Made by a program: the position numbers and the translations under genes
The notes under the pieces: model-generated
Seen by the model: only the letters and a program-made list of their open reading frames with translations
Told to the model about the DNA's origin: nothing
The model's database searches: none
UHGV virus genome: UHGV-0332340
Origin: a virus
Length of the DNA: 42,718 nt
Strand: one strand, 5' to 3'
Shown: positions 1 through 42,718 of the stretch, piece after piece
How positions within the stretch are numbered: the stretch's first letter is position 1
Layout of the letters: every line of letters starts with the position of its first letter

Positions 1-470
1 CAACTGCAGTTAGCGGCGGTTTAATAACATTGTCACTTACTGACGCTTCAGGTAGTTATAATGGTATACTAGACGCCAAGGCGTTAACTAAAACACCATG
101 GATTAATTTACAAATGGGTAGTTTATGGGAAGCGGCAGAAAACAACCCACCTCAATATAGAATTATCTATAACTTGGGTGGTTCAAGAACCATTAAGTTT
201 AAAGGACAAGTTAAATTAAAGAGTGGTACTATGAGTCCTGGGAATACCTACTTACCATTTAGTCAGTCCAATAGTGGTGGGCCACATTACCTACCAGAAA
301 ATATAAGACCTCAATCAACAGCCTTCGCTTATGCACCTGTGGGTGTATCAAGTGGAACAACCCACGGCGGACAATGGGCAGTAACACCGTCAGGCTGGTT
401 CTCTCTAGGTGTAGCTCAAAGTAACACAACGTATGCTGTATTAACCTCTCTATCCTATGATTTAGTTTAA
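1..470 (+). CDS. C-terminal fragment of tail fibre / receptor-binding protein (5' end outside window)
   Basis: Frame is open from the window edge. Ser/Thr/Gly/Asn-rich beta-type C-terminal head domain. Followed by an intrinsic terminator and then the lysis cassette, as expected for the last tail gene. Confidence 0.5.
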   Translation, partial: TAVSGGLITLSLTDASGSYNGILDAKALTKTPWINLQMGSLWEAAENNPPQYRIIYNLGGSRTIKFKGQVKLKSGTMSPGNTYLPFSQSNSGGPHYLPENIRPQSTAFAYAPVGVSSGTTHGGQWAVTPSGWFSLGVAQSNTTYAVLTSLSYDLV

Positions 471-498
471 AGTCCTCTTTTTGAGGGCTTTTTATTTG
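471..498 (+). terminator. Intrinsic terminator after tail fibre gene
   Basis: Short GC stem (CCTC..GAGG/GC) followed by a T-run (gctttttatttgttttt). Confidence 0.45.
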
Positions 499-581
499 TT
501 TTTAAACGCACAATCACCCACCTAACAAAATTTAAACGCCTTAGAATGCTCGTGAGAGACACACTATTTCGCTTATATAGA

Positions 582-590
582 TGGTATAAT
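582..590 (+). promoter_or_regulatory. Extended -10 promoter (TGgTATAAT) for lysis cassette
   Basis: TGGTATAAT at 582-590, about 40 nt upstream of the first lysis gene. The same TGnTATAAT motif recurs at 20949, 22635, 23709 and 24206 ahead of other late units. Confidence 0.5.
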
Positions 591-638
591 GATTACAGAC
601 CTAGGAAACGAGGTGATAAATGAATAGGAGTGTTTGCT

Positions 639-917
639 ATGAACTTAAATGATAAGGAGTTTGTTTCATTAAAAGAACAGTTAGCAAGAATTGAGGTAAA
701 GTTGGATGATATACCTGAGATTAAAGCTGACTTAAAAGAGTATGGAAGTCGCTTAGAACGCCAATCTGAGAAAGCAGATAAGGCATACAGCATGTCCATG
801 CAGAATAGAGAGGCATTAGCTGACCTTAAAAACAGCTATACATGGCTAACACGTACAACTGTTGGCGCAGTTATTGGAGCATTAGTTAGTATTGGTTTAT
901 CCTTATTTATGAAATAG
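639..917 (+). CDS. XhlA-like haemolysin/holin-associated membrane protein
   Basis: N-terminal coiled coil plus a single C-terminal TM helix (VGAVIGALVSIGLSLF). RBS AATAGGAGTG lies 8 nt before the ATG at 639; the ORF track's GTG at 630 is less likely. It is the first gene of the lysis cassette. Confidence 0.6.
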   Translation: MNLNDKEFVSLKEQLARIEVKLDDIPEIKADLKEYGSRLERQSEKADKAYSMSMQNREALADLKNSYTWLTRTTVGAVIGALVSIGLSLFMK

Positions 918-929
918 GAGTGATGTAGA

Positions 930-1211
930 ATGAAAAAAATCAACTGGAAAGTTCGTTTTAGCAAAGACAACCTAACATTTATCTTGCGTTTTATTGGCGC
1001 ATTAGCAGTACCTATCCTAGCCTACTTTGGTTTGAAGTTTGAGGATATCACATCTTTTGATACCTTATTGGATGTATTAGTCAGAGCAGTAAGTAATCCT
1101 TATGTTTTAGGCTTAACTGTAATTAACGCATTAAATATGATTCCAGACCCAACAACCAAAGGTATTACAGATAGTGAAAAAGCATTAAACTATACAGAAC
1201 CAAAGAAATAA
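930..1211 (+). CDS. Holin, phage phi LC3 family (TIGR01598-like)
   Basis: 93 aa, with a TM helix (FILRFIGALAVPILAYFG) and the family's conserved C-terminal DPTTKGxxDSExAxxYxxP motif. RBS AATAGGAGTG. Confidence 0.7.
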   Translation: MKKINWKVRFSKDNLTFILRFIGALAVPILAYFGLKFEDITSFDTLLDVLVRAVSNPYVLGLTVINALNMIPDPTTKGITDSEKALNYTEPKK

Positions 1212-1227
1212 GAAAGAGAGTGATACT

Positions 1228-2253
1228 ATGGTAGAAATCATCAACAAAACAGTCACACGTGGTGTGGCAGGTCGTAGACCAGGTGCAGTGAAGGGTGTAG
1301 TATTCCACAATACATGGGGCAACTCAACCGCCAAACAAGAAGCTAATCGTTTAGCAGCAATGAACAACAATCAATTAGCAGCTGGATTTGCTCATTACTA
1401 CATTGATAAGAATACAATCTGGCGTACTGAAGATACCTATAATGCCGCTTGGCATACGGCAAACAGTGATGGTAATACAAACTATATTGGTTATGAAGTG
1501 TGTGGTAACGATCAAACACCATTGAAAGACTTCTTGCAAGCGGAAGAAAATACATTCTGGCAGATTGCACAAGACTTGAAATATTATGGATTACCTGTAA
1601 ATCGCAACACTGTGCGCTTACATCATGAGTTTTCAGCCACGCAATGCCCTAAACGTTCATTAATTATTCACACTGGCTTCAACTCAACACAAGCACAGCC
1701 AGCTAATGTAACTAATGCAATGAAGGACTATGTGATTAAAAACGTTCTTAAGTATTACAATAACCCTAGTTTGAAGCCAGATGGTAAAGCACCAGCTACA
1801 AGTGGACAAACACCTCCAAGTGGTGCTAATGTAACACCATCAACACCTAGCCAACATGATAAGGCAGTAGCTGCAAGTCCAGCAAAACATCAAGGTAATG
1901 CCTGGGGTAAACTTGATTACTTCAATGGTCATGGTAAAGACCAAATTCGTGTGGCTGGTTGGTTAGTTCCTGATAAACCACAAGGCCCAATTGGAAAATA
2001 TGCGTATGTCATCTTCATGCAACATGGCACTGGTAAAGAGTTGACACGTGTTCAGTCTGCTGGAATCAAGCGTCCAGATGTGAAGAAATCATATGGATAT
2101 CAAGGTGGGCAAGAGCTTGGGTTTGATGTAACTGTTAAGAAAGCTCAGTTCAAAGGTAAAAAAGTAGACGTGATTTTACGTAGAGCGAATAAATCTAATG
2201 GTGAAGGTGCTGTAAATGATGTACGAATTGACTCAATCTATTTGAGCTTATAA
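1228..2253 (+). CDS. Endolysin: N-acetylmuramoyl-L-alanine amidase (Amidase_2/PGRP) with C-terminal cell-wall-binding domain
   Basis: N-terminal amidase_2 motifs (HNTWGNS, HYYID, YEVCG) within 'HYYID...AWHTANSDGNTNYIGYEVCGN'. A Pro/Ser/Thr linker (GQTPPSGANVTPSTPSQ) precedes a ~110-aa C-terminal domain. It sits directly after the holins. Confidence 0.8.
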   Translation: MVEIINKTVTRGVAGRRPGAVKGVVFHNTWGNSTAKQEANRLAAMNNNQLAAGFAHYYIDKNTIWRTEDTYNAAWHTANSDGNTNYIGYEVCGNDQTPLKDFLQAEENTFWQIAQDLKYYGLPVNRNTVRLHHEFSATQCPKRSLIIHTGFNSTQAQPANVTNAMKDYVIKNVLKYYNNPSLKPDGKAPATSGQTPPSGANVTPSTPSQHDKAVAASPAKHQGNAWGKLDYFNGHGKDQIRVAGWLVPDKPQGPIGKYAYVIFMQHGTGKELTRVQSAGIKRPDVKKSYGYQGGQELGFDVTVKKAQFKGKKVDVILRRANKSNGEGAVNDVRIDSIYLSL

Positions 2254-2256
2254 CAA

Positions 2257-2287
2257 AAACCACTGGTTAATCCAGTGGTTTTCTTTT
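2257..2287. terminator. Bidirectional intrinsic terminator between convergent lysin and dNK genes
   Basis: aaaccactgg-ttaat-ccagtggttt is a perfect 10-bp stem. It is followed by tcttttg on plus and preceded by an A-run on the minus-strand side. Confidence 0.75.
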
Positions 2288-2330
2288 GTATTTAAATGGG
2301 TAATTACCTTGTTTGATTAATTTAAAGGGC

Positions 2331-3026
2331 TTAGAATGCTCGTGAGAGACACAGCTTTTTAGAAAAATAGGTGTGTTCTTCACCGCTAATGGCTCCCACA
2401 TGAAATAACTCATTCAGTATCATCATTAGTACTTTCATACGATGTTCTTGATTATTAACATAGTCAAGAGAGGTCACATCTATGATTAATTTAGGGAAGC
2501 CTAAATCTTTATTCATCCAGTCTTGATAATTAGCATGATGGTTCCTAAAGTATTCATATAATTCAGTACCTTCTTCAACTTTCTCAAAATCTCTTGCTCG
2601 TTTATTAATGCGTTTAATTTCTTCATCAAAACTACAATTTAAAACAATCATCAAATCAGGTGATTTCTTTGGCAATGGTTCTAGTTCTTTCAACATGCGA
2701 TTCAACAGTTTAGTATAGACCTCCAATTCTAGCTTGTTCACAGAACCTTCATCGTATAACTGCTTTAAAAAGATTGAATCTTCATATATTGAACGATCAA
2801 GAATGCCATTTTTAACGCTCATAGCTTCCTGAATAAGTTCAAAGCGCTTAGACAACATGTCAATTTGAAATAGAAAACCATACTTTTTTTTATCTGCATA
2901 GAACTTCTCCAATAGATGATTTTCTTCAACTGGTTCATAAACTGCTTTAGTCTCCAGTAACTCACTTAATAATCTTGTCATTGAGGATTTACCTACCCCA
3001 ATTACTCCAGCTAATGTAATCAACAC
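2331..3026 (-). CDS. Deoxynucleoside kinase (dNK/dCK/dGK family)
   Basis: N-terminal P-loop LAGVIGVGKSS and a ~230-aa length typical of the dNK fold. The last 23 nt overlap the 35-bp direct repeat. Confidence 0.7.
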   Translation of the reverse strand: MLITLAGVIGVGKSSMTRLLSELLETKAVYEPVEENHLLEKFYADKKKYGFLFQIDMLSKRFELIQEAMSVKNGILDRSIYEDSIFLKQLYDEGSVNKLELEVYTKLLNRMLKELEPLPKKSPDLMIVLNCSFDEEIKRINKRARDFEKVEEGTELYEYFRNHHANYQDWMNKDLGFPKLIIDVTSLDYVNNQEHRMKVLMMILNELFHVGAISGEEHTYFSKKLCLSRAF

Positions 3027-3038
3027 TAATCTTCCTCC

Positions 3039-3260
3039 CTACTTGAATTCTTCCCATTTATTTGGTGCAAACCCCATACTCACAAATTCATCATCTTTAA
3101 ACACTACAGGTAGTGTTCGTAGGTTCATAGTAAGTAAGTCATTTAACCCATCTAGATTATCATCTACATTAACCTCAGTGAAGGTGTGTCCTTTGCCTTT
3201 AAACCAGTTCTTAGTCATCTTACAGGGCATACAATTGTTTTTAGTATAAATTTTAATCAT
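3039..3260 (-). CDS. nrdH: NrdH-like glutaredoxin/redoxin
   Basis: 73 aa, with a CMPC (CxxC) motif near the N-terminus and a thioredoxin-fold size. Adjacent to dNK (nucleotide metabolism). Confidence 0.6.
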   Translation of the reverse strand: MIKIYTKNNCMPCKMTKNWFKGKGHTFTEVNVDDNLDGLNDLLTMNLRTLPVVFKDDEFVSMGFAPNKWEEFK

Positions 3261-3268
3261 TTTATGTT

Positions 3269-3320
3269 CCTCCTTTAACTTTATGAATTAAGTATAACAC
3301 CTCAGTTAAGAGGTGTCAAG
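3269..3320 (-). promoter_or_regulatory. Early promoter P7 with spacer palindrome (ACACCTCAGTTAAGAGGTGT)
   Basis: TTGACA, 17-nt spacer, then TATACTTAATTCATAAAGTTAAAGGAGG. Nearly identical to P3. Confidence 0.6.
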
Positions 3321-3323
3321 TGT

Positions 3324-5603
3324 TTAGTCAATATAATTTTTAACTTCTGGAAACTCATCTATTTGGCTATGAGCCTGTTCAATACGCTCTTTCCAATTTG
3401 TGCCAAACCACATTACTAGTAAATCCTCTACCTGGGTTATATAATATTCTTTATCAATATCATCAAGCGTTATCCATCCTTCACCAATAGCTTCATTATC
3501 AATGGCATAATATTCAGGAGCATTAGGTAAGCCTTTAGTGTAAGAATCATCACCAACAATCGTTGTGCCTTCCTCTTCAATAATAGCTCCACGTTTCACC
3601 TTGAATATTTCAACAGCTTTATTAGGGTCTTTTACTGCAAAGGTGCGGTTTACTTTTTGTGCTTTAAGTTCATTGCCTTTACTATCACGCACCACAGTAT
3701 CATCAAAAGTATAACCTGTTTTCGTAATCATTTGGAACTGACGTAGTTCGTCACATTCATTGATAAACTCTTTATAGTCTTTACCAGCAACCACATAGTT
3801 AATAAAGGCATTTGAAACAATTGCTTTAGATACTTTCAAACCATTGGTTAGTCCTATAGCACCCTTAAACTTCACCTTACCATCTGATGTAACTGCCAAA
3901 TAATTATTGACGTCCTTCTGGAAAATAGCTTTAAATGGATCATCATCTAAGGTGTAACCTGTTCGTTTCATCCAATCATTTGCAATCTCATCAATGGCTT
4001 TTTCATCTTCTTCACTGAATGGAATATAGTAGTGTGCATCTGTGTTTGATTGAATAATAGTAGCATGGTCTTCAATCTTTTCTAGTAAGTCCCACATTGC
4101 CATCTGTCCAGTAATACATACTAATAACCTCATACGTGGATCATACAATTTATTAAATTCAGCTCCCATTGCACCATATTTCGTGTTTAGAGGTAGTTTA
4201 TAACCATTAATTAGCAACTTAGTTGGAATTTGAACGCCTTTAATTTCAGTAAATTCTTTATTAGAATACTTAGCTTCCATGCGTTCATCTAATAACATTT
4301 GATAGATATGCCGTTTATCTTCTGGAATATTTCTTGATAAGTAGTCAAACAGCACCATTGTGTTAGGGTACAATGATCCAACATCACGTGCGTGGAAGTT
4401 ACCTACATGAATAAATGACTCCTTAGCGCCATGTATACCACCTACTCCTAATACCTCTGTAACGTCTCTACGAGGAACATCTAATGAGATACTTGCATGT
4501 CCTTTATCATTAGCGTCAAAGTCATCTGTCATAAATGCCTGACGGATGGTCTCTGACTCAATTTCAAAGCCTTTTGGTAGTTCATACTTATCTAACTCAT
4601 CCCCTCTATCAGGTGTTTTTTCAGCCCCTAATAGTTCAGCAGTCAAGTTTGCGTTTGTCATTGACAGTGCCATTTTATCTAAACCAAAGTACAATGCAAT
4701 TGCGGCCTTAGCCACTAACATACCTATATTTTGCTCAAAACGTTTTTCCGTAGCTAACACATCATTCTTACAGTAAAGTTCATTCAGTACTTGCTCTTCT
4801 TCTGTTAGTTCTCTATCTAAGTCAAAATCAACCTCTGTTTCTTTAATATTGATACCCATGAAAGCACTATGCTCTTTCAAACTAAAACCCCTATTGTCTT
4901 GATACAAATCCATCCCAAACAGTGGGGTTTTCTTAGTATCAAACATTTTATATGCTAATGCTCTATCATCACTTTCAATAATCGCTTTTGACACATGAAA
5001 TGGGTTTTTACCTTGTAAATATGCACGCATGACATTGGAATCATATGAGTGTGAGTTATAGCCTACAAACAATGAATCTCTATTCGCTAGATAGAACTTG
5101 CGTAAAGCGTCTAAATCATTATGAATGACTGTCCATTCTTTAGTGAAGTAATCTCTGAAAACAAATAAATTATCTTTTTTAAATACTTCAATATCATAAA
5201 TATAGATGGTTTGTTTTGTTAGTGCCTCATTTGGTTTCTCAGGTAATACGTCAATCACTGCTCCTTTTTGATTAATGGTCACGTTTGGAAAACCATTGTT
5301 GTATTTTAGAGTAATCATTAACTGCTGCCCAACTTCTATTTTTTCCCAAGTTTTCCAATCTTGTTTACGAAACTTCATAATATAAAAAGTAGCGTCACGT
5401 CCATCATTTGTGCTACGTACTTTAATCTCTTTCATTTCTTTACCCTTAGCGCTTAAACGTTCTTCTGCTTTAATCACTACAACTTGGTGAACTCCTTCAA
5501 TCATTGGATCAAAACTTTTTCCATTCCCAGCTAATGCTGAGAATATTTCTAACAACTTACTTGCTAGCTTTTCAGCACCTTTAAATTCTGCAATATTTTT
5601 CAT
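3324..5603 (-). CDS. DNA polymerase, family B
   Basis: Exo I YDIEV, Exo II YNSHSYD, Exo III YCKNDV. Pol motif A DVGSLYPNTMV, motif B KLPLNTKYGAMG, motif C QSNTDAHYY. Confidence 0.8.
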   Translation of the reverse strand: MKNIAEFKGAEKLASKLLEIFSALAGNGKSFDPMIEGVHQVVVIKAEERLSAKGKEMKEIKVRSTNDGRDATFYIMKFRKQDWKTWEKIEVGQQLMITLKYNNGFPNVTINQKGAVIDVLPEKPNEALTKQTIYIYDIEVFKKDNLFVFRDYFTKEWTVIHNDLDALRKFYLANRDSLFVGYNSHSYDSNVMRAYLQGKNPFHVSKAIIESDDRALAYKMFDTKKTPLFGMDLYQDNRGFSLKEHSAFMGINIKETEVDFDLDRELTEEEQVLNELYCKNDVLATEKRFEQNIGMLVAKAAIALYFGLDKMALSMTNANLTAELLGAEKTPDRGDELDKYELPKGFEIESETIRQAFMTDDFDANDKGHASISLDVPRRDVTEVLGVGGIHGAKESFIHVGNFHARDVGSLYPNTMVLFDYLSRNIPEDKRHIYQMLLDERMEAKYSNKEFTEIKGVQIPTKLLINGYKLPLNTKYGAMGAEFNKLYDPRMRLLVCITGQMAMWDLLEKIEDHATIIQSNTDAHYYIPFSEEDEKAIDEIANDWMKRTGYTLDDDPFKAIFQKDVNNYLAVTSDGKVKFKGAIGLTNGLKVSKAIVSNAFINYVVAGKDYKEFINECDELRQFQMITKTGYTFDDTVVRDSKGNELKAQKVNRTFAVKDPNKAVEIFKVKRGAIIEEEGTTIVGDDSYTKGLPNAPEYYAIDNEAIGEGWITLDDIDKEYYITQVEDLLVMWFGTNWKERIEQAHSQIDEFPEVKNYID

Positions 5604-5704
5604 TCCTTACTTCCTCTCTCGTTTGAATATAATATAGTATATCACGTCTATTGTTAATACACAAGTGCAAAATATAAATTCTATGAAACTCTCTATTGTG
5701 TGTC

Positions 5705-5911
5705 TCATTGGAACATTCTAAACTGTCTTGGGTGACCTTGTGTTTGCATATATAATACATCATCTAACTTATAAACAGCAATAGTTTTCTTCTTGTTTGC
5801 AATCATCATCTGAGTTGGATCAATCTTCATATACACCTCATTAAAATGTCTGTTGATAATTACACCATCTTCATCTTTCACTGTTAAAATTAAGTTGTCT
5901 ACTAACATCAT
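5705..5911 (-). CDS. Hypothetical protein
   Basis: 68-aa ORF with RBS AAGGAGG upstream. The 5581-5763 ORF overlapping it is probably spurious. Confidence 0.4.
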   Translation of the reverse strand: MMLVDNLILTVKDEDGVIINRHFNEVYMKIDPTQMMIANKKKTIAVYKLDDVLYMQTQGHPRQFRMFQ

Positions 5912-5925
5912 TTTAATCTTCCTCC

Positions 5926-6252
5926 TTATTTGAAGTCATCTTTGTTCATCAATGCGCCAATAATATTGAATAGTGAAATAATTGTAGGAATACCTGTCCA
6001 ACAAAACACTAGTTTAATAAGTCCTTTTACTGGTTTTCCAACGTAGAAATCATGGGCACCAATTCCTCCTAAGAAGAGTGCTAGCAATAAATAAACAGTC
6101 AAACTTGGCTTACTAGAATCATCTTTCATGCTTTTAAGTTGTGCTAATTGTTCCTTTAAAATTTCGTTTTGTAATTGATCGTTAGTCATTTCTTTTTCCT
6201 CCTCTTTATTCATATTTGCTAAAGTGTTTAATACTGGATTTTGTTTTTTCAT
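5926..6252 (-). CDS. TM2-domain membrane protein with N-terminal coiled coil
   Basis: Two TM helices and a GIGAHDFYVGK motif (TM2 domain, GxHxFYxG). Conserved early promoter/leader upstream. Confidence 0.55.
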   Translation of the reverse strand: MKKQNPVLNTLANMNKEEEKEMTNDQLQNEILKEQLAQLKSMKDDSSKPSLTVYLLLALFLGGIGAHDFYVGKPVKGLIKLVFCWTGIPTIISLFNIIGALMNKDDFK

Positions 6253-6286
6253 TTTAATCTTCCTCTCTTTATCTTATGAATTAAGT

Positions 6287-6499
6287 TTACCATGCAAAGC
6301 TCACTTTGTCAATGTTTTTAACTGCTAATTTTAAATCTTTTTCTAAGAAAGCTTCTGTTGAACCACTGTACAACTTAACCAGGTATTCCCAGCCGTCAAC
6401 TGGTTCATACAGCTTATATAACAGTACTCCTTTATCGCCCTTATTACCTATTCCGTTTAGGTTATCTCGTTTTAACTCTACCCCATTTCCAATATTCAT
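6287..6499 (-). CDS. Hypothetical protein (true start at MNIGNG...)
   Basis: The ORF-track N-terminus 'MIYLMHKLRGGIKM' is read-through of the conserved leader CATAAGTTAAGAGGAGG. The real ATG is at 6499. Confidence 0.45.
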   Translation of the reverse strand: MNIGNGVELKRDNLNGIGNKGDKGVLLYKLYEPVDGWEYLVKLYSGSTEAFLEKDLKLAVKNIDKVSFAW

Positions 6500-6587
6500 T
6501 TTAATACCTCCTCTTAACTTATGCATTAAATATATCATGAGAAAATAAAAGAGTCAAGCGTTTATGCTCAACTCTTTTACATTTATT

Positions 6588-7295
6588 TTAGAATGGTAAT
6601 TCCTCTTCTGTTACTGCTTCTTTTTGATCATCTGGGTCTAATGGCTGTGCTTCTAACCATCCATAAGGTGATTTAGGGTCTAACATGTTTTTGTTAACAG
6701 TACAATCCACAACCATTCCAATAGCCATTTCTGCAGTATCCCATGTTACATTTACATCTTCAAACAATTCATTAAATCGTGCTTTTGCTTTGGCAAGTTT
6801 CGCTTGATTTGGAATAAATTTGTTTAATTTCTCAATATATACTCCCGAGTTGAAATTAAATGAGTAGTATTTACCTTCATGCTCAACAACTACTGCTCGT
6901 CCTTTGGCACTGTCTTTGATTTCAACGATTGGAACTTGCTTCAATCGTTTTAGTGAAACCAGTGGCTTCTCAATTTTTTTAAATGATGTTCCTTCTTCAA
7001 AGTATGCTTTACCTGTTTCTTCATCTACGTACATTTCTAGTTCTTTATCTTCAAGGTTGTCAAATGAGCCACCTAAAATTTCTAATGCGTTTGCTAATCG
7101 TTCTTTACCTTTTGTATCTTCATCTGTGAAGTCATGCCACGTTTTAGAGTCTTTGTCATATGTTTGTTTAAACACTGCTGCTTCATAGATCGCGCTATAA
7201 TCTTCACTGGCTACCTGTAATTTTACACTAATATCATCTTCCTCTGAGCTAACAATAATTACTTTTTTTAATTCTGACATTTTAATTTCCTCCAA
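6588..7295 (-). CDS. Putative ssDNA-binding/annealing protein (gp2.5-like), acidic C-terminal tail
   Basis: 235 aa ending in ...DPDDQKEAVTEEELPF. An acidic tail ending in Phe is the hallmark of SSB and T7 gp2.5-type proteins. It lies next to the MBL hydrolase and a coiled-coil protein in a recombination-like cluster. Confidence 0.35.
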   Translation of the reverse strand: MEEIKMSELKKVIIVSSEEDDISVKLQVASEDYSAIYEAAVFKQTYDKDSKTWHDFTDEDTKGKERLANALEILGGSFDNLEDKELEMYVDEETGKAYFEEGTSFKKIEKPLVSLKRLKQVPIVEIKDSAKGRAVVVEHEGKYYSFNFNSGVYIEKLNKFIPNQAKLAKAKARFNELFEDVNVTWDTAEMAIGMVVDCTVNKNMLDPKSPYGWLEAQPLDPDDQKEAVTEEELPF

Positions 7296-7362
7296 TTAAT
7301 TTGTTTTATTTTCTCTCTTACAAAATCTATTATAGCATATATTCCCTTACTTGTGTAGCTTG

Positions 7363-8178
7363 TTACAGTACCTCATAATCAATTTTAAGTTTCTTCAAGT
7401 CTTCTTTCTTCACTTTGATTGTCACATATTCAACTGGTTTAGGAGCCTCCTGTTTTTGCTCGTTTCCAGTGAGTATGACAATGTCAGGTGCTTTCGTTTC
7501 TTTTACTCTAGCCTGTTCTTTTTCAAGACGTTCTTTCTCAGCAATCATACTTGCATAGTCTAAAATAGCCTCTTGCATATTATGACCGTTTTTAGAGTAG
7601 GCAATTAGAATGGCTGAACGATCATCCTTGTCTGGATATTGTGTTTTTAATAGTTCATAGTCCTGTTTAAATGTTTCAAAGTAAGAAACCACTGCTTCAC
7701 GTATCTTTTTAGCACTTGTTGCCTTATTAGTAATTAGCGTTGGATTTTTGGCAATGAACTTATCAAAAGTAAGCCACTGTGGAGCGTTATATGACTTCTG
7801 ATATTTTTTAAATAAGTCCTTGATTTGTAACTTACGTTGTTCTTGTTCACGTGCAGTAATCTCTTTAATTTGTGCATTAATATGACCCTCACCTTCACCA
7901 AGTACCTCTTTCAATACTTTTATTTTCTCATTGAGTTCCTCATAGGGTGTCATAATTTCACGCTTAACAGCTAGACGTTCTGAGTCTAATTTTTTAATTT
8001 CTTTACGAATTTCAGCAAGAAGTTTTTTGTTTTCAATAATGTTTTCCTCATTCACTTCTTGCTCTTTCATACGGTCAGCTAATCTCCTAACATCTTCAAG
8101 TGTTTTTTCGTAGCCAATGAATTGTATTTCATGTTTACCTGTAGATTGAATTGATAATTCAAATGCCATATTTTTCAT
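7363..8178 (-). CDS. Coiled-coil protein, possibly recombination-associated (DUF1351-like)
   Basis: 271 aa, highly charged with long predicted coiled coils. Its position beside the SSB-like gene is typical of such proteins in Firmicutes phages. Confidence 0.3.
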   Translation of the reverse strand: MKNMAFELSIQSTGKHEIQFIGYEKTLEDVRRLADRMKEQEVNEENIIENKKLLAEIRKEIKKLDSERLAVKREIMTPYEELNEKIKVLKEVLGEGEGHINAQIKEITAREQEQRKLQIKDLFKKYQKSYNAPQWLTFDKFIAKNPTLITNKATSAKKIREAVVSYFETFKQDYELLKTQYPDKDDRSAILIAYSKNGHNMQEAILDYASMIAEKERLEKEQARVKETKAPDIVILTGNEQKQEAPKPVEYVTIKVKKEDLKKLKIDYEVL

Positions 8179-8328
8179 CCTTTAATTTGAGACGTTTATA
8201 TTCTACAGCAAATATTTCATTGACTGAATAATTAAATTTGAATAGCCATTTACAATTATCAATCACATTAAACAATTGGTTTTCAGTGTAGCCATAATCT
8301 AACTTTAACAGTGTTTTATAGTTCATCC

Positions 8329-8556
8329 TCACAGCTCCTCCTTCAACAAATCCAAATCTTCATCACTCAAGCGGTCAATCAGTTCAATATCTTCGTCACG
8401 TACTTCCTCAAAGCGTGCTGCAAATTCTCCAGTTTCAACTAAGACAAGAATGTTTCCAAACTTGTCTACATGTTGAACGGTACCTGTGTCACCTTGTGCT
8501 GCGTGCATTCCATAATTATTTGTGAATTTTACTAAGTCTCCATATTGGTATTTCAT
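8329..8556 (-). CDS. Hypothetical acidic protein
   Basis: Real start is MKYQYGDL at 8556. The upstream 'KHKERGGNKM' is a translated leader/RBS. The C-terminus is acidic. Confidence 0.4.
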   Translation of the reverse strand: MKYQYGDLVKFTNNYGMHAAQGDTGTVQHVDKFGNILVLVETGEFAARFEEVRDEDIELIDRLSDEDLDLLKEEL

Positions 8557-8591
8557 TTTGTTTCCTCCTCTTTCTTTATGTTTTAATTTTA

Positions 8592-9353
8592 TCATCTTAA
8601 TAGCCAGCTGTCAACATCTTTTTGTAAAATTTTTCCTTTTGAACGTTTAATTAATCCATCAAACGTGCGGTAGGTTTCTGACTGGTGTAGCTCTATATTA
8701 ATCATATCATCTTTACCAAATTTGTCAACAAATAACTCTCGTTCTGTTGTACTTAAATGACGGTAACTACCATTACTAAAGACGTCATATCCAGTGTGCG
8801 TTTTAGTTGATTCGTAAAATTCAATCACTTTAGGGTCATAATTAGCTTCAAGTAATAGGGTATCAATCTTTAAATCATTTTCCAATAGATACTTTTCATA
8901 GTCTGTCATTGTACTTAAGTCTGTGGCAAATAGAGTGTTTTGGTTAGGGGTCTCCATGATGAAACCATGTGTTTCTGTATACTCTTCCCCAGCTCCATGA
9001 TAATTCTGAAGGGTTGTGAACTTAACTTCACCAATTTGAAATTGGAAGTCATCTTTGAAAATAAGGTCTAACAGTGGTAAGTTACGTCTCTTTAAGTTAT
9101 CTTGTACTTCCTGGTTGCCTAATACTTTAATGTGCGGAAAGTTTTCTCTTATTTTTTTATATGTTGTATATACAAGGTGGTCTTGGTGTTTATGTGTTAT
9201 TAGAATAAATTGCTTGTTAAATAAATAGGGCTCAATATATTTATATGGCTTCCCTATGTCAATTAAGAATCCTAACTTATCATAATAGATAGAAGCGCAG
9301 TTTCCTTTACTTCCTGTATAGTGAATATCAAAACTCATGGTTTCTGTTTTCAT
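8592..9353 (-). CDS. Metallo-beta-lactamase-fold hydrolase
   Basis: HxHxDH motif (ITHKHQDH) and later His/Asp residues, 253 aa. Common in phage recombination modules. Confidence 0.65.
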   Translation of the reverse strand: MKTETMSFDIHYTGSKGNCASIYYDKLGFLIDIGKPYKYIEPYLFNKQFILITHKHQDHLVYTTYKKIRENFPHIKVLGNQEVQDNLKRRNLPLLDLIFKDDFQFQIGEVKFTTLQNYHGAGEEYTETHGFIMETPNQNTLFATDLSTMTDYEKYLLENDLKIDTLLLEANYDPKVIEFYESTKTHTGYDVFSNGSYRHLSTTERELFVDKFGKDDMINIELHQSETYRTFDGLIKRSKGKILQKDVDSWLLR

Positions 9354-9798
9354 ATGACGCGCCCTCCAACTCCCACAATTCTCTACCTAATTTATTAGCT
9401 TCTTTCCAATGTTTTTTCTCACACGCTTCTCCAATAGCTACAATTAAAGCATGTCGTTTTGGCTCTACTTTCTTTCTGAAAGGACGTGCCACACGTTGTA
9501 GGCCTTCTTTTGGATTAATTGCGTAACCAATATTGGTATAGTGACTATTTTGTACGTTACCGTCTTTGAAATATAAATAACCTAAGTTATGCTCGTTTCT
9601 AACAAACATCTCTGCTACTAATTGAGAGACGTAGAACTTGCGTGACTTCTTATGTGAGCCTTCAAGTACTACATACATCTTTCCATTCTTTGAATCAACT
9701 AGTTCATTTTCATATCGCTCTTTGTCTAAATGAAACACATGCCCCTCATCTGTTATGGCATACATGTCGTATGGTTCGTTTAATGGTTCAAATCTCAT
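9328..9798 (-). CDS. HNH homing endonuclease (HNH_3-like)
   Basis: An HVFHL...SQLVAEMF...GYLYFKDGNVQN pattern resembling HNH_3/AP2 homing endonucleases. Overlaps the flanking genes, as expected for a free-standing insertion. Confidence 0.55.
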   Translation of the reverse strand: MRFEPLNEPYDMYAITDEGHVFHLDKERYENELVDSKNGKMYVVLEGSHKKSRKFYVSQLVAEMFVRNEHNLGYLYFKDGNVQNSHYTNIGYAINPKEGLQRVARPFRKKVEPKRHALIVAIGEACEKKHWKEANKLGRELWELEGASYENRNHEF

Positions 9799-10282
9799 CT
9801 TGTTTTTCCTCCAATTTTATTAGTTGGTCTACATAGACCTTCACTTTTTTCAAATCTTCAATACCATTTTTTTGCTTATATCTATGCGTATATTTGTAGA
9901 TGTTCGCTTTGTAGAAACCACGTAATTCTTCGTAGGTTAGTAAGTCGTCTTCTAACACGTCAAAGAGTTGTTTACCTGATTTAGTTTTGTAACGTGTTGT
10001 ATTTTGTAGCTCTTCACAGGTTAGTAAGTCGTCTTCTAATACATCAAAGAGCTGTCTACCTGAGTTGGATCTGTAACGTTTGGTTTTTTGTAGTTCTTCA
10101 TATTCATTATTTTTATTGTCAGGAGTTAACTGTTGCGGATTAAAGGAGTGAAAGCCTTTGTTACGTAAGTATACTCTTATTGGATAGGTGTTGTCACTTA
10201 TTGCAGTTATAACACCTTTTAATCCAATATAACTCTTATTGCTGTATTCTGTTACTCTGACCTTATCTCCAACTTTAAACAT
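9788..10282 (-). CDS. Hypothetical protein with KOW-like N-terminus and internal 28-aa tandem repeat
   Basis: N-terminus is MFKVGDKVRV. Two copies of EELQxTxRYxSxSGxQLFDVLEDDLLTxEEL are encoded by an 84-bp tandem DNA repeat at 9934-10101. Confidence 0.45.
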   Translation of the reverse strand: MFKVGDKVRVTEYSNKSYIGLKGVITAISDNTYPIRVYLRNKGFHSFNPQQLTPDNKNNEYEELQKTKRYRSNSGRQLFDVLEDDLLTCEELQNTTRYKTKSGKQLFDVLEDDLLTYEELRGFYKANIYKYTHRYKQKNGIEDLKKVKVYVDQLIKLEEKQDEI

Positions 10283-10421
10283 TTTATCAAATCCTCTCTC
10301 TTTTAACTATTTTAATAGTACCACATTCTTGTTTCAAAGTCAACACAAAAGTTTTGTTTTATGATATAATTAATTATAGGGATATTTCTCCTCCCTCCTC
10401 TCGTTAAGACTAGTCAATTGA

Positions 10422-10622
10422 CTAGTCTTTTTGTTTATAGTTTTGAATATCTGATAAATATCCAAAAACCTCGCGCGCGGTATGAAACTCAACTTTATGA
10501 GTGTCTTGTGGTTCATTAACATGAAAAATCTCTACATAATATTTTAACTCAAATCGTGATTGACTGAATACTGTCACACAATACCCATTTTTAAACTCTG
10601 TGCTAAATAATCGTTTATCCAT
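10422..10622 (-). CDS. Hypothetical protein
   Basis: 66-aa ORF lying directly after the primase gene. Confidence 0.35.
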   Translation of the reverse strand: MDKRLFSTEFKNGYCVTVFSQSRFELKYYVEIFHVNEPQDTHKVEFHTAREVFGYLSDIQNYKQKD

Positions 10623-10624
10623 TA

Positions 10625-11368
10625 TTAGTCCTCCATCCTTCTTATTTCACGCTTACGAACGCTCTCATATGTTTGCAGTACTTCATCCTCTGATAATGGT
10701 GGATTACAGCCAATCTGGTTTATATATAGAGACCACACACGCACCTCATCATGGTTTAATCCAGTTGCAAATAATTTACCAATCTGAGTAGTTAGCCAGA
10801 TATTTCTTCCGCCTTCCCCACTACCTGCAATTATATCACCTAATAAGTTCGCCGTCCATTTTCTTTCTCGCTTCTTATTCTTTTTAGTAATCGTTTTATC
10901 TGTGAACATTTCTAACCACTTCTCAGGTAACTCTGCGAGTTCTACGTCACGCACTACTTCGTAATACTTTCCGTCAATTTGGCTAGGTGGTGCAACAACG
11001 TACCTACCATGGACTTGGAAGTCAACGCCTTCTAGCTGCGAATGATTTTGAATAAATTGTGTTTCATTATATTTCTCATCTAATTTGAAATAAAAATGAT
11101 AGCCTCCGCTTGGCGTCTTGACAACCTTGGTCTTTGGCAATTCAATGTCATACGTATCCAAAAACTCTATTAAGTTACCCATACCATTCACACCTTTATG
11201 AGTGTCAATATCAATTACTGCAATCCCACTGGATGAGCCAGTGAGTATACCCACGTTGCCACCTTCTTGCACCCATGATTGAATTAATTTAAAATCTTCT
11301 CCATCAAACGCTCCAGCTACTAGTGGCGCTTTACCATTTTTCCTTAGTCTTAATTGTTTCATTTTCAT
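10625..11368 (-). CDS. Bifunctional primase-polymerase (Prim-Pol, AEP) N-terminal domain protein
   Basis: VIDIDTHKG and TPSGGYHFYF motifs typical of the Prim-Pol catalytic domain. Conserved early promoter with an operator-like palindrome upstream. Confidence 0.7.
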   Translation of the reverse strand: MKMKQLRLRKNGKAPLVAGAFDGEDFKLIQSWVQEGGNVGILTGSSSGIAVIDIDTHKGVNGMGNLIEFLDTYDIELPKTKVVKTPSGGYHFYFKLDEKYNETQFIQNHSQLEGVDFQVHGRYVVAPPSQIDGKYYEVVRDVELAELPEKWLEMFTDKTITKKNKKRERKWTANLLGDIIAGSGEGGRNIWLTTQIGKLFATGLNHDEVRVWSLYINQIGCNPPLSEDEVLQTYESVRKREIRRMED

Positions 11369-11369
11369 T

Positions 11370-11420
11370 CCTCCTCTTATTTATGTACTAAGTATAACAC
11401 CCCAGTTAAGGGGTGTCAAC
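11370..11420 (-). promoter_or_regulatory. Early promoter P3 with spacer palindrome (ACACCCCAGTTAAGGGGTGT)
   Basis: TTGACA, 17-nt spacer, then TATACTTAGTACATAAATAAGAGGAGG. The spacer holds a 7-bp inverted repeat. Confidence 0.6.
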
Positions 11421-11426
11421 TAGTTT

Positions 11427-11582
11427 CTACAATTTATTTATATATTTTAGATACGTGTTTACCCACAGTCCTACCCGTGGCTTCTCTGTGAAGTTGAATG
11501 ACTTAATCACTTGCTTTTTAAATTTAATATCAGGTAGTGTGCGTGTTGGTTTCTTAAAGTAGCCTTTATATCTCTTTTTCAT
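11427..11582 (-). CDS. Small basic protein (51 aa), translationally coupled
   Basis: ATGA overlap with the helicase stop. Lys/Arg-rich (MKKRYKGYFKKPTRTLPDIKFKK...). Too short for the ORF track. Confidence 0.35.
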   Translation of the reverse strand: MKKRYKGYFKKPTRTLPDIKFKKQVIKSFNFTEKPRVGLWVNTYLKYINKL

Positions 11583-12871
11583 TTCACACTCTCCTCAATC
11601 ATTTCATTTGTAAAGTCTTTTCCATTTGTGACTGTCTCAAAAATCTTTTTCTCAATAGGTGTATCAGGCACAATATGATAATACAGTGGGGTTTTCTCCT
11701 GTCCATGTCTATCCGTTCTGCCTTTTGCTTGTAAATACTCTGTGGAGCTTAGAGGCATAGAATTGAATATTGTTACATTACTAATTACAAAATCGTTTAT
11801 ACCTGTTGAGGCTGACTTGTATTGGGCTAGTACTACACCATTTTCATTGTTTTTGAAGTTGTCTAATTCTTTTAGGTTTCCATTGTATACACCATATGGT
11901 CGTTTCAATTTATCTAATAGCATACGTAACATTAAATACTCAGCTCTATAAGTGTAGAAGATAACCACACGTTCGTCATTGTGTGTCTCTAAAATTGATT
12001 CTAAGCGTTCAAATGGTTCTTTAGAGACTGGTTTGAGTACCCCCTCTAGAAAACCATGACTGATTTGTCTGAGTCTGTTAAATAGATTACTTGCATTATC
12101 TAATTCAACAATGTTATCGTAATCATCTTTGTAAATTCTATTTTTCTTCAGCTTATTGTACATAGCAGGTTTCTTTGTTTTGTAAACGTAATCTTGTGGT
12201 AAATAACCTTTATCCCGTTTGTAGTGTACACTTGCATTGTCTATCATTTGTTGAAGTAGGTGTTCATTCTGATAGCCCACTATATCCATGAAACGCATTG
12301 CGCCCATCTGTCTCATTTGTTTGATAACAAATAGTTGCTCAAACTCTTTCTTAGGCTTTCTAAACACGTTTGCTATATATAGTTGTGAGTACCAGTTTTC
12401 TAGTTTTCCATTGCTGACAGGCGTTGCTGTGCATAAATAAGTGTGTTTGGCTTTCTTACTAAGTTGCATTACAAACTTAGTTACTTTAGATTTAGATACA
12501 CCAACTTTGTGTGATTCATCAATGATAATGAAGGTATCTTTGTCTACCCATTTTACCAACTCAGTTAAGCGCCAACTACTCTCAAAGCTGATTGCCACAT
12601 GGTTTGATTCTTCTAATAGCTCACGATTTTTCTTTGTGCCTTTGTTGAGTGCTGTAATCTTCAAACCAAATGCTTCTCCATCGTCTACAAAATCATTTAC
12701 TTTAGGTGCTAGACAAATGATTAATAGTTTATTACACTCACTTTTTACATATGAGCCAATACTCATGTATGACTTCCCTGTTCCAACGTCTGATAGATTC
12801 AGTGGCTTAGTCTCAAAATTTTCAATTGCCTCTTTCTGATAGTCAAATAAATTCAACGTACTACCTCCCAT
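11579..12871 (-). CDS. SF2 (SNF2/DEAD-like) helicase
   Basis: Walker A DVGTGKS and DExH box IIDESHK. 430 aa with C-terminal helicase motifs. Confidence 0.7.
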   Translation of the reverse strand: MGGSTLNLFDYQKEAIENFETKPLNLSDVGTGKSYMSIGSYVKSECNKLLIICLAPKVNDFVDDGEAFGLKITALNKGTKKNRELLEESNHVAISFESSWRLTELVKWVDKDTFIIIDESHKVGVSKSKVTKFVMQLSKKAKHTYLCTATPVSNGKLENWYSQLYIANVFRKPKKEFEQLFVIKQMRQMGAMRFMDIVGYQNEHLLQQMIDNASVHYKRDKGYLPQDYVYKTKKPAMYNKLKKNRIYKDDYDNIVELDNASNLFNRLRQISHGFLEGVLKPVSKEPFERLESILETHNDERVVIFYTYRAEYLMLRMLLDKLKRPYGVYNGNLKELDNFKNNENGVVLAQYKSASTGINDFVISNVTIFNSMPLSSTEYLQAKGRTDRHGQEKTPLYYHIVPDTPIEKKIFETVTNGKDFTNEMIEESVK

Positions 12872-13129
12872 TTATACCATATATTTACTAACTTCATATA
12901 CTCTTCATTTGCTGCATATACTGACACCTGTTTTATATACAATATTTTAGCTTTCATAATCCAACTCATACTAAACGTACCTCCTTGATACCCTCTAATT
13001 CTAGAGTGTTGTGTGCATAATCTACAGCGTCAAAAAGTGTTAATGCGGGAATTTCAATCTTGTATTCTTTTGATGTAATATATCTGCCATCATATTGTTT
13101 CTTTTCATACGTAATTAAATACTCTTTAA

Positions 13130-13318
13130 TCAAAATTGAATCACCGCCGTTATCATATTATTTGGGTTGACATAAAGTTCTGATACTTGCATAAAATCTA
13201 TTTGAGCTGAAAAGAAAGAGCTTGCTAATTGTTGTGGTAAATACTCTAATCCATTAATTTCTAAAATCGTTTCATCAATATCAACACAGTTTAAAAAGTC
13301 TCGTAGCTTAATCATACT
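13130..13318 (-). CDS. Hypothetical small protein (internal start MIKLRDF...)
   Basis: The tracked ORF 13130-13453 overlaps the VRR-NUC gene out of frame. Only the part downstream of 13318 is likely to be real. Confidence 0.25.
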   Translation of the reverse strand, partial: SMIKLRDFLNCVDIDETILEINGLEYLPQQLASSFFSAQIDFMQVSELYVNPNNMITAVIQF

Positions 13319-13658
13319 CAATCTCTCCAATCTTAATTTCTGGTAATTCTGGTTGTTTATATTGACGTTCAATGCCATTATCAATACAAGATAATAAAAC
13401 CATGAGTTCTTGAAGTGTGTCACGCAGAAGCAGTCCAAAGCCTCCAGCGTCACGTACTTTTTGTAAGTAACTGATCTGTAATGGGTCTGGTTGATAGTTA
13501 CCTACCTTTAATTCTAAGCTAATCCAATATCCTTTGTAACAGCATTCTACATCAGAACGACCAACTTTGTCAAACATATTTGCGGTGTTGACGTTTACTA
13601 ATGCACCTTTTTCTTTTAAATATTTTACTACTTGTTTACTGAATTGACTTTCTTTCAT
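13308..13658 (-). CDS. VRR-NUC domain nuclease
   Basis: 116 aa with a VRR-NUC-like pattern (KESQFSKQVVKYLK...D..C..KG..I.LELK). Confidence 0.55.
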   Translation of the reverse strand: MKESQFSKQVVKYLKEKGALVNVNTANMFDKVGRSDVECCYKGYWISLELKVGNYQPDPLQISYLQKVRDAGGFGLLLRDTLQELMVLLSCIDNGIERQYKQPELPEIKIGEIEYD

Positions 13659-13882
13659 GATTTCTTACTCAATCCTTTCTTTTTACCTGTTGCTTTCTCT
13701 TCACAAATAACTAGTACTTCATCAATTGTCAAGCCTGAGTCTTTCATGTGTTGTAATAGCCCACCATATAGTGCCCACATATATGTCTGTTCTTCCTCAC
13801 CATATTTTGAGAGTACTTTTGACTCTAATCTATCTGCAATAGCGTCCCATTCTTTTAATGTTAACATCATTCTTCCTCCCAA
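13655..13882 (-). CDS. Hypothetical protein
   Basis: 75-aa ORF overlapping its neighbours by 4 nt. Confidence 0.4.
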   Translation of the reverse strand: MGGRMMLTLKEWDAIADRLESKVLSKYGEEEQTYMWALYGGLLQHMKDSGLTIDEVLVICEEKATGKKKGLSKKS

Positions 13883-14082
13883 TTAATAATGTTAGTTGTA
13901 ATAGCGTCTTCTAAGTAGCGCTTTACACGTTGTGCCTCTTCCCGAGTTAGTGTTACAATGGCATTATCATCTTCATCGTCTATTAATCCAATGTAAATAT
14001 CACTATTGTTGTCATACGTTCCAACGTACACTTGCTCATTCGTTTCTGTTGTTAGTTCTTTTCTGTAATTGATTTTATCCAT
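13867..14082 (-). CDS. Hypothetical acidic protein
   Basis: 71 aa, rich in Asp/Glu. Confidence 0.4.
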   Translation of the reverse strand: MDKINYRKELTTETNEQVYVGTYDNNSDIYIGLIDDEDDNAIVTLTREEAQRVKRYLEDAITTNIINWEEE

Positions 14083-14083
14083 A

Positions 14084-14293
14084 TTAAACCACCTTCACTA
14101 TTCTAACTTGTTTTAATGTGTATCCTCGTAATTTGTAATGTTTAGCCAGCTTCGTTATGCTATATTGATCTATAGGTACGTCGTACATATCCCTTACCCA
14201 TTCTCCTTTATCGTTCAATACTTCTATGGCATACGTGTGTTCTGGATGTCTACCAACAGTGTACATTTTAATATCCTCCTTTAGAAAGACCAT
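14084..14293 (-). CDS. Hypothetical protein
   Basis: 69-aa ORF packed tightly against its neighbours. Confidence 0.4.
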   Translation of the reverse strand: MVFLKEDIKMYTVGRHPEHTYAIEVLNDKGEWVRDMYDVPIDQYSITKLAKHYKLRGYTLKQVRIVKVV

Positions 14294-14712
14294 TCTCTGT
14301 GCTGTAATTTTAGAATAAACTCATTGTTAATTGGAACAACACTGACAACTTCCATATCTTTAAACTTTTCAATAAATTCAGATTTTGTGTAAGTTTGCTT
14401 TTCACCAAATACTTTGAAATTAGTGTGTTCAAAAAAGGGTTGTAGTACAAATTGTACGGCGTGAAACTTATACTCAACTTCATGTTTGATATCTCCTATT
14501 CTATCACTAACAATCCAAGCAATTTCATGTTCAATCTTTTGGGCTTGCTCATCTGTTAAGTCATAGTAAATTCCACTTGGTTCAAGACAATCATCACATA
14601 AATGATTGTCTGAACGATAATCTTCATTCCAATACTTAATTCCTTTACATTTCTTGCATTGTCCTTTTGTCCATTCTATAGAGTCTGATGTATAGATAGT
14701 TTCGTTTTCCAT
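14281..14712 (-). CDS. Zinc-ribbon (Cys4) protein
   Basis: CKKCKG...CDDC cysteine pairs near the N-terminus. Confidence 0.45.
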   Translation of the reverse strand: MENETIYTSDSIEWTKGQCKKCKGIKYWNEDYRSDNHLCDDCLEPSGIYYDLTDEQAQKIEHEIAWIVSDRIGDIKHEVEYKFHAVQFVLQPFFEHTNFKVFGEKQTYTKSEFIEKFKDMEVVSVVPINNEFILKLQHREWSF

Positions 14713-15024
14713 CTTAATATCCTCCTTCTTCTAACCAGTGTATAAGTACTCCTGCTCCGTAAATTACTGCTCCAATAAATAATAACCCCATCATCATAAA
14801 TGTCATGTTTGTTTCCTCCTTAGGTGTTTTTAAATTCAATATAACATTTGTAAAGTGTGTAGCAATATATTGGCATTGCTAACAAGTTTATTGGATTTTG
14901 TTTGTATGTTACAACGCCCATCAATATGCCTAAATAAATAATTGCTTTTTTCATGTTACTTCCTCCTTCTCTATATTTATATAATACAATACCCTCAACA
15001 ATAAGTCAAGGGTAAAGTTTAAAA

Positions 15025-15249
15025 TTATTCAATTATTTTCACAATAGATACAATGTGCTCTACTCTAAATATACTATCATACTTGGTTGGTGTTCTACCT
15101 GGTTTTTGTTCACCCTCATACTCAAAACGCCACAAACCTTTACCATCTGTTTCTGCAACGGTGTCCCAATATTTTTCTTGTAGATCGTCGTTTGTTCTGA
15201 CTACAAATGGTGTATCACTGTTTACTGTGTATACATAATACTTGTTCAT
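15025..15249 (-). CDS. Hypothetical protein
   Basis: 74-aa ORF. Confidence 0.4.
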   Translation of the reverse strand: MNKYYVYTVNSDTPFVVRTNDDLQEKYWDTVAETDGKGLWRFEYEGEQKPGRTPTKYDSIFRVEHIVSIVKIIE

Positions 15250-15260
15250 TCCGTTTCCTC

Positions 15261-16847
15261 CTATTCTACATCATTGAAAATGTTTACATACTCTGTTCCT
15301 GCTAATGCGTTCATTAAATATGGTCTAATTGACTCATTGTCTCCGTTGCGTGCAATCTTTAGACCAGTGAGGACACGTGCTTTACTTGTACGCTTTTCTT
15401 CAAAACCTTGTTTAAGTAATAATTCTTTCATGGTACGCCAGTTCATTGATTTGTTAATATTATTCTCTTTAGTGTACACATTAAAAATATTCTTCAATAG
15501 TGTTAGATTAACAGTGCCTTCTTCATCTTCCACAATGACAGGTACTTCACTCAAAAACTCTTTAGATGGGTCATTTGATTCAATATAAGCTTTCTTGAAG
15601 GCAATCATATCTTCTGTTTCTGTGAATGGGTTTTCACCATTTGTACCAGCATCTAAAATCTTTTTGAATTGTTGAATACAGAACCATGCAAATTTACCAA
15701 GTTGCTCTTTTGACTCACGTTCCTCACGTTGTTTGTTGAACTCATTAATACGTTCACGTGCTTCTGGTGTATCAAGATTGGTGTTGAAGTTTAGAATCAG
15801 AATACGTCTATACCATCCATTTGTACGGTCGTTAAATGCTGGTAGTTCATTCATGGAGAACATTAATTTCGCATAGTTGGTGAAACTAAACGCATCTTTT
15901 CCTTTTTTCTCAGCGTGAACGGCATCAAGACCTCCTGAAAGCTTTTTCAGTGTCTCTGTACCTTTTACAAAGTTTGCACTTGAATCCGCTTCAAAGTTTA
16001 GTAATTTATGGTGCAATGAAGCCTTGTCAAAACGATTGTTTTTATCTGCTAAGCTGTCTAGACCAACTGCTGAGCTGTTTTTGAATCCAATTAATTTGTT
16101 CATGATAAATCCACCTACATATGATTTACCGTTTGACCCATTACCTAAGAGGTATAAAATAGATTGATATTTGTATTCTCTATAATACATATACCCAATG
16201 TACTCATATAATGTTTGGGCTTGGTCTTTTAGTAGATAATCAATCCATTGTTTTGCGAGTAGTTCATCTGTCTCATCTGTTTTTATTAAAGGGTATGGTA
16301 ATTGAAGTGTGTGGTAATCTTCTAATCTGGTCTCTCTAATATCATTTGTTTTAAAGTCATATGTCCCATTTTCAAAGGCAATAATGTTTGGGTTAGGGTT
16401 GTCACCTAGTGGGGCGTGTTCCCCACGTGTCATGGAGCGATTAGCTAACTCAGGAGCTAGTTTCTTCATTTCTTTGCGAATCTCATTCCCGAATTCTGGA
16501 TTTCTGAATTGTGGTGTGAATTTTGGTGCTAAAATGTTCTCAAAATACCAATCTGAATATTTGTAACTACCTAGATTTACCTCAGACCAGATACGTGTGT
16601 CTGCATTATATACGTATGGCGCATTCAAGTTAGGGTGAGCGTACACATAGGCTAGCTGGTTAAATTTATCAATGAATAATTCCTGTTGAATCTCAAATTT
16701 TGGTTGTGTACCATCTTTGCCTCCGTAGTACATCCTTCCTACTTCTGAATTGAAGTCCACAAACTCCTCACTTGGAAAGTTTTTATTTGAAACTGGTAGT
16801 AATTCCTCAACTGGTGCTGAGTAATCTATTTTAGTTAGTTCATTCAT
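15261..16847 (-). CDS. D5/P4-type primase C-terminal domain + SF3 helicase
   Basis: Walker A LLGNGSNGKS, Walker B LLNFEAD and motif C FSMNELP give an SF3 NTPase. The N-terminal ~230 aa resemble a primase C-terminal/D5_N region. Confidence 0.65.
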   Translation of the reverse strand: MNELTKIDYSAPVEELLPVSNKNFPSEEFVDFNSEVGRMYYGGKDGTQPKFEIQQELFIDKFNQLAYVYAHPNLNAPYVYNADTRIWSEVNLGSYKYSDWYFENILAPKFTPQFRNPEFGNEIRKEMKKLAPELANRSMTRGEHAPLGDNPNPNIIAFENGTYDFKTNDIRETRLEDYHTLQLPYPLIKTDETDELLAKQWIDYLLKDQAQTLYEYIGYMYYREYKYQSILYLLGNGSNGKSYVGGFIMNKLIGFKNSSAVGLDSLADKNNRFDKASLHHKLLNFEADSSANFVKGTETLKKLSGGLDAVHAEKKGKDAFSFTNYAKLMFSMNELPAFNDRTNGWYRRILILNFNTNLDTPEARERINEFNKQREERESKEQLGKFAWFCIQQFKKILDAGTNGENPFTETEDMIAFKKAYIESNDPSKEFLSEVPVIVEDEEGTVNLTLLKNIFNVYTKENNINKSMNWRTMKELLLKQGFEEKRTSKARVLTGLKIARNGDNESIRPYLMNALAGTEYVNIFNDVE

Positions 16848-17368
16848 TATTCCATTTCCTCCTTATATTTAAACGTGTAGCCCCCAGTTTGATTCAGTCT
16901 ACCTTGCAGTGCTCGTGAAATGCTAGGTTGATGTAAGCTCAATTCTCTGGCGCATTCGTTTGAGCTATTGAAGTCTGTAGATTCACCCGTTTTGATATTA
17001 GTTGCAATGATTGGAATACTTTGCGTTTTAGTAATCGCTTTACCTATTCTTTCATTGCGTGTTCCGTGATTATTATTTTCTTTTGCAGTAACCCATTCTA
17101 GGTTGTCAACTCTATTGTTTGTTTTATCTTCGTCAATATGATTCACTTGCGATTTGTTATCTGGGTTTGGTATAAACGCTTGTGCTACTAGTCTATGAAT
17201 TCGCTTGTTAGACTTAGTACTGTTTTTGAATAGCCCCACTCTTAGATATCCCTGTGAATTAATATAACTCTTCAAAATACGGTTAGTATTAACTCGCTTA
17301 ACTCTTCCCAAATTACTCACTTGATAGATACCTTCATAGTCTTTAATATCTTTCCAAATTTCATTCAT
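16847..17368 (-). CDS. HNH homing endonuclease (NUMOD4 + HNH_3)
   Basis: WKDIKDYEGIYQVSNLGRVKR is a NUMOD4 motif. HRLVAQAF...VNHID.DKTNNRVDNLEWVT is an HNH_3 motif. ATGA overlap with the helicase gene. Confidence 0.8.
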   Translation of the reverse strand: MNEIWKDIKDYEGIYQVSNLGRVKRVNTNRILKSYINSQGYLRVGLFKNSTKSNKRIHRLVAQAFIPNPDNKSQVNHIDEDKTNNRVDNLEWVTAKENNNHGTRNERIGKAITKTQSIPIIATNIKTGESTDFNSSNECARELSLHQPSISRALQGRLNQTGGYTFKYKEEME

Positions 17369-17430
17369 TTTTAATTCCCCCTTATGTACTTAGTATAGCA
17401 CAAATGAAAACTTTGTGCTATACCTTTTAA

Positions 17431-17613
17431 TTAAAAATATTTAGCAATTGATTCAACTGAGTCTTTTATATCTAATTGAGTACCGTTTGACAGGATAACA
17501 ATAGTGTATTCCCAAGCTTTGTTGTGATAGAATGCCGCAATGTGATTAATGTTTACATATACAGTTGTTTCATCAATTCTGGTCAATGTGATTAGTTCGT
17601 TCGTTTTATTCAT
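17431..17613 (-). CDS. Hypothetical protein
   Basis: 60-aa ORF. Confidence 0.35.
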   Translation of the reverse strand: MNKTNELITLTRIDETTVYVNINHIAAFYHNKAWEYTIVILSNGTQLDIKDSVESIAKYF

Positions 17614-17785
17614 AATTCACCTCAAATTCTAATACCTGCTCTTTTTGAATATAGGTTTTTACTTTATTGGTATTATCATATAAAATTAAATAGTCATCTT
17701 CAAAGTAATACTTATCAATGTAATTAAATTCAGTTACTTCTATACCTTCTCCAGCATTGTATTTTGTCAATAATACTTTAAACAT
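17606..17785 (-). CDS. Hypothetical small protein (59 aa)
   Basis: Manual translation gives MFKVLLTKYNAGEG...EVNYE. Its stop overlaps the start of the next gene. Confidence 0.3.
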   Translation of the reverse strand: MFKVLLTKYNAGEGIEVTEFNYIDKYYFEDDYLILYDNTNKVKTYIQKEQVLEFEVNYE

Positions 17786-17803
17786 TATTTTGTCATCCTC
17801 TCT

Positions 17804-18124
17804 TTATTTCGCAAAATAACCTTTTATATATGCCAAGCGTTGTGAATCGTTGTCATACATATTATTAGCTCTGAGAATTACTTTGTTAACATCAAAGGCT
17901 GTATACTTGCGTTTCTCAGTCTCTACTTTTGATTGCGTCTCTTTTAATTTAAATTGATAATCAGTTTTATTCAAATACTTATTTGTCCATTTAGCACCAT
18001 CATCATCAACCAGACATAGTTCACCCCAACTGTTTACTATTACTTTATACTCTTTACCTACTGTCCACCATGGTCTATCTGCCTTGATACAAACATATGT
18101 TTGTCCTTCTTTTAAGTTTAACAT
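17804..18124 (-). CDS. Hypothetical protein
   Basis: 106 aa with RBS GAGGAGG. Confidence 0.45.
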   Translation of the reverse strand: MLNLKEGQTYVCIKADRPWWTVGKEYKVIVNSWGELCLVDDDGAKWTNKYLNKTDYQFKLKETQSKVETEKRKYTAFDVNKVILRANNMYDNDSQRLAYIKGYFAK

Positions 18125-18186
18125 TTCATTTTCCTCCTCTGTTATGATTACACTACTAAGCTTACTTGTTGTTAGTTTAAACGTTA

Positions 18187-18348
18187 CTATCTATTATAAT
18201 TTGTTGCTTCCTTACAGTCAATAATTTTATAGTGTTTTTTGGGATATGTCAAGCGAAAGTCATCAATTGCAGCTCTCATTGTTTCAGCTAGATAGCTTAA
18301 TTGAATAGTTTGTGTGTGTCGTTTTGCTAGAATGATAAATGTGCTCAT
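18187..18348 (-). CDS. Hypothetical small protein (53 aa)
   Basis: RBS TAGGAGT followed by ATG. Fills the otherwise empty 18125-18360 gap. Confidence 0.25.
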   Translation of the reverse strand: MSTFIILAKRHTQTIQLSYLAETMRAAIDDFRLTYPKKHYKIIDCKEATNYNR

Positions 18349-18360
18349 ATTATTTTACTC

Positions 18361-18702
18361 CTATTTTTTCTGTAATGGTGGTGTTGCTTCATCACTATTG
18401 GGTACCTCACATCCTATGATATTATTATATATAATATCATAACTAACAGTTCTTGGTTTGTCAAGTTGTTTTTTCAATTCTTCATTTTCGTTGATTAGTT
18501 GAGTGTTGCGTTCTTTTAAATAGTTGTTTTCTTTAAAAATTGTTTTGGCTTGTTCTACAAACATTTCTTTTTGATCTTTGTGGAAATCTCTACTTCGTTC
18601 TAGTTTTTCTATTCTATCATCACACGTTTTATCTGCCATTTTTATACCTAAGCAGATCATTAGTAGTGACCATATAATGAATAATACAATATATCCAATC
18701 AT
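18361..18702 (-). CDS. Small membrane protein (N-terminal TM + coiled coil)
   Basis: N-terminus IVLFIIWSLLMICLGI forms a TM helix, followed by a charged coiled coil. RBS AGGAGG. Confidence 0.5.
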   Translation of the reverse strand: MIGYIVLFIIWSLLMICLGIKMADKTCDDRIEKLERSRDFHKDQKEMFVEQAKTIFKENNYLKERNTQLINENEELKKQLDKPRTVSYDIIYNNIIGCEVPNSDEATPPLQKK

Positions 18703-18758
18703 TTATTTTTCCTCCTATTTGTTTATATAATAATTATAAGTCACATTTATCATTCTTG

Positions 18759-19016
18759 TCAAGTTGTTTTCTCAATTCTTCGTTTTCTTTTTTTAAGCTC
18801 TCTCATCATTGTGTTCACACGTACCATATTTTCGTAAATGGATTGATAGTCATTCTCATAACGTTTCACCTGTTCAACCAAACGTTTGTTCAATTCTTTT
18901 AACTTTTTAATACGTTTGCGGTTTACTTTATCACCTAATTTGAAGGCGAATACTGCTGTAAATTTTAAAATCATTAGAATTACCACTACTAATAGTAGTC
19001 TAATTATGAAATTCAT
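18759..19016 (-). CDS. Small membrane protein (N-terminal TM + basic coiled coil)
   Basis: N-terminus IIRLLLVVVILMILKF forms a TM helix, followed by a K/R-rich helix. Confidence 0.5.
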   Translation of the reverse strand: MNFIIRLLLVVVILMILKFTAVFAFKLGDKVNRKRIKKLKELNKRLVEQVKRYENDYQSIYENMVRVNTMMRELKKRKRRIEKTT

Positions 19017-19195
19017 TCTTCTTCCTCCATAATCTCATCAATAATTTCCAATAAATCTTTTCTCATTTGTTCTTTGCGTGCTTTTTCTTTTTTAATTTTT
19101 CTATCTGTCTTAATCTCATCAATCATATAGATGATAGCTATAATACCTACGGCAGCTAATAGATTAATTATTACAAGATATGTTATCATTATCAT
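19013..19195 (-). CDS. Small membrane protein (N-terminal TM + charged tail)
   Basis: TM helix YLVIINLLAAVGIIAIIYMI, then a KKEKARKEQMRK stretch and an acidic end. Confidence 0.45.
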   Translation of the reverse strand: MIMITYLVIINLLAAVGIIAIIYMIDEIKTDRKIKKEKARKEQMRKDLLEIIDEIMEEEE

Positions 19196-19389
19196 TGTTC
19201 TTCCTCCTTATATAGTTTAATTTTATCCATACCAATCATCATATATCCAACAACAACCATCAGTTCATCATATGTTAAAGTGACTTGATATTTAAAGCTA
19301 TTTTCAGTACATACACCATTTTGCCAGTATCCACTTGCAACATCTTTTAGTGGATTATTCCATTCGTCAATTTCTCTTTTTAAATTCAT
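19192..19389 (-). CDS. Hypothetical protein
   Basis: 65-aa ORF with an ATGA-type overlap. Confidence 0.4.
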   Translation of the reverse strand: MNLKREIDEWNNPLKDVASGYWQNGVCTENSFKYQVTLTYDELMVVVGYMMIGMDKIKLYKEEEQ

Positions 19390-19400
19390 CTTATTTCCTC

Positions 19401-19727
19401 CTATTTGTAAATGTCCATCAATTTGATAATTTTCTGAAATAGTTGTGTATCTTTTGTGAGAAAATGAAAGCGTTCTTGGTGTAAGTTATCTAACCAGTGA
19501 AAGCGCTTTTCTAATTCGTTTAACTCTTCGATTATGGTGCGCATTTCTTTTTCAGATTGTTCTATTTTGTTATGTGTCTGCCAGTAACGTTGTGTGGTGT
19601 GGCTCTGCATGCTGTCTGGTTCGTTCATCTTCATTAATTGTTCCATTGCTTTCTCATGAGACTTAGAGAGTCGTTTGAACTCTCTAAGCTGTATCTTCAT
19701 GATCTCAGTGTAATATTTGGCTAACAT
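19401..19727 (-). CDS. Hypothetical coiled-coil protein
   Basis: 108 aa. Confidence 0.4.
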   Translation of the reverse strand: MLAKYYTEIMKIQLREFKRLSKSHEKAMEQLMKMNEPDSMQSHTTQRYWQTHNKIEQSEKEMRTIIEELNELEKRFHWLDNLHQERFHFLTKDTQLFQKIIKLMDIYK

Positions 19728-19954
19728 AGTAACATCTCCTTAAGTTTACGGTAGTCATCTCTTAACTCAGCTAAAACTTTTTCTTCAGCGTCATTATCGT
19801 TTGCCCATTTGAATATTTCATCCATATGATTGTCTAACCATTCTGAAGTCATTTCCATTTCTTCATTGCTTTCAATTTCTGCCATTTCGTCTACGAAGTC
19901 GCTCGCTAGTTTATCCATTTTAACTTGTAGTTCGTTGTATTTTTCGTGTGTCAT
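19721..19954 (-). CDS. Small highly acidic protein (candidate DNA mimic)
   Basis: 77 aa, 23 Asp/Glu against 9 Lys/Arg. Second gene of the early operon, behind the conserved promoter. Confidence 0.45.
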   Translation of the reverse strand: MTHEKYNELQVKMDKLASDFVDEMAEIESNEEMEMTSEWLDNHMDEIFKWANDNDAEEKVLAELRDDYRKLKEMLLC

Positions 19955-19962
19955 TTTGTTTT

Positions 19963-20014
19963 CCTCCTCTTATCTTATGCACTAAGTATAACATGCTTAG
20001 AAACCAGTGTCAAC
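19963..20014 (-). promoter_or_regulatory. Early promoter P2 (TTGACA-N17-TATACT + conserved leader)
   Basis: TTGACA, 17-nt spacer, then TATACTTAGTGCATAAGATAAGAGGAGG. Confidence 0.6.
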
Positions 20015-20243
20015 TGTTTAGCAACATTTTTCTAATTGTTTTATAGTGTCCTTTGATTGCCGCTTCTTTGTTTCTATATTGCTTGGTATACTCTGATAGT
20101 TCATCATAGTTAAAAATCTGTCTGTCCATTGCTTCAAAAACCATTGTCTCGTAAAGTGGAATTGTTTTGCTCAGCCAGGTTGTGCTAATGCAATACTCAA
20201 CGCCGTCTATTTCAATAAATGTTTTAATGTCTATTTCATTCAT
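20010..20243 (-). CDS. Hypothetical protein
   Basis: 77-aa ORF. Confidence 0.4.
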   Translation of the reverse strand: MNEIDIKTFIEIDGVEYCISTTWLSKTIPLYETMVFEAMDRQIFNYDELSEYTKQYRNKEAAIKGHYKTIRKMLLNS

Positions 20244-20276
20244 AATTAATTCCTCCTTTTTATTTTACTTCAAGTA

Positions 20277-20495
20277 CTACTTGCTGTTTAGATACTCATA
20301 TAGTACCAATGCATCCAACCCAATAATCATTGGTAGAGTCAATGTGATTGCTAAAATACCATCTAGCGTTTCTGAGAATCCCTGTATTGAAATCATCATA
20401 CTTGTCTCGTAGATTAGTATTACTCCAAAGGTATTTATTGCTAACAACGACAACATATTTGCCACCATCACTAATATTAACAAAAGTTTCTTCAT
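20277..20495 (-). CDS. Small membrane protein, first early gene
   Basis: Real start is MKKLLLILVMV at 20495. The upstream 'LVHKLRGGINM' is a translated leader. The protein has 2-3 TM helices. Confidence 0.45.
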   Translation of the reverse strand: MKKLLLILVMVANMLSLLAINTFGVILIYETSMMISIQGFSETLDGILAITLTLPMIIGLDALVLYEYLNSK

Positions 20496-20502
20496 ATTTA
20501 TT

Positions 20503-20553
20503 CCTCCTCTTAACTTATGAACTAAGTATAGCATGTTCAGCACCAAGCGTCAA
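20503..20553 (-). promoter_or_regulatory. Early promoter P1 (TTGACG-N17-TATACT + conserved leader CATAAGTTAAGAGGAGG)
   Basis: On the minus strand: TTGACG, a 17-nt spacer, then TATACTTAGTTCATAAGTTAAGAGGAGG. Confidence 0.6.
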
Positions 20554-20977
20554 TATAAAAGATTAAAAATGTCACTAATTTTTATGTTTTGTCACTATAT
20601 GACACAGAAATGACGTTTTAAAAATCGCTGTATCCCTTGATACTCTAGGGAAGAGACCAATTTAGTGACAAAATGACAAAAAAAGTACCATACTCTTTAT
20701 ATATAATATATAATATATGCTAATACGCATATTATTTACTTTTTTAGTATTAACTATAATATATTTTGTCATTTTGTCATTATAAAAATAAGAATGTAGA
20801 TATACCAAGGGATACAGCGATTTTAGGTGCCAAAATTAGTGACAAAACGATGACAAAAACAATCCATTTAGTGACAAAATGACTATTTTAGACTGACTTT
20901 TTGTCACTAATAACTGGTTTACTCAACCAACACAGTATCCCTTATCTATGATATAATAGAAACAAAGAGGAGGAGAT
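20547..20977. promoter_or_regulatory. Divergent early/late switch region; probable origin (iterons + long-range inverted repeat + AT-rich core)
   Basis: TTAGTGACA[AAATGAC] occurs three times direct (20662, 20836, 20867) and three times inverted (20571, 20590, 20902). A 19-bp perfect inverted repeat at 20621-20639 and 20806-20824 flanks an AT-rich core. The late promoter TGaTATAAT sits at 20949-20957. Confidence 0.55.
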
Positions 20978-21169
20978 ATGATGAAAGAAGTATTAACCAC
21001 TATCTTATCAATTATAGTAAGTCTTTTGATTATCATTGGTTTCGGTTACATTGCTATCTATTTAGGTATGAAGTTACCATATCAATTATTTCAGCAAGGT
21101 GATTGGGGCTTTGCAATTGCACAGCTGGTTATAGTATGGAGCTGGATATTAGGAGGTAAGGGTAGATGA
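20978..21169 (+). CDS. Small membrane protein (2 TM)
   Basis: RBS AGGAGGAG, 63 aa. First gene on the late strand. Confidence 0.5.
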   Translation: MMKEVLTTILSIIVSLLIIIGFGYIAIYLGMKLPYQLFQQGDWGFAIAQLVIVWSWILGGKGR

Positions 21170-21375
21170 CTAAGATTAATATCACTTTAGACACTGATAA
21201 TAATAAATATTGTGTTGAGGAATTCGAAAGCGAAAACAATCAACAAGGATTTAAAACAGATAAATTAAAAGAAGTTACTTATTATATTAATGATTTATTG
21301 GAGGACTTAAGTAATGAAGACAGACAAACAACTACTAGCACTAAACAAAACAGACCTAGTAAAAGAGTATCGTAA
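21166..21375 (+). CDS. Hypothetical protein
   Basis: ATGA overlap with the previous gene, 69 aa. Confidence 0.4.
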   Translation: MTKINITLDTDNNKYCVEEFESENNQQGFKTDKLKEVTYYINDLLEDLSNEDRQTTTSTKQNRPSKRVS

Positions 21376-21496
21376 GTTAGAAAGTAAACTACAAGAAGTG
21401 TCAGCCAACACTAAAGAGCCAACACTTGAAGAAGCTATTAAGATAGTACAACATCATAATATGATTGTACGCAAGAAACAGCACTATAACTTCTAG
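21314..21496 (+). CDS. Hypothetical protein (overlaps previous ORF by 62 nt)
   Basis: RBS GGAGGA lies 8 nt before the ATG. Which of the two overlapping frames is expressed is unresolved. Confidence 0.3.
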   Translation: MKTDKQLLALNKTDLVKEYRKLESKLQEVSANTKEPTLEEAIKIVQHHNMIVRKKQHYNF

Positions 21497-21507
21497 GAGG
21501 AACGAGT

Positions 21508-21699
21508 ATGGACGAACCAATCATTGAACCAGCAGAACCAACCCTAACAGAGATCGCTCGCTTAGTTGCTAGACGTGATGAGTTAGAAGCTGGTCTCCCA
21601 ATGTATGACGCTCAATACATGCAACACGCAGAAGCATATGCAAGAGTAATGAATGACTTATATGATATTAATAGTAAACTAAAGGAGGTGGGACTCTAA
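21508..21699 (+). CDS. Hypothetical protein
   Basis: RBS TAGGAGGAAC, 63 aa. Confidence 0.45.
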   Translation: MDEPIIEPAEPTLTEIARLVARRDELEAGLPMYDAQYMQHAEAYARVMNDLYDINSKLKEVGL

Positions 21700-21914
21700 T
21701 GCCATATATGTATTGTAATCAACAAGGCTGTAATGAAACAGTTAAGCTACCAGCACAATACTGTGCCAAACATCAACCATTGAAGGTACCTAATCCGTTA
21801 CCAGAACCTGAGTCAGTCAAACCGTTACAAGATACCAAATCATCAGACCTGACACTTAAAGTAGATGTGGATAAAGTTAGCAAGAGTATGAACACAAAGA
21901 AGACTACTAAATAA
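21699..21914 (+). CDS. Zinc-ribbon protein paralogous to the HNH endonuclease N-terminus
   Basis: MPYMYCNQQGCNETVKLPAQYCAKHQ aligns with MPQRKCAVASCRAYVTLPERYCDAHQ of the next gene. Both share the C-x4-C-x10-C-x2-H spacing. Confidence 0.45.
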   Translation: MPYMYCNQQGCNETVKLPAQYCAKHQPLKVPNPLPEPESVKPLQDTKSSDLTLKVDVDKVSKSMNTKKTTK

Positions 21915-21958
21915 TAGTAGTCTTTTATTATATACAATAGAAGGAAGGAGTAAGTACA

Positions 21959-22351
21959 ATGCCACAACGTAAGTGCGCAGTGGCTTCGTGTCGCGCGTAT
22001 GTCACGCTACCTGAGCGCTACTGTGACGCACATCAAGGGTACAACAATAGTCAATACAATAAGCATGTGAGATACAACGATGACAACAAGAAGTACAGTA
22101 ACTTCTATCATTCAACCCAATGGAGGAACGCACGTAAAGCCAAGCTAATGGAGCAACCACTATGCGAGGTATGCTTGGCACAAGGCAAGTACACCAACGC
22201 TAACATGGTTCACCATAAGATAGAATTAAGAAGTCCAAATGGATGGAAACATAGACTTGATTTAAATAACTTAGAATCAATCTGTTACGAGTGTCACAAC
22301 AAGGAAGAGCATAGCTATAGTTGGAAAAATAGAAGTAGGCAACAGCGCTAA
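21959..22351 (+). CDS. HNH endonuclease, terminase-associated (HK97 gp74-like)
   Basis: C-terminal HNH motif (MVHHKIELRS...NLESICYECHNKEEH) and an N-terminal Cys3His ribbon. It lies just upstream of the cos-like region and terS, as in HNH-dependent cos phages. Confidence 0.7.
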   Translation: MPQRKCAVASCRAYVTLPERYCDAHQGYNNSQYNKHVRYNDDNKKYSNFYHSTQWRNARKAKLMEQPLCEVCLAQGKYTNANMVHHKIELRSPNGWKHRLDLNNLESICYECHNKEEHSYSWKNRSRQQR

Positions 22352-22700
22352 ATCAACAACCGCACAGTCAAAATTATTTTTAGGGAGACCCAAAATGTTT
22401 TTACCCCCCTACCTTTTTATAACGAATTAATCGCTGCCCCCTCTTCTTCGCACGAAATTCTAAAAATGAAGTTTGAAAAACGTCCTTTTCCCCTCGTAAA
22501 CGTGATTTAAATCTGGTTTCTTGTGTTGAAAATAAAGGAGTCATACTATATATAGTATGTTATTTCGCTTATACGATTGTTCCCCCTATAAACAAGATTG
22601 AACCCTGGTTTCTTCACACAGGGTTCTTTATATATGATATAATAAAGCTATATAAGGGAGTTATCCGTTAACTCAAAAATAAAATAAGGGAGGTTACACA
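22352..22700 (+). promoter_or_regulatory. Non-coding packaging-site-like region (candidate cos/terS-binding repeats), terminator-like hairpin and late promoter
   Basis: About 350 bp without ORFs. Four C-tracts of the TTnCCCCCT type at 22404, 22437, 22490 and 22582. An 18-bp perfect palindrome at 22542-22559. Hairpin gaaccctg...cagggttc at 22600-22626. Promoter TGaTATAAT at 22635-22643. Confidence 0.4.
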
Positions 22701-22883
22701 ATGCCTGCACCAAAACCAGTGTATGTAAAAGATTTATCAACTGGGCAGACACGCAAATTCAAATCACAATTCGCAGCAGATGATTTTTATAATAAGAAGC
22801 GTGGCTACTTTAAGGACATTAAAACAAAATTAGGCGGACGCAATCGTCACTTTGAAATTACAGAAGCCCCAAAGGAGGATTAA
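22701..22883 (+). CDS. Hypothetical basic protein
   Basis: RBS AAGGGAGG, 60 aa. Confidence 0.4.
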   Translation: MPAPKPVYVKDLSTGQTRKFKSQFAADDFYNKKRGYFKDIKTKLGGRNRHFEITEAPKED

Positions 22884-22887
22884 ACAA

Positions 22888-23217
22888 ATGGCAGAACAAT
22901 GGAAGACAATTCCAGGATACCCCAATTATAAAGTTTCAACAATGGGGCGTGTATTAGCAACAGATGGAATAAAACAAACACAGGTTAAGCCGTATGAAAA
23001 AGATCATGGGTATCTATGTGTTGATTTGTATAAAAATGGGCAACGTACTGGAAAACGCGTTCACATATTGGTAGCAGAAGCGTTTCTTAGTGGTAAAAAA
23101 GAAGGATTCACGGTAGATCATAAAGACCGTAACAGACACAACAATAAGGTGTCAAATCTAATATGGTCTAGCGTATCAGACCAAAACAAAAATAGAACGT
23201 CATGGGCTAAGGAGTGA
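22888..23217 (+). CDS. HNH homing endonuclease (NUMOD4 + HNH_3)
   Basis: WKTIPGYPNYKVSTMGRV (NUMOD4), then VHILVAEAF...VDHKDRNRHNNKVSNL (HNH_3). RBS AAGGAGG before the ATG at 22888. Confidence 0.75.
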   Translation: MAEQWKTIPGYPNYKVSTMGRVLATDGIKQTQVKPYEKDHGYLCVDLYKNGQRTGKRVHILVAEAFLSGKKEGFTVDHKDRNRHNNKVSNLIWSSVSDQNKNRTSWAKE

Positions 23218-23221
23218 TAAA

Positions 23222-23686
23222 ATGGCAAGACCACGAAAATTATTAAACGCTCAGAGTGGTAACTTGACCACTCAGCAACGTGAGGAGCGTGAGAAGGAGG
23301 AAGAAGTACTTTATAACTATGAAAAACTAGACTTTAGTTTTTATCCACCAGGCTTATTACCACAAGCATTCAATGAATGGGATCGCATTGGAGCATATGT
23401 GGGCGATTTGCCTATTTCTGAATTAGATGTTAATACAGTTATTAGATACTGTAATTACAATTATTTATACGCAGAAGCAGTAGAGAAAGTAGCTCAGATG
23501 GGCGCAATTGACCCTGAGACAGGTAAAGCCAATCCATGGGTAAATGCTATGAACTCCTATTCAAAAGAGCTTAAAACGGCAACCAACGACTTAGGTTTAA
23601 CAATCAATTCAAGAATGAAAATTATTCTTCCAGCTGAGAAAGAGAAAGAAGTAATTGACCCATTTGCAAAAATGTTTGAGGGATAA
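23222..23686 (+). CDS. terS: Terminase small subunit (P27 family)
   Basis: MARPRKLL... N-terminus and ~150-aa size typical of the P27 family. Sits upstream of terL. Confidence 0.75.
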   Translation: MARPRKLLNAQSGNLTTQQREEREKEEEVLYNYEKLDFSFYPPGLLPQAFNEWDRIGAYVGDLPISELDVNTVIRYCNYNYLYAEAVEKVAQMGAIDPETGKANPWVNAMNSYSKELKTATNDLGLTINSRMKIILPAEKEKEVIDPFAKMFEG

Positions 23687-23719
23687 ACTACACAAAAATA
23701 AAACTTTGTGGTATAATAA

Positions 23720-24204
23720 ATATATAAATCGAACATTGGAGACACCAAAATATAGGTGATGTAGGAGTCATCTATATTGAACAGTTACCAGACCATTAGG
23801 GTGTATTACTATGGTTCACGCACCCTCTCCCCAGAGATGAGTCTTTGGGGATGTACATATTAGCTAGGTGGCATCTAATACACCTCTCGTGACACCGCAA
23901 GCGAGAGTATGCTAAAACGCTCTCTAATGAGTAGCCATGTGAGAGTTGGAAACCTTAGCTCACAGCGGTATATAGTGGTTCACCACACTCCACATTAAAA
24001 AGGGTTACTGTTTGGATATCAAAGGAACAGTCGTTTACGGCTAACGAAAAGACCGCAAGCCACAGTATCTGGCTATGGGTGTGGTAGTATAACCCTACTT
24101 GACGACTAACACACTGAAAGCGACCATACATTTGATGTAGGGGCGTGTATATTCGCAGATATTACAACATTCCACTAGTCTAGCTAACTAGTGGGTCTTT
24201 TTTT
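23720..24204 (+). ncRNA. Candidate large structured non-coding RNA between terS and terL
   Basis: No ORF >=60 aa in any frame across 23749-24247. Local GC is ~45% against ~35% for the genome. Extended -10 promoter TGGTATAAT at 23709-23717. Strong intrinsic terminator at 24172-24204 (ccactagt/actagtgg plus T7). Many local hairpins and repeated CTCTC/GAGAG and ACCGCAAGC motifs. Confidence 0.45.
24172..24204 (+). terminator. Intrinsic terminator ending the terS-terL intergenic transcript
   Basis: 8-bp stem ccactagt/actagtgg, 7-nt loop, then TCTTTTTTT. Confidence 0.7.
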
Positions 24205-24205
24205 A

Positions 24206-24214
24206 TGCTATAAT
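24206..24214 (+). promoter_or_regulatory. Extended -10 promoter (TGcTATAAT) for terL
   Basis: Lies immediately after the terminator, 25 nt before the RBS AAAGGAGG of terL. Overlaps the ATGCTA...TAGCAT inverted repeat. Confidence 0.5.
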
Positions 24215-24247
24215 ATAAGTGACTAGCATAAAAGGAGGAATACATAA

Positions 24248-26020
24248 ATGTTTGATCCAGTACAAGATTATATAGATTTAATTGAAAAAGGATATGTAGA
24301 AGGTAAAAAATACATTGTTGAAGATGGTAAATATAAGACCATTAAAGTGGATATTCGTGTAGGAACAAAAATTAAAAAGGCCATTGAACGTCATCAAAGA
24401 GAGGTAGAGTTGTCTAAACGACCAGATTATCCATATATTTATAGACCAGAAGAAGCAATTCCAGTTATTAAATTCATGGAGATGTTACCTGACCCAAAGA
24501 GTCGTAAACCACTGAAGTTAGCCACCTTCCAAAAATTCATTATTGGTTTACTATATGGTTGGCGCAAAAAGAGAGATAATACTAGACGTTTTAGAAAAGC
24601 CTATATCTCACTAGCACGTAAGAATGGTAAGTCTTTAATTGTAGCTGGCATTGCCTTATATGAGTTTTTATTTGGTAAGAATCCAGCAGCAAGCCGTCAA
24701 GTAGTAGCGGCAGCCAACACAAAAGAGCAAGCAGGAATCGTTTTCAGAATGCTAAAATCTCAATTAATGGCACTACGTAGCGTATCAAAAGAAGTGAAGA
24801 AAAGAACAACTGTTCGTAGATATGATATTGAAGCTAGTGATGAATCAACCGTTAAGCCACTATCAAGTGACGCAGACACACTAGATGGATTAGATGTTTT
24901 ATGCGGTATTTTAGATGAGTATGGTGAAGCTAAAGATACAAGTATTATTGAAGTATTAGAGTCATCACAAGCGCAACAAGTGGAAGGATTGATTCTAATG
25001 ATTTCCACAGCAACAAAGAATCTGAATGGGCCAATGTTTACTATAGATTACGCATTTGTTGAAAAGTTACTGAATGACGAAGTTAAAGCAGACGCCTATC
25101 TTGCATTATGTTGGGAGATGGATAGTCTATCAGAAGTTGATGATGAGGCGAACTGGATCAAGGCAAACCCTTTACTAGAAATACCAGAAGCTTATGAATC
25201 AATGATGGAACACAAGCGCAACTCACTTGACGAGTATAAAGGTAAAATGGATTTATCAGGTTGGCTTACAAAAGAAGAAAATTTTTGGGTACAATCATCT
25301 AAAGATAGTTTTGTAACCAAAGAGGAATGGGACGCAGTGAAAGCACCTACTAATTATAATATTAGAGGTAGAAAAGTATATATTGGTATTGACTTAGCTA
25401 GAACATCAGACATGACAGCTGTTTCATGGATTATTCCAATAGAAGAAGAACACAAGCTATTACTAGATACACATGGGTTTGTATCATCAGTAGGAGGCAT
25501 TGACCATAAACAGTCAATTGATAAAATACCATATAGGCAGTATGAGTCAATGAACCTAATTCATATATCGCAACGTGAGGATGGTCTGATAGATAGTGAA
25601 GAGATGTGTGATTGGATACGTGACTTCATAGACTATAATGACTTACAATTGGTAGGTATTTATTATGACCCATTTATGATGGACAAGGCTTTGATTAATC
25701 TAAGTAAAACCTATCCCAAAAAACTAATTGAAGTACCACAGAAAATCAACTATTTATCTTCACCAACAAGAGCCTTGCGTGAGTTAATTCGCAGAGGTGA
25801 AGTAATGCACACCAATAATCCTTTATTGAATCGTGCGGCATACAATGCCATGATTAAAGAGTACAACGACAGCGTTGCTATTGATAAGCAAATAAACAGG
25901 AATAAAATTGACTCACTTGACGCCATAATAAATGCGATGAGTGACGCTCAATATCATGATTATGACGCTCCAACATTGCAAGATTTACTAGATAATGGTG
26001 AGTTTGGCTTTGGTTACTAG
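24248..26020 (+). CDS. terL: Terminase large subunit (Terminase_1 family)
   Basis: N-terminal ATPase (Walker A-like ISLARKNGKS), C-terminal nuclease, 590 aa. An intrinsic terminator follows at 26034-26060. Confidence 0.85.
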   Translation: MFDPVQDYIDLIEKGYVEGKKYIVEDGKYKTIKVDIRVGTKIKKAIERHQREVELSKRPDYPYIYRPEEAIPVIKFMEMLPDPKSRKPLKLATFQKFIIGLLYGWRKKRDNTRRFRKAYISLARKNGKSLIVAGIALYEFLFGKNPAASRQVVAAANTKEQAGIVFRMLKSQLMALRSVSKEVKKRTTVRRYDIEASDESTVKPLSSDADTLDGLDVLCGILDEYGEAKDTSIIEVLESSQAQQVEGLILMISTATKNLNGPMFTIDYAFVEKLLNDEVKADAYLALCWEMDSLSEVDDEANWIKANPLLEIPEAYESMMEHKRNSLDEYKGKMDLSGWLTKEENFWVQSSKDSFVTKEEWDAVKAPTNYNIRGRKVYIGIDLARTSDMTAVSWIIPIEEEHKLLLDTHGFVSSVGGIDHKQSIDKIPYRQYESMNLIHISQREDGLIDSEEMCDWIRDFIDYNDLQLVGIYYDPFMMDKALINLSKTYPKKLIEVPQKINYLSSPTRALRELIRRGEVMHTNNPLLNRAAYNAMIKEYNDSVAIDKQINRNKIDSLDAIINAMSDAQYHDYDAPTLQDLLDNGEFGFGY

Positions 26021-26113
26021 TAAAACTCATGAGAGTATGCCTAAACAGCATACTTTTTTCTTCTAGTTTGTGTTAAAATAGAGTTAGAAATATCGCAAAA
26101 GGAGCGTGAAAAC

Positions 26114-26290
26114 ATGAAATTTGTTGCGGTTATTGTAGCTGTTTTGTATATAATTAGCGCAGTATTTATCGCTTTATCAGCGTTTTTAGTATCAAATATC
26201 ATAGGACTATTCACCTGTGGTATATTATTCATGATACCAACCATTGTTTTATATCATGAAGCCACTAATTCAGGAGAAGGGAGGTCATAA
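26114..26290 (+). CDS. Small membrane protein (58 aa, 2 TM)
   Basis: RBS AAAGGAG, ATG at 26114. Its stop overlaps the portal RBS. Preferred over the antisense ORF at 26041-26244. Confidence 0.4.
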   Translation: MKFVAVIVAVLYIISAVFIALSAFLVSNIIGLFTCGILFMIPTIVLYHEATNSGEGRS

Positions 26291-26293
26291 TAA

Positions 26294-27499
26294 ATGGGAT
26301 TATTCATAAACAACGGAAACCCAGTTACAGAGCAGCAATTTATTGATTATATCAATACTGGAACAGTTTACACTACCAACTTTACAGGTCTAAAAGCGTT
26401 GACAAACTCAGATATTTATACTGGAGTCAACATCATCGCTGGAGATATTGCTCAAAGTCCATTCAAACCTGTAGAGACTACAACGATTGATGAAAGTTTG
26501 TTGCACATATTAAATAAAGAACCAAAGGAAAATCAATCTCACTATACAATGATGTATGCAGTGGTTTCAAACCTTATTCTAACAGGAAACGCATATGTTC
26601 TCATTCATAGAAACAATGATGATAGTGTAAAAGAGTTAGAATTTGTAGAAACACAGCAGGTTAATGTCATCAGAGACTTGGCAACAGGCTTATACAGATA
26701 TGAGGTTAACATGCCATATGGGAATATCATGTACAAATGCGACCCACGTGATATCTTACATTTCAAGTTAAGCACCACAGATGGTTGGCTGGGACGCTCA
26801 CCCTTACTATCATTAAATGACGAAATATCATTACAAACCAATGGACTAAAAGTACTGAACAACTTCTTTTCCAAAGGTGTATTCTCTGGAGGTATTCTTA
26901 AACTACTAAATGGTGCAGTCAACAACAGTGCTAAGAAACAAATTAGAGATGACTTTGAAGCCGTAAATGGAAACGGTGGTGTTGTCGTGATAGATGACAC
27001 GCAAGAGTTCACTGACAGTAAAATCAATACAGAAGTACTAAAATTAATCCAAGCTAATAAATTTAGTACACAACAAATTGCTAAAGTATTGGGTATTCCA
27101 GTAAGTAGATTTGGACAAGAATTAGTCAACTCATCTGACACCAGTCAGAATGATATTTATATTGCCAGCACAATTGCGATGTATGAGTCATCTATCTGTG
27201 ATGAGATAAACCTAAAATTAGGAGTAGAGTTGGAGTTAGATTTATCTAAACTACGCCAAGATACAAAAGAGGATAGACTGCGTAGAATCGCAGAAGGCAG
27301 AGTTAAGTCTGAATTTGCACAAGCATTGACTGTAAATGACGCTCGTGGATACCTTGGCTTTACTGAGATTGAAGGAGGAGATGCCCTACTTGGTCAAACA
27401 CCAGAAACAACTGAAAATAAAACAGAACAGGAAGTGAATGTTAATGAAGAAGAACTTGGAGATCAGAGCCCTACAGACGCTGGAGAAGACAGAGGATAA
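26294..27499 (+). CDS. Portal protein (HK97-type)
   Basis: 401 aa, placed between terL and the prohead protease. C-terminus is acidic. Confidence 0.75.
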   Translation: MGLFINNGNPVTEQQFIDYINTGTVYTTNFTGLKALTNSDIYTGVNIIAGDIAQSPFKPVETTTIDESLLHILNKEPKENQSHYTMMYAVVSNLILTGNAYVLIHRNNDDSVKELEFVETQQVNVIRDLATGLYRYEVNMPYGNIMYKCDPRDILHFKLSTTDGWLGRSPLLSLNDEISLQTNGLKVLNNFFSKGVFSGGILKLLNGAVNNSAKKQIRDDFEAVNGNGGVVVIDDTQEFTDSKINTEVLKLIQANKFSTQQIAKVLGIPVSRFGQELVNSSDTSQNDIYIASTIAMYESSICDEINLKLGVELELDLSKLRQDTKEDRLRRIAEGRVKSEFAQALTVNDARGYLGFTEIEGGDALLGQTPETTENKTEQEVNVNEEELGDQSPTDAGEDRG

Positions 27500-27995
27500 T
27501 GTAGTAGAAGGATACGCACTAAAATTCAATAAAGAATCACGTAATTTAGGTGGATTTGTGGAAACAATTTCACCAGAAGCATTAGACGGTGTAGACTTAA
27601 CAGATGTACGTTGTTTCATGGATCACGACTCTAGTAAGTTATTAGGACGCACGTCAAGTGGAACACTACAGCTAAATGTAGATGATGTTGGGTTGCATTT
27701 TCGTTGTGTACTTCCTGACACAAGTAATGGACGTGACGCAATGGAGCTTGTAAAACGAGGTGACTTGAATCAATGCTCATTTGGTTTCACAGTGGCTAAA
27801 GACAAATGGATAAAAGGTCAAAACATTATGAAACGGTCAATTAACAAGATTGGTTCATTATTAGAAATTTCTCTAGTATCAATTCCAGCTTATGATGATA
27901 CAGATGTGCGAGTTGCTACACGCTCACTAGAAGAAGCTGTTAATGAATTAGAGAAACAACGATTAGAAGTTGAATTGGAGCTGTTGGGCTTGTAA
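27438..27995 (+). CDS. Prohead protease (HK97 family, S78/U35)
   Basis: Conserved N-terminal region VEGYALKFN...HD..KLLGRT and the usual position before the capsid gene. The 3' part may act as a scaffold. Confidence 0.75.
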   Translation: MLMKKNLEIRALQTLEKTEDNVVEGYALKFNKESRNLGGFVETISPEALDGVDLTDVRCFMDHDSSKLLGRTSSGTLQLNVDDVGLHFRCVLPDTSNGRDAMELVKRGDLNQCSFGFTVAKDKWIKGQNIMKRSINKIGSLLEISLVSIPAYDDTDVRVATRSLEEAVNELEKQRLEVELELLGL

Positions 27996-28064
27996 TTTAA
28001 AGCCCACAACTTCTTATATGTATGCTATAATTAAAACAGAAAGCTAGTGAAGGAGTGAGATTGA

Positions 28065-29261
28065 TTGAATCGTGAAGAGCAAATCAAAAAAGCACATGAT
28101 TTATTGTCAGAAGGCAAATTTGAGGAAGCACGTAGTTTAGTTGATGCAATTAAGAAACATGATGCAGAAGAGTTAGAACATAAAGCTTCTGAAGAACAGC
28201 CTGAAGAAGATAAAACTGTTGAAGAAACAAAAGATGAAGAAAAAGAAGAACCAAAAGAGCCAGAAACAGAAAAAGAACCTGAAGAACAACCAAAAGATGA
28301 AGAAAAACGCTCATTAGAGCAAGAAGGAGAAGAAGAAAATATGGAAAAAGTAGTGTTAGATGGAAAAGAAATCTCTCAGCCAGAAACAGAAGTTCGTGGA
28401 TTTTTAAATTATGTACGTTCTCACAACCCTAAAATGGACTTGCGAGCGCTTCCAGAAGGTGTTAAATCAACTGATGTAGGTGCTATTATTCCTCAAGATA
28501 TTGTTACAAAAACAAAAACATTGCCTGAAACAGTTGTAGATTTACGAAACCTAGTTCAAACAGTGAAAGTAAGCACTCCAACTGGTAAATACCCTATCTT
28601 GAAATCAACAGAGGCTGTAATGCACACTGTAGCTGAATTGGAAGCAAATCCAGACTTAGACAAACCACAATTTGAAAATGTATTGTATGATGTTGATACT
28701 TATCGTGGACAAATCCCAGTTTCTCGTGAATCTTTAGACGATTCAGATGAAGATTTGGGCGCTTTAATTGCACGTCATGTTCAACGCATTGCATTGAACA
28801 CAGCCAACTCTAAAATTGTTGAAAACTTGAAAACAGCAACAGCTAAAACTGTTCATAATTTGGATGAAATCAAAACAATCATCAATACTGAGTTTGACCC
28901 AGCATACAACTTACAATTTGTAGTGTCTCAATCGTTCTATAATGAAGTAGATTTAATGAAAGACAATGAAGGACGTTACATGTTACAACCTTCAATCACT
29001 GCTCAATCAGGTAAATCTTTACTTGGTTTGAACGTAACAGTTCTGTCTGATAAATTGCTAGGAGGTTCAGCAGGCGCTAAAGTAGCATTCTTGGGAGATC
29101 CAGCTGGATTTACATCATTCTTTGACCGTAACGAAATGGCAGTTCGTTGGCAAGAGCATCAACACTATGGAGAAATTCTAGCCGCAGCTATGCGTTTTGA
29201 CGTTAAAAAAGTAGACGCAGCAGCTGGTAAATTCTTAACTCTTGCGCCAGAGGTAAAGTAA
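28065..29261 (+). CDS. Major capsid protein (HK97 fold) with acidic N-terminal delta domain
   Basis: TTG start behind AAGGAG. A Glu/Lys/Pro-rich ~100-aa N-terminal region is followed by an HK97-like body. Confidence 0.75.
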   Translation: MNREEQIKKAHDLLSEGKFEEARSLVDAIKKHDAEELEHKASEEQPEEDKTVEETKDEEKEEPKEPETEKEPEEQPKDEEKRSLEQEGEEENMEKVVLDGKEISQPETEVRGFLNYVRSHNPKMDLRALPEGVKSTDVGAIIPQDIVTKTKTLPETVVDLRNLVQTVKVSTPTGKYPILKSTEAVMHTVAELEANPDLDKPQFENVLYDVDTYRGQIPVSRESLDDSDEDLGALIARHVQRIALNTANSKIVENLKTATAKTVHNLDEIKTIINTEFDPAYNLQFVVSQSFYNEVDLMKDNEGRYMLQPSITAQSGKSLLGLNVTVLSDKLLGGSAGAKVAFLGDPAGFTSFFDRNEMAVRWQEHQHYGEILAAAMRFDVKKVDAAAGKFLTLAPEVK

Positions 29262-29530
29262 CAGGCGTTACTGTAACACCTGAAACAGCAAGCGTAGAAG
29301 TGGATAACACAGTTGCTTTAACAGCGACTGTAGCCCCTTCTAATGCTACTGATAAAACGGTGACATTTAAGTCAGCAGATGAAACATTAGCTACAGTTGA
29401 CAATAAAGGTGTTGTAACTGGGGTTAAAGCTACTGAACCAGATACGCCAGTTGTTATTACAGTAACGACAAATGATGGAAATCAAACAGACACTTGTGCG
29501 GTAACAGTAACAAATCCAGCAGGTGGATAA
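29231..29530 (+). CDS. Ig-like (Big_2) domain in -1 frame of capsid gene 3' end (probable frameshift extension)
   Basis: The -1 frame opens at 29231, before the capsid stop at 29259-29261. It has no RBS. It encodes a Big_2-like fold (VTGVTVTPE...VTFKSADETLATVDNKGVVTGV). A potential slip occurs at A_AAG UAA (29255-29261). Confidence 0.45.
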   Translation: MLNSCARGKVTGVTVTPETASVEVDNTVALTATVAPSNATDKTVTFKSADETLATVDNKGVVTGVKATEPDTPVVITVTTNDGNQTDTCAVTVTNPAGG

Positions 29531-29596
29531 CACTAAGAGAGGTGGGGCTCATGTCTCAGCTCTCTTTTATTATATGATAAAGGAGCGATAGAGTCA

Positions 29597-29917
29597 ATGC
29601 TTACAGTAGAAGAAATTAAAAATAATTTACGGATTGACTATGATGAGGATGATACCTACTTAGAAATGTTACTTGGGGCAGCACAACTCTACATTTTAGG
29701 TAGTATTGAAGTGACAGTGTTACCAGATGACCCAAAAACAAACACACTAATCTTCATGCTTGTATCCTTATGGTATGAAAATCGTGTACCAGCTACAAAT
29801 GCACTACAACAACAAGTACCATTTACTATCACAGCAATGATTCATCAATTGAGGGGGCTAAATCATGGCGAATATCAAGACATCCAGGCTGAACCAGCGG
29901 ATTACACTACTAGTTAA
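29597..29917 (+). CDS. Head-tail connector (gp6-like)
   Basis: N-terminus MLTVEEIKNNLRIDYDEDD, about 106 aa. Confidence 0.7.
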   Translation: MLTVEEIKNNLRIDYDEDDTYLEMLLGAAQLYILGSIEVTVLPDDPKTNTLIFMLVSLWYENRVPATNALQQQVPFTITAMIHQLRGLNHGEYQDIQAEPADYTTS

Positions 29918-30200
29918 GACACGCTCACGAAATGAGTTCTTTGAGTGGATTGAAACATGGAATCCAGATAGAAAAATATGGTGTTCCGTCAAACAGCAGT
30001 ACTTTAAAGACTATCAAGATACTTATGGGACAACACTAGCTAATACCACAAACTTTATTATTAGATACGATACAGGACAACTGGTTTCAAAATCTAATCG
30101 TGTTGAGTTCAAAGGTAAGCAATATAGAATAGAGGACATTCTAGAAGGTTCATTTGATAGAGACTTCACTACATTAGTATGCAAACAAGTGGAGGATTAA
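29865..30200 (+). CDS. Head closure / head-tail joining protein
   Basis: RBS GAGGGGG; size and position match this role. Confidence 0.6.
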   Translation: MANIKTSRLNQRITLLVKTRSRNEFFEWIETWNPDRKIWCSVKQQYFKDYQDTYGTTLANTTNFIIRYDTGQLVSKSNRVEFKGKQYRIEDILEGSFDRDFTTLVCKQVED

Positions 30201-30202
30201 CT

Positions 30203-30574
30203 ATGAAAAAGAATTATGTGGATTTTAGTTCAGCCTATAAAGCGATAGGGAAAACGGAAAAAGAACTTGAAAAAGCAGCCGTCAAAGCTGTAGAGGTGGC
30301 TGGAGAATATGCGTCAAAACAGTTGAAGACAAAGACACCAATTGATTATGATACAAAAACTCATATGCGAGACCATATTGTGTATAGTAAACCAACGGTA
30401 AATAAACCAACATCAGAAGTAGGCTTTGATAAACAAGTAGCATGGCGAGCACATTTTGTGGAGTTTGGAACGATTAAACAACCGCCGCAAGCCTTTATAC
30501 AAAAAACAATGAGAGATATAGAAAACAAAGTCGCAGATATTATACAATCAGAAATGATGAGGAGGCTGAAATAA
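30203..30574 (+). CDS. Tail component (HK97 gp10-like)
   Basis: RBS GGAGGA before the ATG at 30203; position fits. Confidence 0.55.
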   Translation: MKKNYVDFSSAYKAIGKTEKELEKAAVKAVEVAGEYASKQLKTKTPIDYDTKTHMRDHIVYSKPTVNKPTSEVGFDKQVAWRAHFVEFGTIKQPPQAFIQKTMRDIENKVADIIQSEMMRRLK

Positions 30575-30939
30575 TGAAATTACCAATTCTAATGATTGCT
30601 GAGGTATTAGAAGAATCTATCCCAGAAATAAACTGGTTTGTCAATCAGATTGAAGAAGAAAAACAAGTGAATCCACCTTATCCGTTAGGACGTATTGTAG
30701 AGCTATCTGGTGACTATGTAGATTATGCCTCAGAACAACCTAATTATCTAACAACAAGCGTTCAGGTGGATGTATGGGTGCGTGACGTACAAGAATCAAA
30801 CAAGTACTACTTTTTACTTGATAACGTCATGCGAGAGCAAGGTATTCAATGTGCATATACAGAAGAAACACAAGATCAGGATTTGAAAGAAGGACGTAGG
30901 ATTATTAAGCGTTATGTGCTGTCACAGCGTGTCTTGTAA
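30574..30939 (+). CDS. Tail terminator / tail completion protein
   Basis: ATGA-type coupling; position just before the major tail gene. Confidence 0.5.
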   Translation: MKLPILMIAEVLEESIPEINWFVNQIEEEKQVNPPYPLGRIVELSGDYVDYASEQPNYLTTSVQVDVWVRDVQESNKYYFLLDNVMREQGIQCAYTEETQDQDLKEGRRIIKRYVLSQRVL

Positions 30940-31010
30940 TCAAACACAAAGGCTTGAGAATATGCTATAATTAACCTAGTAAGAAAATAAAAATAAAAGG
31001 AGTTTTTAGT

Positions 31011-31574
31011 ATGGCATTAGTAGGTTTTGAGAAAGCCATTATCTCTGTACCAAAAGTAGGCGGAGACGGCGTAGACCAATTAGTAATTGATAAGACAGGC
31101 GGAGGTACTATTGAAGCAAGTATCTCAGGAATTTCACCAGACCAAACAACAGTATACGCTTCAAATGTACCAATTTGGGTATCAGCTAAAGGTGTGGGTG
31201 AGTTAACAGCTTCATTAAACGTGTTTGACCTTTATAAAAACAACGTGTATGAACGTATCATGGGTATCACACGTGACGCAGATGGTGTAGCAATGGTTGG
31301 ACAAGATACAGAAGCACCATATGTGTCAGTCGTATTTGTATCAAGCACCGCAGATGGTAAGAAGATGTTCCTTGGCTTGACAAAAGGCCGTTTCTCACAT
31401 CCAGAATTAGCCTTGAACACATCAGAATCAGGTGGAACAGAACCAAACACAGAAACAATTGAAGGTTCATTTGTAACGGATTCACGTGGAATTGCTTACA
31501 TGAGTGGAGTGGAAGAAGCTAGCAAGTTAACACTAGAAAAATTCATCAACAAAGTAAACAACGTATCAGAGTAA
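31011..31574 (+). CDS. Major tail protein
   Basis: 187 aa, RBS AAAGGAG, followed by a strong terminator at 31585-31612. Confidence 0.65.
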   Translation: MALVGFEKAIISVPKVGGDGVDQLVIDKTGGGTIEASISGISPDQTTVYASNVPIWVSAKGVGELTASLNVFDLYKNNVYERIMGITRDADGVAMVGQDTEAPYVSVVFVSSTADGKKMFLGLTKGRFSHPELALNTSESGGTEPNTETIEGSFVTDSRGIAYMSGVEEASKLTLEKFINKVNNVSE

Positions 31575-31676
31575 TCACTAGACCTAGTCTTAATTGACTA
31601 GGTTTTTTATTTGCACAAGTAAGTGAATATATGTTATAATGAACTAGTAAAGAATTAAAAAATTGGAGGAATTGAA

Positions 31677-32006
31677 ATGATTAAATTGAAATTAGAAATT
31701 GATGGGAAAACAAAAGAGTTTACACAAAAATCAGTCAAGGTGCGTGCCATGCGTGAAATGATGAAATTCCAAGCCCGTATGGAAAAGGTACAATCTGGAG
31801 AGGAAGAAATGTCAGCCTTAGACCAAATTGACACAATGATTATGTTAGTAGCTGATGTATTTGACAATCCAGAAGTAAACTTTGACAACATTATTAATGG
31901 TGTTGAAGCAGATAAGCTAGAAGAAGTACTTGGTGGCGTATTTGACGCTATTGGGGGTGGAGAAGCAACCCCATCAAAAAAGGTGAAAAAGACCTCTCAG
32001 AAATAA
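31677..32006 (+). CDS. Tail assembly chaperone G
   Basis: Acidic 109-aa protein upstream of the tape measure gene. Carries the slippery site. Confidence 0.7.
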   Translation: MIKLKLEIDGKTKEFTQKSVKVRAMREMMKFQARMEKVQSGEEEMSALDQIDTMIMLVADVFDNPEVNFDNIINGVEADKLEEVLGGVFDAIGGGEATPSKKVKKTSQK

Positions 32007-32236
32007 GTTGGGACGAACATCTTGACGCAATGGATAAGATGTACACTGACCTTTTATCCAGTGAGTCTGGGACATGGTCTCTATCAGAAATTAACAACGC
32101 TGACTATAATTTACTAATGGAGTTGTTTACAAAAGATAATAAACCTAAAAAAGAAAAACTACAAGACCCAATAGATTTCTTTGGTACATTTATGAGTCCG
32201 CAAGATATGGCAAAAGTAAAAGGTGAGACACTTTAG
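31677..32236 (+). CDS. Tail assembly chaperone G-T fusion via -1 programmed frameshift
   Basis: Canonical slippery heptamer A_AAA_AAG at 31976-31982. The -1 frame continues through the 32030-32236 ORF to just before the tape measure gene. Confidence 0.65.
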
Positions 32237-32303
32237 CACACCGCTAGAGTGTCTCTTTTTATGTTATAATAGATTAAGAAAGCAACCAAAAGGAGTGAAC
32301 TTG

Positions 32304-35300
32304 ATGGCACAAGATAGACCTATAGGAAATATGAAATTTGGGGTTGGATTTGATGGTTTAGATGAGTCTTTAAATACATTAGATAAGTTAAATAGAGCAA
32401 TTAAACAGACAGAATCAGCAATGAAAACCAATATATCTACAATGGATAAAGGTAATAAAACCGCCTCTGATTATGCACGTGCAGAAGCAGATTTAACGAG
32501 AGCATATGAATTACAAGCTAAAAAAATTGCATTACTAGAAAAAAGAAAAGAAGAACAAATCAAAGCACATGGTGCTGAATCAGCAGCAGTTGCTAGAACA
32601 GTTGACCAAATTAACAAAGCCTCAACAAAATACAATCAGTATAATAAAGAGATTGATAAAAACAAACAGGCACATATAATCGCTTCAAGTGGTGTAGATA
32701 AATATAGTAAGGCTATCAAAAACAATGAATCAGCCATGAAAGATGAAATTAGTGCATTACGTAGTGCTGGCGATAAGGTAGGAGCATATAAAGCACAAAA
32801 ACAAGGGTTACTGAAACAAGAAGAATTAACAACAAAAGCAATTAAAGCTCAGGAAAACGTAGTAAAACAAATGACCAAGCAATTTGGTGAAAACTCAACA
32901 CAAGTTGCTAGTGCTAAAGAAAAACTAGAAACCTTTAAGCGACAACAACAAATAACAAGTAAGCAGATAGAAGGAACAAACAAAGGACTGAAGGAGTCAT
33001 CTAATGCTTTTCGTGGGTTAAATGATGAAATGTCCAAATCTGAACCAGCTTCTAAAAAGGCAGTAAATGGCTTAGGAAAAGTAACCTCTGGTTTAGGAAC
33101 TATGTTAGGTGGAATTGGTAAAGTTGTAGGCAAGGTTGGACTTGGTGCTTTACTAACTATTGGTAACAAAGCGTTTAATGCCGTTTCATCAAATGTTGAT
33201 TCCGCGATTAAACGTATTGATACCTTGGCAAACTCATCAAGATCATTTCAAAACATGGGCTTTGACGCAGAAAAAACAGCGAGAGCCATGAAAAACATTT
33301 CTAAAGCAATTGAAGGATTACCAACGGCTTTAGATGACTCTGTATCCAACGTACAACTATTAGCAGCATCAACAGGAGATTTAGATTTATCTGTAGATGT
33401 TTATAAGGCATTAAATGACGCAATACTTGGTTTTGGTGGAGACGCAAACATGGCAAATAATGCTATTGTTCAGTTATCCCAATCCTTCTCTAATGGTAAA
33501 GTAGACGCGCAAACATGGAACTCTATGATAAACTCAGGACTTGGCCCAACATTAAATGCCCTAGCAAAACAAATGGGCATAACTACTGGCGAGTTGAAAA
33601 ATGGTCTTTCAGAAGGTAAAATCTCAGTTAAAGACTTTCAAGAAGGATTAATTAAACTTGACAAAGAAGGTGGTGGCGGTCTTAAGTCATTAGAACAGAT
33701 TGCCAAAGACTCTACAAAAGGTATTAGCACCTCACTAGCAAATGCTAAAACGGCTATGGTACGTGGAACTGCTGAACTTATTAAAAGCGTAGATGAAATG
33801 CTTAAAAATATGAATCTACCAACAATCAGTGAGTTTATTACAAATGCAGGAACAAACATGGAAAACTTCATGAAAAAAGTTGCTGCTGTACTACCTGAAA
33901 TTGCAAAACACTTCGCATGGGTTGGAGATGTATTTGATGGAATCAAAGAAATCTTTGCAAATGTCATGGATGAGGTGGACGCCTTTATTTTCAACTTCAA
34001 GAATGGTTTCACGCAAATGGTAGAATTTGTTAAAAACGTGTGGAATGGTGATGTACAAAGTAATGACTACTATCTACTTAGATTAGCAGGACTTGATTAC
34101 GAAACAATTTGGAAAATAGAAGACTTCATAAAAATATTTAAAGAAAAAGCAGAAACATTTGGGGCTTATGTACAAGGGTTCTGGAAACTATTTTCTAAAG
34201 ATGAAGCAACATCACTAGATGGATATTCAATGCTTAGAACACTGGGCATGACAGAAGATCAGATTACAGGTCTAGAAACAGCGGTAGAAAACGTTAAGAC
34301 GTTTCTAAGTGACTTAAAAGATGTGGTACTAGATTTGGCAGACATAGCACTGTATAACTTAAACCAAGAGTTTGATACTCTTTATAAGTTTTTCACAGAA
34401 GAGGTAGCGCCAGACTTGCTTCCAATTATACAATCATGGACAGAGAGCTTTCAACGTATGAGCACTATATTTAAAGACACAGGGGATAGTGCTAATGGCT
34501 TGAAAACAGTTATTGTTGTAGCGTGGAAAATAATGGAAGATAGATTCCAAGGATTGTGGATTATTGTTAAAACAATAATGACTGCTATTCAGATTACGAT
34601 TGAAACAGTGACAGTTGCAATTGCTGGAATACTAAACACATTTGGTCTTGTTATCACAGGTCAATGGAGTAGCGCGTGGGAAGAAATTAAGAAAACTGGA
34701 GAACGTATCTGGGCAGCCATCTGGGGTGGAATTAAAGATACATTCTTAGGAAAAATTCTGACAGCATTGGGCACTTTCTACACAGAGAATAAGAAAATAT
34801 TTGACGGTATTTGGGAAACAATTACAGGCATACTATTTGCTGTACCAGGGTTTGTGTTTGACATCTTCACGAAAGTACCTCAGCGAATGGCAGAAGCCAT
34901 TAAAGGAGGTAAAAGCGCAGTAGTGGCAGCCTTTAAAGGTGTTTTCAATGCAGCACTTAAAGCGATTGGGAAACCAGTAAATGGGATCATCAAAGGTGCG
35001 TCATGGGTGCTTGAAAAATTAGGTGCAGAACCTCTAAAAGAATGGGAAGTACCACAATACGCTACAGGTACACCAGCAGGCGGACACCCAATTAATGGGC
35101 CAATGATGGTCAATGATGGACGTGGAGCAGAAACAGTTATCACACCAGATGGTAGAGCATTCATCCCTAAAGGACGCAACGTTGTATTAAACGCACCAAA
35201 AGGAACGCATGTCTTGACAGCTGAAGAAACAGCACAGCTTCAAGGTTCAAAAGCCCCTAAGTACCGTTACAAAAAGGGTACTAACTTCTTTGGTAACATG

Positions 35301-36617
35301 TGGGACAGTGTGAAAAATATTGCTGGTAATGTAGGAAACACACTTAAAAACGTAGTAGGTGACGTGTGGGACTTCATTTCAGACCCTGGCGCATTAGCCA
35401 GAAAAGTACTGGGTGGCTTAGATGTATTAGGTGGCTTAACCAAATACCCATTAGAGGTAGGTAAAGGTATTCTATCTAAAGCAACAAGCGCACTAACTGA
35501 AAAAATCACTGGCCTGTTTTCATCTGGTAACTTAGATACATCCATAGGAACAAATGGCGTTTATAAATACTTAGCAGATGTTGCTAAGTCTGTAATGAAG
35601 AAATTCCCAGGATTTATGGTAACATCAGGGTATCGTGAAGGAGATCAATATTCACATGGTAAACGTAATGCCATTGATATTGCCCTACCAGGTGTCACAG
35701 GTGGCTCGCCACGATACACAGAAGCGGCCAACTATGCTTTTGATAAATTTGCGTCTAAGATTGGTTACGTAATCACTAATGGTAAAGTTCGTGACCGTTC
35801 AGGACAATCAGGTACAGGCATTCATAATGATTGGAGACCATGGCCAGCTGGAGACCACTACGACCACGTGCACTTAAACGGTATAAAAGACCCACAAAAC
35901 ACTCAAATCTCAGGTGATAGCGTGGGAGGTAGTGGTGTTGAAAGATGGCGAAACGTAGCAATTAGAGCATTGAAAATGACTGGTCAATACAGTGCTGCAA
36001 ACTTAAACGCCTTACTAAATCAAATGCGTACGGAGTCAAATGGTAATCCTAAAGCGATTAACTTGTGGGATCCAAACGCTATGAAGGGTACACCATCAAA
36101 AGGTTTAATGCAAGTGATTGACCCAACATTCAGACAGTATGCAATGCCTGGATTCAATAGTAATATCTATGACCCACTAAGTAATATTCTAGCTTCTATC
36201 AAGTATGCCCTTGCAACATACGGTTCATTAACAAATGCTTATCGTGGAGTTGGTTATGAAAACGGTGGAATTATCACAAAAGAACACATTGCAAGAGTTG
36301 GAGAAGGTAATAAGGAAGAAGTAGTTATTCCACTAACTGGCTCTGGGTTAAAACGTTCAAGAGCTATGCAACTATTAGCATATGCCAATGAGAAGCTTAA
36401 CCGTAACCAGTCAGCACCAGTATCTGGAACTACTTCAAGTACGAACTCTGATATGGCCCAAATGCTTCTATTGTTACAACAGCAGAATGAGTTATTGATG
36501 GCGATTTTAGCTAAAGACACTAATGTAGTACTAGACGGTGAGAAGTTAAATAGCAAACTACAAAAGATTCAATCAAGGAATCAATTAAATGCTAATCGTG
36601 ATTTGGGATTAGTTTAG
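32304..36617 (+). CDS. Tape measure protein with C-terminal peptidase-M15-like and lytic transglycosylase (SLT) domains
   Basis: RBS AAAGGAG before the ATG at 32304. The N-terminal half is a long coiled coil and the middle is hydrophobic. SHGKRNAIDIA...DHYDHVHL gives an M15/VanY-type zinc site. ESNGNP...GLMQV gives an SLT catalytic motif. Confidence 0.8.
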   Translation: MAQDRPIGNMKFGVGFDGLDESLNTLDKLNRAIKQTESAMKTNISTMDKGNKTASDYARAEADLTRAYELQAKKIALLEKRKEEQIKAHGAESAAVARTVDQINKASTKYNQYNKEIDKNKQAHIIASSGVDKYSKAIKNNESAMKDEISALRSAGDKVGAYKAQKQGLLKQEELTTKAIKAQENVVKQMTKQFGENSTQVASAKEKLETFKRQQQITSKQIEGTNKGLKESSNAFRGLNDEMSKSEPASKKAVNGLGKVTSGLGTMLGGIGKVVGKVGLGALLTIGNKAFNAVSSNVDSAIKRIDTLANSSRSFQNMGFDAEKTARAMKNISKAIEGLPTALDDSVSNVQLLAASTGDLDLSVDVYKALNDAILGFGGDANMANNAIVQLSQSFSNGKVDAQTWNSMINSGLGPTLNALAKQMGITTGELKNGLSEGKISVKDFQEGLIKLDKEGGGGLKSLEQIAKDSTKGISTSLANAKTAMVRGTAELIKSVDEMLKNMNLPTISEFITNAGTNMENFMKKVAAVLPEIAKHFAWVGDVFDGIKEIFANVMDEVDAFIFNFKNGFTQMVEFVKNVWNGDVQSNDYYLLRLAGLDYETIWKIEDFIKIFKEKAETFGAYVQGFWKLFSKDEATSLDGYSMLRTLGMTEDQITGLETAVENVKTFLSDLKDVVLDLADIALYNLNQEFDTLYKFFTEEVAPDLLPIIQSWTESFQRMSTIFKDTGDSANGLKTVIVVAWKIMEDRFQGLWIIVKTIMTAIQITIETVTVAIAGILNTFGLVITGQWSSAWEEIKKTGERIWAAIWGGIKDTFLGKILTALGTFYTENKKIFDGIWETITGILFAVPGFVFDIFTKVPQRMAEAIKGGKSAVVAAFKGVFNAALKAIGKPVNGIIKGASWVLEKLGAEPLKEWEVPQYATGTPAGGHPINGPMMVNDGRGAETVITPDGRAFIPKGRNVVLNAPKGTHVLTAEETAQLQGSKAPKYRYKKGTNFFGNMWDSVKNIAGNVGNTLKNVVGDVWDFISDPGALARKVLGGLDVLGGLTKYPLEVGKGILSKATSALTEKITGLFSSGNLDTSIGTNGVYKYLADVAKSVMKKFPGFMVTSGYREGDQYSHGKRNAIDIALPGVTGGSPRYTEAANYAFDKFASKIGYVITNGKVRDRSGQSGTGIHNDWRPWPAGDHYDHVHLNGIKDPQNTQISGDSVGGSGVERWRNVAIRALKMTGQYSAANLNALLNQMRTESNGNPKAINLWDPNAMKGTPSKGLMQVIDPTFRQYAMPGFNSNIYDPLSNILASIKYALATYGSLTNAYRGVGYENGGIITKEHIARVGEGNKEEVVIPLTGSGLKRSRAMQLLAYANEKLNRNQSAPVSGTTSSTNSDMAQMLLLLQQQNELLMAILAKDTNVVLDGEKLNSKLQKIQSRNQLNANRDLGLV

Positions 36618-36690
36618 CAAATTAGGGGCTTGTATAAGTCCCTTTTTTGTGTTATAATTGTACTATATTAAAGACTGAGGAGAGATAAAT

Positions 36691-39600
36691 ATGGCGCAAA
36701 ATTATGATTTTCTACGATCCTTTACGATTGGCGGAAAAGATACAAAACACTTATTTCAAATTGCAAAATTAAACATACCGTTTTTATCAAAAGAAAATGA
36801 GTTTTTCCAGGTAGGCAACACAGACGGAAAACATTTTAGAAATACCAGATTAGGAGATTACACATTAAGCATTGATGGGTTCATTATCAAAGACAATACA
36901 GGTAAAACAGTACCACAAGTGATGGATGAACTGAAAGCATTAGTCAATAGCGACGAACCACAGAAGTTAGTGTTTGACATTTTTCCAGATAGATACTTCA
37001 ATGCTATCTTCACAGGAGCTGAAGAATATGACGCAACTGACTTGAAGTACACCCCGCTTACATTGACGTTTGATGTGCCAGATGGGTTAGCACATGCCAT
37101 TGAGCCAATTGGTTTTTCCAACACCTACTCAACCACAACAAACGTGATGCTTGATAGTGAGTATAATGCTATCAATAAATATATGAAGCCTTGGGTACAG
37201 AAGTTAGATGAGAAGTTTAATAACTCTAATGTAGTTCAAGCTGATTTCACGAACGGTATCCCATTGAATTTTGAACGTGATGATAAAACAGATGAACGGT
37301 GGCTAAACTGGAATCCAGCCACAACAATTCATGCTGATGAGTTGAAAGTGGGAGAAGAAGTTAACTTCAGTGTGTATGCACAAGTAGTATCAATTGATGA
37401 AGAGAACAACAAAGATTACGCTGGACAAGTGATACTAGAAGAGTGGGATACAGTGAAGGGAGCAATACTTAAAAGACACATTGTTTATATCCCTAAAAAA
37501 GTGACTACTAATTTCACAGAGTATGGGTCAGTTGTTAAGATTGAGAACGAAAAAACAAATGCCATTAACTTGCAGTACGGTTTCAGAGGAAGTACCCTTA
37601 TTAAATGGAGTAAGCCAATGGTTAGTTTTCTACCTCCAATTGGTGAGACAGTAACAGCTCCAAGTGTGGGCGCAAAGGCATATAGTAACAGCTTAGAATT
37701 CGGTGCTTATGATTATAGTGGGAATCCGAACTTGTTGCCAAATTTAAAAGCGAGTGACTTTAATACGCCTACAGGTATGACGGCTGAACAGGTAGGTAGC
37801 GCGATCAAGTTTACTTTTGGCGATGGCGCATGGTTATCTGCTAGTACAGTACACATTACAGCATTATCACCAAACACATATTATACTTTATCCGCTGACG
37901 TTACCATATTAGATTCAACCGGCGCTGACACAGACCAATTGAGATTGTATATCAGAAAAGGAACTGGAGCTAGTTTAATTAATCTTGTTTTTCCTGCGGG
38001 TATGAAACTAAACGAAAAAACTAAAATTCAAGTGACAGGTAACTCTAGTACCCTCGACGACCCATCTAAGTTTGAATATATGTACATGACAATGCACACA
38101 ACTACAGCTACGCCGTTCAAAGGAAGCATATTGGTTGAGAACATAAAGTTAGAAAAAGTTATTTCTGCTGAAAGTAAAGCCACATCATATCAACCTAACT
38201 TACTTGATGCGCCGTATTATTTTAGTAAGGTGCCTTTGGGTGAGAATATAGCAAACAAAGATGTTCAGTTTCCTATTACTACAACTGCTTATAATGTGTA
38301 TAGTAGACCTAATACTGAAAACTATCAACTAAATCAAACTTATACAGTTTCAATAAAAGCAACCAAACCATCTACACAACAATTCTATATTTATATAGAC
38401 AGTGGTATAAACAAAAAAGTAACGCTTTCAGCAGTTGAAGGTTTGACTGATGTGTGGGAGGGCACTTTCACTGTAGACCAAACTGACATAAACAACGGAG
38501 CTAGCAAGTACCTTAATATTTTCCAATATCCAACTGCTACAAAAGGAACAGTAAATATAGAATGGTTAAAACTAGAAAAAGGTGCCACTAGAACACCAAA
38601 CATTCCATACTACAAATATGAAGGAATCGCACCAGCCCCATCAAATATTCCAAATGAGTATCATTGGGGATATAGTCCTTCATATATTAATGCTGTTGAA
38701 TATGTGCCAAGCGGAGACTCTGTGGGCGACTTAGTTAAGATTGAAAACAATGGGACGTATAGAACTAAGCCACGCTTTTCATTTAGGATGAAAGGAGAAA
38801 ATGGACTAGTTGCCTTATTGAATCAAAATGGAGCTATCTTGCAGTTTGGTAACCCTGAAGATGTAGACGGAACAACTTCATCCAGAGTAGAGCCAGCAAT
38901 GAATGAAACCTTCTGGGGTAAGACTTTAAATCCAGCCCTAAAAGTAAACACTGGTTTCAAGTCAGTATATCCAAATATGAATAGTAACCCAGCAACACCA
39001 AACAAGGTGCAAGGCACATTGAACATGAAAGATGACCCAGACGCAGTGCAACCAGTATATACAGGAGTTGGAGATATAAATGTGTGGCATGGCCCAACAG
39101 TAGTGGGAGATATTGCAGCTCCATCAAATACTGATAGAACACTCCCAATTACAACACATTTTAGATTTGGATTTGATAATCACAATAAAGGTCAGCGTGG
39201 ACGATTAGAGTTTAGTACCTTTGATGAAGTTGGTAATCCAATAATGACGGCTATCATCAGAGATAGCACAACAGCCTCAAATGAGTTAGTTTTTGAAGCA
39301 TGGTATAAAAACAATAAGCTTCATCAAATGAAATTAGATAGAAAAGTGTTTAATAAAACATTCTATGAAATGAACATGGATCGTAGAGGAAACAGACTAG
39401 TGTGGCGTGTTGTTCAAATCAAGTCATTGAATCAAGCTCCTGGAGGATGGTCACAAGCGACAATTGACAAAGAATACAAATTTGTTTGGACACTTCCAGA
39501 ACCAGATACAAGTAAGTTCACAAAAGCTGGCTTCTGGTTTATGAGATTCTCAAATAAATACGGTGTTATTATGAGAATGACTGACATGCAAGCACGTTGG

Positions 39601-39840
39601 GAAGGAACACCATACTATCAAGACTTGAGGAACTATTTCCAAGATGGTGACCTCGTTGAAATTGATACAGCAACTAGAGAATTTTTTGTTAATGGTGTTG
39701 TGAACAATCAACTAAACGTGGTAGGTAATCAGTGGGAAAAATTCGAGTTAGAAACAGGTGAAACCATTATCCAACCCATTGTTTCAGAGTGGGCTAACAT
39801 GGCGGAGGTAACGGCAGAGATTACACAAAACTATCTATAA
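36691..39840 (+). CDS. Distal tail protein (Dit), giant 'evolved' form with tandem carbohydrate-binding-like modules
   Basis: N-terminal ~130 aa are Dit-like (MAQNYDFLRSF...DGFIIKD). Two beta-sandwich modules follow, ending ...ILVENIKLEKV and ...VNIEWLKLEKG (a CBM-like signature). 1049 aa. Confidence 0.6.
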   Translation: MAQNYDFLRSFTIGGKDTKHLFQIAKLNIPFLSKENEFFQVGNTDGKHFRNTRLGDYTLSIDGFIIKDNTGKTVPQVMDELKALVNSDEPQKLVFDIFPDRYFNAIFTGAEEYDATDLKYTPLTLTFDVPDGLAHAIEPIGFSNTYSTTTNVMLDSEYNAINKYMKPWVQKLDEKFNNSNVVQADFTNGIPLNFERDDKTDERWLNWNPATTIHADELKVGEEVNFSVYAQVVSIDEENNKDYAGQVILEEWDTVKGAILKRHIVYIPKKVTTNFTEYGSVVKIENEKTNAINLQYGFRGSTLIKWSKPMVSFLPPIGETVTAPSVGAKAYSNSLEFGAYDYSGNPNLLPNLKASDFNTPTGMTAEQVGSAIKFTFGDGAWLSASTVHITALSPNTYYTLSADVTILDSTGADTDQLRLYIRKGTGASLINLVFPAGMKLNEKTKIQVTGNSSTLDDPSKFEYMYMTMHTTTATPFKGSILVENIKLEKVISAESKATSYQPNLLDAPYYFSKVPLGENIANKDVQFPITTTAYNVYSRPNTENYQLNQTYTVSIKATKPSTQQFYIYIDSGINKKVTLSAVEGLTDVWEGTFTVDQTDINNGASKYLNIFQYPTATKGTVNIEWLKLEKGATRTPNIPYYKYEGIAPAPSNIPNEYHWGYSPSYINAVEYVPSGDSVGDLVKIENNGTYRTKPRFSFRMKGENGLVALLNQNGAILQFGNPEDVDGTTSSRVEPAMNETFWGKTLNPALKVNTGFKSVYPNMNSNPATPNKVQGTLNMKDDPDAVQPVYTGVGDINVWHGPTVVGDIAAPSNTDRTLPITTHFRFGFDNHNKGQRGRLEFSTFDEVGNPIMTAIIRDSTTASNELVFEAWYKNNKLHQMKLDRKVFNKTFYEMNMDRRGNRLVWRVVQIKSLNQAPGGWSQATIDKEYKFVWTLPEPDTSKFTKAGFWFMRFSNKYGVIMRMTDMQARWEGTPYYQDLRNYFQDGDLVEIDTATREFFVNGVVNNQLNVVGNQWEKFELETGETIIQPIVSEWANMAEVTAEITQNYL

Positions 39841-39908
39841 ACATGAGAGAGAGACTTGCAAAAGTCTCTCTCTTTATGTTATAATGAATAAGAAAGGAGT
39901 GAGTATAA

Positions 39909-41333
39909 TTGGATTTTTATATAACTGATAGAACCTTTGAATTAAAAACAATTGCGTCAACAACGGCTAATGTAGAATACCCTGTATTAAGTGCAAGTGA
40001 TGTAAGTACACTAGAAACAGCGTCACGTAGAATGACTCTACAGTTAGCATTTACAAAAGACAACACTGCTAAAATTAAAAAAGATGTAGCAGTTGGTAAT
40101 TATGTATTATATCAAGATTTGAATAAAAAATTTGTTTGGATGACAATACTCAAAGTAACACATAACCCATTGACTCAAATACGTACGCTAGAATGTGAAG
40201 ACGCTGGAATGGACTTATTAAATGAGGACTTACCACCGTTTCCATCACAAGGGAATCATAATATTGCTTGGTACATTGAGAAATTTACCTATGATTCTGG
40301 TTTCGTTATTGGTAAAAATGAAATACCTAAATTAACACGTACACTAGAATGGGATAGTAATATGACAGCCCTAGAGCGTATTCAATCAGTAGCCACACAA
40401 TTTGATAATGCAGAACTAGAGTTTTCATTTGAATTTGTTGGGAACCAGTTGGCTAAGCGTAAAATAGACATCTATAAGAAGCGTGGAATTGATGAACGCA
40501 AAAAGTTATATGTAAATAAAGACATTAATTCTATAGAAACAGAAGAAGACATTTATCAATTAGTAAACTCTGTTTATCCAACTGGAGGAACTCCAGAAGG
40601 TAAAGATGAGCCAATCAATTTAAAGGGGTATAGTTGGACTGACCCTGAAGGACGTTTCAGACTAGATAAAACCACTGGTAGAATAAATGACACGCAAAAT
40701 GTAAAACAATGGAGTAGAACAAACACCAACTCCCATTATTTTCTACAGCATAAGAGTTGGACAACCACAAATCAGAAAGAGTTGGTTAATACAACGGTTA
40801 ACTGGCTGAAAAAATACAGTGTGCCTGTAGTTAACTATATTGTAGATATTGCTAACATTCCATCGCAATTAACAGTAGGTGACACTGTAGATATTATAGA
40901 TGAAAATGAAAATCTGTTTTTATCTAGTAGAGTACAGAAACTAACAGTTAATTATGAAACAGAACAAGTGGTGTGTGAGTTATCTGACTTTGTCAGATTA
41001 GAGAGCGGGTTATCTGATCGTTTACAAGAGTTAGCAAATGATTTGAAAAATGACATTAATTCTAAGATACCTTATGAGATATTTATTGAAGCCTCTTCAC
41101 CGTTGTTTATTGGAGGTAAAACACAAGATGGAAACACCACAATCACACTTAGTGCCAAAGTGAAGTGGGCTGGAAAAGATGTAACAAACATTTTTAACGA
41201 AACTGATTTCACATGGTCTAGGTACAAGTCAGATGGAGCATTAGACAATACATTTACAGCTACTGGTAGAGCCATCTCAGTTACATCTGGTAACGAGTCA
41301 CAATTTAAATATGAGGTAGCATTAAGCTATTAA
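39909..41333 (+). CDS. Tail-associated protein (Tal), structural N-terminal type without lysin domain
   Basis: TTG start after AAGGAG. Lies between Dit and the fibre. 474 aa. Confidence 0.5.
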   Translation: MDFYITDRTFELKTIASTTANVEYPVLSASDVSTLETASRRMTLQLAFTKDNTAKIKKDVAVGNYVLYQDLNKKFVWMTILKVTHNPLTQIRTLECEDAGMDLLNEDLPPFPSQGNHNIAWYIEKFTYDSGFVIGKNEIPKLTRTLEWDSNMTALERIQSVATQFDNAELEFSFEFVGNQLAKRKIDIYKKRGIDERKKLYVNKDINSIETEEDIYQLVNSVYPTGGTPEGKDEPINLKGYSWTDPEGRFRLDKTTGRINDTQNVKQWSRTNTNSHYFLQHKSWTTTNQKELVNTTVNWLKKYSVPVVNYIVDIANIPSQLTVGDTVDIIDENENLFLSSRVQKLTVNYETEQVVCELSDFVRLESGLSDRLQELANDLKNDINSKIPYEIFIEASSPLFIGGKTQDGNTTITLSAKVKWAGKDVTNIFNETDFTWSRYKSDGALDNTFTATGRAISVTSGNESQFKYEVALSY

Positions 41334-41346
41334 GGAGGATGAAAGC

Positions 41347-42718
41347 ATGGCAGTAATTAAATCAGAATACCTACTTCCAAATTATGACCCAGAAGAGGTT
41401 GGTATGAAGGGTGAAAAGGGTGATGATGGGAAAACCAGTTACGTACACATTGCCTATTCTAATAGCTCAGATGGTGGGGTAGATTTTAGTACAACTGACC
41501 CAACCAACAGGGCGTACACTGGTTACTATACAGACTTTGAAATGATAGATTCAACAGACCCTAGTAAATATGAATGGCAACGCACAAAAGGAGACTCTGG
41601 TAAAGATGGTGTAGCTGGTAAAGATGGGGTAGGTTTACAATCAACCACTATCAGTTATGCTAAACACACTAATGCAAGTACCCCACCAGCTACAGGGTGG
41701 CAAGCTCAAGTACCAACAGTTCCAGCAGGCCAATACCTATGGACTAAAACAGTATGGACTTATACAGATTCAAGTTCTGAAACTGGCTACTCAGTAGCTA
41801 GAATGGGACAAGATGGTGCTAAAGGTAATGATGGAATAGCTGGTAAAGATGGGGTAGGTATCCAAGATACACTCATTGAATATGCAGTTAATACTAGTGG
41901 TACAGTTAGACCTACCAGTGGATGGTCTACAACTATACCTAACACTCCCCAAGGTCAATACCTATGGACGCGTACCACATGGACGTATACAGACAATACG
42001 ACTGAGCAAGGTTATTCTGTAGCTAGACAAGGTAGCAACGGGCAAAACGGAACAAATGGTTCTAACGGTGTAGGAATTTCTACTACAATAATTGAGTATA
42101 ATAAGTCAACTAACTCAACAACACCACCCTCTACTGGATGGACTAGCACTATCCCTTCTATAAGCGGAGGTCAGTACCTATGGACACGTGTCACATTGAA
42201 TTATACTAATGGTCAAAAAGCTGAGTCCTACACAGTAGCTAGACAAGGTGAAGATGGGGCAGATGGACAACTATTCACTGGTGAAACAGAGCCAACAGAC
42301 TTCAATGAAGGTGATATTTGGTATAAAGTGGTTTCTGGCAAAGTAACTGGTGTGTATGAAGCTAAAGGTGGTACATGGATTGAAATACCTTTTGAAAGTT
42401 CTGTAATTGCTGAAACCATCATTGGTAAAACGATTCAAGCTTCACACCTTACAGGTAGTACTATTGACGGTGGTAAAATAAGTGGTGCTGAGTTTCTGAA
42501 TGAGTACACAAATGTTATTAGTGGTGTGAATCAAGTTACTGATGGTAAGCTAGGTATTAAGGATGGTATTTTACAAGCAGGTTCAACTTACTATTTAACA
42601 AACAGTGCTGGTGAAAGACTGTATAAGTTTGCAACTACAGAAGCAGATATTCACCAAGGAACAGTTAATTTAAGACAACGATTATATGATGAAACAGGTA
42701 CACAGACCTCAGAATCTA
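41347..42718 (+). CDS. Tail fibre / receptor-binding protein with collagen-like triplets and three ~75-aa repeats (3' end outside window)
   Basis: RBS AAGGAGGA. Gly-X-Y runs (GEKGDDGKT, GDSGKDGVAGKDGVG, GAKGNDGIAGKDGVG, GSNGQNGTNGSNGVG). The GQYLWT[KR]T.W.YTD...GYSVAR motif is repeated three times. Confidence 0.7.
   Translation, partial: MAVIKSEYLLPNYDPEEVGMKGEKGDDGKTSYVHIAYSNSSDGGVDFSTTDPTNRAYTGYYTDFEMIDSTDPSKYEWQRTKGDSGKDGVAGKDGVGLQSTTISYAKHTNASTPPATGWQAQVPTVPAGQYLWTKTVWTYTDSSSETGYSVARMGQDGAKGNDGIAGKDGVGIQDTLIEYAVNTSGTVRPTSGWSTTIPNTPQGQYLWTRTTWTYTDNTTEQGYSVARQGSNGQNGTNGSNGVGISTTIIEYNKSTNSTTPPSTGWTSTIPSISGGQYLWTRVTLNYTNGQKAESYTVARQGEDGADGQLFTGETEPTDFNEGDIWYKVVSGKVTGVYEAKGGTWIEIPFESSVIAETIIGKTIQASHLTGSTIDGGKISGAEFLNEYTNVISGVNQVTDGKLGIKDGILQAGSTYYLTNSAGERLYKFATTEADIHQGTVNLRQRLYDETGTQTSES

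Follow-up and report, generated by a model that had tools for sequence, protein, structure and literature searches.

A repeated promoter–leader element of an Enterococcus faecium siphophage as a probable portable early expression cassette

PeSL cassettes are a type known from T4-like phages, and the Enterococcus phage cassette analysed here is alike in kind. In other bacterial systems, the initially transcribed sequence alters promoter strength more than 10-fold, and at the near-consensus T5 N25 promoter, where escape is limiting, purine-rich initial sequences aid this step (PMC5961368, PMC12464699). For Bacillus, PMC3997798, which cites the STAB-SD and SP82 polypurine stabiliser papers, describes stabilisation of long downstream mRNA by a ribosome-binding site located at the 5′ end or close to it. 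In the searchable literature we found no description of the present cassette and, for this phage group, no measured transcription start, promoter activity, mRNA half-life or translation.

Anatomy and copy number of the cassette

The stretch of DNA analysed here (the window, ~42.7 kb) is a virulent Enterococcus faecium siphophage, with dArtagnan, Aramis and IME-EFm1 as nearest relatives. It carries seven minus-strand cassettes built as TTGACA, a 17-nt spacer, TGn-TATACT and TTARTTCATAAGNTAAGAGGAGGAA, followed 5–8 nt on by ATG. A 53-nt profile made from the copies was run on both strands of the window and returned exactly seven strong matches, all on the minus strand (34.7–51.2 bits; −35 hexamers starting at 20553, 20013, 11419, 8614, 6557, 6312 and 3319), and a partial eighth copy at 17403-17380 (minus strand, 10.8 bits); on the plus strand there was no match at E < 0.01, the top one being 28006-28053 (9.4 bits, E = 0.043). 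The sites are as follows.

Cassette 1, 20493..20553, minus strand, 50.4 bits: first promoter of the leftward arm, without a stem-loop; −35 TTGACG 20553-20548, 17-nt spacer, TGC and −10 TATACT 20530-20525; discriminator TAGTTC, predicted +1 A 20518, purine run AAGAGGAGGAA 20511-20501, ATG 20495; gene, 72-aa hydrophobic ORF, 20277..20495, minus strand.
Cassette 2, 19952..20013, minus strand, 51.2 bits: TTGACA-17-TGT TATACT, the −35 hexamer containing the TGA stop codon of the upstream ORF; predicted +1 19978, AAGAGGAGGAAAA, ATG 19954; gene, 77-aa acidic ORF, 19721..19954, minus strand.
Cassette 3, 11360..11419, minus strand, 45.2 bits: predicted +1 11384, ATG 11362; leader with a 1-nt deletion, CATAA-ATAAGAGGAGG; 8-bp stem-loop 11396-11417, GACACCCC/GGGGTGTT, between −35 and −10, with compensatory pairs (fold −19.1 kcal/mol, z −4.7); gene, primase-polymerase, 10625..11362, minus strand.
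Cassette 4 (diverged), 8554..8614, minus strand, 34.7 bits: TTGACA-17-TGA TAAAAT, −35 and spacer within the 3′ end (last 23 nt) of the metallo-hydrolase gene 8592..9353; leader TAAAACATAAAGAAAGAGGAGGAAA, predicted +1 8579, ATG 8556; would drive a 75-aa ORF.
Cassette 5, 6497..6557, minus strand, 41.1 bits: TTGACT-17-TGA TATATT; predicted +1 6522, AAGAGGAGG, ATG 6499; would drive a 70-aa ORF; terminator-like 15-bp stem-loop 6545-6580 from a terminator scan (−18.1 kcal/mol, z −3.8), its 3′ arm holding the −35 and the spacer forming the T-tract.
Cassette 6, 6250..6312, minus strand, 38.6 bits: TTGACA-17-TGG TAAACT, the TAA of the −10 being the stop codon of the upstream ORF; leader TAATTCATAAGATAAAGAGAGGAAGATTAAA, predicted +1 6277, ATG 6252; gene, 108-aa ORF, with the DNA polymerase further downstream.
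Cassette 7, 3258..3319, minus strand, 45.1 bits: predicted +1 3284, AAAGGAGGAA, ATG 3260; 8-bp stem-loop 3296-3317, GACACCTC/GAGGTGTT, between −35 and −10, beginning 5 nt past the DNA polymerase stop codon, with compensatory pairs (−16.4 kcal/mol, z −4.3); genes, thioredoxin-like 3039..3260, then a nucleotide kinase gene, minus strand (names from the dArtagnan annotation).
Partial copy, 17366..17423, minus strand, 10.8 bits: −10 TATACT and AAGTACATAAGGGGGAATTAAAA, ATG 17368, without a −35; 13-bp stem-loop 17393-17423 containing the −10 (−18.9 kcal/mol, z −4.6); following gene, HNH/NUMOD4 homing endonuclease, 16847..17368, minus strand (Pfam NUMOD4, HNH_3).
Non-family promoter, 10280..10344, minus strand: sigma-A-type TTGACT-17-TACTAT, unrelated short leader TAAAATAGTTAAAAGAGAGAGGATTTGATAAA, ATG 10282; its −35 overlaps a plus-strand small RNA promoter, back to back.

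The sequence that the preliminary description gave for a repeated promoter and leader is real and present at all the minus-strand sites it named. Its count of at least eight units becomes seven plus one partial copy; the site at 10293-10344, which gives no profile match and has a different leader sequence, was rejected as a copy and is a different promoter. Consensus sigma-A-type promoters are fused directly to a short leader and Shine-Dalgarno (SD) sequence, as had been proposed, and the 17-nt spacer, like the TG-extended −10, is found in all seven copies; the supposedly constant TATACT is exact in only four, the remainder having TAAAAT, TATATT and TAAACT. The placement of 8564-8614 inside the 3′ end of the MBL gene agrees with the overlap at cassette 4, and the N-terminal "extensions" HKLRGGINM, HKLRGGIKM and KHKERGGNKM are indeed translated leaders.

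The arrangement exceeds chance: TTGACA-N16-18-TATACT occurs three times in the window against 0.08 expected, and the −10 plus leader string, with three mismatches allowed, three times against 0.00. When TG-extended −35/−10 promoters on the minus strand of the window were picked without use of the leader, seven of eight bore it. Other sigma-A promoters in the same genome (18762, 15009 and 10344) have different short leaders. Across all copies, the −10 is TATACT and not TATAAT in ~70%, which hints at an extra constraint.

Leader conservation and a model for the cassette

Among promoters chosen without use of the leader, the 22 nt after the −10 have a mean pairwise identity of 0.72; values are lower for upstream DNA (0.41), the spacer (0.36) and the coding sequence (0.32), and the background is 0.29 (maximum 0.38 in 2000 random sets). 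The window and 43 loci from related phages together yield 129 profile matches, and the layout is kept in ~130 copies, each directly upstream of a gene start. The cassette is present two to seven times per genome across the clade, Efquatrovirus included (complete genomes: window 7, dArtagnan 7, IME-EFm1 7, EFap02 6, SANTOR1 2), and in none of the complete genomes is a copy found off the early coding strand. Specifically, 29 of 30 leader positions are identical between the window and SANTOR1, at protein identities of 65% for polB and 56% for the metallo-hydrolase. More generally, leaders are near-identical in phages whose core replication proteins (polB, prim-pol, metallo-hydrolase) are 56–65% identical and between which only ~40% of the early arm can be aligned.

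Within orthologous families, the leader has 15% variable columns and a mean pairwise divergence of 0.084, close to the −10 box (12%, 0.068) and below third codon positions (32%, 0.147), the spacer (37%, 0.169) and upstream DNA (57%, 0.266), figures that are inflated towards conservation by the use of a leader-including profile to find the copies, a bias that leader-independent checks reduce but do not remove. Since the −35/−10 spacers belong to unrelated families, while variability of the leader is about as low as that of the −10 box, the leader is selected and not merely recently duplicated. The preliminary description had held the leader to be functional, with the reservation that related phages might lack it; its conservation in those phages removes the reservation.

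The strict cassette pattern has no match in 185,579 species genomes, the leader alone has none in Enterococcus, and the cassette was found neither in Enterococcus chromosomes nor in Rfam. On the strength of the first two results, we conclude that the cassette is not host-derived.

Our preferred reading, to which we assign a probability of roughly 60%, is a portable early cassette: each copy would be complete in itself for expression and would be read by the sigma-A RNA polymerase of the host. The sequences themselves show its anatomy, its copy number and strand bias, its conservation and the enrichment of junctions (see below); where transcription starts, whether the promoters are active and how the leader affects polymerase escape, mRNA stability and translation, as well as any terminator activity, we infer by analogy with Escherichia coli and Bacillus work. 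The near-consensus −35, the 17-bp spacer and the TG-extended, slightly sub-consensus −10 would give very tight polymerase binding. About 6 nt (TTARTTC) of what had been described as a 22-nt leader are probably a fixed, A/T-rich, untranscribed discriminator. The transcription start is predicted at the A of CATAAG, leaving a 5′ UTR of 22–25 nt that is predicted to be largely free of structure and has purines at 14–18 of its first 20 nt. Retention of the invariant start region would fix the start site and may also let polymerase escape a tightly bound promoter.

The 8–9 nt SD, AAGAGGAGG, starts 6–9 nt from the predicted 5′ end and ends 5–8 nt before the ATG. In the predicted mRNAs it is mostly unpaired in five of seven copies (probability unpaired 0.69–0.95; 0.23 for 20553 and 0.36 for 3319). 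Mean SD–16S duplex energy is −12.5 kcal/mol for cassettes versus −9.1 kcal/mol for other early genes (p = 0.013), a strong SD being common to many non-cassette genes too. Such a 5′-proximal ribosome-binding site would support high translation of any downstream gene, and a ribosome bound there would shield the transcript from 5′-to-3′ decay, as in other Firmicutes. Of the functions suggested earlier for the leader, a translation enhancer fits less well than a start-linked role: the CATAAGnTAAG core lies exactly 5 nt after a −10 in 20 of 31 loose matches, SD-linked look-alikes without a promoter number only three in five genomes, and this fixed distance fits a start-site or 5′-end function better than a free-standing enhancer. 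Against the cassette model, a cis-acting optimum alone does not obviously require this precise sequence, and the other sigma-A promoters use different leaders; the preference for TATACT and the strong SDs of many non-cassette genes also count against it.

A candidate anti-SD small RNA and other readings

Beside the cassettes lies a candidate small RNA with anti-SD motifs that might act in trans, its putative link to the cassette leaders being sequence complementarity.

Candidate small RNA gene, 10344..10434, plus strand: promoter CACA-N14-TGA TATAAT, −10 at 10365-10370.
Predicted transcript, ~10377-10434, plus strand: 5′ hairpin AGGGA/UCCCU with a CU-rich loop, then single-stranded CCUCCUCUC.
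Predicted terminator, plus strand: hairpin 10406-10429, then a T-run.

The RNA, 54–73 nt long and with a z-score of −4.05, is conserved in all five complete genomes and in 15 distinct versions; its stems covary (compensatory changes in 12 of 21 pairs), and only the window's own version, UAUUUCUCC, departs from the loop (A/C)UUCCUCC. In the cassette leaders, AGAGGAGG and GGAGGAA(U) are the complements of its anti-SD motifs. It is possible, if doubtful, that the extended SD AGAGGAGG and the following AA(U) are kept as its target: transcribed from a late-type promoter, the RNA would pair with early ribosome-binding sites, block translation and expose the messages to decay. Early genes would thus be shut off post-transcriptionally and late mRNAs spared, a reading compatible with the cis-acting cassette model. 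In favour of this reading are the conserved, covarying structure, the T-run that follows the terminator on the plus strand only, and the promoter, which belongs to a class (CACA-N14-TGnTATAAT, eight sites versus 0.12 expected) that precedes late operons. The best Rfam resemblances, both sub-threshold, are RF02278 and RF02877, both of them families of CU-rich anti-SD small RNAs. The loop complement GGAGGAA is moreover enriched within 25 nt upstream of early starts (window: 19 of 39 early versus 2 of 26 late genes, p = 4.5e-4; the result holds in four further genomes, with pooled counts of 75/148 versus 9/100, OR 10.4, p = 2e-12), in a test that used our own SD-based gene calls and was designed after some late start sites had been seen. 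Early genes pair more strongly with the loop (p = 0.001–0.005), with no such difference for 16S rRNA pairing; for the whole 5′ region of the window's small RNA, duplex energies do not differ between early and late genes (p = 0.44). However, GGAGGAA also accompanies many early genes that lack a cassette, and it is missing from cassettes 6557 and 6312, so the small RNA cannot explain the cassette-specific TTARTTCATAAGNTAAG. In addition, an 8–10 nt anti-SD would match many host mRNAs as well, the RNA could act in cis, being antisense to read-through RNA and overlapping the −35 of the 10344 promoter, and its expression, timing and targets are predictions. Alongside the cassette model, selection for repressibility may contribute to leader conservation.

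It is improbable that the region from −10 to about +15 is a binding site for a phage or host protein, either an operator for an early repressor or a site on early leaders for an RNA-binding repressor or endoribonuclease, the latter resembling T4 RegA and RegB. The conservation does exceed the needs of a promoter and SD; in the consensus, the C of TATACT and the weak dyad ACTTA-N5-TAAGT cover positions −9 to +6; and many early ORFs have no assigned function, one of them (71 aa, 13870-14082) having a sub-threshold resemblance to a T4 y05I-like putative transcription-factor domain (23.5 bits versus a cut-off of 27). Yet a Pfam scan of 20 early proteins gave no helix-turn-helix or RNA-binding domain above threshold, and no regulator or RNase of the kind proposed earlier was found. 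The dyad arms are only 4–5 bp in AT-rich DNA with a centre conserved like the arms, copies with a different left arm (TATAGT AGGTA...) retain CATAAG, and the element, strictly asymmetric, always points the same way with respect to transcription, its most invariant part being the transcribed part.

It is very improbable that only an ordinary promoter and SD are selected and that the similarity reflects recent duplication with gene conversion or recombination (concerted evolution). Recombination at cassettes is frequent, 3319 and 11419 have even their spacer in common, and SD-to-ATG spacer variants reassort between promoters and genes. Against this, the leader is common to copies with unrelated spacers and upstream DNA, is less variable than synonymous sites and stays near-identical despite the divergence of the replication proteins. 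In particular, the 6312 variant leader is invariant from CATAAG to ATG in eight orthologous copies while their spacers differ, indicating vertical conservation and not homogenisation. That the sites are not promoters, being chance consensus matches or DNA-level repeats for, e.g., replication or packaging, can practically be dismissed: start sites are predicted and a simple scan of the AT-rich genome gives 117 consensus-like sites versus 88 expected, but the full −35/17-nt/TGn/−10, at a fixed distance from SD and ATG, is found seven times, all on a single strand, with a chance expectation of ~0 and its layout always kept directly upstream of a gene start in the related copies.

Stem-loops and gene exchange at cassettes

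A stem-loop right after the upstream stop codon overlaps the partial copy, three of the seven full ones and the non-family promoter 15009 (fold z-scores −2.8 to −4.7); 98% of cells in the spacer hairpin are paired, with compensatory changes at two pairs. The stem-loop probably attenuates or ends read-through; its absence from four of seven copies counts against the cassette model.

Between phages, gene swaps and indels are concentrated at the cassettes. Specifically, 29 spacer families and 45 downstream genes occur in 56 pairings, and 10 of 58 ends of long homology blocks lie within 15 nt of a cassette, versus 2.0 expected (P ~1e-4), in line with the earlier suggestion that the repeats could drive recombination or shuffling. 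In the portable-cassette model, transcription of the 18-kb leftward arm would be restarted at intervals by the cassettes, and the shared 30–55 bp would serve as a homology patch at which small genes and homing-endonuclease genes may be inserted, deleted and swapped between related phages.

Anatomy of the early cassette

The window, at 42.7 kb, is approximately the complete genome of a virulent Enterococcus faecium siphophage, with dArtagnan, Aramis, RG1, the KEN phages, and IME-EFm1/EFm5 as its nearest relatives (85–90% identity) and the Efquatrovirus phages, which have E. faecalis hosts, as remoter kin. GC skew and open reading frames (ORFs) define two arms: a leftward, minus-strand early/replication arm (~20550 to 2330) and a rightward late arm (20978 to the end, plus 1–2253). 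A strong, terminator-like hairpin (2256–2282, plus strand) is located at the point where the arms converge. No polymerase (for transcription) or sigma factor of its own is recognisable in the phage clade.

To find copies of the early cassette, we used a 53-nt profile built from cassette copies. The profile identifies exactly seven strong copies (35–51 bits), all on the minus strand, and one partial copy:

Cassette copies found with the profile (full copies are named by the start of the −35 element)
20553, minus strand, full copy
20013, minus strand, full copy
11419, minus strand, full copy
8614, minus strand, full copy
6557, minus strand, full copy
6312, minus strand, full copy
3319, minus strand, full copy
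17403–17380, minus strand, partial copy

The sequence described in the preliminary description is present, on the minus strand, at each of the cassette coordinates that it gave; its count of at least eight units becomes seven full copies and one partial copy, and the site at 10293–10344 falls outside the family, being a sigma-A-type promoter whose short leader has another sequence. On the plus strand of the window, the profile has no match with E < 0.01 (top match 28006–28053, 9.4 bits, E = 0.043). The string TTGACA-N16–18-TATACT occurs three times against 0.08 expected, and the −10 plus leader string three times against 0.00 expected. As a control for circularity, promoters were chosen without leader information: seven of the eight minus-strand TG-extended −35/−10 promoters bear the leader, and the eighth, at 8728, falls within the metallo-hydrolase gene. 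Mean pairwise identity among these seven promoters is 0.72 for the 22 nt after the −10, compared with 0.36 for the spacer, 0.41 for upstream DNA, and 0.32 for coding sequence (background 0.29; maximum 0.38 among 2000 random sets). The cassette is real and well above chance.

The consensus comprises TTGACA, 14 nt, TGn, TATACT, TTARTTC, ATAAG(T/A)TAAGAGGAGGAA, 3–6 nt, and ATG. The −35 hexamer is TTGACA in five copies, TTGACG in one, and TTGACT in one, and a 17-bp spacer with TGn before the −10 is present in all seven; in these three elements, the cassettes have the features of sigma-A/sigma-70 extended −10 promoters. The TATACT claimed for the −10 is exact in four of the seven copies and is replaced by TAAAAT, TATATT, and TAAACT once each. 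The A of CATAAG, located 7 nt after the −10 and preceded by C, is at the position expected for a start and is the predicted +1. From the first cassette of the arm to the last, this puts the predicted starts at 20518, 19978, 11384, 8579, 6522, 6277, and 3284. Given this +1, the claimed "22-nt leader" holds in part: its first 6 nt would be discriminator, and the remainder would be transcribed. The predicted 5′ UTR has purines at 14–18 of its first 20 nt, and its SD-bearing purine run begins 3–9 nt from the predicted 5′ end (6–9 nt in six of the seven copies). In five of the seven copies, most of the SD is unpaired (probability unpaired 0.69–0.95; 0.23 at 20553 and 0.36 at 3319), and its pairing with the 16S tail averages −12.5 kcal/mol, versus −9.1 kcal/mol for other early genes (p = 0.013). 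A structured leader RNA or riboswitch was rejected, since the predicted UTRs are 22–25 nt and mostly unstructured.

The core CATAAGnTAAG is nearly always positioned exactly 5 nt after a −10, and SD-linked look-alikes without a −10 number only three in five genomes. The fixed distance indicates that the conserved part is tied to the start site or 5′ end; judged from its sequence context, the leader core is not a free-standing translation enhancer.

The cassettes are closely fitted to the flanking genes. In particular, the upstream ORF ends with a stop codon inside the −35 at 20013 and inside the −10 at 6312, and promoter 8614 occupies the 3′-terminal 23 nt of the metallo-hydrolase gene. Downstream of five of the seven cassettes are ORFs of 70–108 aa without predicted function; the other two precede a 73-aa thioredoxin-like gene and a primase-polymerase gene. 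The odd N-terminal peptides in the ORF track are, as had been proposed, translated leaders.

A strong stem-loop (z −2.8 to −4.7), beginning a few nucleotides past the upstream stop codon, overlaps three of the seven full copies (3319, 11419, and 6557), the partial copy, and the 15009 promoter, which is outside the family; folding of the cassettes gave no stem-loop at 20553, 20013, 8614, or 6312. In the three full copies, the stem-loops span 3296–3317, 11396–11417, and 6545–6580, respectively. The 6557 stem-loop is by sequence a canonical terminator, in which the promoter spacer serves as T-tract, and is the only one among the stem-loop copies with a canonical T-tract. The hairpin between −35 and −10 (3319/11419 type) is paired in 98% of cells over seven distinct versions and shows compensatory changes in two pairs (CCTC/GAGG, CCCC/GGGG, CCCA/TGGG); only 4 of 500 shuffles reach its observed score. 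At the 15009 promoter (TTGACT-17-TATTAT), the stem-loop (14990–15014, minus strand) encloses the −35.

A proposed portable expression unit and a candidate small RNA

We propose, largely by analogy with known systems and with a probability of about 0.6, that each copy serves the host sigma-A polymerase as a portable unit for early expression. What the sequences show directly is the anatomy of the cassettes, their number, their strand bias, their conservation, and their enrichment at junctions; the start sites, termination, and effects on promoter strength, escape, and stability are inferred. Specifically, the start site would be set by the invariable discriminator together with the purine-rich initial region, which would also ease escape from a tightly bound promoter; the strong 5′-proximal SD would make translation independent of the gene and protect the mRNA from 5′-end-dependent decay; the stem-loops would dampen transcription running in from upstream units; and, in a secondary role, the shared sequence would offer a patch for recombination. 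Promoter strength is reported to change more than 10-fold with the initially transcribed sequence, and purine-rich initial transcripts to promote escape at T5 N25, a near-consensus promoter limited by escape (PMC5961368, PMC12464699). In Bacillus, a ribosome bound at a 5′-proximal SD-like polypurine is reported to shield long downstream RNA from 5′-end-dependent decay (PMC3997798; PMC5737220).

A rival or complementary reading arises from a second promoter class in the same genome. The motif CACA-N14-TGnTATAAT, with a perfect extended −10 and "CACA" alone at the −35 position, occurs at eight sites in the window against 0.12 expected:

CACA-class promoters
20931, plus strand, before late-arm genes
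22617, plus strand, before late-arm genes
23691, plus strand, before late-arm genes
28005, plus strand, before late-arm genes
30945, plus strand, before late-arm genes
31614, plus strand, before late-arm genes
7355, minus strand, before one early-arm gene
10344, plus strand, inside the early arm, back to back with the minus-strand 10344 promoter and before the small RNA

The late operons preceded by these sites include the first late gene, the terminase region, the capsid, and the major tail, and the site positions are conserved in dArtagnan and IME-EFm1, pointing to a middle or late promoter type specific to the phage. Downstream of the plus-strand 10344 site is a predicted transcript of ~55 nt, followed by a terminator with a T-run on the plus strand only. 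We consider this a candidate small RNA gene, with counterparts in relatives (L-numbers denote loci or genomes from related phages or other DNA):

Small RNA gene
Window, 10344–10434, plus strand, opposite early genes
dArtagnan (L001), ~31589–31680
Relative L048, ~31431–31520
Relative L047, ~25264–25370, plus strand
Relative L049, ~11570–11470, minus strand

Fifteen distinct versions of 54–73 nt occur across the clade, and all have the same fold: a 5′ hairpin with a 7–9 nt loop, (A/C)UUCCUCC (UAUUUCUCC in the window), and a rho-independent terminator, between which the E. faecium phage versions carry an extra CCUCCUCUC stretch. The stems are wholly different between subgroups; the six Efquatrovirus versions have a conserved loop, and compensatory changes affect 12 of their 21 pairs. 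No Rfam family accounts for the small RNA: RF02278 (Betaproteobacteria toxic sRNA) scores 23.7 against a gathering threshold of 50 and RF02877 (NmsRb) 24.1 against 52. Both are families of CU-rich anti-SD RNAs, a type to which the C-rich loop sRNAs of Firmicutes are comparable; the small RNA shares with them a CU-rich anti-SD loop and a terminator, at scores far below threshold.

Complementarity links the loop to GGAGGAA(U) and the second stretch to AGAGGAGG; between them, the two targets span AGAGGAGGAAU, which is invariant in the cassette leader. GGAGGAA is present within 25 nt upstream of the start in 19 of 39 early genes versus 2 of 26 late genes of the window (p = 4.5e-4), a difference also seen in the four other genomes L001, L047, L048, and L049 (pooled 75 of 148 versus 9 of 100; OR 10.4, p = 2e-12), in a comparison that uses our own gene calls and was designed after part of the data had been seen. 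Late genes pair with 16S rRNA no more weakly than early genes and favour SDs of the types GGAGT, GGAGGT, and GGAGTG. The clade might combine two promoter classes with two start-site "dialects" in timing its genes: early genes would have TTGACA-type cassettes and GGAGGAA-type SDs, and late genes CACA-N14-TGnTATAAT promoters and other SD types. The late-class small RNA, presenting UUCCUCC in its hairpin loop, would mask early ribosome-binding sites and shut off early genes after transcription, with the invariant SD+AA(U) as its docking site. We hold this sequence-derived reading to be doubtful. In particular, it leaves the cassette-specific TTARTTCATAAGNTAAG unexplained, GGAGGAA is absent from two cassettes, and duplex energies computed with the whole 5′ region of the window's small RNA show no difference between early and late genes (p = 0.44).

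Selection, shuffling, and distribution

The conserved element could instead be an operator for a protein, or a target of the RegA/RegB kind. T4 RegA and RegB control early mRNAs, and by extension early start sites would share a signature read by a phage-made factor for shut-off. No RegA or RegB homologue was found in this phage, and a Pfam scan of 20 early proteins identified no regulator domain above threshold (above threshold: DUF1140 and HNH/NUMOD4 endonuclease; below: FlbD and a T4 y05I-like domain). The only dyad, ACTTA-N5-TAAGT, is weak and atypical, with a centre as conserved as its arms; the right arm is kept where the left differs, and the element is strictly single-orientation. A dimeric repressor operator was set aside on finding that the dyad does not have the half-sites of one, and we judge a protein target of any kind to be quite improbable. 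The T4 y05I-like match, to the C-terminal domain of a putative transcription factor, comes from a 71-aa early ORF (13870–14082, minus strand) and stays below threshold at 23.5 bits (cut-off 27; E = 7e-5); this ORF is a possible regulator candidate.

Searches with the profile yielded 129 copies in the window and 43 loci of related phages. Complete genomes carry seven (window), seven (dArtagnan), seven (IME-EFm1), six (EFap02), and two (SANTOR1), every one on the early coding strand. The spacers and upstream DNA split into unrelated families, and the leader is common to all. Within ortholog families, defined as same gene and same spacer family, variation is distributed as follows:

Variation within ortholog families (variable columns; mean pairwise divergence), where most copies were gathered with a profile that includes the leader, which biases the conservation figures
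Leader: 15%; 0.084
−10 box: 12%; 0.068
Spacer: 37%; 0.169
20 nt upstream: 57%; 0.266
Third codon positions: 32%; 0.147

In outline, the earlier suggestion that the leader is functional holds. The 6312 family has its own variant leader, CATAAGATAAAGAGAGGAAGATTAAA, which is identical in eight orthologous copies while the spacer diverges, a pattern favouring vertical purifying selection over homogenisation. Relative to the window, SANTOR1 and EFap02 have 56–65% protein identity in polB and the metallo-hydrolase and an early arm that is ~40% alignable, and their main cassette leader is identical to that of the window at 29 of 30 positions. That the similarity between copies arose from duplication and gene conversion alone is contradicted by the ortholog-family data and is highly improbable. 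That the cassettes are not promoters is very unlikely, running against both architecture and statistics.

Shuffling of the cassette is evident among relatives. In 127 cassettes, 29 spacer families and 45 downstream gene starts form 56 combinations; 13 spacer families have more than one gene behind them, six genes have more than one spacer family before them, and the junction of each spacer/gene swap falls in the leader. Three cassettes stand in tandem in locus L005 and two in L025, the absent gene having been excised between leaders. In comparisons with dArtagnan and IME-EFm1, the 58 ends of long homology blocks include 10 that are no more than 15 nt from a cassette, compared with an expectation of 2.0 (P about 1e-4); this count excludes short cassette-to-cassette matches, which an earlier count of 19 of 90 had included. 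This enrichment supports, again in outline, the view of the cassettes as recombination sites. HNH/NUMOD4 homing-endonuclease genes adjoin full or partial cassette leaders at positions that differ between phages, and the leader may be a landing or expression site for such genes:

HNH/NUMOD4 genes behind a leader
Window, 16847–17423 (start 17368), minus strand, identified by Pfam
dArtagnan (L001), 26855–27437, start 27437
Locus L013, ~6988
Locus L026, ~7544

In two scans of IMG/VR, the cassette was largely confined to one clade. A degenerate cassette pattern matched 37 stretches in IMG/VR, on contigs of at most 44 kb, most of them 37–44 kb and of the same clade; a leader-only pattern added few matches, nearly all from the same clade or fragments. 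A match on a 59-kb contig (L053), considered as a sign of wider distribution, is a chance match. Among 185,579 bacterial and archaeal species, one genome each, the strict pattern has no match and the 19-base leader alone has eight, none in Enterococcus; copying of the leader from the host is rejected on both counts. Only one of the eight resembles a full cassette: a single cassette-like promoter and leader, TTGACT-17-TAATAT TAATTCATAAGATAAGAGGAGGAA, at 6875–6927 (minus strand) of contig JAVXAN010000005.1 (L042). This site lies upstream of a pilin-like gene (GFTLVELL motif) in the bacterial chromosome of a Bacilli metagenome-assembled genome of 28% GC, and is probably chance or convergence. Rfam finds nothing in the window at gathering thresholds. 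In the searchable literature, none of the cassette motif strings used as queries is linked to phages; where publications on this phage group mention promoters at all, they offer only generic predictions.

The early arm also has repeated cassettes of a second, smaller family, comprising TTGACAAG..ATGTGACTTAyAAT, then TATTATATAAACAAATAGGAGGAAA and ATG, with consensus −35 and −10 but no TG, and with a short leader that differs from that of the main cassette. Its sites are at 18700–18762 (minus strand) in the window, ~39875 in dArtagnan (L001), and 37188 and 36877 in L048, and it is duplicated in IME-EFm1.

Relation to known systems and implications

The nearest known system is the promoter-early stem-loop (PeSL) cassette of T4-type myophages (Arbiol et al. 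2010, PMC2839356; Comeau et al. 2014, PMC4122927). Both elements occur in many copies, with a strong sigma-70-type early promoter whose 3′ edge carries the SD and the start codon; where the cassette has a stem-loop (three of seven full copies and the partial copy), it lies, as in PeSLs, between −35 and −10 or over a box, immediately past the upstream stop codon; and both precede mostly small genes of unknown function and mark indel or replacement junctions between relatives. Two defining features of PeSLs, the repeated promoter-SD-start layout and the junction position, are thus found here. The differences are a Gram-positive host, a 42-kb siphophage, the lack of any sequence relationship, a stem-loop in only some of the copies, and a near-invariant discriminator, start region, and whole 5′ UTR, which do not define PeSLs. 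The cassette therefore appears to be an analogue and not a homologue of PeSLs, with a predicted terminator role for its stem-loops.

The early promoters of T5 (PN25) are likewise near-consensus, read by the host polymerase, and followed by a purine-rich transcribed start region; they serve in an E. coli host and also lean on an upstream A/T block. The N25 start region, probably TATAAT AGATTC ATAAATTTGAGAGAGGAG, resembles the cassette sequence TATACT TAGTTC ATAAGTTAAGAGGAGG. A strong SD-like polypurine near the 5′ end is shared with STAB-SD (cryIIIA), the phage SP82 polypurine stabiliser, and the hbs ribosome-binding site; the 5′-proximal placement in the cassette follows from the predicted +1. 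The cassette SD doubles as the ribosome-binding site of the first gene, whereas STAB-SD is far upstream of the start codon.

A further parallel is with the SAS and ESAS elements of cluster K mycobacteriophages (Pope et al. 2011, PMC3203893), in which an asymmetric conserved motif with a ribosome-binding site lies directly upstream of many starts, in one orientation, before different gene families, and is conserved across subclusters; its function is still unknown (PMC3203893). SAS is a 13-nt motif, GGGATAGGAGCCC, with no described tie to promoters, ESAS adds 17-bp inverted repeats, and the hosts are high-GC Actinobacteria. The motif GGGATAGGAGCCC is absent from the cassette and there is no sequence similarity, so identification of the cassette as SAS was rejected and the likeness is one of analogy only.

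The type of element is thus already known, as a PeSL-like composite early cassette, and the lineage of phage and host is new. The interpretation in the preliminary description is right in outline, and the start region and leader are unusually fixed. For Enterococcus phages used in phage-therapy work (dArtagnan, Aramis, IME-EFm, KEN, Efquatrovirus), the results provide a map of seven predicted early starts, a late promoter class, and likely attenuators. The cassettes also locate genome mosaicism, which is relevant when related phages in cocktails recombine, and the 60-bp cassette, as a compact, apparently very strong, gene-independent expression signal, is a possible genetic tool for enterococci. 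The cassette alone is of modest interest, which the small RNA and the early/late start-site split raise somewhat; if the small-RNA link is true, early-gene switch-off would become testable in small virulent siphophages without their own transcription machinery. Composite early promoter/terminator shuffling cassettes would no longer be familiar from T4-type phages of Gram-negative hosts alone.

Follow-up and report, generated by a model that had tools for sequence, protein, structure and literature searches.

Introduction

The window analysed here, the whole 42,718-nucleotide stretch of viral genome UHGV-0332340, comes from a virulent siphophage of Enterococcus faecium in which every gene is directed outward from a divergent intergenic region, as seen in the ORF map. 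This raises the question of what the region does at the boundary between a leftward early and replication operon and a rightward block of small genes, HNH, cos and terminase. In a first-pass annotation, made from the letters of the sequence, it was proposed to be both a candidate origin and a genetic switch. Our analysis suggests that positions 20560-20915 are probably the bidirectional replication origin of the phage, that this origin is of the SaPI Rep/PriRep type, and that it is read by an SF3 helicase. The candidate-origin claim withstood every in-silico test that was run (repeats, meltability, helicase homology and co-variation). The genetic-switch claim is not supported: a repressor-like or HTH protein is not detectable among the products of the ten flanking genes, and the repeats lie off the promoter hexamers.

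Organization of the divergent region

The same divergent gap is annotated in dArtagnan, BUCT630, RG1 and further relatives, and the features of the region and of the associated replication genes are listed in Table 1.

Table 1. Features of the divergent region and of the replication proteins discussed in the text (positions refer to the window).
Feature	Position	Strand	Details
Divergent intergenic region	20496..20977 (~480 bp)	.	ORF map; same gap annotated in relatives
PL, leftward sigma-70-type promoter	20525..20553	-	TTGACG, 17 nt, TGcTATACT (extended -10)
Left outer iteron set	20570..20615	.	TGTCACTAA (20570-78, -), TGTCACTAT (20590-98, -), TGACA (20600-04, +), variant TGACG (20611-15, +)
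Left arm of 19/22-bp inverted repeat (AAAATCGCTGTATCCCTTGATA)	20621..20642	+	Equals one copy of GTATCCCTT box
Left inner iteron pair TTAGTGACAaaaTGACA	20662..20678	+	Abuts AT core; unchanged or almost unchanged in 8 relatives
AT-rich core, putative DNA-unwinding element	20682..20763 (82 bp)	.	84% AT
Right inner iteron pair TGTCAtttTGTCA	20767..20779	-	Opposite orientation to left inner pair; invariant in 8 relatives
Inward-facing promoter-like site	20779..20808	-	TTGGTA, 18 nt, TATAAT; 10/12 matches (promoter scan)
Right arm of 19/22-bp inverted repeat	20803..20824	-	Repeat-pair search
Right outer iteron set	20836..20910	.	TTAGTGACA (20836, +), TGACA (20851, +), TTAGTGACA (20868, +), TGACT variants (20880, 20894, +), TGTCACTAA (20902-10, -)
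PR, rightward promoter	20929..20957	+	Extended -10 TGaTATAAT (20949-57), weak -35 AACACA
D5/SaPI-Rep-type SF3 helicase, proposed initiator	15261..16847	-	Pfam D5_N, DUF5906; annotated 'DNA primase' in relatives
Prim-Pol + PriCT_1 primase, likely priming partner	10625..11368	-	Pfam 2.6e-23 and 2.6e-9
Putative B-family DNA polymerase	3324..5603	-	Named solely by annotation in relatives

Six copies of a 9-mer had been counted in the first-pass annotation. Five of these are exact copies of TTAGTGACA (20662, 20836 and 20868 on the plus strand; 20570 and 20902 on the minus strand), whereas the sixth, at 20590 on the minus strand, is a near copy with one mismatch. In shuffled sequence, 0.85 exact copies would be expected per window, a count of five was reached in 0 of 100 shuffles, and the window holds no exact copy of TTAGTGACA beyond 20570-20910. 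The direct copies do not share the uniform tail AAA(A/C)GATGAC that had been ascribed to them, ending instead in AAATGAC (twice) or AAACGATGAC (once), and the tandem GTCATTTTGTCAT does exist, at 20768-20780 rather than at 20766-20781. The actual repeat unit is a shorter pentamer or octamer, TGACA(AAA), which had been overlooked. TGACA is present in 11 copies within the 356 bp of 20560-20915, compared to 0.86 expected (Poisson P = 2e-9), and TGACAAA in 9 copies compared to 0.12 expected (P = 1e-14). Beside the 11 exact TGACA copies there are three TGAC(G/T) variants, all within 20570-20910. The overall order is TGACAaaaTGACA, the 84% AT core and TGTCAtttTGTCA, with more iteron sets outside. The inner pairs face each other, with TGACA at 20666 and 20674 on the plus strand versus TGTCA at 20767 and 20775 on the minus strand, and the direct-repeat family of the right outer set has a start-to-start spacing of 32 nt. 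The possibility that the TGACA copies serve as a series of -35 boxes was rejected because just two or three of them have a plausible -10 at 16-18 nt.

The core had been described as almost pure AT. It is indeed AT-rich, but this wording was overstated, as the AT content is 79% between the arms of the 19-bp inverted repeat and 84% in the central 82 bp. Nowhere else in the window does an 82-bp stretch reach 84% AT, and the core is the least stable duplex of the 42.7-kb window at scales of 60, 82 and 100 bp, at ~4 SD above the mean. The cumulative GC skew, which had been proposed as a check, has its minimum at 20-21 kb, but this minimum is confounded with the switch in transcription direction. 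Because each genome half has a single gene orientation, GC skew is unusable as independent evidence.

The perfect 19-bp inverted repeat stressed in the first pass was recovered (20621-20639 and 20806-20824) and extends to 22 nt at 95%. The third partial copy, previously placed at 20931-20945, is the GTATCCCTT box at 20935-20943, which sits in the PR spacer; another GTATCCCTT box overlaps the -35 of the inward-facing promoter. A further, overlooked inverted repeat of 19 nt, TAGTGACAAAATGACAAAA / TTTTGTCATTTTGTCATTA (20663-20681 / 20764-20782), directly brackets the AT core. The conserved palindromic box GCTGTATCCCTTG...CAAGGGATACAGC forms a local hairpin in IME-EFm1 and in the related loci L059 and L060, and is split across the core in the present phage.

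The divergent promoters that had been claimed are present, PL and PR being host-type promoters on either side of the iteron array. PL scored 10/12 matches plus the TG in the promoter scan and is kept in 8 relatives. PR was identified by direct sequence reading and is absent from the output of the promoter scan because its -35 is weak; within PR, ACACAGTATCCCTTATCTATGATATAAT shows no change in 8 relatives and is also kept in Aramis, IME-EFm1 and IME-EFm5. Transcription from the inward-facing promoter-like site, the sequence of which is kept in 8 relatives, would run leftward into the core; the -35 of this site overlaps the right arm of the inverted repeat.

A SaPI-Rep-type helicase as the candidate initiator

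When the helicase was compared with the PDB by sequence, the sole match was 7OLA, PriRep5 of SaPI5 (E = 3e-10). In a Foldseek search with an AF2 model of the protein, 7OLA was the top match, 7OLA and 7OM0 leading the list, and the fold alignment with PriRep5 showed 13-15% identity, which represents a distant relationship. Residues 412-498 are modelled as helix, helix, strand, helix, helix, strand, strand (pLDDT ~63-85); the winged-helix assignment rests on this model, which is of moderate confidence (mean pLDDT 71.6). The divergent region is situated 3.65 kb upstream of the start codon, at the 5' end of the helicase gene, and in relatives this distance is 0.4-5.5 kb. The putative polymerase gave no Pfam match; it is 94-95% identical to the annotated DNA polymerase of IME-EFm1 and B-family polymerase of Aramis over the parts present in the loci compared (41-71% of its length).

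Families of the Rep_3, RepA or O-like kind were not found among the replication-module proteins scanned, which were a subset of the early ORFs. In lambda- and plasmid-type origins, the unwinding element has tandem direct repeats of 17-22 bp to one side, and the host DnaB loader is recruited by an initiator of the O/RepA family. An iteron origin of this type was rejected for the present region, where the repeats are 5-9 bp long, are found in either orientation and lie to both sides of the core.

Co-variation of helicase and repeats among relatives

A comparison with related phages had been proposed as a check in the first-pass annotation, and the repeats proved to be conserved in relatives. In ~45 related phages, the syntenic intergenic region holds the same architecture, and the sequence of the repeats differs by helicase clade. 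TGACA-containing repeats occur in nearly all loci of the window clade (helicase at least 95% identical) for which the intergenic region was recovered, and in one member of this clade, L025, the variants AGTGAC/CGTCAC dominate. Phages with helicases 80-83% identical to that of the window have TGACA plus TAGACA repeats, a helicase of 75% identity is accompanied by TTAGTGTAG, one of 58% identity by AAAGTAACA, and that of IME-EFm1 (29% identity) by GGTACACAAAA. The Efquatrovirus clades have AGAACA, GTTACA, GCATAACA and GTGGAACA. At least nine repeat types are found on one architecture in this comparative series. In a phylogenetic profile of 44 proteins, taken from the early block and from genes on the flanks of the region, the helicase was the only one to follow the iteron type.

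A concerted change is seen in the TGTAG-type relative L059, the intergenic region of which can be aligned with that of the window and shows ACA changed to TAG at every repeat copy. The two helicases are 98% identical in the ATPase core and 55% identical in residues 448-500, which is the lowest value outside the variable first 50 residues (46% identity). The divergence is concentrated in the predicted C-terminal winged helix. In both IME-EFm1 and L059 the divergent helicase gene adjoins the intergenic region, as expected if initiator and origin were swapped together as a module.

The association has its exceptions. In the Efquatrovirus loci L033, L040 and L052, AAAGTGTAGACA repeats dominate and 5-6 AGAACA copies remain, and no substitution separates their helicases from those of AGAACA-type phages; because of this group, a perfect co-variation of helicase and repeats in Efquatrovirus was rejected. 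Furthermore, the helicase of L041 is 87% identical to that of IME-EFm1, yet its repeats are mainly ATGAACC. Part of the association reflects shared ancestry, because the helicase and the intergenic region are linked.

A model for initiation and the alternatives to it

Beyond the anatomy, repeat enrichment, conservation, helicase homology and helicase-repeat co-variation observed in this analysis, we infer the steps of binding, melting, replication start and promoter effects as follows. The SF3 helicase would recognise the TGACA(AAA) iterons through its predicted C-terminal winged-helix domain, and, through the inverted iteron sets that flank the 82-bp core, helicase hexamers would come to lie on either side of it. 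The hexamers may then melt the AT core and load themselves, after which the Prim-Pol primase would prime and the phage polymerase would extend. The resulting forks would travel outward, co-directionally with all transcription. According to the twin-domain model, divergent transcription from PL and PR would leave the DNA between them negatively supercoiled, which could aid melting, and helicase bound to the outermost iterons, 17-19 bp upstream of each -35, could modulate both promoters. Neither the inward-facing promoter nor the 19-bp inverted repeat has a role in this origin model, which counts against it.

The region could be a composite unit of origin and promoters that goes beyond a SaPI-like origin, with feedback and extra cis-element functions, which we consider rather doubtful. 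In such a unit, occupancy of the origin could in turn influence early and rightward transcription through the iterons upstream of PL and PR, and the conserved inward-facing promoter (20808-20779) could fire into the unwinding element, thereby activating or priming initiation. The box GCTGTATCCCTTG...CAAGGGATACAGC could be a cis-element that has so far not been described, perhaps one bound by a host factor or by the primase, and it could be common to the origins of this E. faecium phage group; CCTT...AAGG hairpins in Efquatrovirus are possibly analogous to it.

It is unlikely that the repeats are operators through which a phage transcription factor times PL and PR, which would make the region a regulatory switch instead of an origin, or a switch only. 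The location of the outermost iterons (20570-78 and 20902-10) just 17-19 bp upstream of the PL and PR -35 boxes agrees with such a role, as do the GTATCCCTT boxes in the PR spacer and over the -35 of the inward-facing promoter, and the repeat changes among relatives would also fit the coevolution of a regulator with its operators. However, the TGACA sites stay at least 17-19 bp outside the promoter hexamers of PL and PR and do not overlap them, and most copies lack a -10 partner. Moreover, at least 11 sites placed symmetrically about the most meltable DNA of the genome do not form an operator layout. A suitable regulator is not evident either: in the ten small genes to the two sides of the region, searches of Pfam (to E = 1) and of PHROGs (to E = 0.01 leftward and 0.001 rightward) detected no HTH, repressor-like or DNA-binding family. 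The first leftward gene is variable among phages with the same iterons, and the first rightward gene is conserved across iteron changes. The flanking small proteins were therefore rejected as readers of the repeats, with which their distribution does not keep step, and the sole protein that tracks the repeats is the replicative helicase.

We regard it as highly improbable that the AT-rich core with its inverted repeats specifies a structured single strand or a small regulatory RNA, the repeats acting by base-pairing instead of by protein binding. The inward-facing promoter, a good match with its TTGGTA and TATAAT boxes 18 nt apart, would then drive a transcript bounded by the 19-bp stem. T-runs follow both outer arms, and the predicted fold z-scores are -8.8 for the single-stranded DNA of 20615-20830 and -2.5 for the RNA, but these scores arise because inverted repeats produce them automatically. 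The outer stem, for its part, is not maintained. Of all elements of the region, the 19-bp inverted repeat shows the least conservation, its left arm being missing in the close relatives GEC_S9, SSBHU and KEN22, and its substitutions in dArtagnan and BUCT630 not being compensatory. A conserved stem was rejected on these grounds, and is also countered by the finding that the two halves make a local hairpin in other relatives: L059, L060, IME-EFm1 and Aramis have a local hairpin box, CCCTTGgGAGAGTAAGGATAGAGCGATTTT, to the 3' half of which the right arm can be aligned. Furthermore, repeat copies outside the stems change in concert with those inside, and therefore a trans-acting reader is indicated. 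The Rfam scan of 20000-23500 gave no match in the region, just a sub-threshold RsaA match outside it, and the terminator scan identified no intrinsic terminator in 20200-21300.

Lastly, we give almost no credence to the idea that the inverted repeat delimits a miniature mobile element, or that the region consists of packaging (cos-accessory) sites: perfect 19-bp terminal inverted repeats do enclose ~200 bp and the region does lie within 2 kb of the genome end, but the 19-bp repeat is present as a single copy in the window (other matches, with 3 mismatches, look like chance), no target-site duplication is seen at the flanks, relatives lose one arm while the interior is retained, in contrast to a pattern of presence or absence, and a packaging role was rejected because cos maps to 22432-22440, 1.5 kb away and beyond six genes. 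An exact scan of 185,579 genomes with the inner repeat TAGTGACAAAATGACAAAA gave 8 matches, all in MAGs of unrelated taxa and none in Enterococcus, compared to ~4 expected by chance according to our own estimate; this number is about the chance level, and satellite or host copies of the origin were rejected on this basis.

Comparison with known origins

As the origins of SaPIs are summarised in PMC9371898 from Ubeda 2007 and 2012, the account given there describes 6-12 penta- or hexanucleotide iterons and a central AT-rich region, with at least two iterons per side in opposite directions. The present region resembles the origins of SaPIbov1, SaPI1 and SaPI5 in its short iterons, with a TGACA core in 11 copies, in its AT-rich centre with iterons on both sides (20570-20678 and 20767-20910), and in having at least two oppositely oriented iterons per side. 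The resemblance extends to the proteins: the candidate initiator is by homology a D5-type helicase like the self-loading SaPI Rep/PriRep, with PriRep5 as its closest match, and a separate Prim-Pol primase is present as in SaPI1 and SaPIbov1. The C-terminal region of the helicase, which in the SaPI type would be a winged-helix domain that sets the iteron specificity, is variable and appears to go with the iteron type, with the exceptions given above. There are also differences. The SaPI origin lies immediately 3' of rep, whereas the region described here is found upstream of the helicase gene at a distance of 3.65 kb, and this upstream location, in place of one directly downstream, counts against the SaPI-type match. 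Unlike the origins of the satellite islands, the present one would belong to a virulent siphophage and lie between two divergent promoters, its iterons are nested, with inner pairs and outer sets of opposite polarity, and it carries extra conserved GTATCCCTT boxes and the inward-facing promoter.

An origin of this kind has also been put forward, in silico, for Abitsa, an Efquatrovirus phage (PMC13517437, Viruses, August 2026), and we found a ATGAAGAACA array, the counterpart of that of Abitsa, in the syntenic region of phage Ef5.1. Both proposals concern the same syntenic locus, a divergent region that lies close to one end of the genome, where the GC skew switches, and both involve iterons around an AT-rich region and reasoning from a PriRep5-like helicase (PMC13517437). 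They differ in that the phage studied here belongs to an E. faecium clade with a helicase just 30-33% identical, and in that its iteron is TGACA(AAA), as compared to the 10-bp AGAACA-type repeats of Abitsa. A comparison across helicase clades, as made here, is not reported in the Abitsa paper (PMC13517437). Like the present origin, that of Abitsa is an in-silico proposal.

The primase and helicase functions identified here come from the same protein families as those of phage P4. In the P4 alpha protein they are fused in one polypeptide, of which the helicase belongs to the D5/P4 family and the C-terminal winged helix binds the octamer iterons TGTTCACC; a second site (crr) is also required. 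Neither a primase-helicase fusion nor a crr is evident in the present phage. The genomic setting is shared with Lactococcus phage c2, the origin of which, known from the work of Waterfield in 1996 and Schiemann in 2004, reportedly lies in the divergent intergenic region between early and late genes, is said to be AT-rich with direct and inverted repeats and with promoters within or beside it, and reportedly depends on an early-promoter transcript. In both cases the phage is a virulent siphophage with a Gram-positive host, and the origin, here a putative one, separates early genes from divergently transcribed late genes. A pairing of an SF3 helicase with iterons is, to our knowledge, not known for c2.

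Implications

Judged from its sequence, the region is probably an iteron origin of the SaPI type and not a new kind of system. We regard this finding as sound but unsurprising, because the layout has recently been proposed for the sister genus Efquatrovirus. For the group of IME-EFm1, IME-EFm5 and dArtagnan, which are E. faecium phages under development against vancomycin-resistant strains, our literature search found no described origin. A known origin and initiator would aid the engineering of these phages, and origin-based interference is a possible route to resistance. Such knowledge also helps to explain the recombination mosaic at this region. The comparative series itself provides natural material for investigating how initiators of the SF3/D5 type read their origins. 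Separately from the composite unit, and as an equally doubtful idea, the iteron switches, such as that from ACA to TAG and the others, together with the changes in the predicted winged helix, would amount to a readable recognition code for SF3 initiators.

Genome layout and termini

The window is the genome, in circularly permuted form, of a siphophage of Enterococcus faecium, with relatives that include dArtagnan, BUCT630, RG1, vb_GEC_Ef_S_9, Aramis, IME-EFm1 and IME-EFm5. Every gene from 20495 down to 2331 is encoded on the minus strand (a deoxynucleoside-kinase-like gene, a putative DNA polymerase, DUF1351, a metallo-hydrolase, the primase Prim-Pol, an SNF2 helicase, a D5-like helicase and many small ORFs), and every gene from 20978 on is encoded on the plus strand, in the order five small ORFs, an HNH endonuclease, terS, terL and structural genes. 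The repeats studied here fall inside the sole divergent intergenic region, 20496-20977. The record ends of IME-EFm1, dArtagnan and Aramis align at 22431-22440, and the window agrees with the flanks of the experimentally mapped IME-EFm1 termini (9-nt 3' overhang; PMC4445525), the overhang carrying one mismatch. Because cos thus lies where the records of relatives end, the window is permuted and some 1.5 kb separate the candidate origin from one end of the genome; cos itself is outside the divergent region according to this alignment.

Some further features of the two gene blocks were recorded. The 759-aa product of 3324-5603 is annotated in relatives as a B-family DNA polymerase and matched no Pfam family at E <= 0.01. 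Several free-standing genes for homing endonucleases of the HNH/NUMOD type (9328-9798, 16847-17368, 22852-23217) lie within the replication and packaging modules, and their presence differs between relatives, which adds to the mosaic structure. A 71-aa ORF (21699-21914) has a cysteine-rich N-terminus (MPYMYCNQQGCNETVKLPAQYCAKH) in common with the neighbouring cos-proximal HNH endonuclease (21959-22351; MPQRKCAVASCRAYVTLPERYCDAH); both match PHROG 144, the ORF over residues 1-28, and it looks like a partial duplication. The 561-bp non-coding, GC-richer gap between terS and terL (23687-24247) begins with a promoter-like TGgTATAAT (23709-17) and ends with a hairpin, ccactagtctagctaactagtgg, followed by a T-run (24174-24205), after which comes a second promoter, TATGCTATAAT, ahead of terL. 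This gap has a fold z-score of -2.9 and no Rfam match, and an ncRNA roughly 480 nt long may be encoded there.

Anatomy of the divergent region

Features of the divergent region, the helicase gene and cos (window coordinates)
Feature	Position	Strand	Sequence or remark
D5-like helicase	15261-16847	-	528 aa; 'DNA primase' by annotation in relatives; Pfam D5_N + DUF5906
PL (leftward promoter)	20553-20525	-	TTGACG, 17 nt, TGcTATACT
Outer left iterons	20570, 20590, 20600		TGACG variant at 20611
Outer inverted repeat, left arm	20621-20642		
Left inner iteron pair	20666-20678		TGACAaaaTGACA
AT core	20682-20763		
Right inner iteron pair	20767-20779		TGTCAtttTGTCA
Inner inverted repeat	20663-20681 / 20764-20782		two tandem iterons each side of core
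Inward-facing promoter-like site	20808-20779	-	TTGGTA, 18 nt, TATAAT
Outer inverted repeat, right arm	20803-20824		-35 of inward-facing site overlaps this arm
Outer right iterons	20836, 20851, 20868, 20902		two TGACT variants
Third partial copy of outer repeat	20935-20943		GTATCCCTT, in PR spacer
PR (rightward promoter)	20949-57		extended -10, TGaTATAAT
TTAGTGACA, exact copies	20662, 20836, 20868	+	
TTAGTGACA, exact copies	20570, 20902	-	
TTAGTGACA, one mismatch	20590	-	
cos	22432-22440		CCTTTTTATAACGAATTAAT / CGCTGCCCC / CTCTTCTTCGCACGAAATTC; record ends and mapped IME-EFm1 termini

The first-pass annotation had described six copies of TTAGTGACA in both orientations, the direct ones with a uniform tail. 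The array is real and non-random, and consists of five exact copies plus one with a single mismatch; there are no exact copies elsewhere in the window, and shuffled sequences gave 0.85 exact copies, none of 100 shuffles reaching five. The tails vary (AAATGAC twice, AAACGATGAC once). The true repeat unit is shorter, TGACA(AAA), and 20560-20915 contains 11 of these where 0.86 would be expected (P = 2e-9); TGACAAA accounts for 9 copies against 0.12 expected (P = 1e-14). The core had been called almost pure AT; this is overstated, the stretch between the outer arms being 79% AT and 84% being attained in the central 82 bp alone. This is the sole place in the 42.7-kb window with 84% AT or more across 82 bp, and it is the least stable duplex at scales of 60, 82 and 100 bp, about 4 SD above the mean. 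The cumulative GC-skew minimum at 20-21 kb is consistent with an origin, as had been anticipated, and is inseparable from the switch in gene orientation.

Repeat type and helicase type in relatives

The iterons, inner inverted repeat, PL, PR and inward-facing promoter are conserved in 8 close relatives, in line with the comparison that had been proposed. In about 45 further loci gathered from IMG/VR, Logan and ENA, the syntenic region always contains inverted repeat sets around an AT-rich centre, and the repeat sequence varies.

Main repeat types in syntenic regions (helicase identity to that of the window unless stated)
Loci	Helicase identity	Repeat
Most loci	>= 95%	TGACA-type, 9-11 TGACAA copies
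IME-EFm5-like	>= 95%	ATGACA/ATGTCA
L025	>= 95%	AGTGAC/CGTCAC variants predominate
Further loci	83% and 80%	TGACA plus TAGACA
L059	75%	TTAGTGTAG, 9 copies
L058	58%	AAAGTAACA, 12 copies
IME-EFm1	29%	GGTACACAAAA / GGGACACAAAA
L041	87% to IME-EFm1	ATGAACC
Efquatrovirus clades		AGAACA, GTTACA, GCATAACA, GTGGAACA

When 44 early and flanking proteins were profiled against seven relatives, only the D5-like helicase tracked the repeat type. The polymerase, Prim-Pol, SNF2 helicase, DUF1351 and other proteins are 68-97% identical in IME-EFm1 despite its wholly different repeats, and the small proteins missing from IME-EFm1 are also missing from L060 and L061, which both retain TGACA. The region of L059 can be aligned to that of the window with ACA replaced by TAG in every copy (TTAGTG-ACA-AAATG-ACA versus TTAGTG-TAG-AAAATG-TAG), and this concerted change argues for a single trans-acting reader and against base-pairing. 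The two helicases share 98% identity in the ATPase core and 55% in residues 448-500. In IME-EFm1 (14651-16330) and L059 (10001-11593) only one small gene separates the divergent helicase gene from the intergenic region, an arrangement that would fit a swap of initiator and origin as one module; in the window and Aramis the gene is about 3.7 kb away. Since helicase and region are physically linked, shared ancestry explains part of the association. L041 is an exception, its repeats being mostly different from those of IME-EFm1. In three Efquatrovirus loci (L033, L040, L052) AAAGTGTAGACA predominates with eight copies, and no helicase substitution was found that sets them apart from AGAACA-type phages. 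This pattern points to a further factor that binds repeats, or to a determinant of specificity elsewhere than in the helicase; 5-6 AGAACA copies remain, so the extra repeat may be the target of such a factor.

A probable SaPI-like origin

We consider it probable that the region serves as the origin of replication and that the D5-like helicase reads it. The only PDB sequence match of this protein is 7OLA, the helicase part of PriRep5 from the Staphylococcus aureus island SaPI5 (E = 3e-10); its AlphaFold2 model (mean pLDDT 71.6) best matched 7OLA and 7OM0 in Foldseek, followed by ASFV PrimPol and poxvirus D5/E5 helicases, and the order of secondary-structure elements in residues 412-498 of this model would fit a winged helix. 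The Reps of SaPIs are helicases that load themselves, and their C-terminal winged helix reads penta- or hexanucleotide iterons; their origins contain 6-12 of these, divided by an AT-rich stretch in the centre, with at least two per side in opposite directions (PMC9371898). The region agrees in iteron length and number, AT-rich centre and opposed sets, and by this anatomy would function like a SaPI origin. The exception is position: a SaPI origin lies directly 3' of the rep gene, whereas this one is 3.65 kb upstream of the helicase gene.

The alternative that the repeats are regulatory operators is weakened, as no HTH or repressor family was detected in the ten flanking genes, the distribution of these genes is not that of the repeats, and most repeats have no promoter partner. 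The case for a structured RNA or DNA rests on the fold scores; these follow from the inverted repeats themselves, and the outer stem is not kept intact in relatives. Copy number, flanks and cos position speak against a mobile element or packaging site.

The outer inverted repeat is the least understood part and is kept outside the origin model. The perfect 19-bp repeat noted previously is real, reaching 22 nt at 95%, as is its third partial copy. In IME-EFm1, Aramis, L059, L060, L061 and L041 the same sequence makes a local hairpin box, GCTGTATCCCTTG-(G/T)GAGAGT-AAGGA(C/T)A(C/G)AGCGATTT, a conserved palindrome (GCTGTATCCCTTG...AAGGATACAGCGATTTT; L013:17034-17075 in IME-EFm1) present once on each side of the core in L059 and L060. 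In the window the box is split across the AT core, with the 5' half retained on the left and the 3' half on the right, which produces the long-range repeat; the PR spacer contains a third half-box. Efquatrovirus regions contain CCTT...AAGG hairpins that are possibly analogous.

For the Efquatrovirus phage Abitsa, a SaPI5-like origin, in which seven 10-bp iterons surround an AT-rich region, was proposed purely in silico in August 2026 (PMC13517437), and the syntenic region of Ef5.1 proved to contain the equivalent array, ATGAAGAACA. The present region is the counterpart in a different clade, where the iteron is another one and the helicase shares just 30-33% identity. The most useful by-product is a natural series of iteron-specificity switches.

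Follow-up and report, generated by a model that had tools for sequence, protein, structure and literature searches.

The stretch of DNA analysed here (the window; 42,718 nt, UHGV-0332340) belongs, judging from its relatives by sequence, to a phage of Enterococcus. In this phage, terS (23222-23686, with its stop at 23686) and terL (24248-26020, with its ATG at 24248) are separated by 561 nt. The initial annotation had given this distance as 560 bp and had proposed that the gap holds no open reading frame (ORF) of at least 60 aa and encodes a structured RNA transcribed as a unit of its own. Analysis of all frames agrees with the first point, as the largest ORF measures 58 aa, lies on the - strand and has no Pfam match. 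Furthermore, no ORF is kept with constant frame or length in the gaps of related phages, and the relatives carry no gene replacing the RNA. The GC content of 23790-24170 is 44.9%, compared to 35.7% genome-wide, which places this segment in the top 0.6% of windows (+2.6 SD). The enrichment noted previously is therefore real, although the proposed 45-48% was slightly high; the GC content of the whole gap is 40.3%. Features of the region are listed in Table 1.

Table 1. Positions of the features found between terS and terL, numbered as in the window.
Feature	Position	Strand	Details
Promoter P1	23689-23717	+	Consensus scan, 10/12 matches with TG; -35-like box TACACA 23689-23694; extended -10 TGGTATAAT 23709-23717
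Predicted primary transcript, non-coding	23724-24204	+	~481 nt; both ends predicted
Module B hairpin	23749-23778	+	First module after P1; inverted repeat AAUAUAGGUGA / UCAUCUAUAUU, loop UGUAGGAG
Module C, two hairpins	23799-23850	+	GGGUG..CACCC 23799-23825; CCCCAGAG..CUUUGGGG 23829-23850
Domain 1 (type 1a), five elements	23865-23971	+	
Domain 1 helix	23869-23874 with 23909-23914	+	UGGCAU/AUGCUA
Domain 1 hairpin h2	23884-23907	+	CUCUCG/CGAGAG
Domain 1 hairpin h3	23919-23935	+	
Domain 1 hairpin E	23939-23963	+	GUGAG/CUCAC; invariant loop AGUUGGAAACCUUAG 23944-23958
Domain 1 pseudoknot	23894-23898 with 23965-23969	+	h2 loop ACCGC with tail GCGGU
Modules F and G	23975-24046	+	Aligned and conserved in relatives
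Module F/G hairpin	23975-23986	+	GUGG-UUCA-CCAC; A-rich linker after
Module F/G hairpin	24007-24031	+	ACUGUU/AACAGU
Module F/G hairpin	24032-24046	+	CGUU/AACG; diverged copy of relatives' G module
Domain 2 ('H core'), five helices	24037-24162	+	Most widespread module
Domain 2 hairpin Hh1	24058-24074	+	
Domain 2 hairpin c	24078-24083 with 24110-24115	+	
Domain 2 hairpin b	24120-24131 with 24145-24156	+	
Domain 2 loop-loop 'kissing' helix	24093-24098 with 24137-24142	+	CCCUAC/GUAGGG
Domain 2 pseudoknot	24065-24069 with 24158-24162	+	Predicted; Hh1 loop GUAUC with 3' tail GAUAU; sequence invariant
Intrinsic terminator	24171-24204	+	Terminator scan; stem-loop 24171-24195, then T7 run
Right slot boundary: P2, inverted repeat, terL RBS	24201-24247	+	P2 TGCTATAAT 24206-24214; 10-bp inverted repeat 24201-24210 with 24224-24233, spanning P2; RBS AAGGAGG 24232-24238

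Most of the elements described in the initial annotation were found exactly where it had placed them or within 1-2 nt. These include the extended -10 promoter, the intrinsic terminator, the second promoter with the terL RBS, three hairpins (GGGTG/CACCC, CCCCAGAG/CTTTGGGG and CTCTCG/CGAGAG) and a motif, ACCGCAAGC, that occurs twice (23894 and 24052). The -35-like box of P1 is followed by a 17-nt spacer that ends in the TG of the extended -10, and transcription is predicted to start at ~23724. The sequence TGNTATAAT occurs 16 times in the window compared to 4.0 expected, and the same 'CACA box, about 15 nt, TGnTATAAT' layout is found upstream of most late genes. The succession of a terminator and a promoter, which had been pointed out previously, is indeed present, but it represents the generic punctuation of the phage's late region. 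The terminator has a 9-bp stem (CCACUAGU...ACUAGUGG), an invariant loop (CUAGCUA) and a U7 run, and its stem covaries among relatives (CCCACTAG, CTCACTAG, CTCCCTAG). P1, the terminator and P2 are kept in all fetched relatives, and the 77-nt piece comprising the terminator, P2 and the RBS shows 89-99% identity in most of them, as opposed to 72-79% for terL. The promoter that drives terS is located at 22635 and no terminator lies between terS and P1, so the terS mRNA would also traverse the RNA region. A literature search for a transcriptome of this phage group found none.

Our analyses also point to an elaborate fold. The H core was examined in an alignment of 25 distinct sequences (A1). Here, paired cells make up 92.6%, and double compensatory changes were seen in 13 of 35 pairs, compared to at most three in slid controls. 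Its covariation score was not reached by any of 500 shuffles, and RNAalifold independently predicts hairpins Hh1, c and b. Paired cells contained G-U 38 times and A-C 9 times, which favours the + strand for the RNA; the fold z-score is -3.33 on the + strand and -2.46 on the - strand. A covariance model of the H core (R1) scores 113.7 bits in the window, where it detects no second copy, and a search with it around terL genes of ~40% identity gave no remote homologue.

Domain 1 behaves similarly, with 93.8% of cells paired compared to 31-45% in slid controls. The stem of its hairpin E occurs in three sequence versions (GTGAG/CTCAC, TGACGG/CCGTCA and TAGGAG/CTCCTA), and its pseudoknot persists in other domain types despite a change of sequence (UUCCUC/GAGGAA in L003 and L005; ACCUCA/UGAGGU in L024). 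The stretch 23884-23945 had been described as a chain of mutually exclusive stems; instead, it resolves into three sequential hairpins, namely h2 (CTCTCG/CGAGAG), h3 (GCTCTC-TAAT-GAG(T)AGC) and, last, the hairpin E stem. Inspection of the alignments suggests that the three hairpins of the initial annotation covary in relatives. In module C, the first hairpin changes from GGGTG/CACCC to GAGTG/CACTC in L003 and L005, and the second becomes CCTACA/TGTAGG in L001, L002 and L006. Module B shows a compensatory change as well (GUAA..UUAU in relatives, GUGA..UCAU here); it is present in seven of 30 clade loci, none of which carries the abiF-like module X described below. Module F is found in 16 of the 30 loci and module G in 20, and A-rich linkers ('AAACG') recur at module borders. 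Thus, conservation and covariation are both present across related phages, and the features generally expected of a structured RNA gene (compensatory changes, G-U asymmetry, lack of a conserved ORF, and a dedicated promoter and terminator) are all found here. With its own promoter and terminator and the covariation in support of the original proposal, the gap is very probably an independent transcription unit, in which P1 would drive a ~480-nt + strand structured ncRNA ending at an intrinsic terminator and containing accessory hairpins in addition to two or more pseudoknotted domains, although its transcription is something we infer.

Known RNA families were considered and rejected. Rfam cmscan returned nothing for the whole window at the gathering score or for 23600-24300 at E<=10, and no ROOL or GOLLD match was obtained in seven relatives at E<=1. 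The earlier suggestion that the RNA may be new or divergent agrees with the absence of Rfam matches to ROOL, GOLLD, group I/II introns, raiA and pRNA; even with permissive E-values, the window and nine relatives together gave just sub-threshold abiF matches, all in relatives, and matches to fluoride, PVX_3, caiA and NsiR1 that were dismissed as junk; ARAGORN detected no tRNA or tmRNA in the window. A protein-coding or decayed gene was likewise rejected, given frame-breaking indels, the lack of a conserved ORF and the absence of a Pfam match for the 58-aa ORF; by tblastn, the gap did not resemble any of the ORFs (methyltransferase, HNH and 86 aa) that relatives carry as insertions. Arrays of type III antitoxins (ToxI, CptI, TenpI, antiQ) consist of tandem direct repeats of ~34-36 nt, and a repeat search of 23600-24300 returned only two-copy repeats of up to 17 nt. 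Scans with exact and degenerate H-core patterns recovered the same clade only (14-15 viral contigs, and five matches in metagenomes). When one bacterial genome per species was scanned with strict patterns, neither the H core nor Domain 1 was found. Matches to a 17-mer of the E loop in unrelated coding sequences were judged to be due to chance. Taken together, the RNA is a new family of narrow distribution.

The region is common to at least 22 records of Enterococcus phages. The clade consists of virulent Enterococcus siphophages, including IME-EFm1, IME-EFm5, 9184, Aramis and dArtagnan, and the genus Efquatrovirus has the same terS-terL slot layout. Across relatives, the length of the gap varies between 173 and 1927 nt. 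Its ends are conserved, with P1 at the left and the terminator, P2 and RBS at the right, and the flanks are fully alignable; relatives cover just 0-81% of the window's RNA. The H core ends 8-10 nt upstream of the terminator in 27 of 30 clade loci. It is tandemly duplicated in L004 and L027, with L004 duplicating the RNA-terminator unit, and the RNA of L023 is only ~90 nt. In L027, an ORF under P1 shows a DPPY motif in its translation and is a probable DNA methyltransferase. Homing endonucleases and an 86-aa ORF follow the terminator in other relatives, and in L010, L013, L026, L020, L024 and EF36P1 the space from the terminator to terL holds genes that each have a promoter. Where terL is only ~40% identical, terS and terL are adjacent and there is no such RNA. 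Hence, the idea of one large RNA with a fixed architecture does not survive the comparison: the slot is a mosaic of independently shuffled modules that, those of the window included, are present or absent from phage to phage. The alignments make it highly probable that, as part of the same transcription-unit reading, slot contents are exchanged by recombination within this clade.

A laboratory example of such exchange is available. K38.2, an evolved phage from a host-range training experiment, is Aramis with two dArtagnan segments, one of which is the tail/RBP region (PMC11210271). The other swapped segment is exactly the terS-terL RNA region. K38.2 is the one documented laboratory recombinant with a new host. 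The terS-terL region is termed a 'small intergenic region' in the one paper found mentioning it, and in the fetched records the locus is blank or filled with tiny spurious ORFs.

Homing endonuclease genes and other insertions are concentrated in the slot, and its conserved flanking 'arms' would favour cassette exchange regardless of function. One could regard the modules as selfish or neutral cargo that does nothing for the phage, i.e. leftovers of recombination or mobile elements at a homing-endonuclease hot spot; we group a DNA element (cos, pac or ori) or a decayed gene with this option. However, compensatory changes keep many helices across lineages, which indicates selection on RNA structure, and the promoter and terminator are kept everywhere. 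In addition, cos is located elsewhere, and the indels and lack of similarity to inserted proteins described above speak against a decayed gene. Covariation has largely refuted this explanation, and we consider it very improbable.

The position of the H core raises another option, namely that the RNA is a cis-acting regulator of terminase expression. It could be a riboswitch-like or protein-dependent leader or attenuator that tunes read-through from P1 and the terS operon into terL, or a stabilizing 3′ UTR of the terS mRNA. The conserved, aptamer-like H core is the most conserved module and always lies directly upstream of the intrinsic terminator, and the predicted pairing of its 3' tail with an upstream loop is a typical switching arrangement. 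Further, the terS mRNA must enter the RNA with no terminator in between, and relatives with module I carry CCCACU / AGUGG repeats beside the terminator in a 1:2 / 2:3 / 3:4 pattern. There is also precedent in the 14 candidate RNAs upstream of large terminase genes reported by Fremin et al. 2023 (PMC10690425). On the other hand, terL has its own conserved promoter (P2) and RBS just past the terminator, like other late genes, and inspection of the window revealed no antiterminator pairing that is conserved. In the six relatives named above, genes with their own promoters separate the terminator from terL, and the RNA-terminator unit is duplicated in tandem in L004. RNA content also varies freely, down to the ~90 nt of L023, while terS and terL remain unchanged. 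A cis-regulatory role is therefore unlikely in our judgement.

A link to DNA packaging had been suggested as well. In this case, the RNA would have TerS, TerL, the HNH protein or the portal as its binding partner and act as a motor cofactor, regulator or scaffold, by analogy with phi29 pRNA and cabRNA. The gap itself was rejected as the cos site, since window position ~22441, which is 1.25 kb upstream of the RNA, marks the start of two records, Aramis and IME-EFm1. Two 35-nt direct repeats are located at 22488-22614. The 9-nt cohesive end of IME-EFm5, which we take to be TCATCACCG, is absent from the window. The RNA's position strictly between terS and terL in two phage genera would suit a packaging function, and invariant-loop hairpins such as hairpin E are suited to protein binding or loop-loop multimerization. 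Moreover, phage 80alpha has a discrete 400-nt structured RNA at the terS-terL boundary whose correct form depends on TerS and whose mutation lowers phage fitness (PMC10686824). Nevertheless, each module is dispensable, module content does not track the sequence type of terS or terL, and L023 is almost without RNA at the slot. A complete HNH-cos-TerS-TerL system is present with cos 1.25 kb away, Rfam gives no pRNA match, and the terL relatives at 40% identity lack such an RNA. Given that terL has its own promoter and that other cargo genes share the slot in relatives, the packaging link is unsupported and we regard it as quite unlikely.

A unit with its own promoter and terminator could also produce a base-pairing sRNA, or a longer RNA from which several sRNAs are cut, with mRNAs of the host or the phage as targets. 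The conserved single-stranded loops would fit such a role and the recurrent A-rich linkers at module borders are possible processing sites. However, when 48 phage translation-initiation regions were searched, the best duplex (-37.4 kcal/mol) was close to that of shuffled RNA (-34.4 +/- 2.9) and there was no standout target, and a complement of the E loop is absent from the window. The conserved nucleotides also lie in elaborate pseudoknotted folds, which are more typical of RNAs that bind proteins or ligands, making a base-pairing sRNA distinctly unlikely.

In several relatives, although not in the window, an orphan hairpin that resembles the abiF motif is the first module after P1. As an RNA antitoxin, the abiF ncRNA works in trans; it binds and neutralizes AbiF (Abi_2/HEPN) toxins (PMC12373285). 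Its motif (RF03085) combines an outer stem of 6 bp and an inner one of 3 bp with a conserved loop, CUCU(C/U)AAC(G/A)AU. Module X combines the abiF core GCCUCUUAACAAUGCG with an outer stem that covaries in RioGrande, IME196, dArtagnan, KEN21, vB_EhiS_268 and the L023 contig, and the abiF-like copies of Enterococcus have 8-bp covarying outer stems. The RioGrande copy (L133, 1541-1576) matches RF03085 with 31.1 bits (E = 0.0011 in 541 nt) and L006 matches it partially with 19.9 bits, both below the gathering score of 37. Among viral contigs with the abiF 16-mer, an outer stem of at least 6 bp was found in 84 of 107, compared to ~21% in re-paired controls, so that this 16-mer marks true hairpins; the copies of the relatives agree with these 84 in core and outer stem. 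The genes downstream of viral abiF hairpins were Abi_2 in two of 64 cases and large terminases in five. Orphan abiF hairpins are common in viral contigs, mostly not beside AbiF, and no AbiF gene was found beside the copies of the relatives. The window itself has no abiF motif (RF03085 at E<=10, 23600-24300) and lacks the 16-mer; its proteome contains no Abi_2 and no PADLOC defence protein, and the gene directly downstream of its RNA is terL rather than a toxin. The sequence CCUCUC[hairpin]AUGCUAAAAC in Domain 1 bears a loose resemblance to the abiF motif.

Based on the orphan abiF-motif hairpin of the relatives, i.e. on guilt by association, we tentatively propose that the RNAs of this slot are trans-acting counter-defence RNAs, which we rate as possible but below an even chance. 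The slot would produce abundant structured RNAs that act in trans on proteins of the host and weaken those abortive-infection or toxin-antitoxin defences that depend on RNA, binding their targets as decoys or pseudo-antitoxins. There is precedent in a hairpin of the cos region of lactococcal phage sk1, which inhibits AbiF though it is unlike the ncRNA (PMC13064643, citing Rince 2000 and Zilberzwige-Tal 2025). Several observations weigh against a counter-defence role. With no abiF motif in the window, this reading of the window's own modules relies on their position and behaviour only, and the abiF match of the relatives is below the Rfam gathering score. Mimicry predicts bacterial homologues beside toxin genes, and the strict-pattern scans of one genome per species found none (a weak negative). 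A short blastn search of plasmids for the abiF motif found none in Enterococcus and matched only Legionella, the Bacillus group and the like, so that it says little on this point. Furthermore, the unit is part of the late block of structural genes, whereas early expression is more usual for counter-defence genes. The K38.2 swap happened once and may be a neutral hitch-hiker, and an H core immediately upstream of the terminator also fits a riboswitch-like reading.

Taken as a whole, a structured RNA unit with a counter-defence role is the explanation that we consider best, at just short of an even chance. Extending it, we can speculate that the slot is a multivalent RNA anti-defence locus, in which one strong promoter would serve exchangeable decoy or pseudo-antitoxin cassettes, each directed at one host effector. 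The abiF hairpin would then be the first decoded cassette, Domains 1 and 2 would inhibit defences with RNA components not yet known, and a swap of cassettes would change host range. This extended form is doubtful at present.

The locus has been overlooked by phage genome annotation, yet it carries several pseudoknotted RNA domains under selection, none of which is in Rfam. The phages concerned are candidate therapeutic agents against vancomycin-resistant E. faecium, and if their RNAs counter abortive infection, they would be host-range determinants that protein-centred analyses miss. If true, our proposal would provide a case from nature in which RNA inhibitors evolve as cassettes, and the partners of these RNAs would point to RNA-dependent defence systems in enterococci. 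The orphan abiF hairpins of viruses also make a general 'phage pseudo-antitoxin' hypothesis directly testable.

Comparison with known systems helps to place this RNA. The type III toxin-antitoxin abiF motif (RF03085 / RCd22) shares its arrangement of a strong promoter, a short structured RNA, an intrinsic terminator and a next gene (PMC12373285), and the first slot module of relatives shares its core and covarying outer stem. In contrast, the window is without the motif, the phage copies are orphans followed by terL rather than an Abi_2 toxin, and Domains 1 and 2 of the window are much larger, pseudoknotted and unrelated in sequence. ToxI-type antitoxins are built of short tandem repeats, which the window RNA does not have, and no toxin partner is known here. 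The pseudo-ToxI of phage PhiTE is a phage RNA inhibitor of a type III toxin. Like the sk1 hairpin, it represents a phage-borne RNA structure that neutralizes an RNA-binding abortive-infection toxin, and a counterpart role for the present RNA is proposed by analogy. The sk1 element is also located beside packaging genes and is also unlike its cognate antitoxin (PMC13064643).

The cabRNA of staphylococcal phages is likewise a discrete, structured RNA of ~400 nt at the terS-terL boundary and is relevant to host immunity, since it is sensed by a CBASS cyclase. However, cabRNA triggers defence rather than blocking it and derives from coding sequence inside terS and terL, with no promoter or terminator of its own noted, whereas the window RNA is a dedicated non-coding gene (PMC10686824). 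The two share no sequence similarity. ROOL (RF03087) and GOLLD (RF01998) are large (~0.5 kb), GC-enriched, multi-domain ncRNAs of Lactobacillales phages and prophages whose function is unknown (PMC12286853), and in these respects they resemble the RNA described here. Neither has a covariance-model match in the window; they have a fixed architecture and usually lie near tRNAs, whereas this locus is a mosaic of optional modules in the packaging operon of a window without tRNAs. The phi29 pRNA (RF00044) is also a structured phage RNA with loop-loop contacts and is tied to DNA packaging, but Rfam detects no match to it and the modules of the slot are dispensable. In addition, phi29-like phages have protein-primed DNA and no TerS, whereas the window phage has the full HNH-cos-TerS-TerL system. 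Finally, in the 'promoter-early stem-loop' (PeSL) cassettes that Arbiol et al. reportedly described in T4-type phages in 2010, a promoter and a stem-loop are said to act as recombination arms flanking variable cargo. In both systems, conserved regulatory sequences flank shuffled cargo; the cargo of PeSL cassettes consists of protein-coding ORFs in early regions, whereas here it consists of structured RNA modules between late packaging genes.

The terS-terL gap of the window was shown to encode a conserved, covarying RNA that is built of modules, has a promoter and a terminator to itself and is set in a recombination-prone slot; the existence of this RNA is solid. The window is a complete ~42.7 kb genome of a virulent Enterococcus siphophage, with early genes on the minus strand and late genes on the plus strand. 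The initial annotation had proposed a large structured non-coding RNA here, and the features it relied on were recovered: a 561-nt gap whose largest ORF is 58 aa, a promoter (P1) and terminator, a second promoter (P2) and RBS before terL, GC enrichment (44.9% at 23790-24170 vs 35.7% for the genome, within the top 0.6% of windows), and the named hairpins and ACCGCAAGC repeat. The sole other stretch as GC-rich (34800-35200, ~45-46%) sits within a 1464-aa ORF (32223-36617), probably the tape measure gene.

Positions and contents of the features discussed (window coordinates unless a relative is named)
Feature	Position	Details
HNH gene	21959-22351	upstream of the gap; followed by a non-coding stretch, then a 60-aa ORF
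NUMOD4/HNH_3 homing endonuclease	22852-23217	between the 60-aa ORF and terS
terS	23222-23686	Terminase_4
Promoter P1	23689-23717	TACACA, 17 nt, TGGTATAAT
Intrinsic terminator	24171-24204	9-bp stem and T7
Promoter P2	24206-24214	TGCTATAAT, then AAGGAGG and the terL ATG
terL	24248-26020	TerL_ATPase and TerL_nuclease; begins 561 nt past terS
Box-type promoters, examples	582, 10362, 20949, 22635, 23709, 28023, 30963, 31632 (+); 7337 (-)
Aramis slot		B, G, H, I
IME-EFm5 slot		second promoter copy, F, G, H
KEN21 slot		core and terminator, tandem duplication
L027 slot		P1, a probable methyltransferase ORF, then RNA modules with three E hairpins and two cores
L023 slot		RNA of ~90 nt only
Slot insertions, examples	L010 2059-2598; EF36P1 1744-2004
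Efquatrovirus non-coding units	IME196 630-1007; RioGrande 1511-2020	380-510 nt

The motif TGNTATAAT occurs 16 times in the window vs 4.0 expected; its plus-strand sites directly precede late genes, most with a 'CACA' box ~15 nt upstream, as in P1. A non-standard box, (A/C)CACA(A/G), recurs in the phage promoters ~15 nt ahead of the extended -10 (TGnTATAAT); promoters of another class lack the box and lie right after the T-run of an intrinsic terminator (24206, 32262, 36650 and 39877). Since four TGNTATAAT sites have this arrangement, a promoter directly after a terminator, which the initial annotation had noted at the locus, is normal punctuation for this phage. P1, the terminator and P2 are kept in all relatives. 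No terminator was found between terS and P1 in the window, so transcripts of the terS operon should also traverse the RNA to 24204. The terminator-P2-RBS piece (24171-24247, 77 nt) is 89-99% identical in most relatives, vs 72-95% for terS and terL, and could be a recombination arm, operator or homing target. It contains a perfect 10-bp inverted repeat (24201-24210/24224-24233) across the -10 box. In Aramis (locus L008, 1760-1884), a segment of ~60 bp with the 3′-terminal half of the terminator together with P2 and the RBS is tandemly duplicated just before terL; the duplication may be real or may stem from assembly or annotation.

Covariation bore out the proposal of a structured RNA, with compensatory changes in Domain 2, Domain 1 and modules B and C. 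For Domain 2 (the H core, 24037-24162), 25 distinct sequences were aligned and five helices were proposed by eye. Three are the hairpins Hh1, c and b; a fourth is a loop-loop helix of 6 bp that links c to b (CCCUAC/GUAGGG, or CCCUCU/AGAGGG in a second sequence type), and the fifth joins the Hh1 loop to the 3′ tail. Standard pairs filled 92.6% of cells, vs 22-55% with partners slid by 1-3 columns, and 13 of 35 pairs had changed on both sides (1-3 with partners slid); none of 500 shuffles reached the covariation score. RNAalifold, blind to the proposal, recovered Hh1, c and b. The Hh1 loop-tail helix varies only from A-U to G-U, so this pairing is compatible with the data but unproven. Paired cells held 38 G-U vs 9 A-C, which assigns the RNA to the plus strand, consistent with its promoter and terminator; whole-transcript folding gave z = -3.3 on the plus and z = -2.5 on the minus strand. 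Functionless cargo or a DNA element, being contradicted by the covariation, is extremely unlikely.

In Domain 1 (23865-23971), hairpin E has a near-invariant 15-nt loop, AGUUGGAAACCUUAG (one copy carries a single A-to-G change), on a stem with three versions (GUGAG/CUCAC, UGACGG/CCGUCA and UAGGAG/CUCCUA). An upstream hairpin has the loop ACCGC, the complement of a GCGGU tail directly after E, and in two other domain types these positions carry UUCCUC/GAGGAA and ACCUCA/UGAGGU. Because different sequences keep this complementarity, there is good comparative evidence for a predicted pseudoknot between loop and tail. Within type 1a, the window's version, covariation is modest (four changing pairs, essentially two haplotypes).

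We also considered whether the gap could be a dead gene, a cos site or a known RNA. No ORF of constant frame runs through the relatives, the core alignment contains single-nucleotide indels between sequence types, and the window gap has no similarity to the proteins inserted in the slot of some relatives; a dead gene was rejected. The Aramis and IME-EFm1 records start at the same nucleotide, equivalent to window ~22441, and 9184 starts nearby; this places the cohesive-end region 1.25 kb upstream of the RNA, and the gap was rejected as the cos site. Two 35-nt direct repeats at 22488-22614, downstream of the HNH gene and ahead of the promoter of the terS operon (22635), resemble terminase-binding (cosB-type) sites; one is TTCCCCTCGTAAACGTGATTTAAATCTGGTTTCTT and the other, 92 nt away, a 77% copy. 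The suggested search for ROOL, GOLLD, introns and raiA gave no Rfam 15 match for the window, nor for seven relatives. Since Domains 1 and 2 are without an Rfam model and are not described in the literature searched, they are new RNA families; a large 2023 catalogue of viral RNA candidates gives 14, none of them named, that lie upstream of large terminase genes, and the window RNA may be among them (PMC10690425). The H-core covariance model also weakly matched 18187-18322 on the minus strand (11.8 bits, E ~0.06), an early-region intergenic stretch with many strong sigma-70-type promoters; this match is probably noise.

In ~60 viral contigs with TerL ~40% identical, terS and terL abut or overlap, whereas every close relative fetched (10 GenBank phages and 17 IMG/VR contigs, later EF36P1 and KEN18) has a gap of 173-1927 nt. 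The gap is an unusual trait, restricted in this comparison to the window's clade. The blastn search that the initial annotation had suggested found homologous gaps in 22 phage records, all of Enterococcus (hosts E. faecium, E. faecalis and E. gallinarum, plus the cheese isolate vB_EhiS_268), where they are unannotated or carry 30-aa 'hypothetical proteins'. Its single large RNA did not hold: module content differs by phage, and the locus is a slot of cassettes. The window slot holds B, C, Domain 1a, E, F, a diverged G and H, the last being the commonest module (27/30 loci). The flanks can always be aligned over their whole length (terS 72-95%, terL 5′ end 72-94% nucleotide identity), whereas relatives cover 0-81% of the window RNA, a mosaic explained by conserved arms with variable cargo. 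In one relative (L027, IMGVR_UViG_3300029751_000004, 573-2501), a 339-aa ORF, probably a DNA methyltransferase by its DPPY motif, lies between P1 and ~800 nt of RNA modules, with which it would be co-transcribed. After the terminator, three loci (L010, L013, L026) carry homing endonuclease genes and three others (L020, L024, EF36P1) an 86-aa ORF. These inserts separate terL from the RNA terminator, and each has a promoter to itself; the 86-aa ORF has a terminator as well, and the slot HNH endonuclease is 177-179 aa. A second insertion hot spot lies just upstream of terS, as the NUMOD4/HNH_3 gene is missing in 9184, IME-EFm5 and SSBHU, where the 60-aa ORF abuts terS, and is replaced by a different HNH gene in other relatives.

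Three inferences follow, in decreasing order of strength. The slot RNA would act in trans and not on terL, because a separate promoter serves terL, other genes can lie in between and units can be duplicated. Control of terminase expression in cis or through a 3′ UTR element, as the abutment of the H core on the terminator might suggest, is unlikely. A packaging-linked RNA would fit the terS-terL position and has a precedent in the TerS-dependent cabRNA of the staphylococcal terS-terL boundary (PMC10686824), yet we judge it quite unlikely. A base-pairing sRNA is very unlikely, no phage target having been found. Second, the RNA appears accessory and under diversifying pressure, its modules being optional and shuffled while neighbouring genes are stable. 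Third, the slot may serve counter-defence. In Appelmans host-range training, the evolved phage K38.2, which grows on a strain that resisted the entire cocktail, is Aramis with two dArtagnan segments, the terS-terL intergenic region and the Dit/Tal/RBP region (PMC11210271); this shows recombination at the slot and only hints at selection there.

The distribution is narrow: one unclassified genus-level clade, plus the genus Efquatrovirus, whose slot is analogous. Its members are phages of E. faecalis, among them IME196, RioGrande and SHEF4. These have the same layout (terS, promoter, several hundred non-coding nt, terminator, TGCTATAAT, terL), and the RioGrande gap matched 107 records by blastn. 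Their RNA is unrelated to that of the window's clade except for its first module, X, also present in dArtagnan, KEN21 and vB_EhiS_268 and shortened in L023. The GC-rich modules after X matched nothing in Rfam and are unlike the window's; they are probably another unannotated structured RNA. RioGrande X scored 31.1 bits against abiF RNA (RF03085; E = 0.0011 over 541 nt), below the gathering score of 37. A scan of viral contigs for the abiF core 16-mer, GCCTCTTAAYAATGCG, found at least 120 loci. Outer stems of at least 6 bp formed in 84 of 107 distinct flank pairs, vs ~21% with flanks re-paired between loci, and Enterococcus copies have 8-bp stems of differing sequence, which makes X a probable genuine abiF-type hairpin. 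In Domain 1, 23881-23916 (CCUCUC, a 19-nt hairpin and (U)AUGCUAAAAC) looks like the abiF core CCUCUCAACGAUGCUCAAAUC interrupted in the loop by a hairpin; this could be chance.

In these phages the motif is an orphan: terL comes next, and the 64 distinct genes that lie first after the viral 16-mer loci include just 2 for Abi_2, alongside five large terminases and a remainder of capsid, portal, lysin and other genes. Neither Abi_2 nor any PADLOC defence protein turned up in the window proteome. Such hairpins are widespread in viral contigs of many environments, mostly as orphans, which suggests general phage use of AbiF antitoxin RNA; a confirmed function for them was not found in the literature. 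The counter-defence reading draws on an orphan antitoxin-type RNA among the cassettes, an apparent methyltransferase gene sharing the promoter in one relative, and the slot swapped in a host-range recombinant. For the window this reading is tentative, because the window lacks an abiF cassette, strict-pattern scans found no bacterial homologues of Domains 1 and 2, the locus lies among late genes, and a short blastn against plasmids turned up no AbiF partner in Enterococcus. The window's RNA belongs with the structured accessory RNAs that phages encode, and its own modules may serve as an anti-defence element.

Neither the cassette architecture nor the connection to abiF had been expected, and both can be tested. 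The abiF ncRNA is by experiment an RNA antitoxin that binds and neutralises AbiF (Abi_2/HEPN) in cis and trans, from a locus laid out as promoter, RNA, terminator and gene (PMC12373285). The AbiD/F group has been classed as a type III toxin-antitoxin family, and lactococcal phage sk1 carries in its cos region a hairpin that inhibits AbiF although it does not look like the ncRNA (PMC13064643).

Follow-up and report, generated by a model that had tools for sequence, protein, structure and literature searches.

Frameshifting that extends phage structural proteins with Ig-like domains is established for T3, A2, A118/A500, and PSA, as far as the account in PMC5009743 extends. In the Lactobacillus casei phage A2, a −1 frameshift shortly before the capsid gene terminates generates gp5A and gp5B (Garcia et al., 2004), and in Listeria phages, capsid and tail-shaft frameshifts run in the −1 (A118/A500) or +1 (PSA) direction (Zimmer, 2003; Dorscht, 2009), both statements being given here as PMC5009743 outlines them. 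Shifting by −1 at A_AAG is documented for B. subtilis cdd and IS1222, and A_AAG and NNA_AAG form described classes of slip site; the cdd shift is considered incidental (PMC5009743). Capsid Ig frameshifting is known in other phages (A2, A118/A500, and T3) and is unannotated in the phage group treated here, which is lytic on Enterococcus faecium and includes IME-EFm1/5, dArtagnan, and Aramis; in the papers that we searched, frameshifting at the capsid gene is not reported for these phages.

The window analyzed here is the whole 42,718-nucleotide stretch of virus genome UHGV-0332340. From sequence comparison and structure modeling, we put at about 0.8 the probability that a minority of capsid subunits gains an extra Big_2 domain through a −1 slip at A_AAG, on the last codon of the capsid gene. 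The likeness to A2 would lie in a siphophage of a lactic acid bacterium, a −1 shift at the end of a head gene, and a longer capsid species with an Ig-like C-terminus. The A2 site is reportedly the canonical heptamer C_CCA_AAA with a stem-loop downstream, whereas here G_GUA_AAG abuts the stop codon and folding revealed no significant structure after it. The A2 long form is described as essential in the portion of PMC5009743 that deals with it, whereas close relatives of the present phage lack the Ig module entirely. With the Listeria phages, the locus shares a Firmicute siphophage setting, recoding at the 3′ end of a structural gene, and a stop codon beside the shift codon, which serves there as stimulator (CCC_UGA in tsh); however, the stop-adjacent shifts outlined for those phages are +1 on a Pro codon, whereas here the shift would be −1 on a Lys codon. 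The slip sites of cdd (A_CGA_AAG) and IS1222 (G_CGA_AAG) resemble the proposed one in that a lone tRNA-Lys moves from AAG onto AAA, with imperfect P-site re-pairing and in a Firmicute context, but their 5′ codon is CGA, which is read by inosine, instead of GUA or GCA, and the stop codon follows directly here. In T3, T7, and K1F (gene 10A/10B), ribosomes shift by −1 late in the major capsid gene and produce a minor extended subunit, whose extension is Ig-like in T3, but these phages differ in being podophages that infect Gram-negative bacteria and in their shift site. Finally, gp8 of phi29 and gp8 of mycobacteriophage Douge, both with capsid structures in the PDB, and the 549-aa capsid + Big_2 fusion of the metagenomic L042 combine, as the predicted fusion would, an HK97-fold capsid with an outer-surface C-terminal Big_2-type Ig domain; in these proteins, however, the domain is in frame on every subunit, and no recoding is involved.

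The capsid gene constitutes the zero frame of the proposed recoding event and, in the ORF list, ends at TAA 29259–29261 (Table 1). Its product matches Phage_capsid (PF05065) over residues 139–392 (E 1.9e-28), and its N-terminal part is E/K-rich and delta/scaffold-like. In relatives, the protein is labeled capsid or major head protein, and the gene order is portal, protease (S78), capsid, and connector. In the −1 frame, a TAA occupies 29228–29230; the frame opens at 29231, which is 28 nt upstream of the capsid stop, and stays open to 29527 (99 sense codons) before the TAA at 29528–29530; our recomputed ORFs agree with the coordinates and frames that the initial annotation had given for the capsid gene and the −1 ORF. 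At the junction (CCA GAG GTA AAG TAA), A_AAG_TAA occupies 29255–29261. Relatives without the Ig module carry, directly after the capsid stop, the same terminator-like element that here follows the Ig stop, which places the Ig module inside the capsid transcription unit.

Table 1. Features around the capsid gene 3′ end (positions in the window)
Feature	Position	Strand	Basis or remark
Major capsid protein gene, HK97-type, 398 aa	28065–29261	+	Pfam Phage_capsid, annotation of relatives, gene order
Overlap in which the 0 and −1 frames are both open	29231–29258	+	Shift has to fall inside
Proposed recoding site G_GUA_AAG_UAA	29252–29261	+	Conservation, codon use, shift-prone motif class
Big_2 Ig-like domain, 90 aa + stop, −1 frame	29258–29530	+	Pfam, PDB sequence matches, AlphaFold, Foldseek
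Small hairpin, 4+4 bp, C/A mismatch, 3-nt loop	29262–29282	+	Begins 3 nt past AAG
GTG, first possible Ig-frame start; rival start, judged unused	29300–29302	+	
Terminator-like hairpin + T-run, 3′ of the Ig stop	29543–29573	+	

Residues 10–91 of the −1 translation match positions 2–79 of the 79-position Big_2 profile (PF02368; E 1e-15; score 57.9 bits, gathering cut-off 22.8), a match over the whole profile that bears out the earlier claim of a clear bacterial Ig-like fold in this frame. The domain starts at V (29258–29260), one codon past the −1-frame AAA (29255–29257), and Big_2 domains in the PDB align by sequence from fusion residue 399 onward. AlphaFold, supplied with a 27-sequence alignment, modeled the domain with a pLDDT of 96 and a pTM of 0.84 and placed strands at residues 4–8 and 11–16; a single-sequence run reached a pLDDT of only 47 and was unusable. 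Foldseek related the model to the Big_2 domain of bglH (TM 0.85–0.89), the C-terminal domain of lambda gpV (0.86), and the phi29 capsid protein gp8 (0.75). The domain thus scores above the Big_2 gathering threshold and, in the model, has the Ig-like beta-sandwich fold of the family. Profile and model together support the view that the Ig fold would be complete only when translation enters from the capsid frame. The locus also shows three traits of the frameshift-Ig class (Fraser et al., 2006): an HK97-type major capsid gene upstream, an alternative-frame Ig domain that overlaps the 3′ end of this structural gene and is incomplete from internal starts, and a shift-prone sequence inside the overlap that permits tRNA re-pairing.

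The AAAG at the junction is invariant in all 20 distinct Big_2-carrying loci, and the three codons before it vary; the flanking codons encode T/A/E/K/D, P/S, E/A, and V/A. Four relatives (L001, L023, L057, and L058) carry a −1-frame TGA within CTTGAG/CTTGAA, so that only the four codons that close the capsid gene, CCA GNG GYA AAG (29247–29258), are left for the shift, and the minimal Z_ZZN motif A_AAG (29255–29258) is the sole shift-prone motif in these codons. The same −1-frame stops rule out T_AAA_TTC (29228–29234) as the shift site. Lysine is encoded in the capsid gene by AAA and AAG at a ratio of 33:2, and the terminal codon is the only in-frame A_AAG. Throughout the long ORFs of the window, the combination is depleted: A precedes AAG in 21 of 129 instances against 39% expected (p = 5e-8), and the odds ratio relative to AAA codons is 0.42 (p = 8e-4). 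The UAA adjoins AAG in 19 of the 20 distinct relatives and lies one codon further in L057. As the initial annotation had cautioned, the heptamer is not a canonical X_XXY_YYZ; it reads G_GUA_AAG, or G_GCA_AAG in L054/L055, the P site re-pairs at 2/3 or 1/3 positions, and GGU offers poor re-pairing to the tRNA-Val that sits on GUA. GUA AAG UAA, with its in-frame A_AAG and a slow stop codon 3′ adjacent, belongs instead to the NNA_AAG hexanucleotide or “shifty stop” class (cdd, IS1222; Weiss et al., 1987). A textbook A_AAA_AAG at 31976–31982 links the two tail-chaperone ORFs of the same phage in −1, which indicates that AAG-ending slip sites are in use by this phage. This site and the depletion of A_AAG lend indirect support to a putative host with one tRNA-Lys (UUU anticodon) for both AAA and AAG, as slippage of this class would require. 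Every computational test that we ran, on sequence or model, favored the proposal that a −1 slip at A_AAG fuses the Ig domain after ...APEVK.

Folding compared with shuffled sequences found no significant 3′ RNA stimulator for a −1 shift downstream of AAG. The small hairpin at 29262–29282, the only candidate, is spaced 3 nt from AAG, compared with the 5–9 nt of a canonical stimulator, and has a free energy of −7.5 kcal/mol (z = −1.1), which 31 of 200 shuffles equaled or bettered; among the relatives, L023 loses its closing pair, L057 makes a U-G pair, and none compensates. The stem at 29309–29331 is stronger than this hairpin but lies ~50 nt downstream, which is too distant. We also rejected GAGG (29250–29253) as a Shine–Dalgarno-like stimulator: it is GCGG in about 10% of the relatives, and its spacing fits a +1 shift and is too close for −1.

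A search of relatives recovered the same junction in 32 independently assembled loci (20 distinct) and in isolate genomes, and the arrangement is therefore no assembly artifact. The junction also resembles sequence that is read in frame elsewhere. The inter-domain linker of L071, AAT CCA GTT GTT AAA GTA ACT GGA, aligns with GCG CCA GAG GTA AA- GTA ACA GGC of the window, and this homology to an in-frame Big_2 linker changes frame exactly at the Lys codon, like a 1-nt deletion. Judged from this alignment, the arrangement looks like the outcome of a one-A deletion in the linker Lys codon of an in-frame fusion: an ancestral capsid::linker::Big_2 gene would have lost one A (GTA AAA GTA to GTA AAG TAA), and this single deletion would have made the stop codon and the slippery site at once. 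A second capsid lineage (L068–L071), 24.5% identical, ends in GGA AAA AAC GCG TAG, which contains A_AAA_AAC, and its −1 ORF encodes two Big_2 domains. The first begins ~4 residues past the site, far upstream of every possible start codon; at the DNA level, the second shares 76% identity with the Big_2 of the window. In L067, a tail-tube-like ORF ends in C_CCA_AAG_UAA, with a Big_2 domain in the −1 frame. HMMER with the 488-aa fusion as the query returned matches dominated by giant multi-Big_2 proteins; the sole capsid among them, P0268, is a distant capsid protein with an in-frame beta-rich extension and no Big_2 match.

The alternative that survives best, which we nevertheless regard as unlikely, takes the Ig ORF for a remnant in decay: the 1-nt deletion would have knocked out the ancestral fusion, the domain would not be meaningfully made, and any slippage would be incidental, as is cited for A_AAG shifting in B. 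subtilis cdd (PMC5009743). The homology changes frame precisely as a 1-nt deletion would make it, and the module is dispensable, since many close relatives lack it; in L006, it is broken by a 1-nt insertion. The stimulatory structure is not significant, and selection on the domain is weakly marked: changes in the Ig frame number 19 synonymous to 31 non-synonymous, compared with 10:37 and 9:39 in the other frames, which is in the expected direction but not significant, and the 14 Ig-frame codons before the GTG at 29300 hold only 6 changes, too few for a selection test. Against decay, of the 19 distinct sequences that span the full length, 18 keep the 90-codon Ig frame unbroken although 50 sites vary, and among the 120 best-matching capsid proteins, all of 393–408 aa, there is no case of a restored frame or a lost ORF. 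Moreover, the deletion yields a known shift-prone motif beside a stop codon, using a codon that is nearly absent from the capsid gene, and in the second lineage, the Ig module is likewise kept out of frame, behind a canonical heptamer.

It is considerably less probable that the Ig ORF is a separate gene, started at GTG 29300 or later, whose free 76-aa product decorates the capsid non-covalently. This is how the ORF has been recorded: the GenBank entry of vb_GEC_Ef_S_9 has a 76-aa “Ig domain-containing protein” from the GTG equivalent to 29300, that of KEN22 has a 56-aa CDS starting at a later GTG, and gene callers give a separate Ig ORF on metagenomic contigs as well. However, this GTG is replaced by GTT in 4 of the 20 distinct relatives. 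The initial annotation had found neither a Shine–Dalgarno sequence nor a plausible independent start, and both statements held: there is no ATG, GTG, or TTG before GTG 29300, and no GGAG, GAGG, or AGGA in the 20 nt upstream of it. The codon is residue 16 of the domain, 14 codons into it, and a product started there would be missing residues 1–15, where two strands are modeled with confidence, and Big_2 profile positions 2 to about 15; homologous domains elsewhere align from the V at 29258. Least probable is a frame change that is not ribosomal, through sequencing or assembly error or RNA polymerase slippage, for although a short A run (GTAAAG) lies at the point of the shift, the junction is identical in isolate genomes and in the independent assemblies from varied samples and platforms, and the run has just three As, far fewer than the runs that go with transcriptional slippage. 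Long A/T runs are discussed for such slippage in PMC5009743.

With ribosomal −1 slippage as the preferred reading, most ribosomes would stop at UAA 29259–29261 and release the ordinary 398-aa capsid protein. In a minority, tRNA-Lys would move from AAG (29256–29258) to AAA (29255–29257), probably aided by the adjacent stop codon and poor decoding of AAG. The shifted ribosomes would read on through GUA ACA GGC... and add the 90-residue Big_2 domain with no linker (...APEVK-VTGVTVTPE...), which gives a predicted precursor of 488 aa. The predicted junction peptide is EVKVTGVTVTPETASVEVDNTVALTATVAPSNATDK, and the predicted tryptic peptide at the junction, following ...FLTLAPEVK, is VTGVTVTPETASVEVDNTVALTATVAPSNATDK. 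Plain and long forms may then co-assemble into heads with sub-stoichiometric, outward-facing Ig domains, which would most plausibly act as weak carbohydrate or cell-surface adhesins.

Should the long form be produced, virions would show Ig-like adhesin domains, with possible effects on adsorption, mucus retention, immunogenicity, and host range. Two members of the group, dArtagnan and Aramis, multiply on isolates that resist vancomycin, and their development was aimed at phage therapy. The 56–76-aa “Ig domain protein” of the existing records would be meaningless, and the correct annotation would be a capsid gene that is recoded to give an additional, longer product. The slip site would also be an obvious spot for low-copy capsid display, a purpose for which K1F gene 10B has already been used. 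Four states occur in the group: no extension, Big_2 behind A_AAG, a short extension behind A_AAG or G_GGG, and IME-EFm5, which has no recognizable slip site in the overlap. This series is suited to testing both the role of the domain and a structure-less, stop-adjacent A_AAG in a Firmicute.

In the sister phages of the dArtagnan type, only about 22 residues, VTTPSNVATQDVTATGVTITAV, would be appended, either through this junction or through a G_GGG site. This short extension resembles strands A–B of an FN3 domain, and a separate 58-aa protein resembles strands C–G; when the two were joined, the Pfam fn3 match did not extend into strands A–B, and a protein search found no unsplit homologue of the pair. 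A doubtful but conceivable interpretation is that ...PEVK with A_AAG_UAA is a portable, deletion-born cassette, reused for different cargos, that would set a low ratio of decorated to plain subunits without RNA structure, and that the short product is a two-strand docking hook that would recruit a free decoration protein by fold complementation. To our knowledge, anchoring of this kind has not been described for phage decoration. The same split layout occurs in L040, where it follows an unrelated tail-tube gene that carries a CCC_UAA +1 site.

The window region matches lytic Enterococcus faecium siphophages, with vb_GEC_Ef_S_9 the best match (96.6%) and vB_Efm10_KEN22 at 91.7%; for IME-EFm1/5, dArtagnan, Aramis, and others, the match is limited to the capsid gene. 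The first ~95 residues of the 398-aa HK97-type capsid protein are extremely E/K/P-rich and of low complexity (EEQPEEDKTVEETKDEEKEEPKEPETEKEPEEQPKDEEK), presumably representing a delta/scaffolding region that the S78 protease cleaves off, and the length of this stretch differs among relatives (capsids of 393–408 aa).

Coordinates of the capsid locus and the tail-chaperone region in the window
Feature	Position	Remark
Portal	26294–27499
S78 prohead protease	27438–27995
Capsid	28065–29261	followed by the Ig ORF
E/K/P-rich capsid N-terminus	28065–28350
TAA preceding the −1 frame	29228–29230
Open −1 frame (Ig ORF)	29231–29527
Lys codon AAA, −1 frame	29255–29257
Capsid stop codon	29259–29261
TAA ending the −1 frame	29528–29530
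Head-tail connector genes	from 29597	after the Ig ORF
Tail-assembly-chaperone ORFs	31677–32006; 32030–32236
A_AAA_AAG	31976–31982

The initial annotation had proposed that a −1 slip at the end of the capsid gene fuses an Ig-like domain to the capsid protein, and all the features it described were found where it had placed them. The capsid ORF ends ...CCA GAG GTA AAG TAA, and the −1-frame translation (ILNSCARGKVTGVTVTPETASVEV...) is a Pfam Big_2 domain (E 1e-15), of which residues 10–91 align to profile positions 2–79 of 79; the domain therefore starts at the V (29258–60) that directly follows the −1-frame AAA. Since PF05065 (Phage_capsid) spans capsid residues 139–392 of 398 and the Big_2 profile is matched in full, both domains are complete and adjoin with no linker between them. 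Alignments to Big_2 domains of known structure (bglH and the lambda gpV C-terminal domain) run from residue 393–399 of the predicted 488-aa fusion onward. AlphaFold, run with a 27-sequence alignment, gave a high-confidence model (pLDDT 96, pTM 0.84). It superposes on bglH Big_2 (TM 0.85–0.89), the C-terminal domain of lambda gpV (0.86), and the Ig domain at the C-terminus of the phi29 capsid protein (0.75), in keeping with the bacterial Ig-like fold originally recognized. In-frame capsid and Big_2 fusions occur in one comparison locus (L042, 549 aa, PF05065 + PF02368) and in phi29 and Douge (PDB), which makes the fused product plausible on structural grounds.

The arrangement, which the initial annotation had suggested looking for in relatives, was found in 32 Big_2-module loci, 20 of them distinct, gathered from isolates, IMG/VR, metagenomes, and Logan assemblies. 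Four of these (L001, L023, L057, and L058) have a −1-frame TGA inside CTTGAG/CTTGAA, so that both frames are jointly open across CCA GNG GYA AAG only, where A_AAG is the sole sequence capable of re-pairing. AAAG is invariant in all 20 distinct sequences, the three codons before AAG vary in protein (T/A/E/K/D, P/S, E/A, V/A), L054 and L055 carry GCA in place of GTA before AAG, and L057 retains A_AAG with its stop moved by one codon (AAG TTA TAG). The 120 best-matching capsid homologues are all 393–408 aa long, and, judging from these sequences, the out-of-frame layout is retained throughout the close relatives. The comparison points to the A_AAG_UAA slip originally put forward, and, together with the structural model, it supports a fusion of the Ig domain to the capsid; we estimate at about 0.8 the probability that a −1 frameshift at 29255–58 produces this domain as an extension.

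Codon usage was also analyzed. Lysine is encoded by 33 AAA and two AAG codons in the capsid gene, and the terminal AAG is its only in-frame A_AAG. In the window's 20 long plus-strand ORFs, A precedes 21 of 129 AAG codons, versus 39% expected from third-position composition (p = 5e-8), and 32% of AAA codons (odds ratio, AAG vs. AAA, 0.42; p = 8e-4); such avoidance would be expected if A_AAG is shift-prone in the host. A textbook A_AAA_AAG links the two tail-assembly-chaperone ORFs in the −1 frame, which stays open from there into a 68-aa ORF downstream; a second G_AAA_AAG lies nearby at 31985–91.

As had been noted, the capsid site G_GUA_AAG is not a canonical X_XXY_YYZ heptamer; it groups with the NNA_AAG sites. 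At such sites, including those of B. subtilis cdd (A_CGA_AAG) and IS1222 (G_CGA_AAG), tRNA-Lys moves from AAG onto AAA, and the influence of the 5′ codon lies chiefly in the ease of third-base release (PMC5009743). The capsid site is of the same class, with GUA (GCA in L054 and L055) as the 5′ codon instead of CGA. Both are four-fold-box codons decoded by wobble-proficient U34 tRNAs, which would be consistent with third-base release. A slip codon followed at once by a stop codon is the setting classically called a "shifty stop" (Weiss et al., 1987, as described in a citing paper). The product would read ...APEVK-VTGV... whether AAG occupies the A site at the slip or already sits in the P site ahead of the stop. 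No convincing RNA stimulator was found near the window site: the hairpin at 29262–82 folds at −7.5 kcal/mol (z = −1.1) and is weakened by natural variants without compensation, and the upstream GAGG is not conserved among relatives. Shift efficiency is therefore expected to be low.

Capsid and tail proteins with frameshift-made Ig-like extensions are well known from T3 (10B), A2 (gp5B), and Listeria phages A118/A500 (−1) and PSA (+1) (PMC5009743); Listeria and Lactobacillus phages had been named as precedents in the initial annotation. The E. faecium phage site is a stop-adjacent A_AAG rather than a heptamer with a stem-loop. Our literature search found no report of an Ig-extended capsid frameshift in E. 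faecium phages, and theirs would be a previously unannotated instance of such extensions.

It is improbable that the Ig module is instead a decayed remnant. Relatives of the IME-EFm1 type lack the module, and their capsids end ...DTTVVAGE* immediately ahead of the same terminator; one contig carries a 1-nt insertion in the module; and the Ig frame shows only a weak excess of synonymous changes (19:31 vs. 10:37 and 9:39 in the other frames). Against this, 18 of 19 full-length distinct sequences keep an intact frame even with 50 variable sites, and the layout recurs in a second lineage (L068–L071). The insertion (L006/L036, IMGVR_UViG_3300018471_000070; equivalent of ~29293; GCGTTAGAA vs. GCGTAGAA) cuts the −1 extension to 25 codons and may be either natural decay or an assembly error. 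Separate initiation at GTG 29300, the first ATG/GTG/TTG in the Ig frame, would fit the separate small CDSs annotated in GenBank records of relatives. Yet no GGAG, GAGG, or AGGA occurs in the preceding 20 nt, and four of the 20 distinct relatives carry GTT instead, so that the KEN22 annotation had to fall back on a shorter 56-aa CDS. Moreover, the model places β-strands at residues 4–8 and 11–16 of the K398–G488 segment, with GTG 29300 at residue 16, and a product initiated there would be without two strands of the Ig sandwich. For these three reasons separate initiation is unlikely; the initial annotation, which had named it as the counter-case to its reading, had likewise seen no Shine-Dalgarno or plausible start. 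Sequencing error is ruled out by many independent assemblies, and transcriptional slippage by a run of only three As.

The Ig domain has its closest homologues (72–83% identity) in the second domains of tandem Big_2 ORFs, in which the two domains are joined by the linker ...N P V V K V T G V.... Aligning the L071 linker DNA (AAT CCA GTT GTT AAA GTA ACT GGA) with the window (GCG CCA GAG GTA AA- GTA ACA GGC) shows that the linker is homologous to the capsid zero frame (P E V K) ahead of the Lys codon and to the −1 frame after it, the switch being one A missing in that codon; this locates the site by a second, independent route. The simplest history would be an in-frame capsid::linker::Big_2 fusion followed by loss of one A, which would create UAA and A_AAG together in one step. 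A piece 93% DNA-identical to the window module lies in the 143-kb Herelleviridae genome of Enterococcus myophage vB_EfeBG-143 (Kochikohdavirus; L004, 2930–3250), behind a short signal-peptide-like ORF and with a scrambled or duplicated 5′ end (GTAGAAGTGGGTAACACAGATTGGTAACACAG), which points to recent horizontal transfer between unrelated Enterococcus phages.

In the metagenomic loci L068–L071 (e.g., ERR2241755_24547), tandem Big_2 ORFs directly follow a different HK97-type capsid, 24.5% identical to that of the window, in the order portal, S78 protease, capsid, and two Big_2 domains. The capsid end (about 2405–2435) reads GCA GGA AAA AAC GCG TAG, with a canonical A_AAA_AAC two codons before the stop. 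The −1 ORF encodes a pair of complete Big_2 domains (E 2.5e-32), of which the first starts ~4 residues past the heptamer and ~25 codons before the first start codon; gene callers give this ORF as 148–153 aa, starting within the first domain. Probably, this lineage too has a capsid frameshift that has gone unannotated. On a 112-kb contig (L067, IMGVR_UViG_3300045988_137243, 2288–3162), a tail-tube-like ORF ends C_CCA_AAG_UAA, by its sequence a highly shift-prone heptamer adjoining the stop, and the −1 frame after it encodes a Big_2 domain (PKVKVTGVTVTP...).

Sister phages including dArtagnan (L005, 2686–3004), L018, L059, L027, L056, and IME-EFm5 (L012) share the ...GGTAAAGTAAC junction, where the −1 frame yields only 22 aa (VTTPSNVATQDVTATGVTITAV*) that resemble FN3 strands A–B. 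A strong terminator hairpin, an RBS, and a 58-aa ORF (MTRTFKVYNGEE...PEFTTLAE) matching only the C-terminal half of Pfam fn3 follow. The 58-aa ORF is represented by sixteen protein clusters, no unsplit homologue was found, and the arrangement may be either a domain split in two and completed in trans or the remains of a broken one. A stable hairpin starts 4 nt after AAG (L005, 2696–2741; L027, 2423–2468; −16.8 kcal/mol, z = −3.85, 0/200 shuffles fold as well), and two A-to-G differences between dArtagnan and L027 preserve its base pairs as G-U. This lineage may therefore have a frameshift stimulator, although none is evident in the window. L027 and L056 have a third type of capsid end (DTAGE/DTAGK; GCG GGG GAG/AAG TAA), in which a G_GGG slip site, two codons ahead of the stop, leads to the same extension. 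IME-EFm5 (DTARE; GCG AGG GAG) has no recognizable slip site in the overlap and thus may not make it. The same split layout occurs on a tail gene of an unrelated phage (L040, IMGVR_UViG_2814123160_000002, 1700–1830): its major tail protein ends ACA CCC TAA, a CCC_stop of the +1 type seen in Listeria tsh, the extension read in the +1 frame is KTPQTVEVAVDTNSAAISAQ*, and an RBS precedes a 172-aa ORF running from an apparent FN3 strand C (MADTLNVYKG...) into a Big_2.
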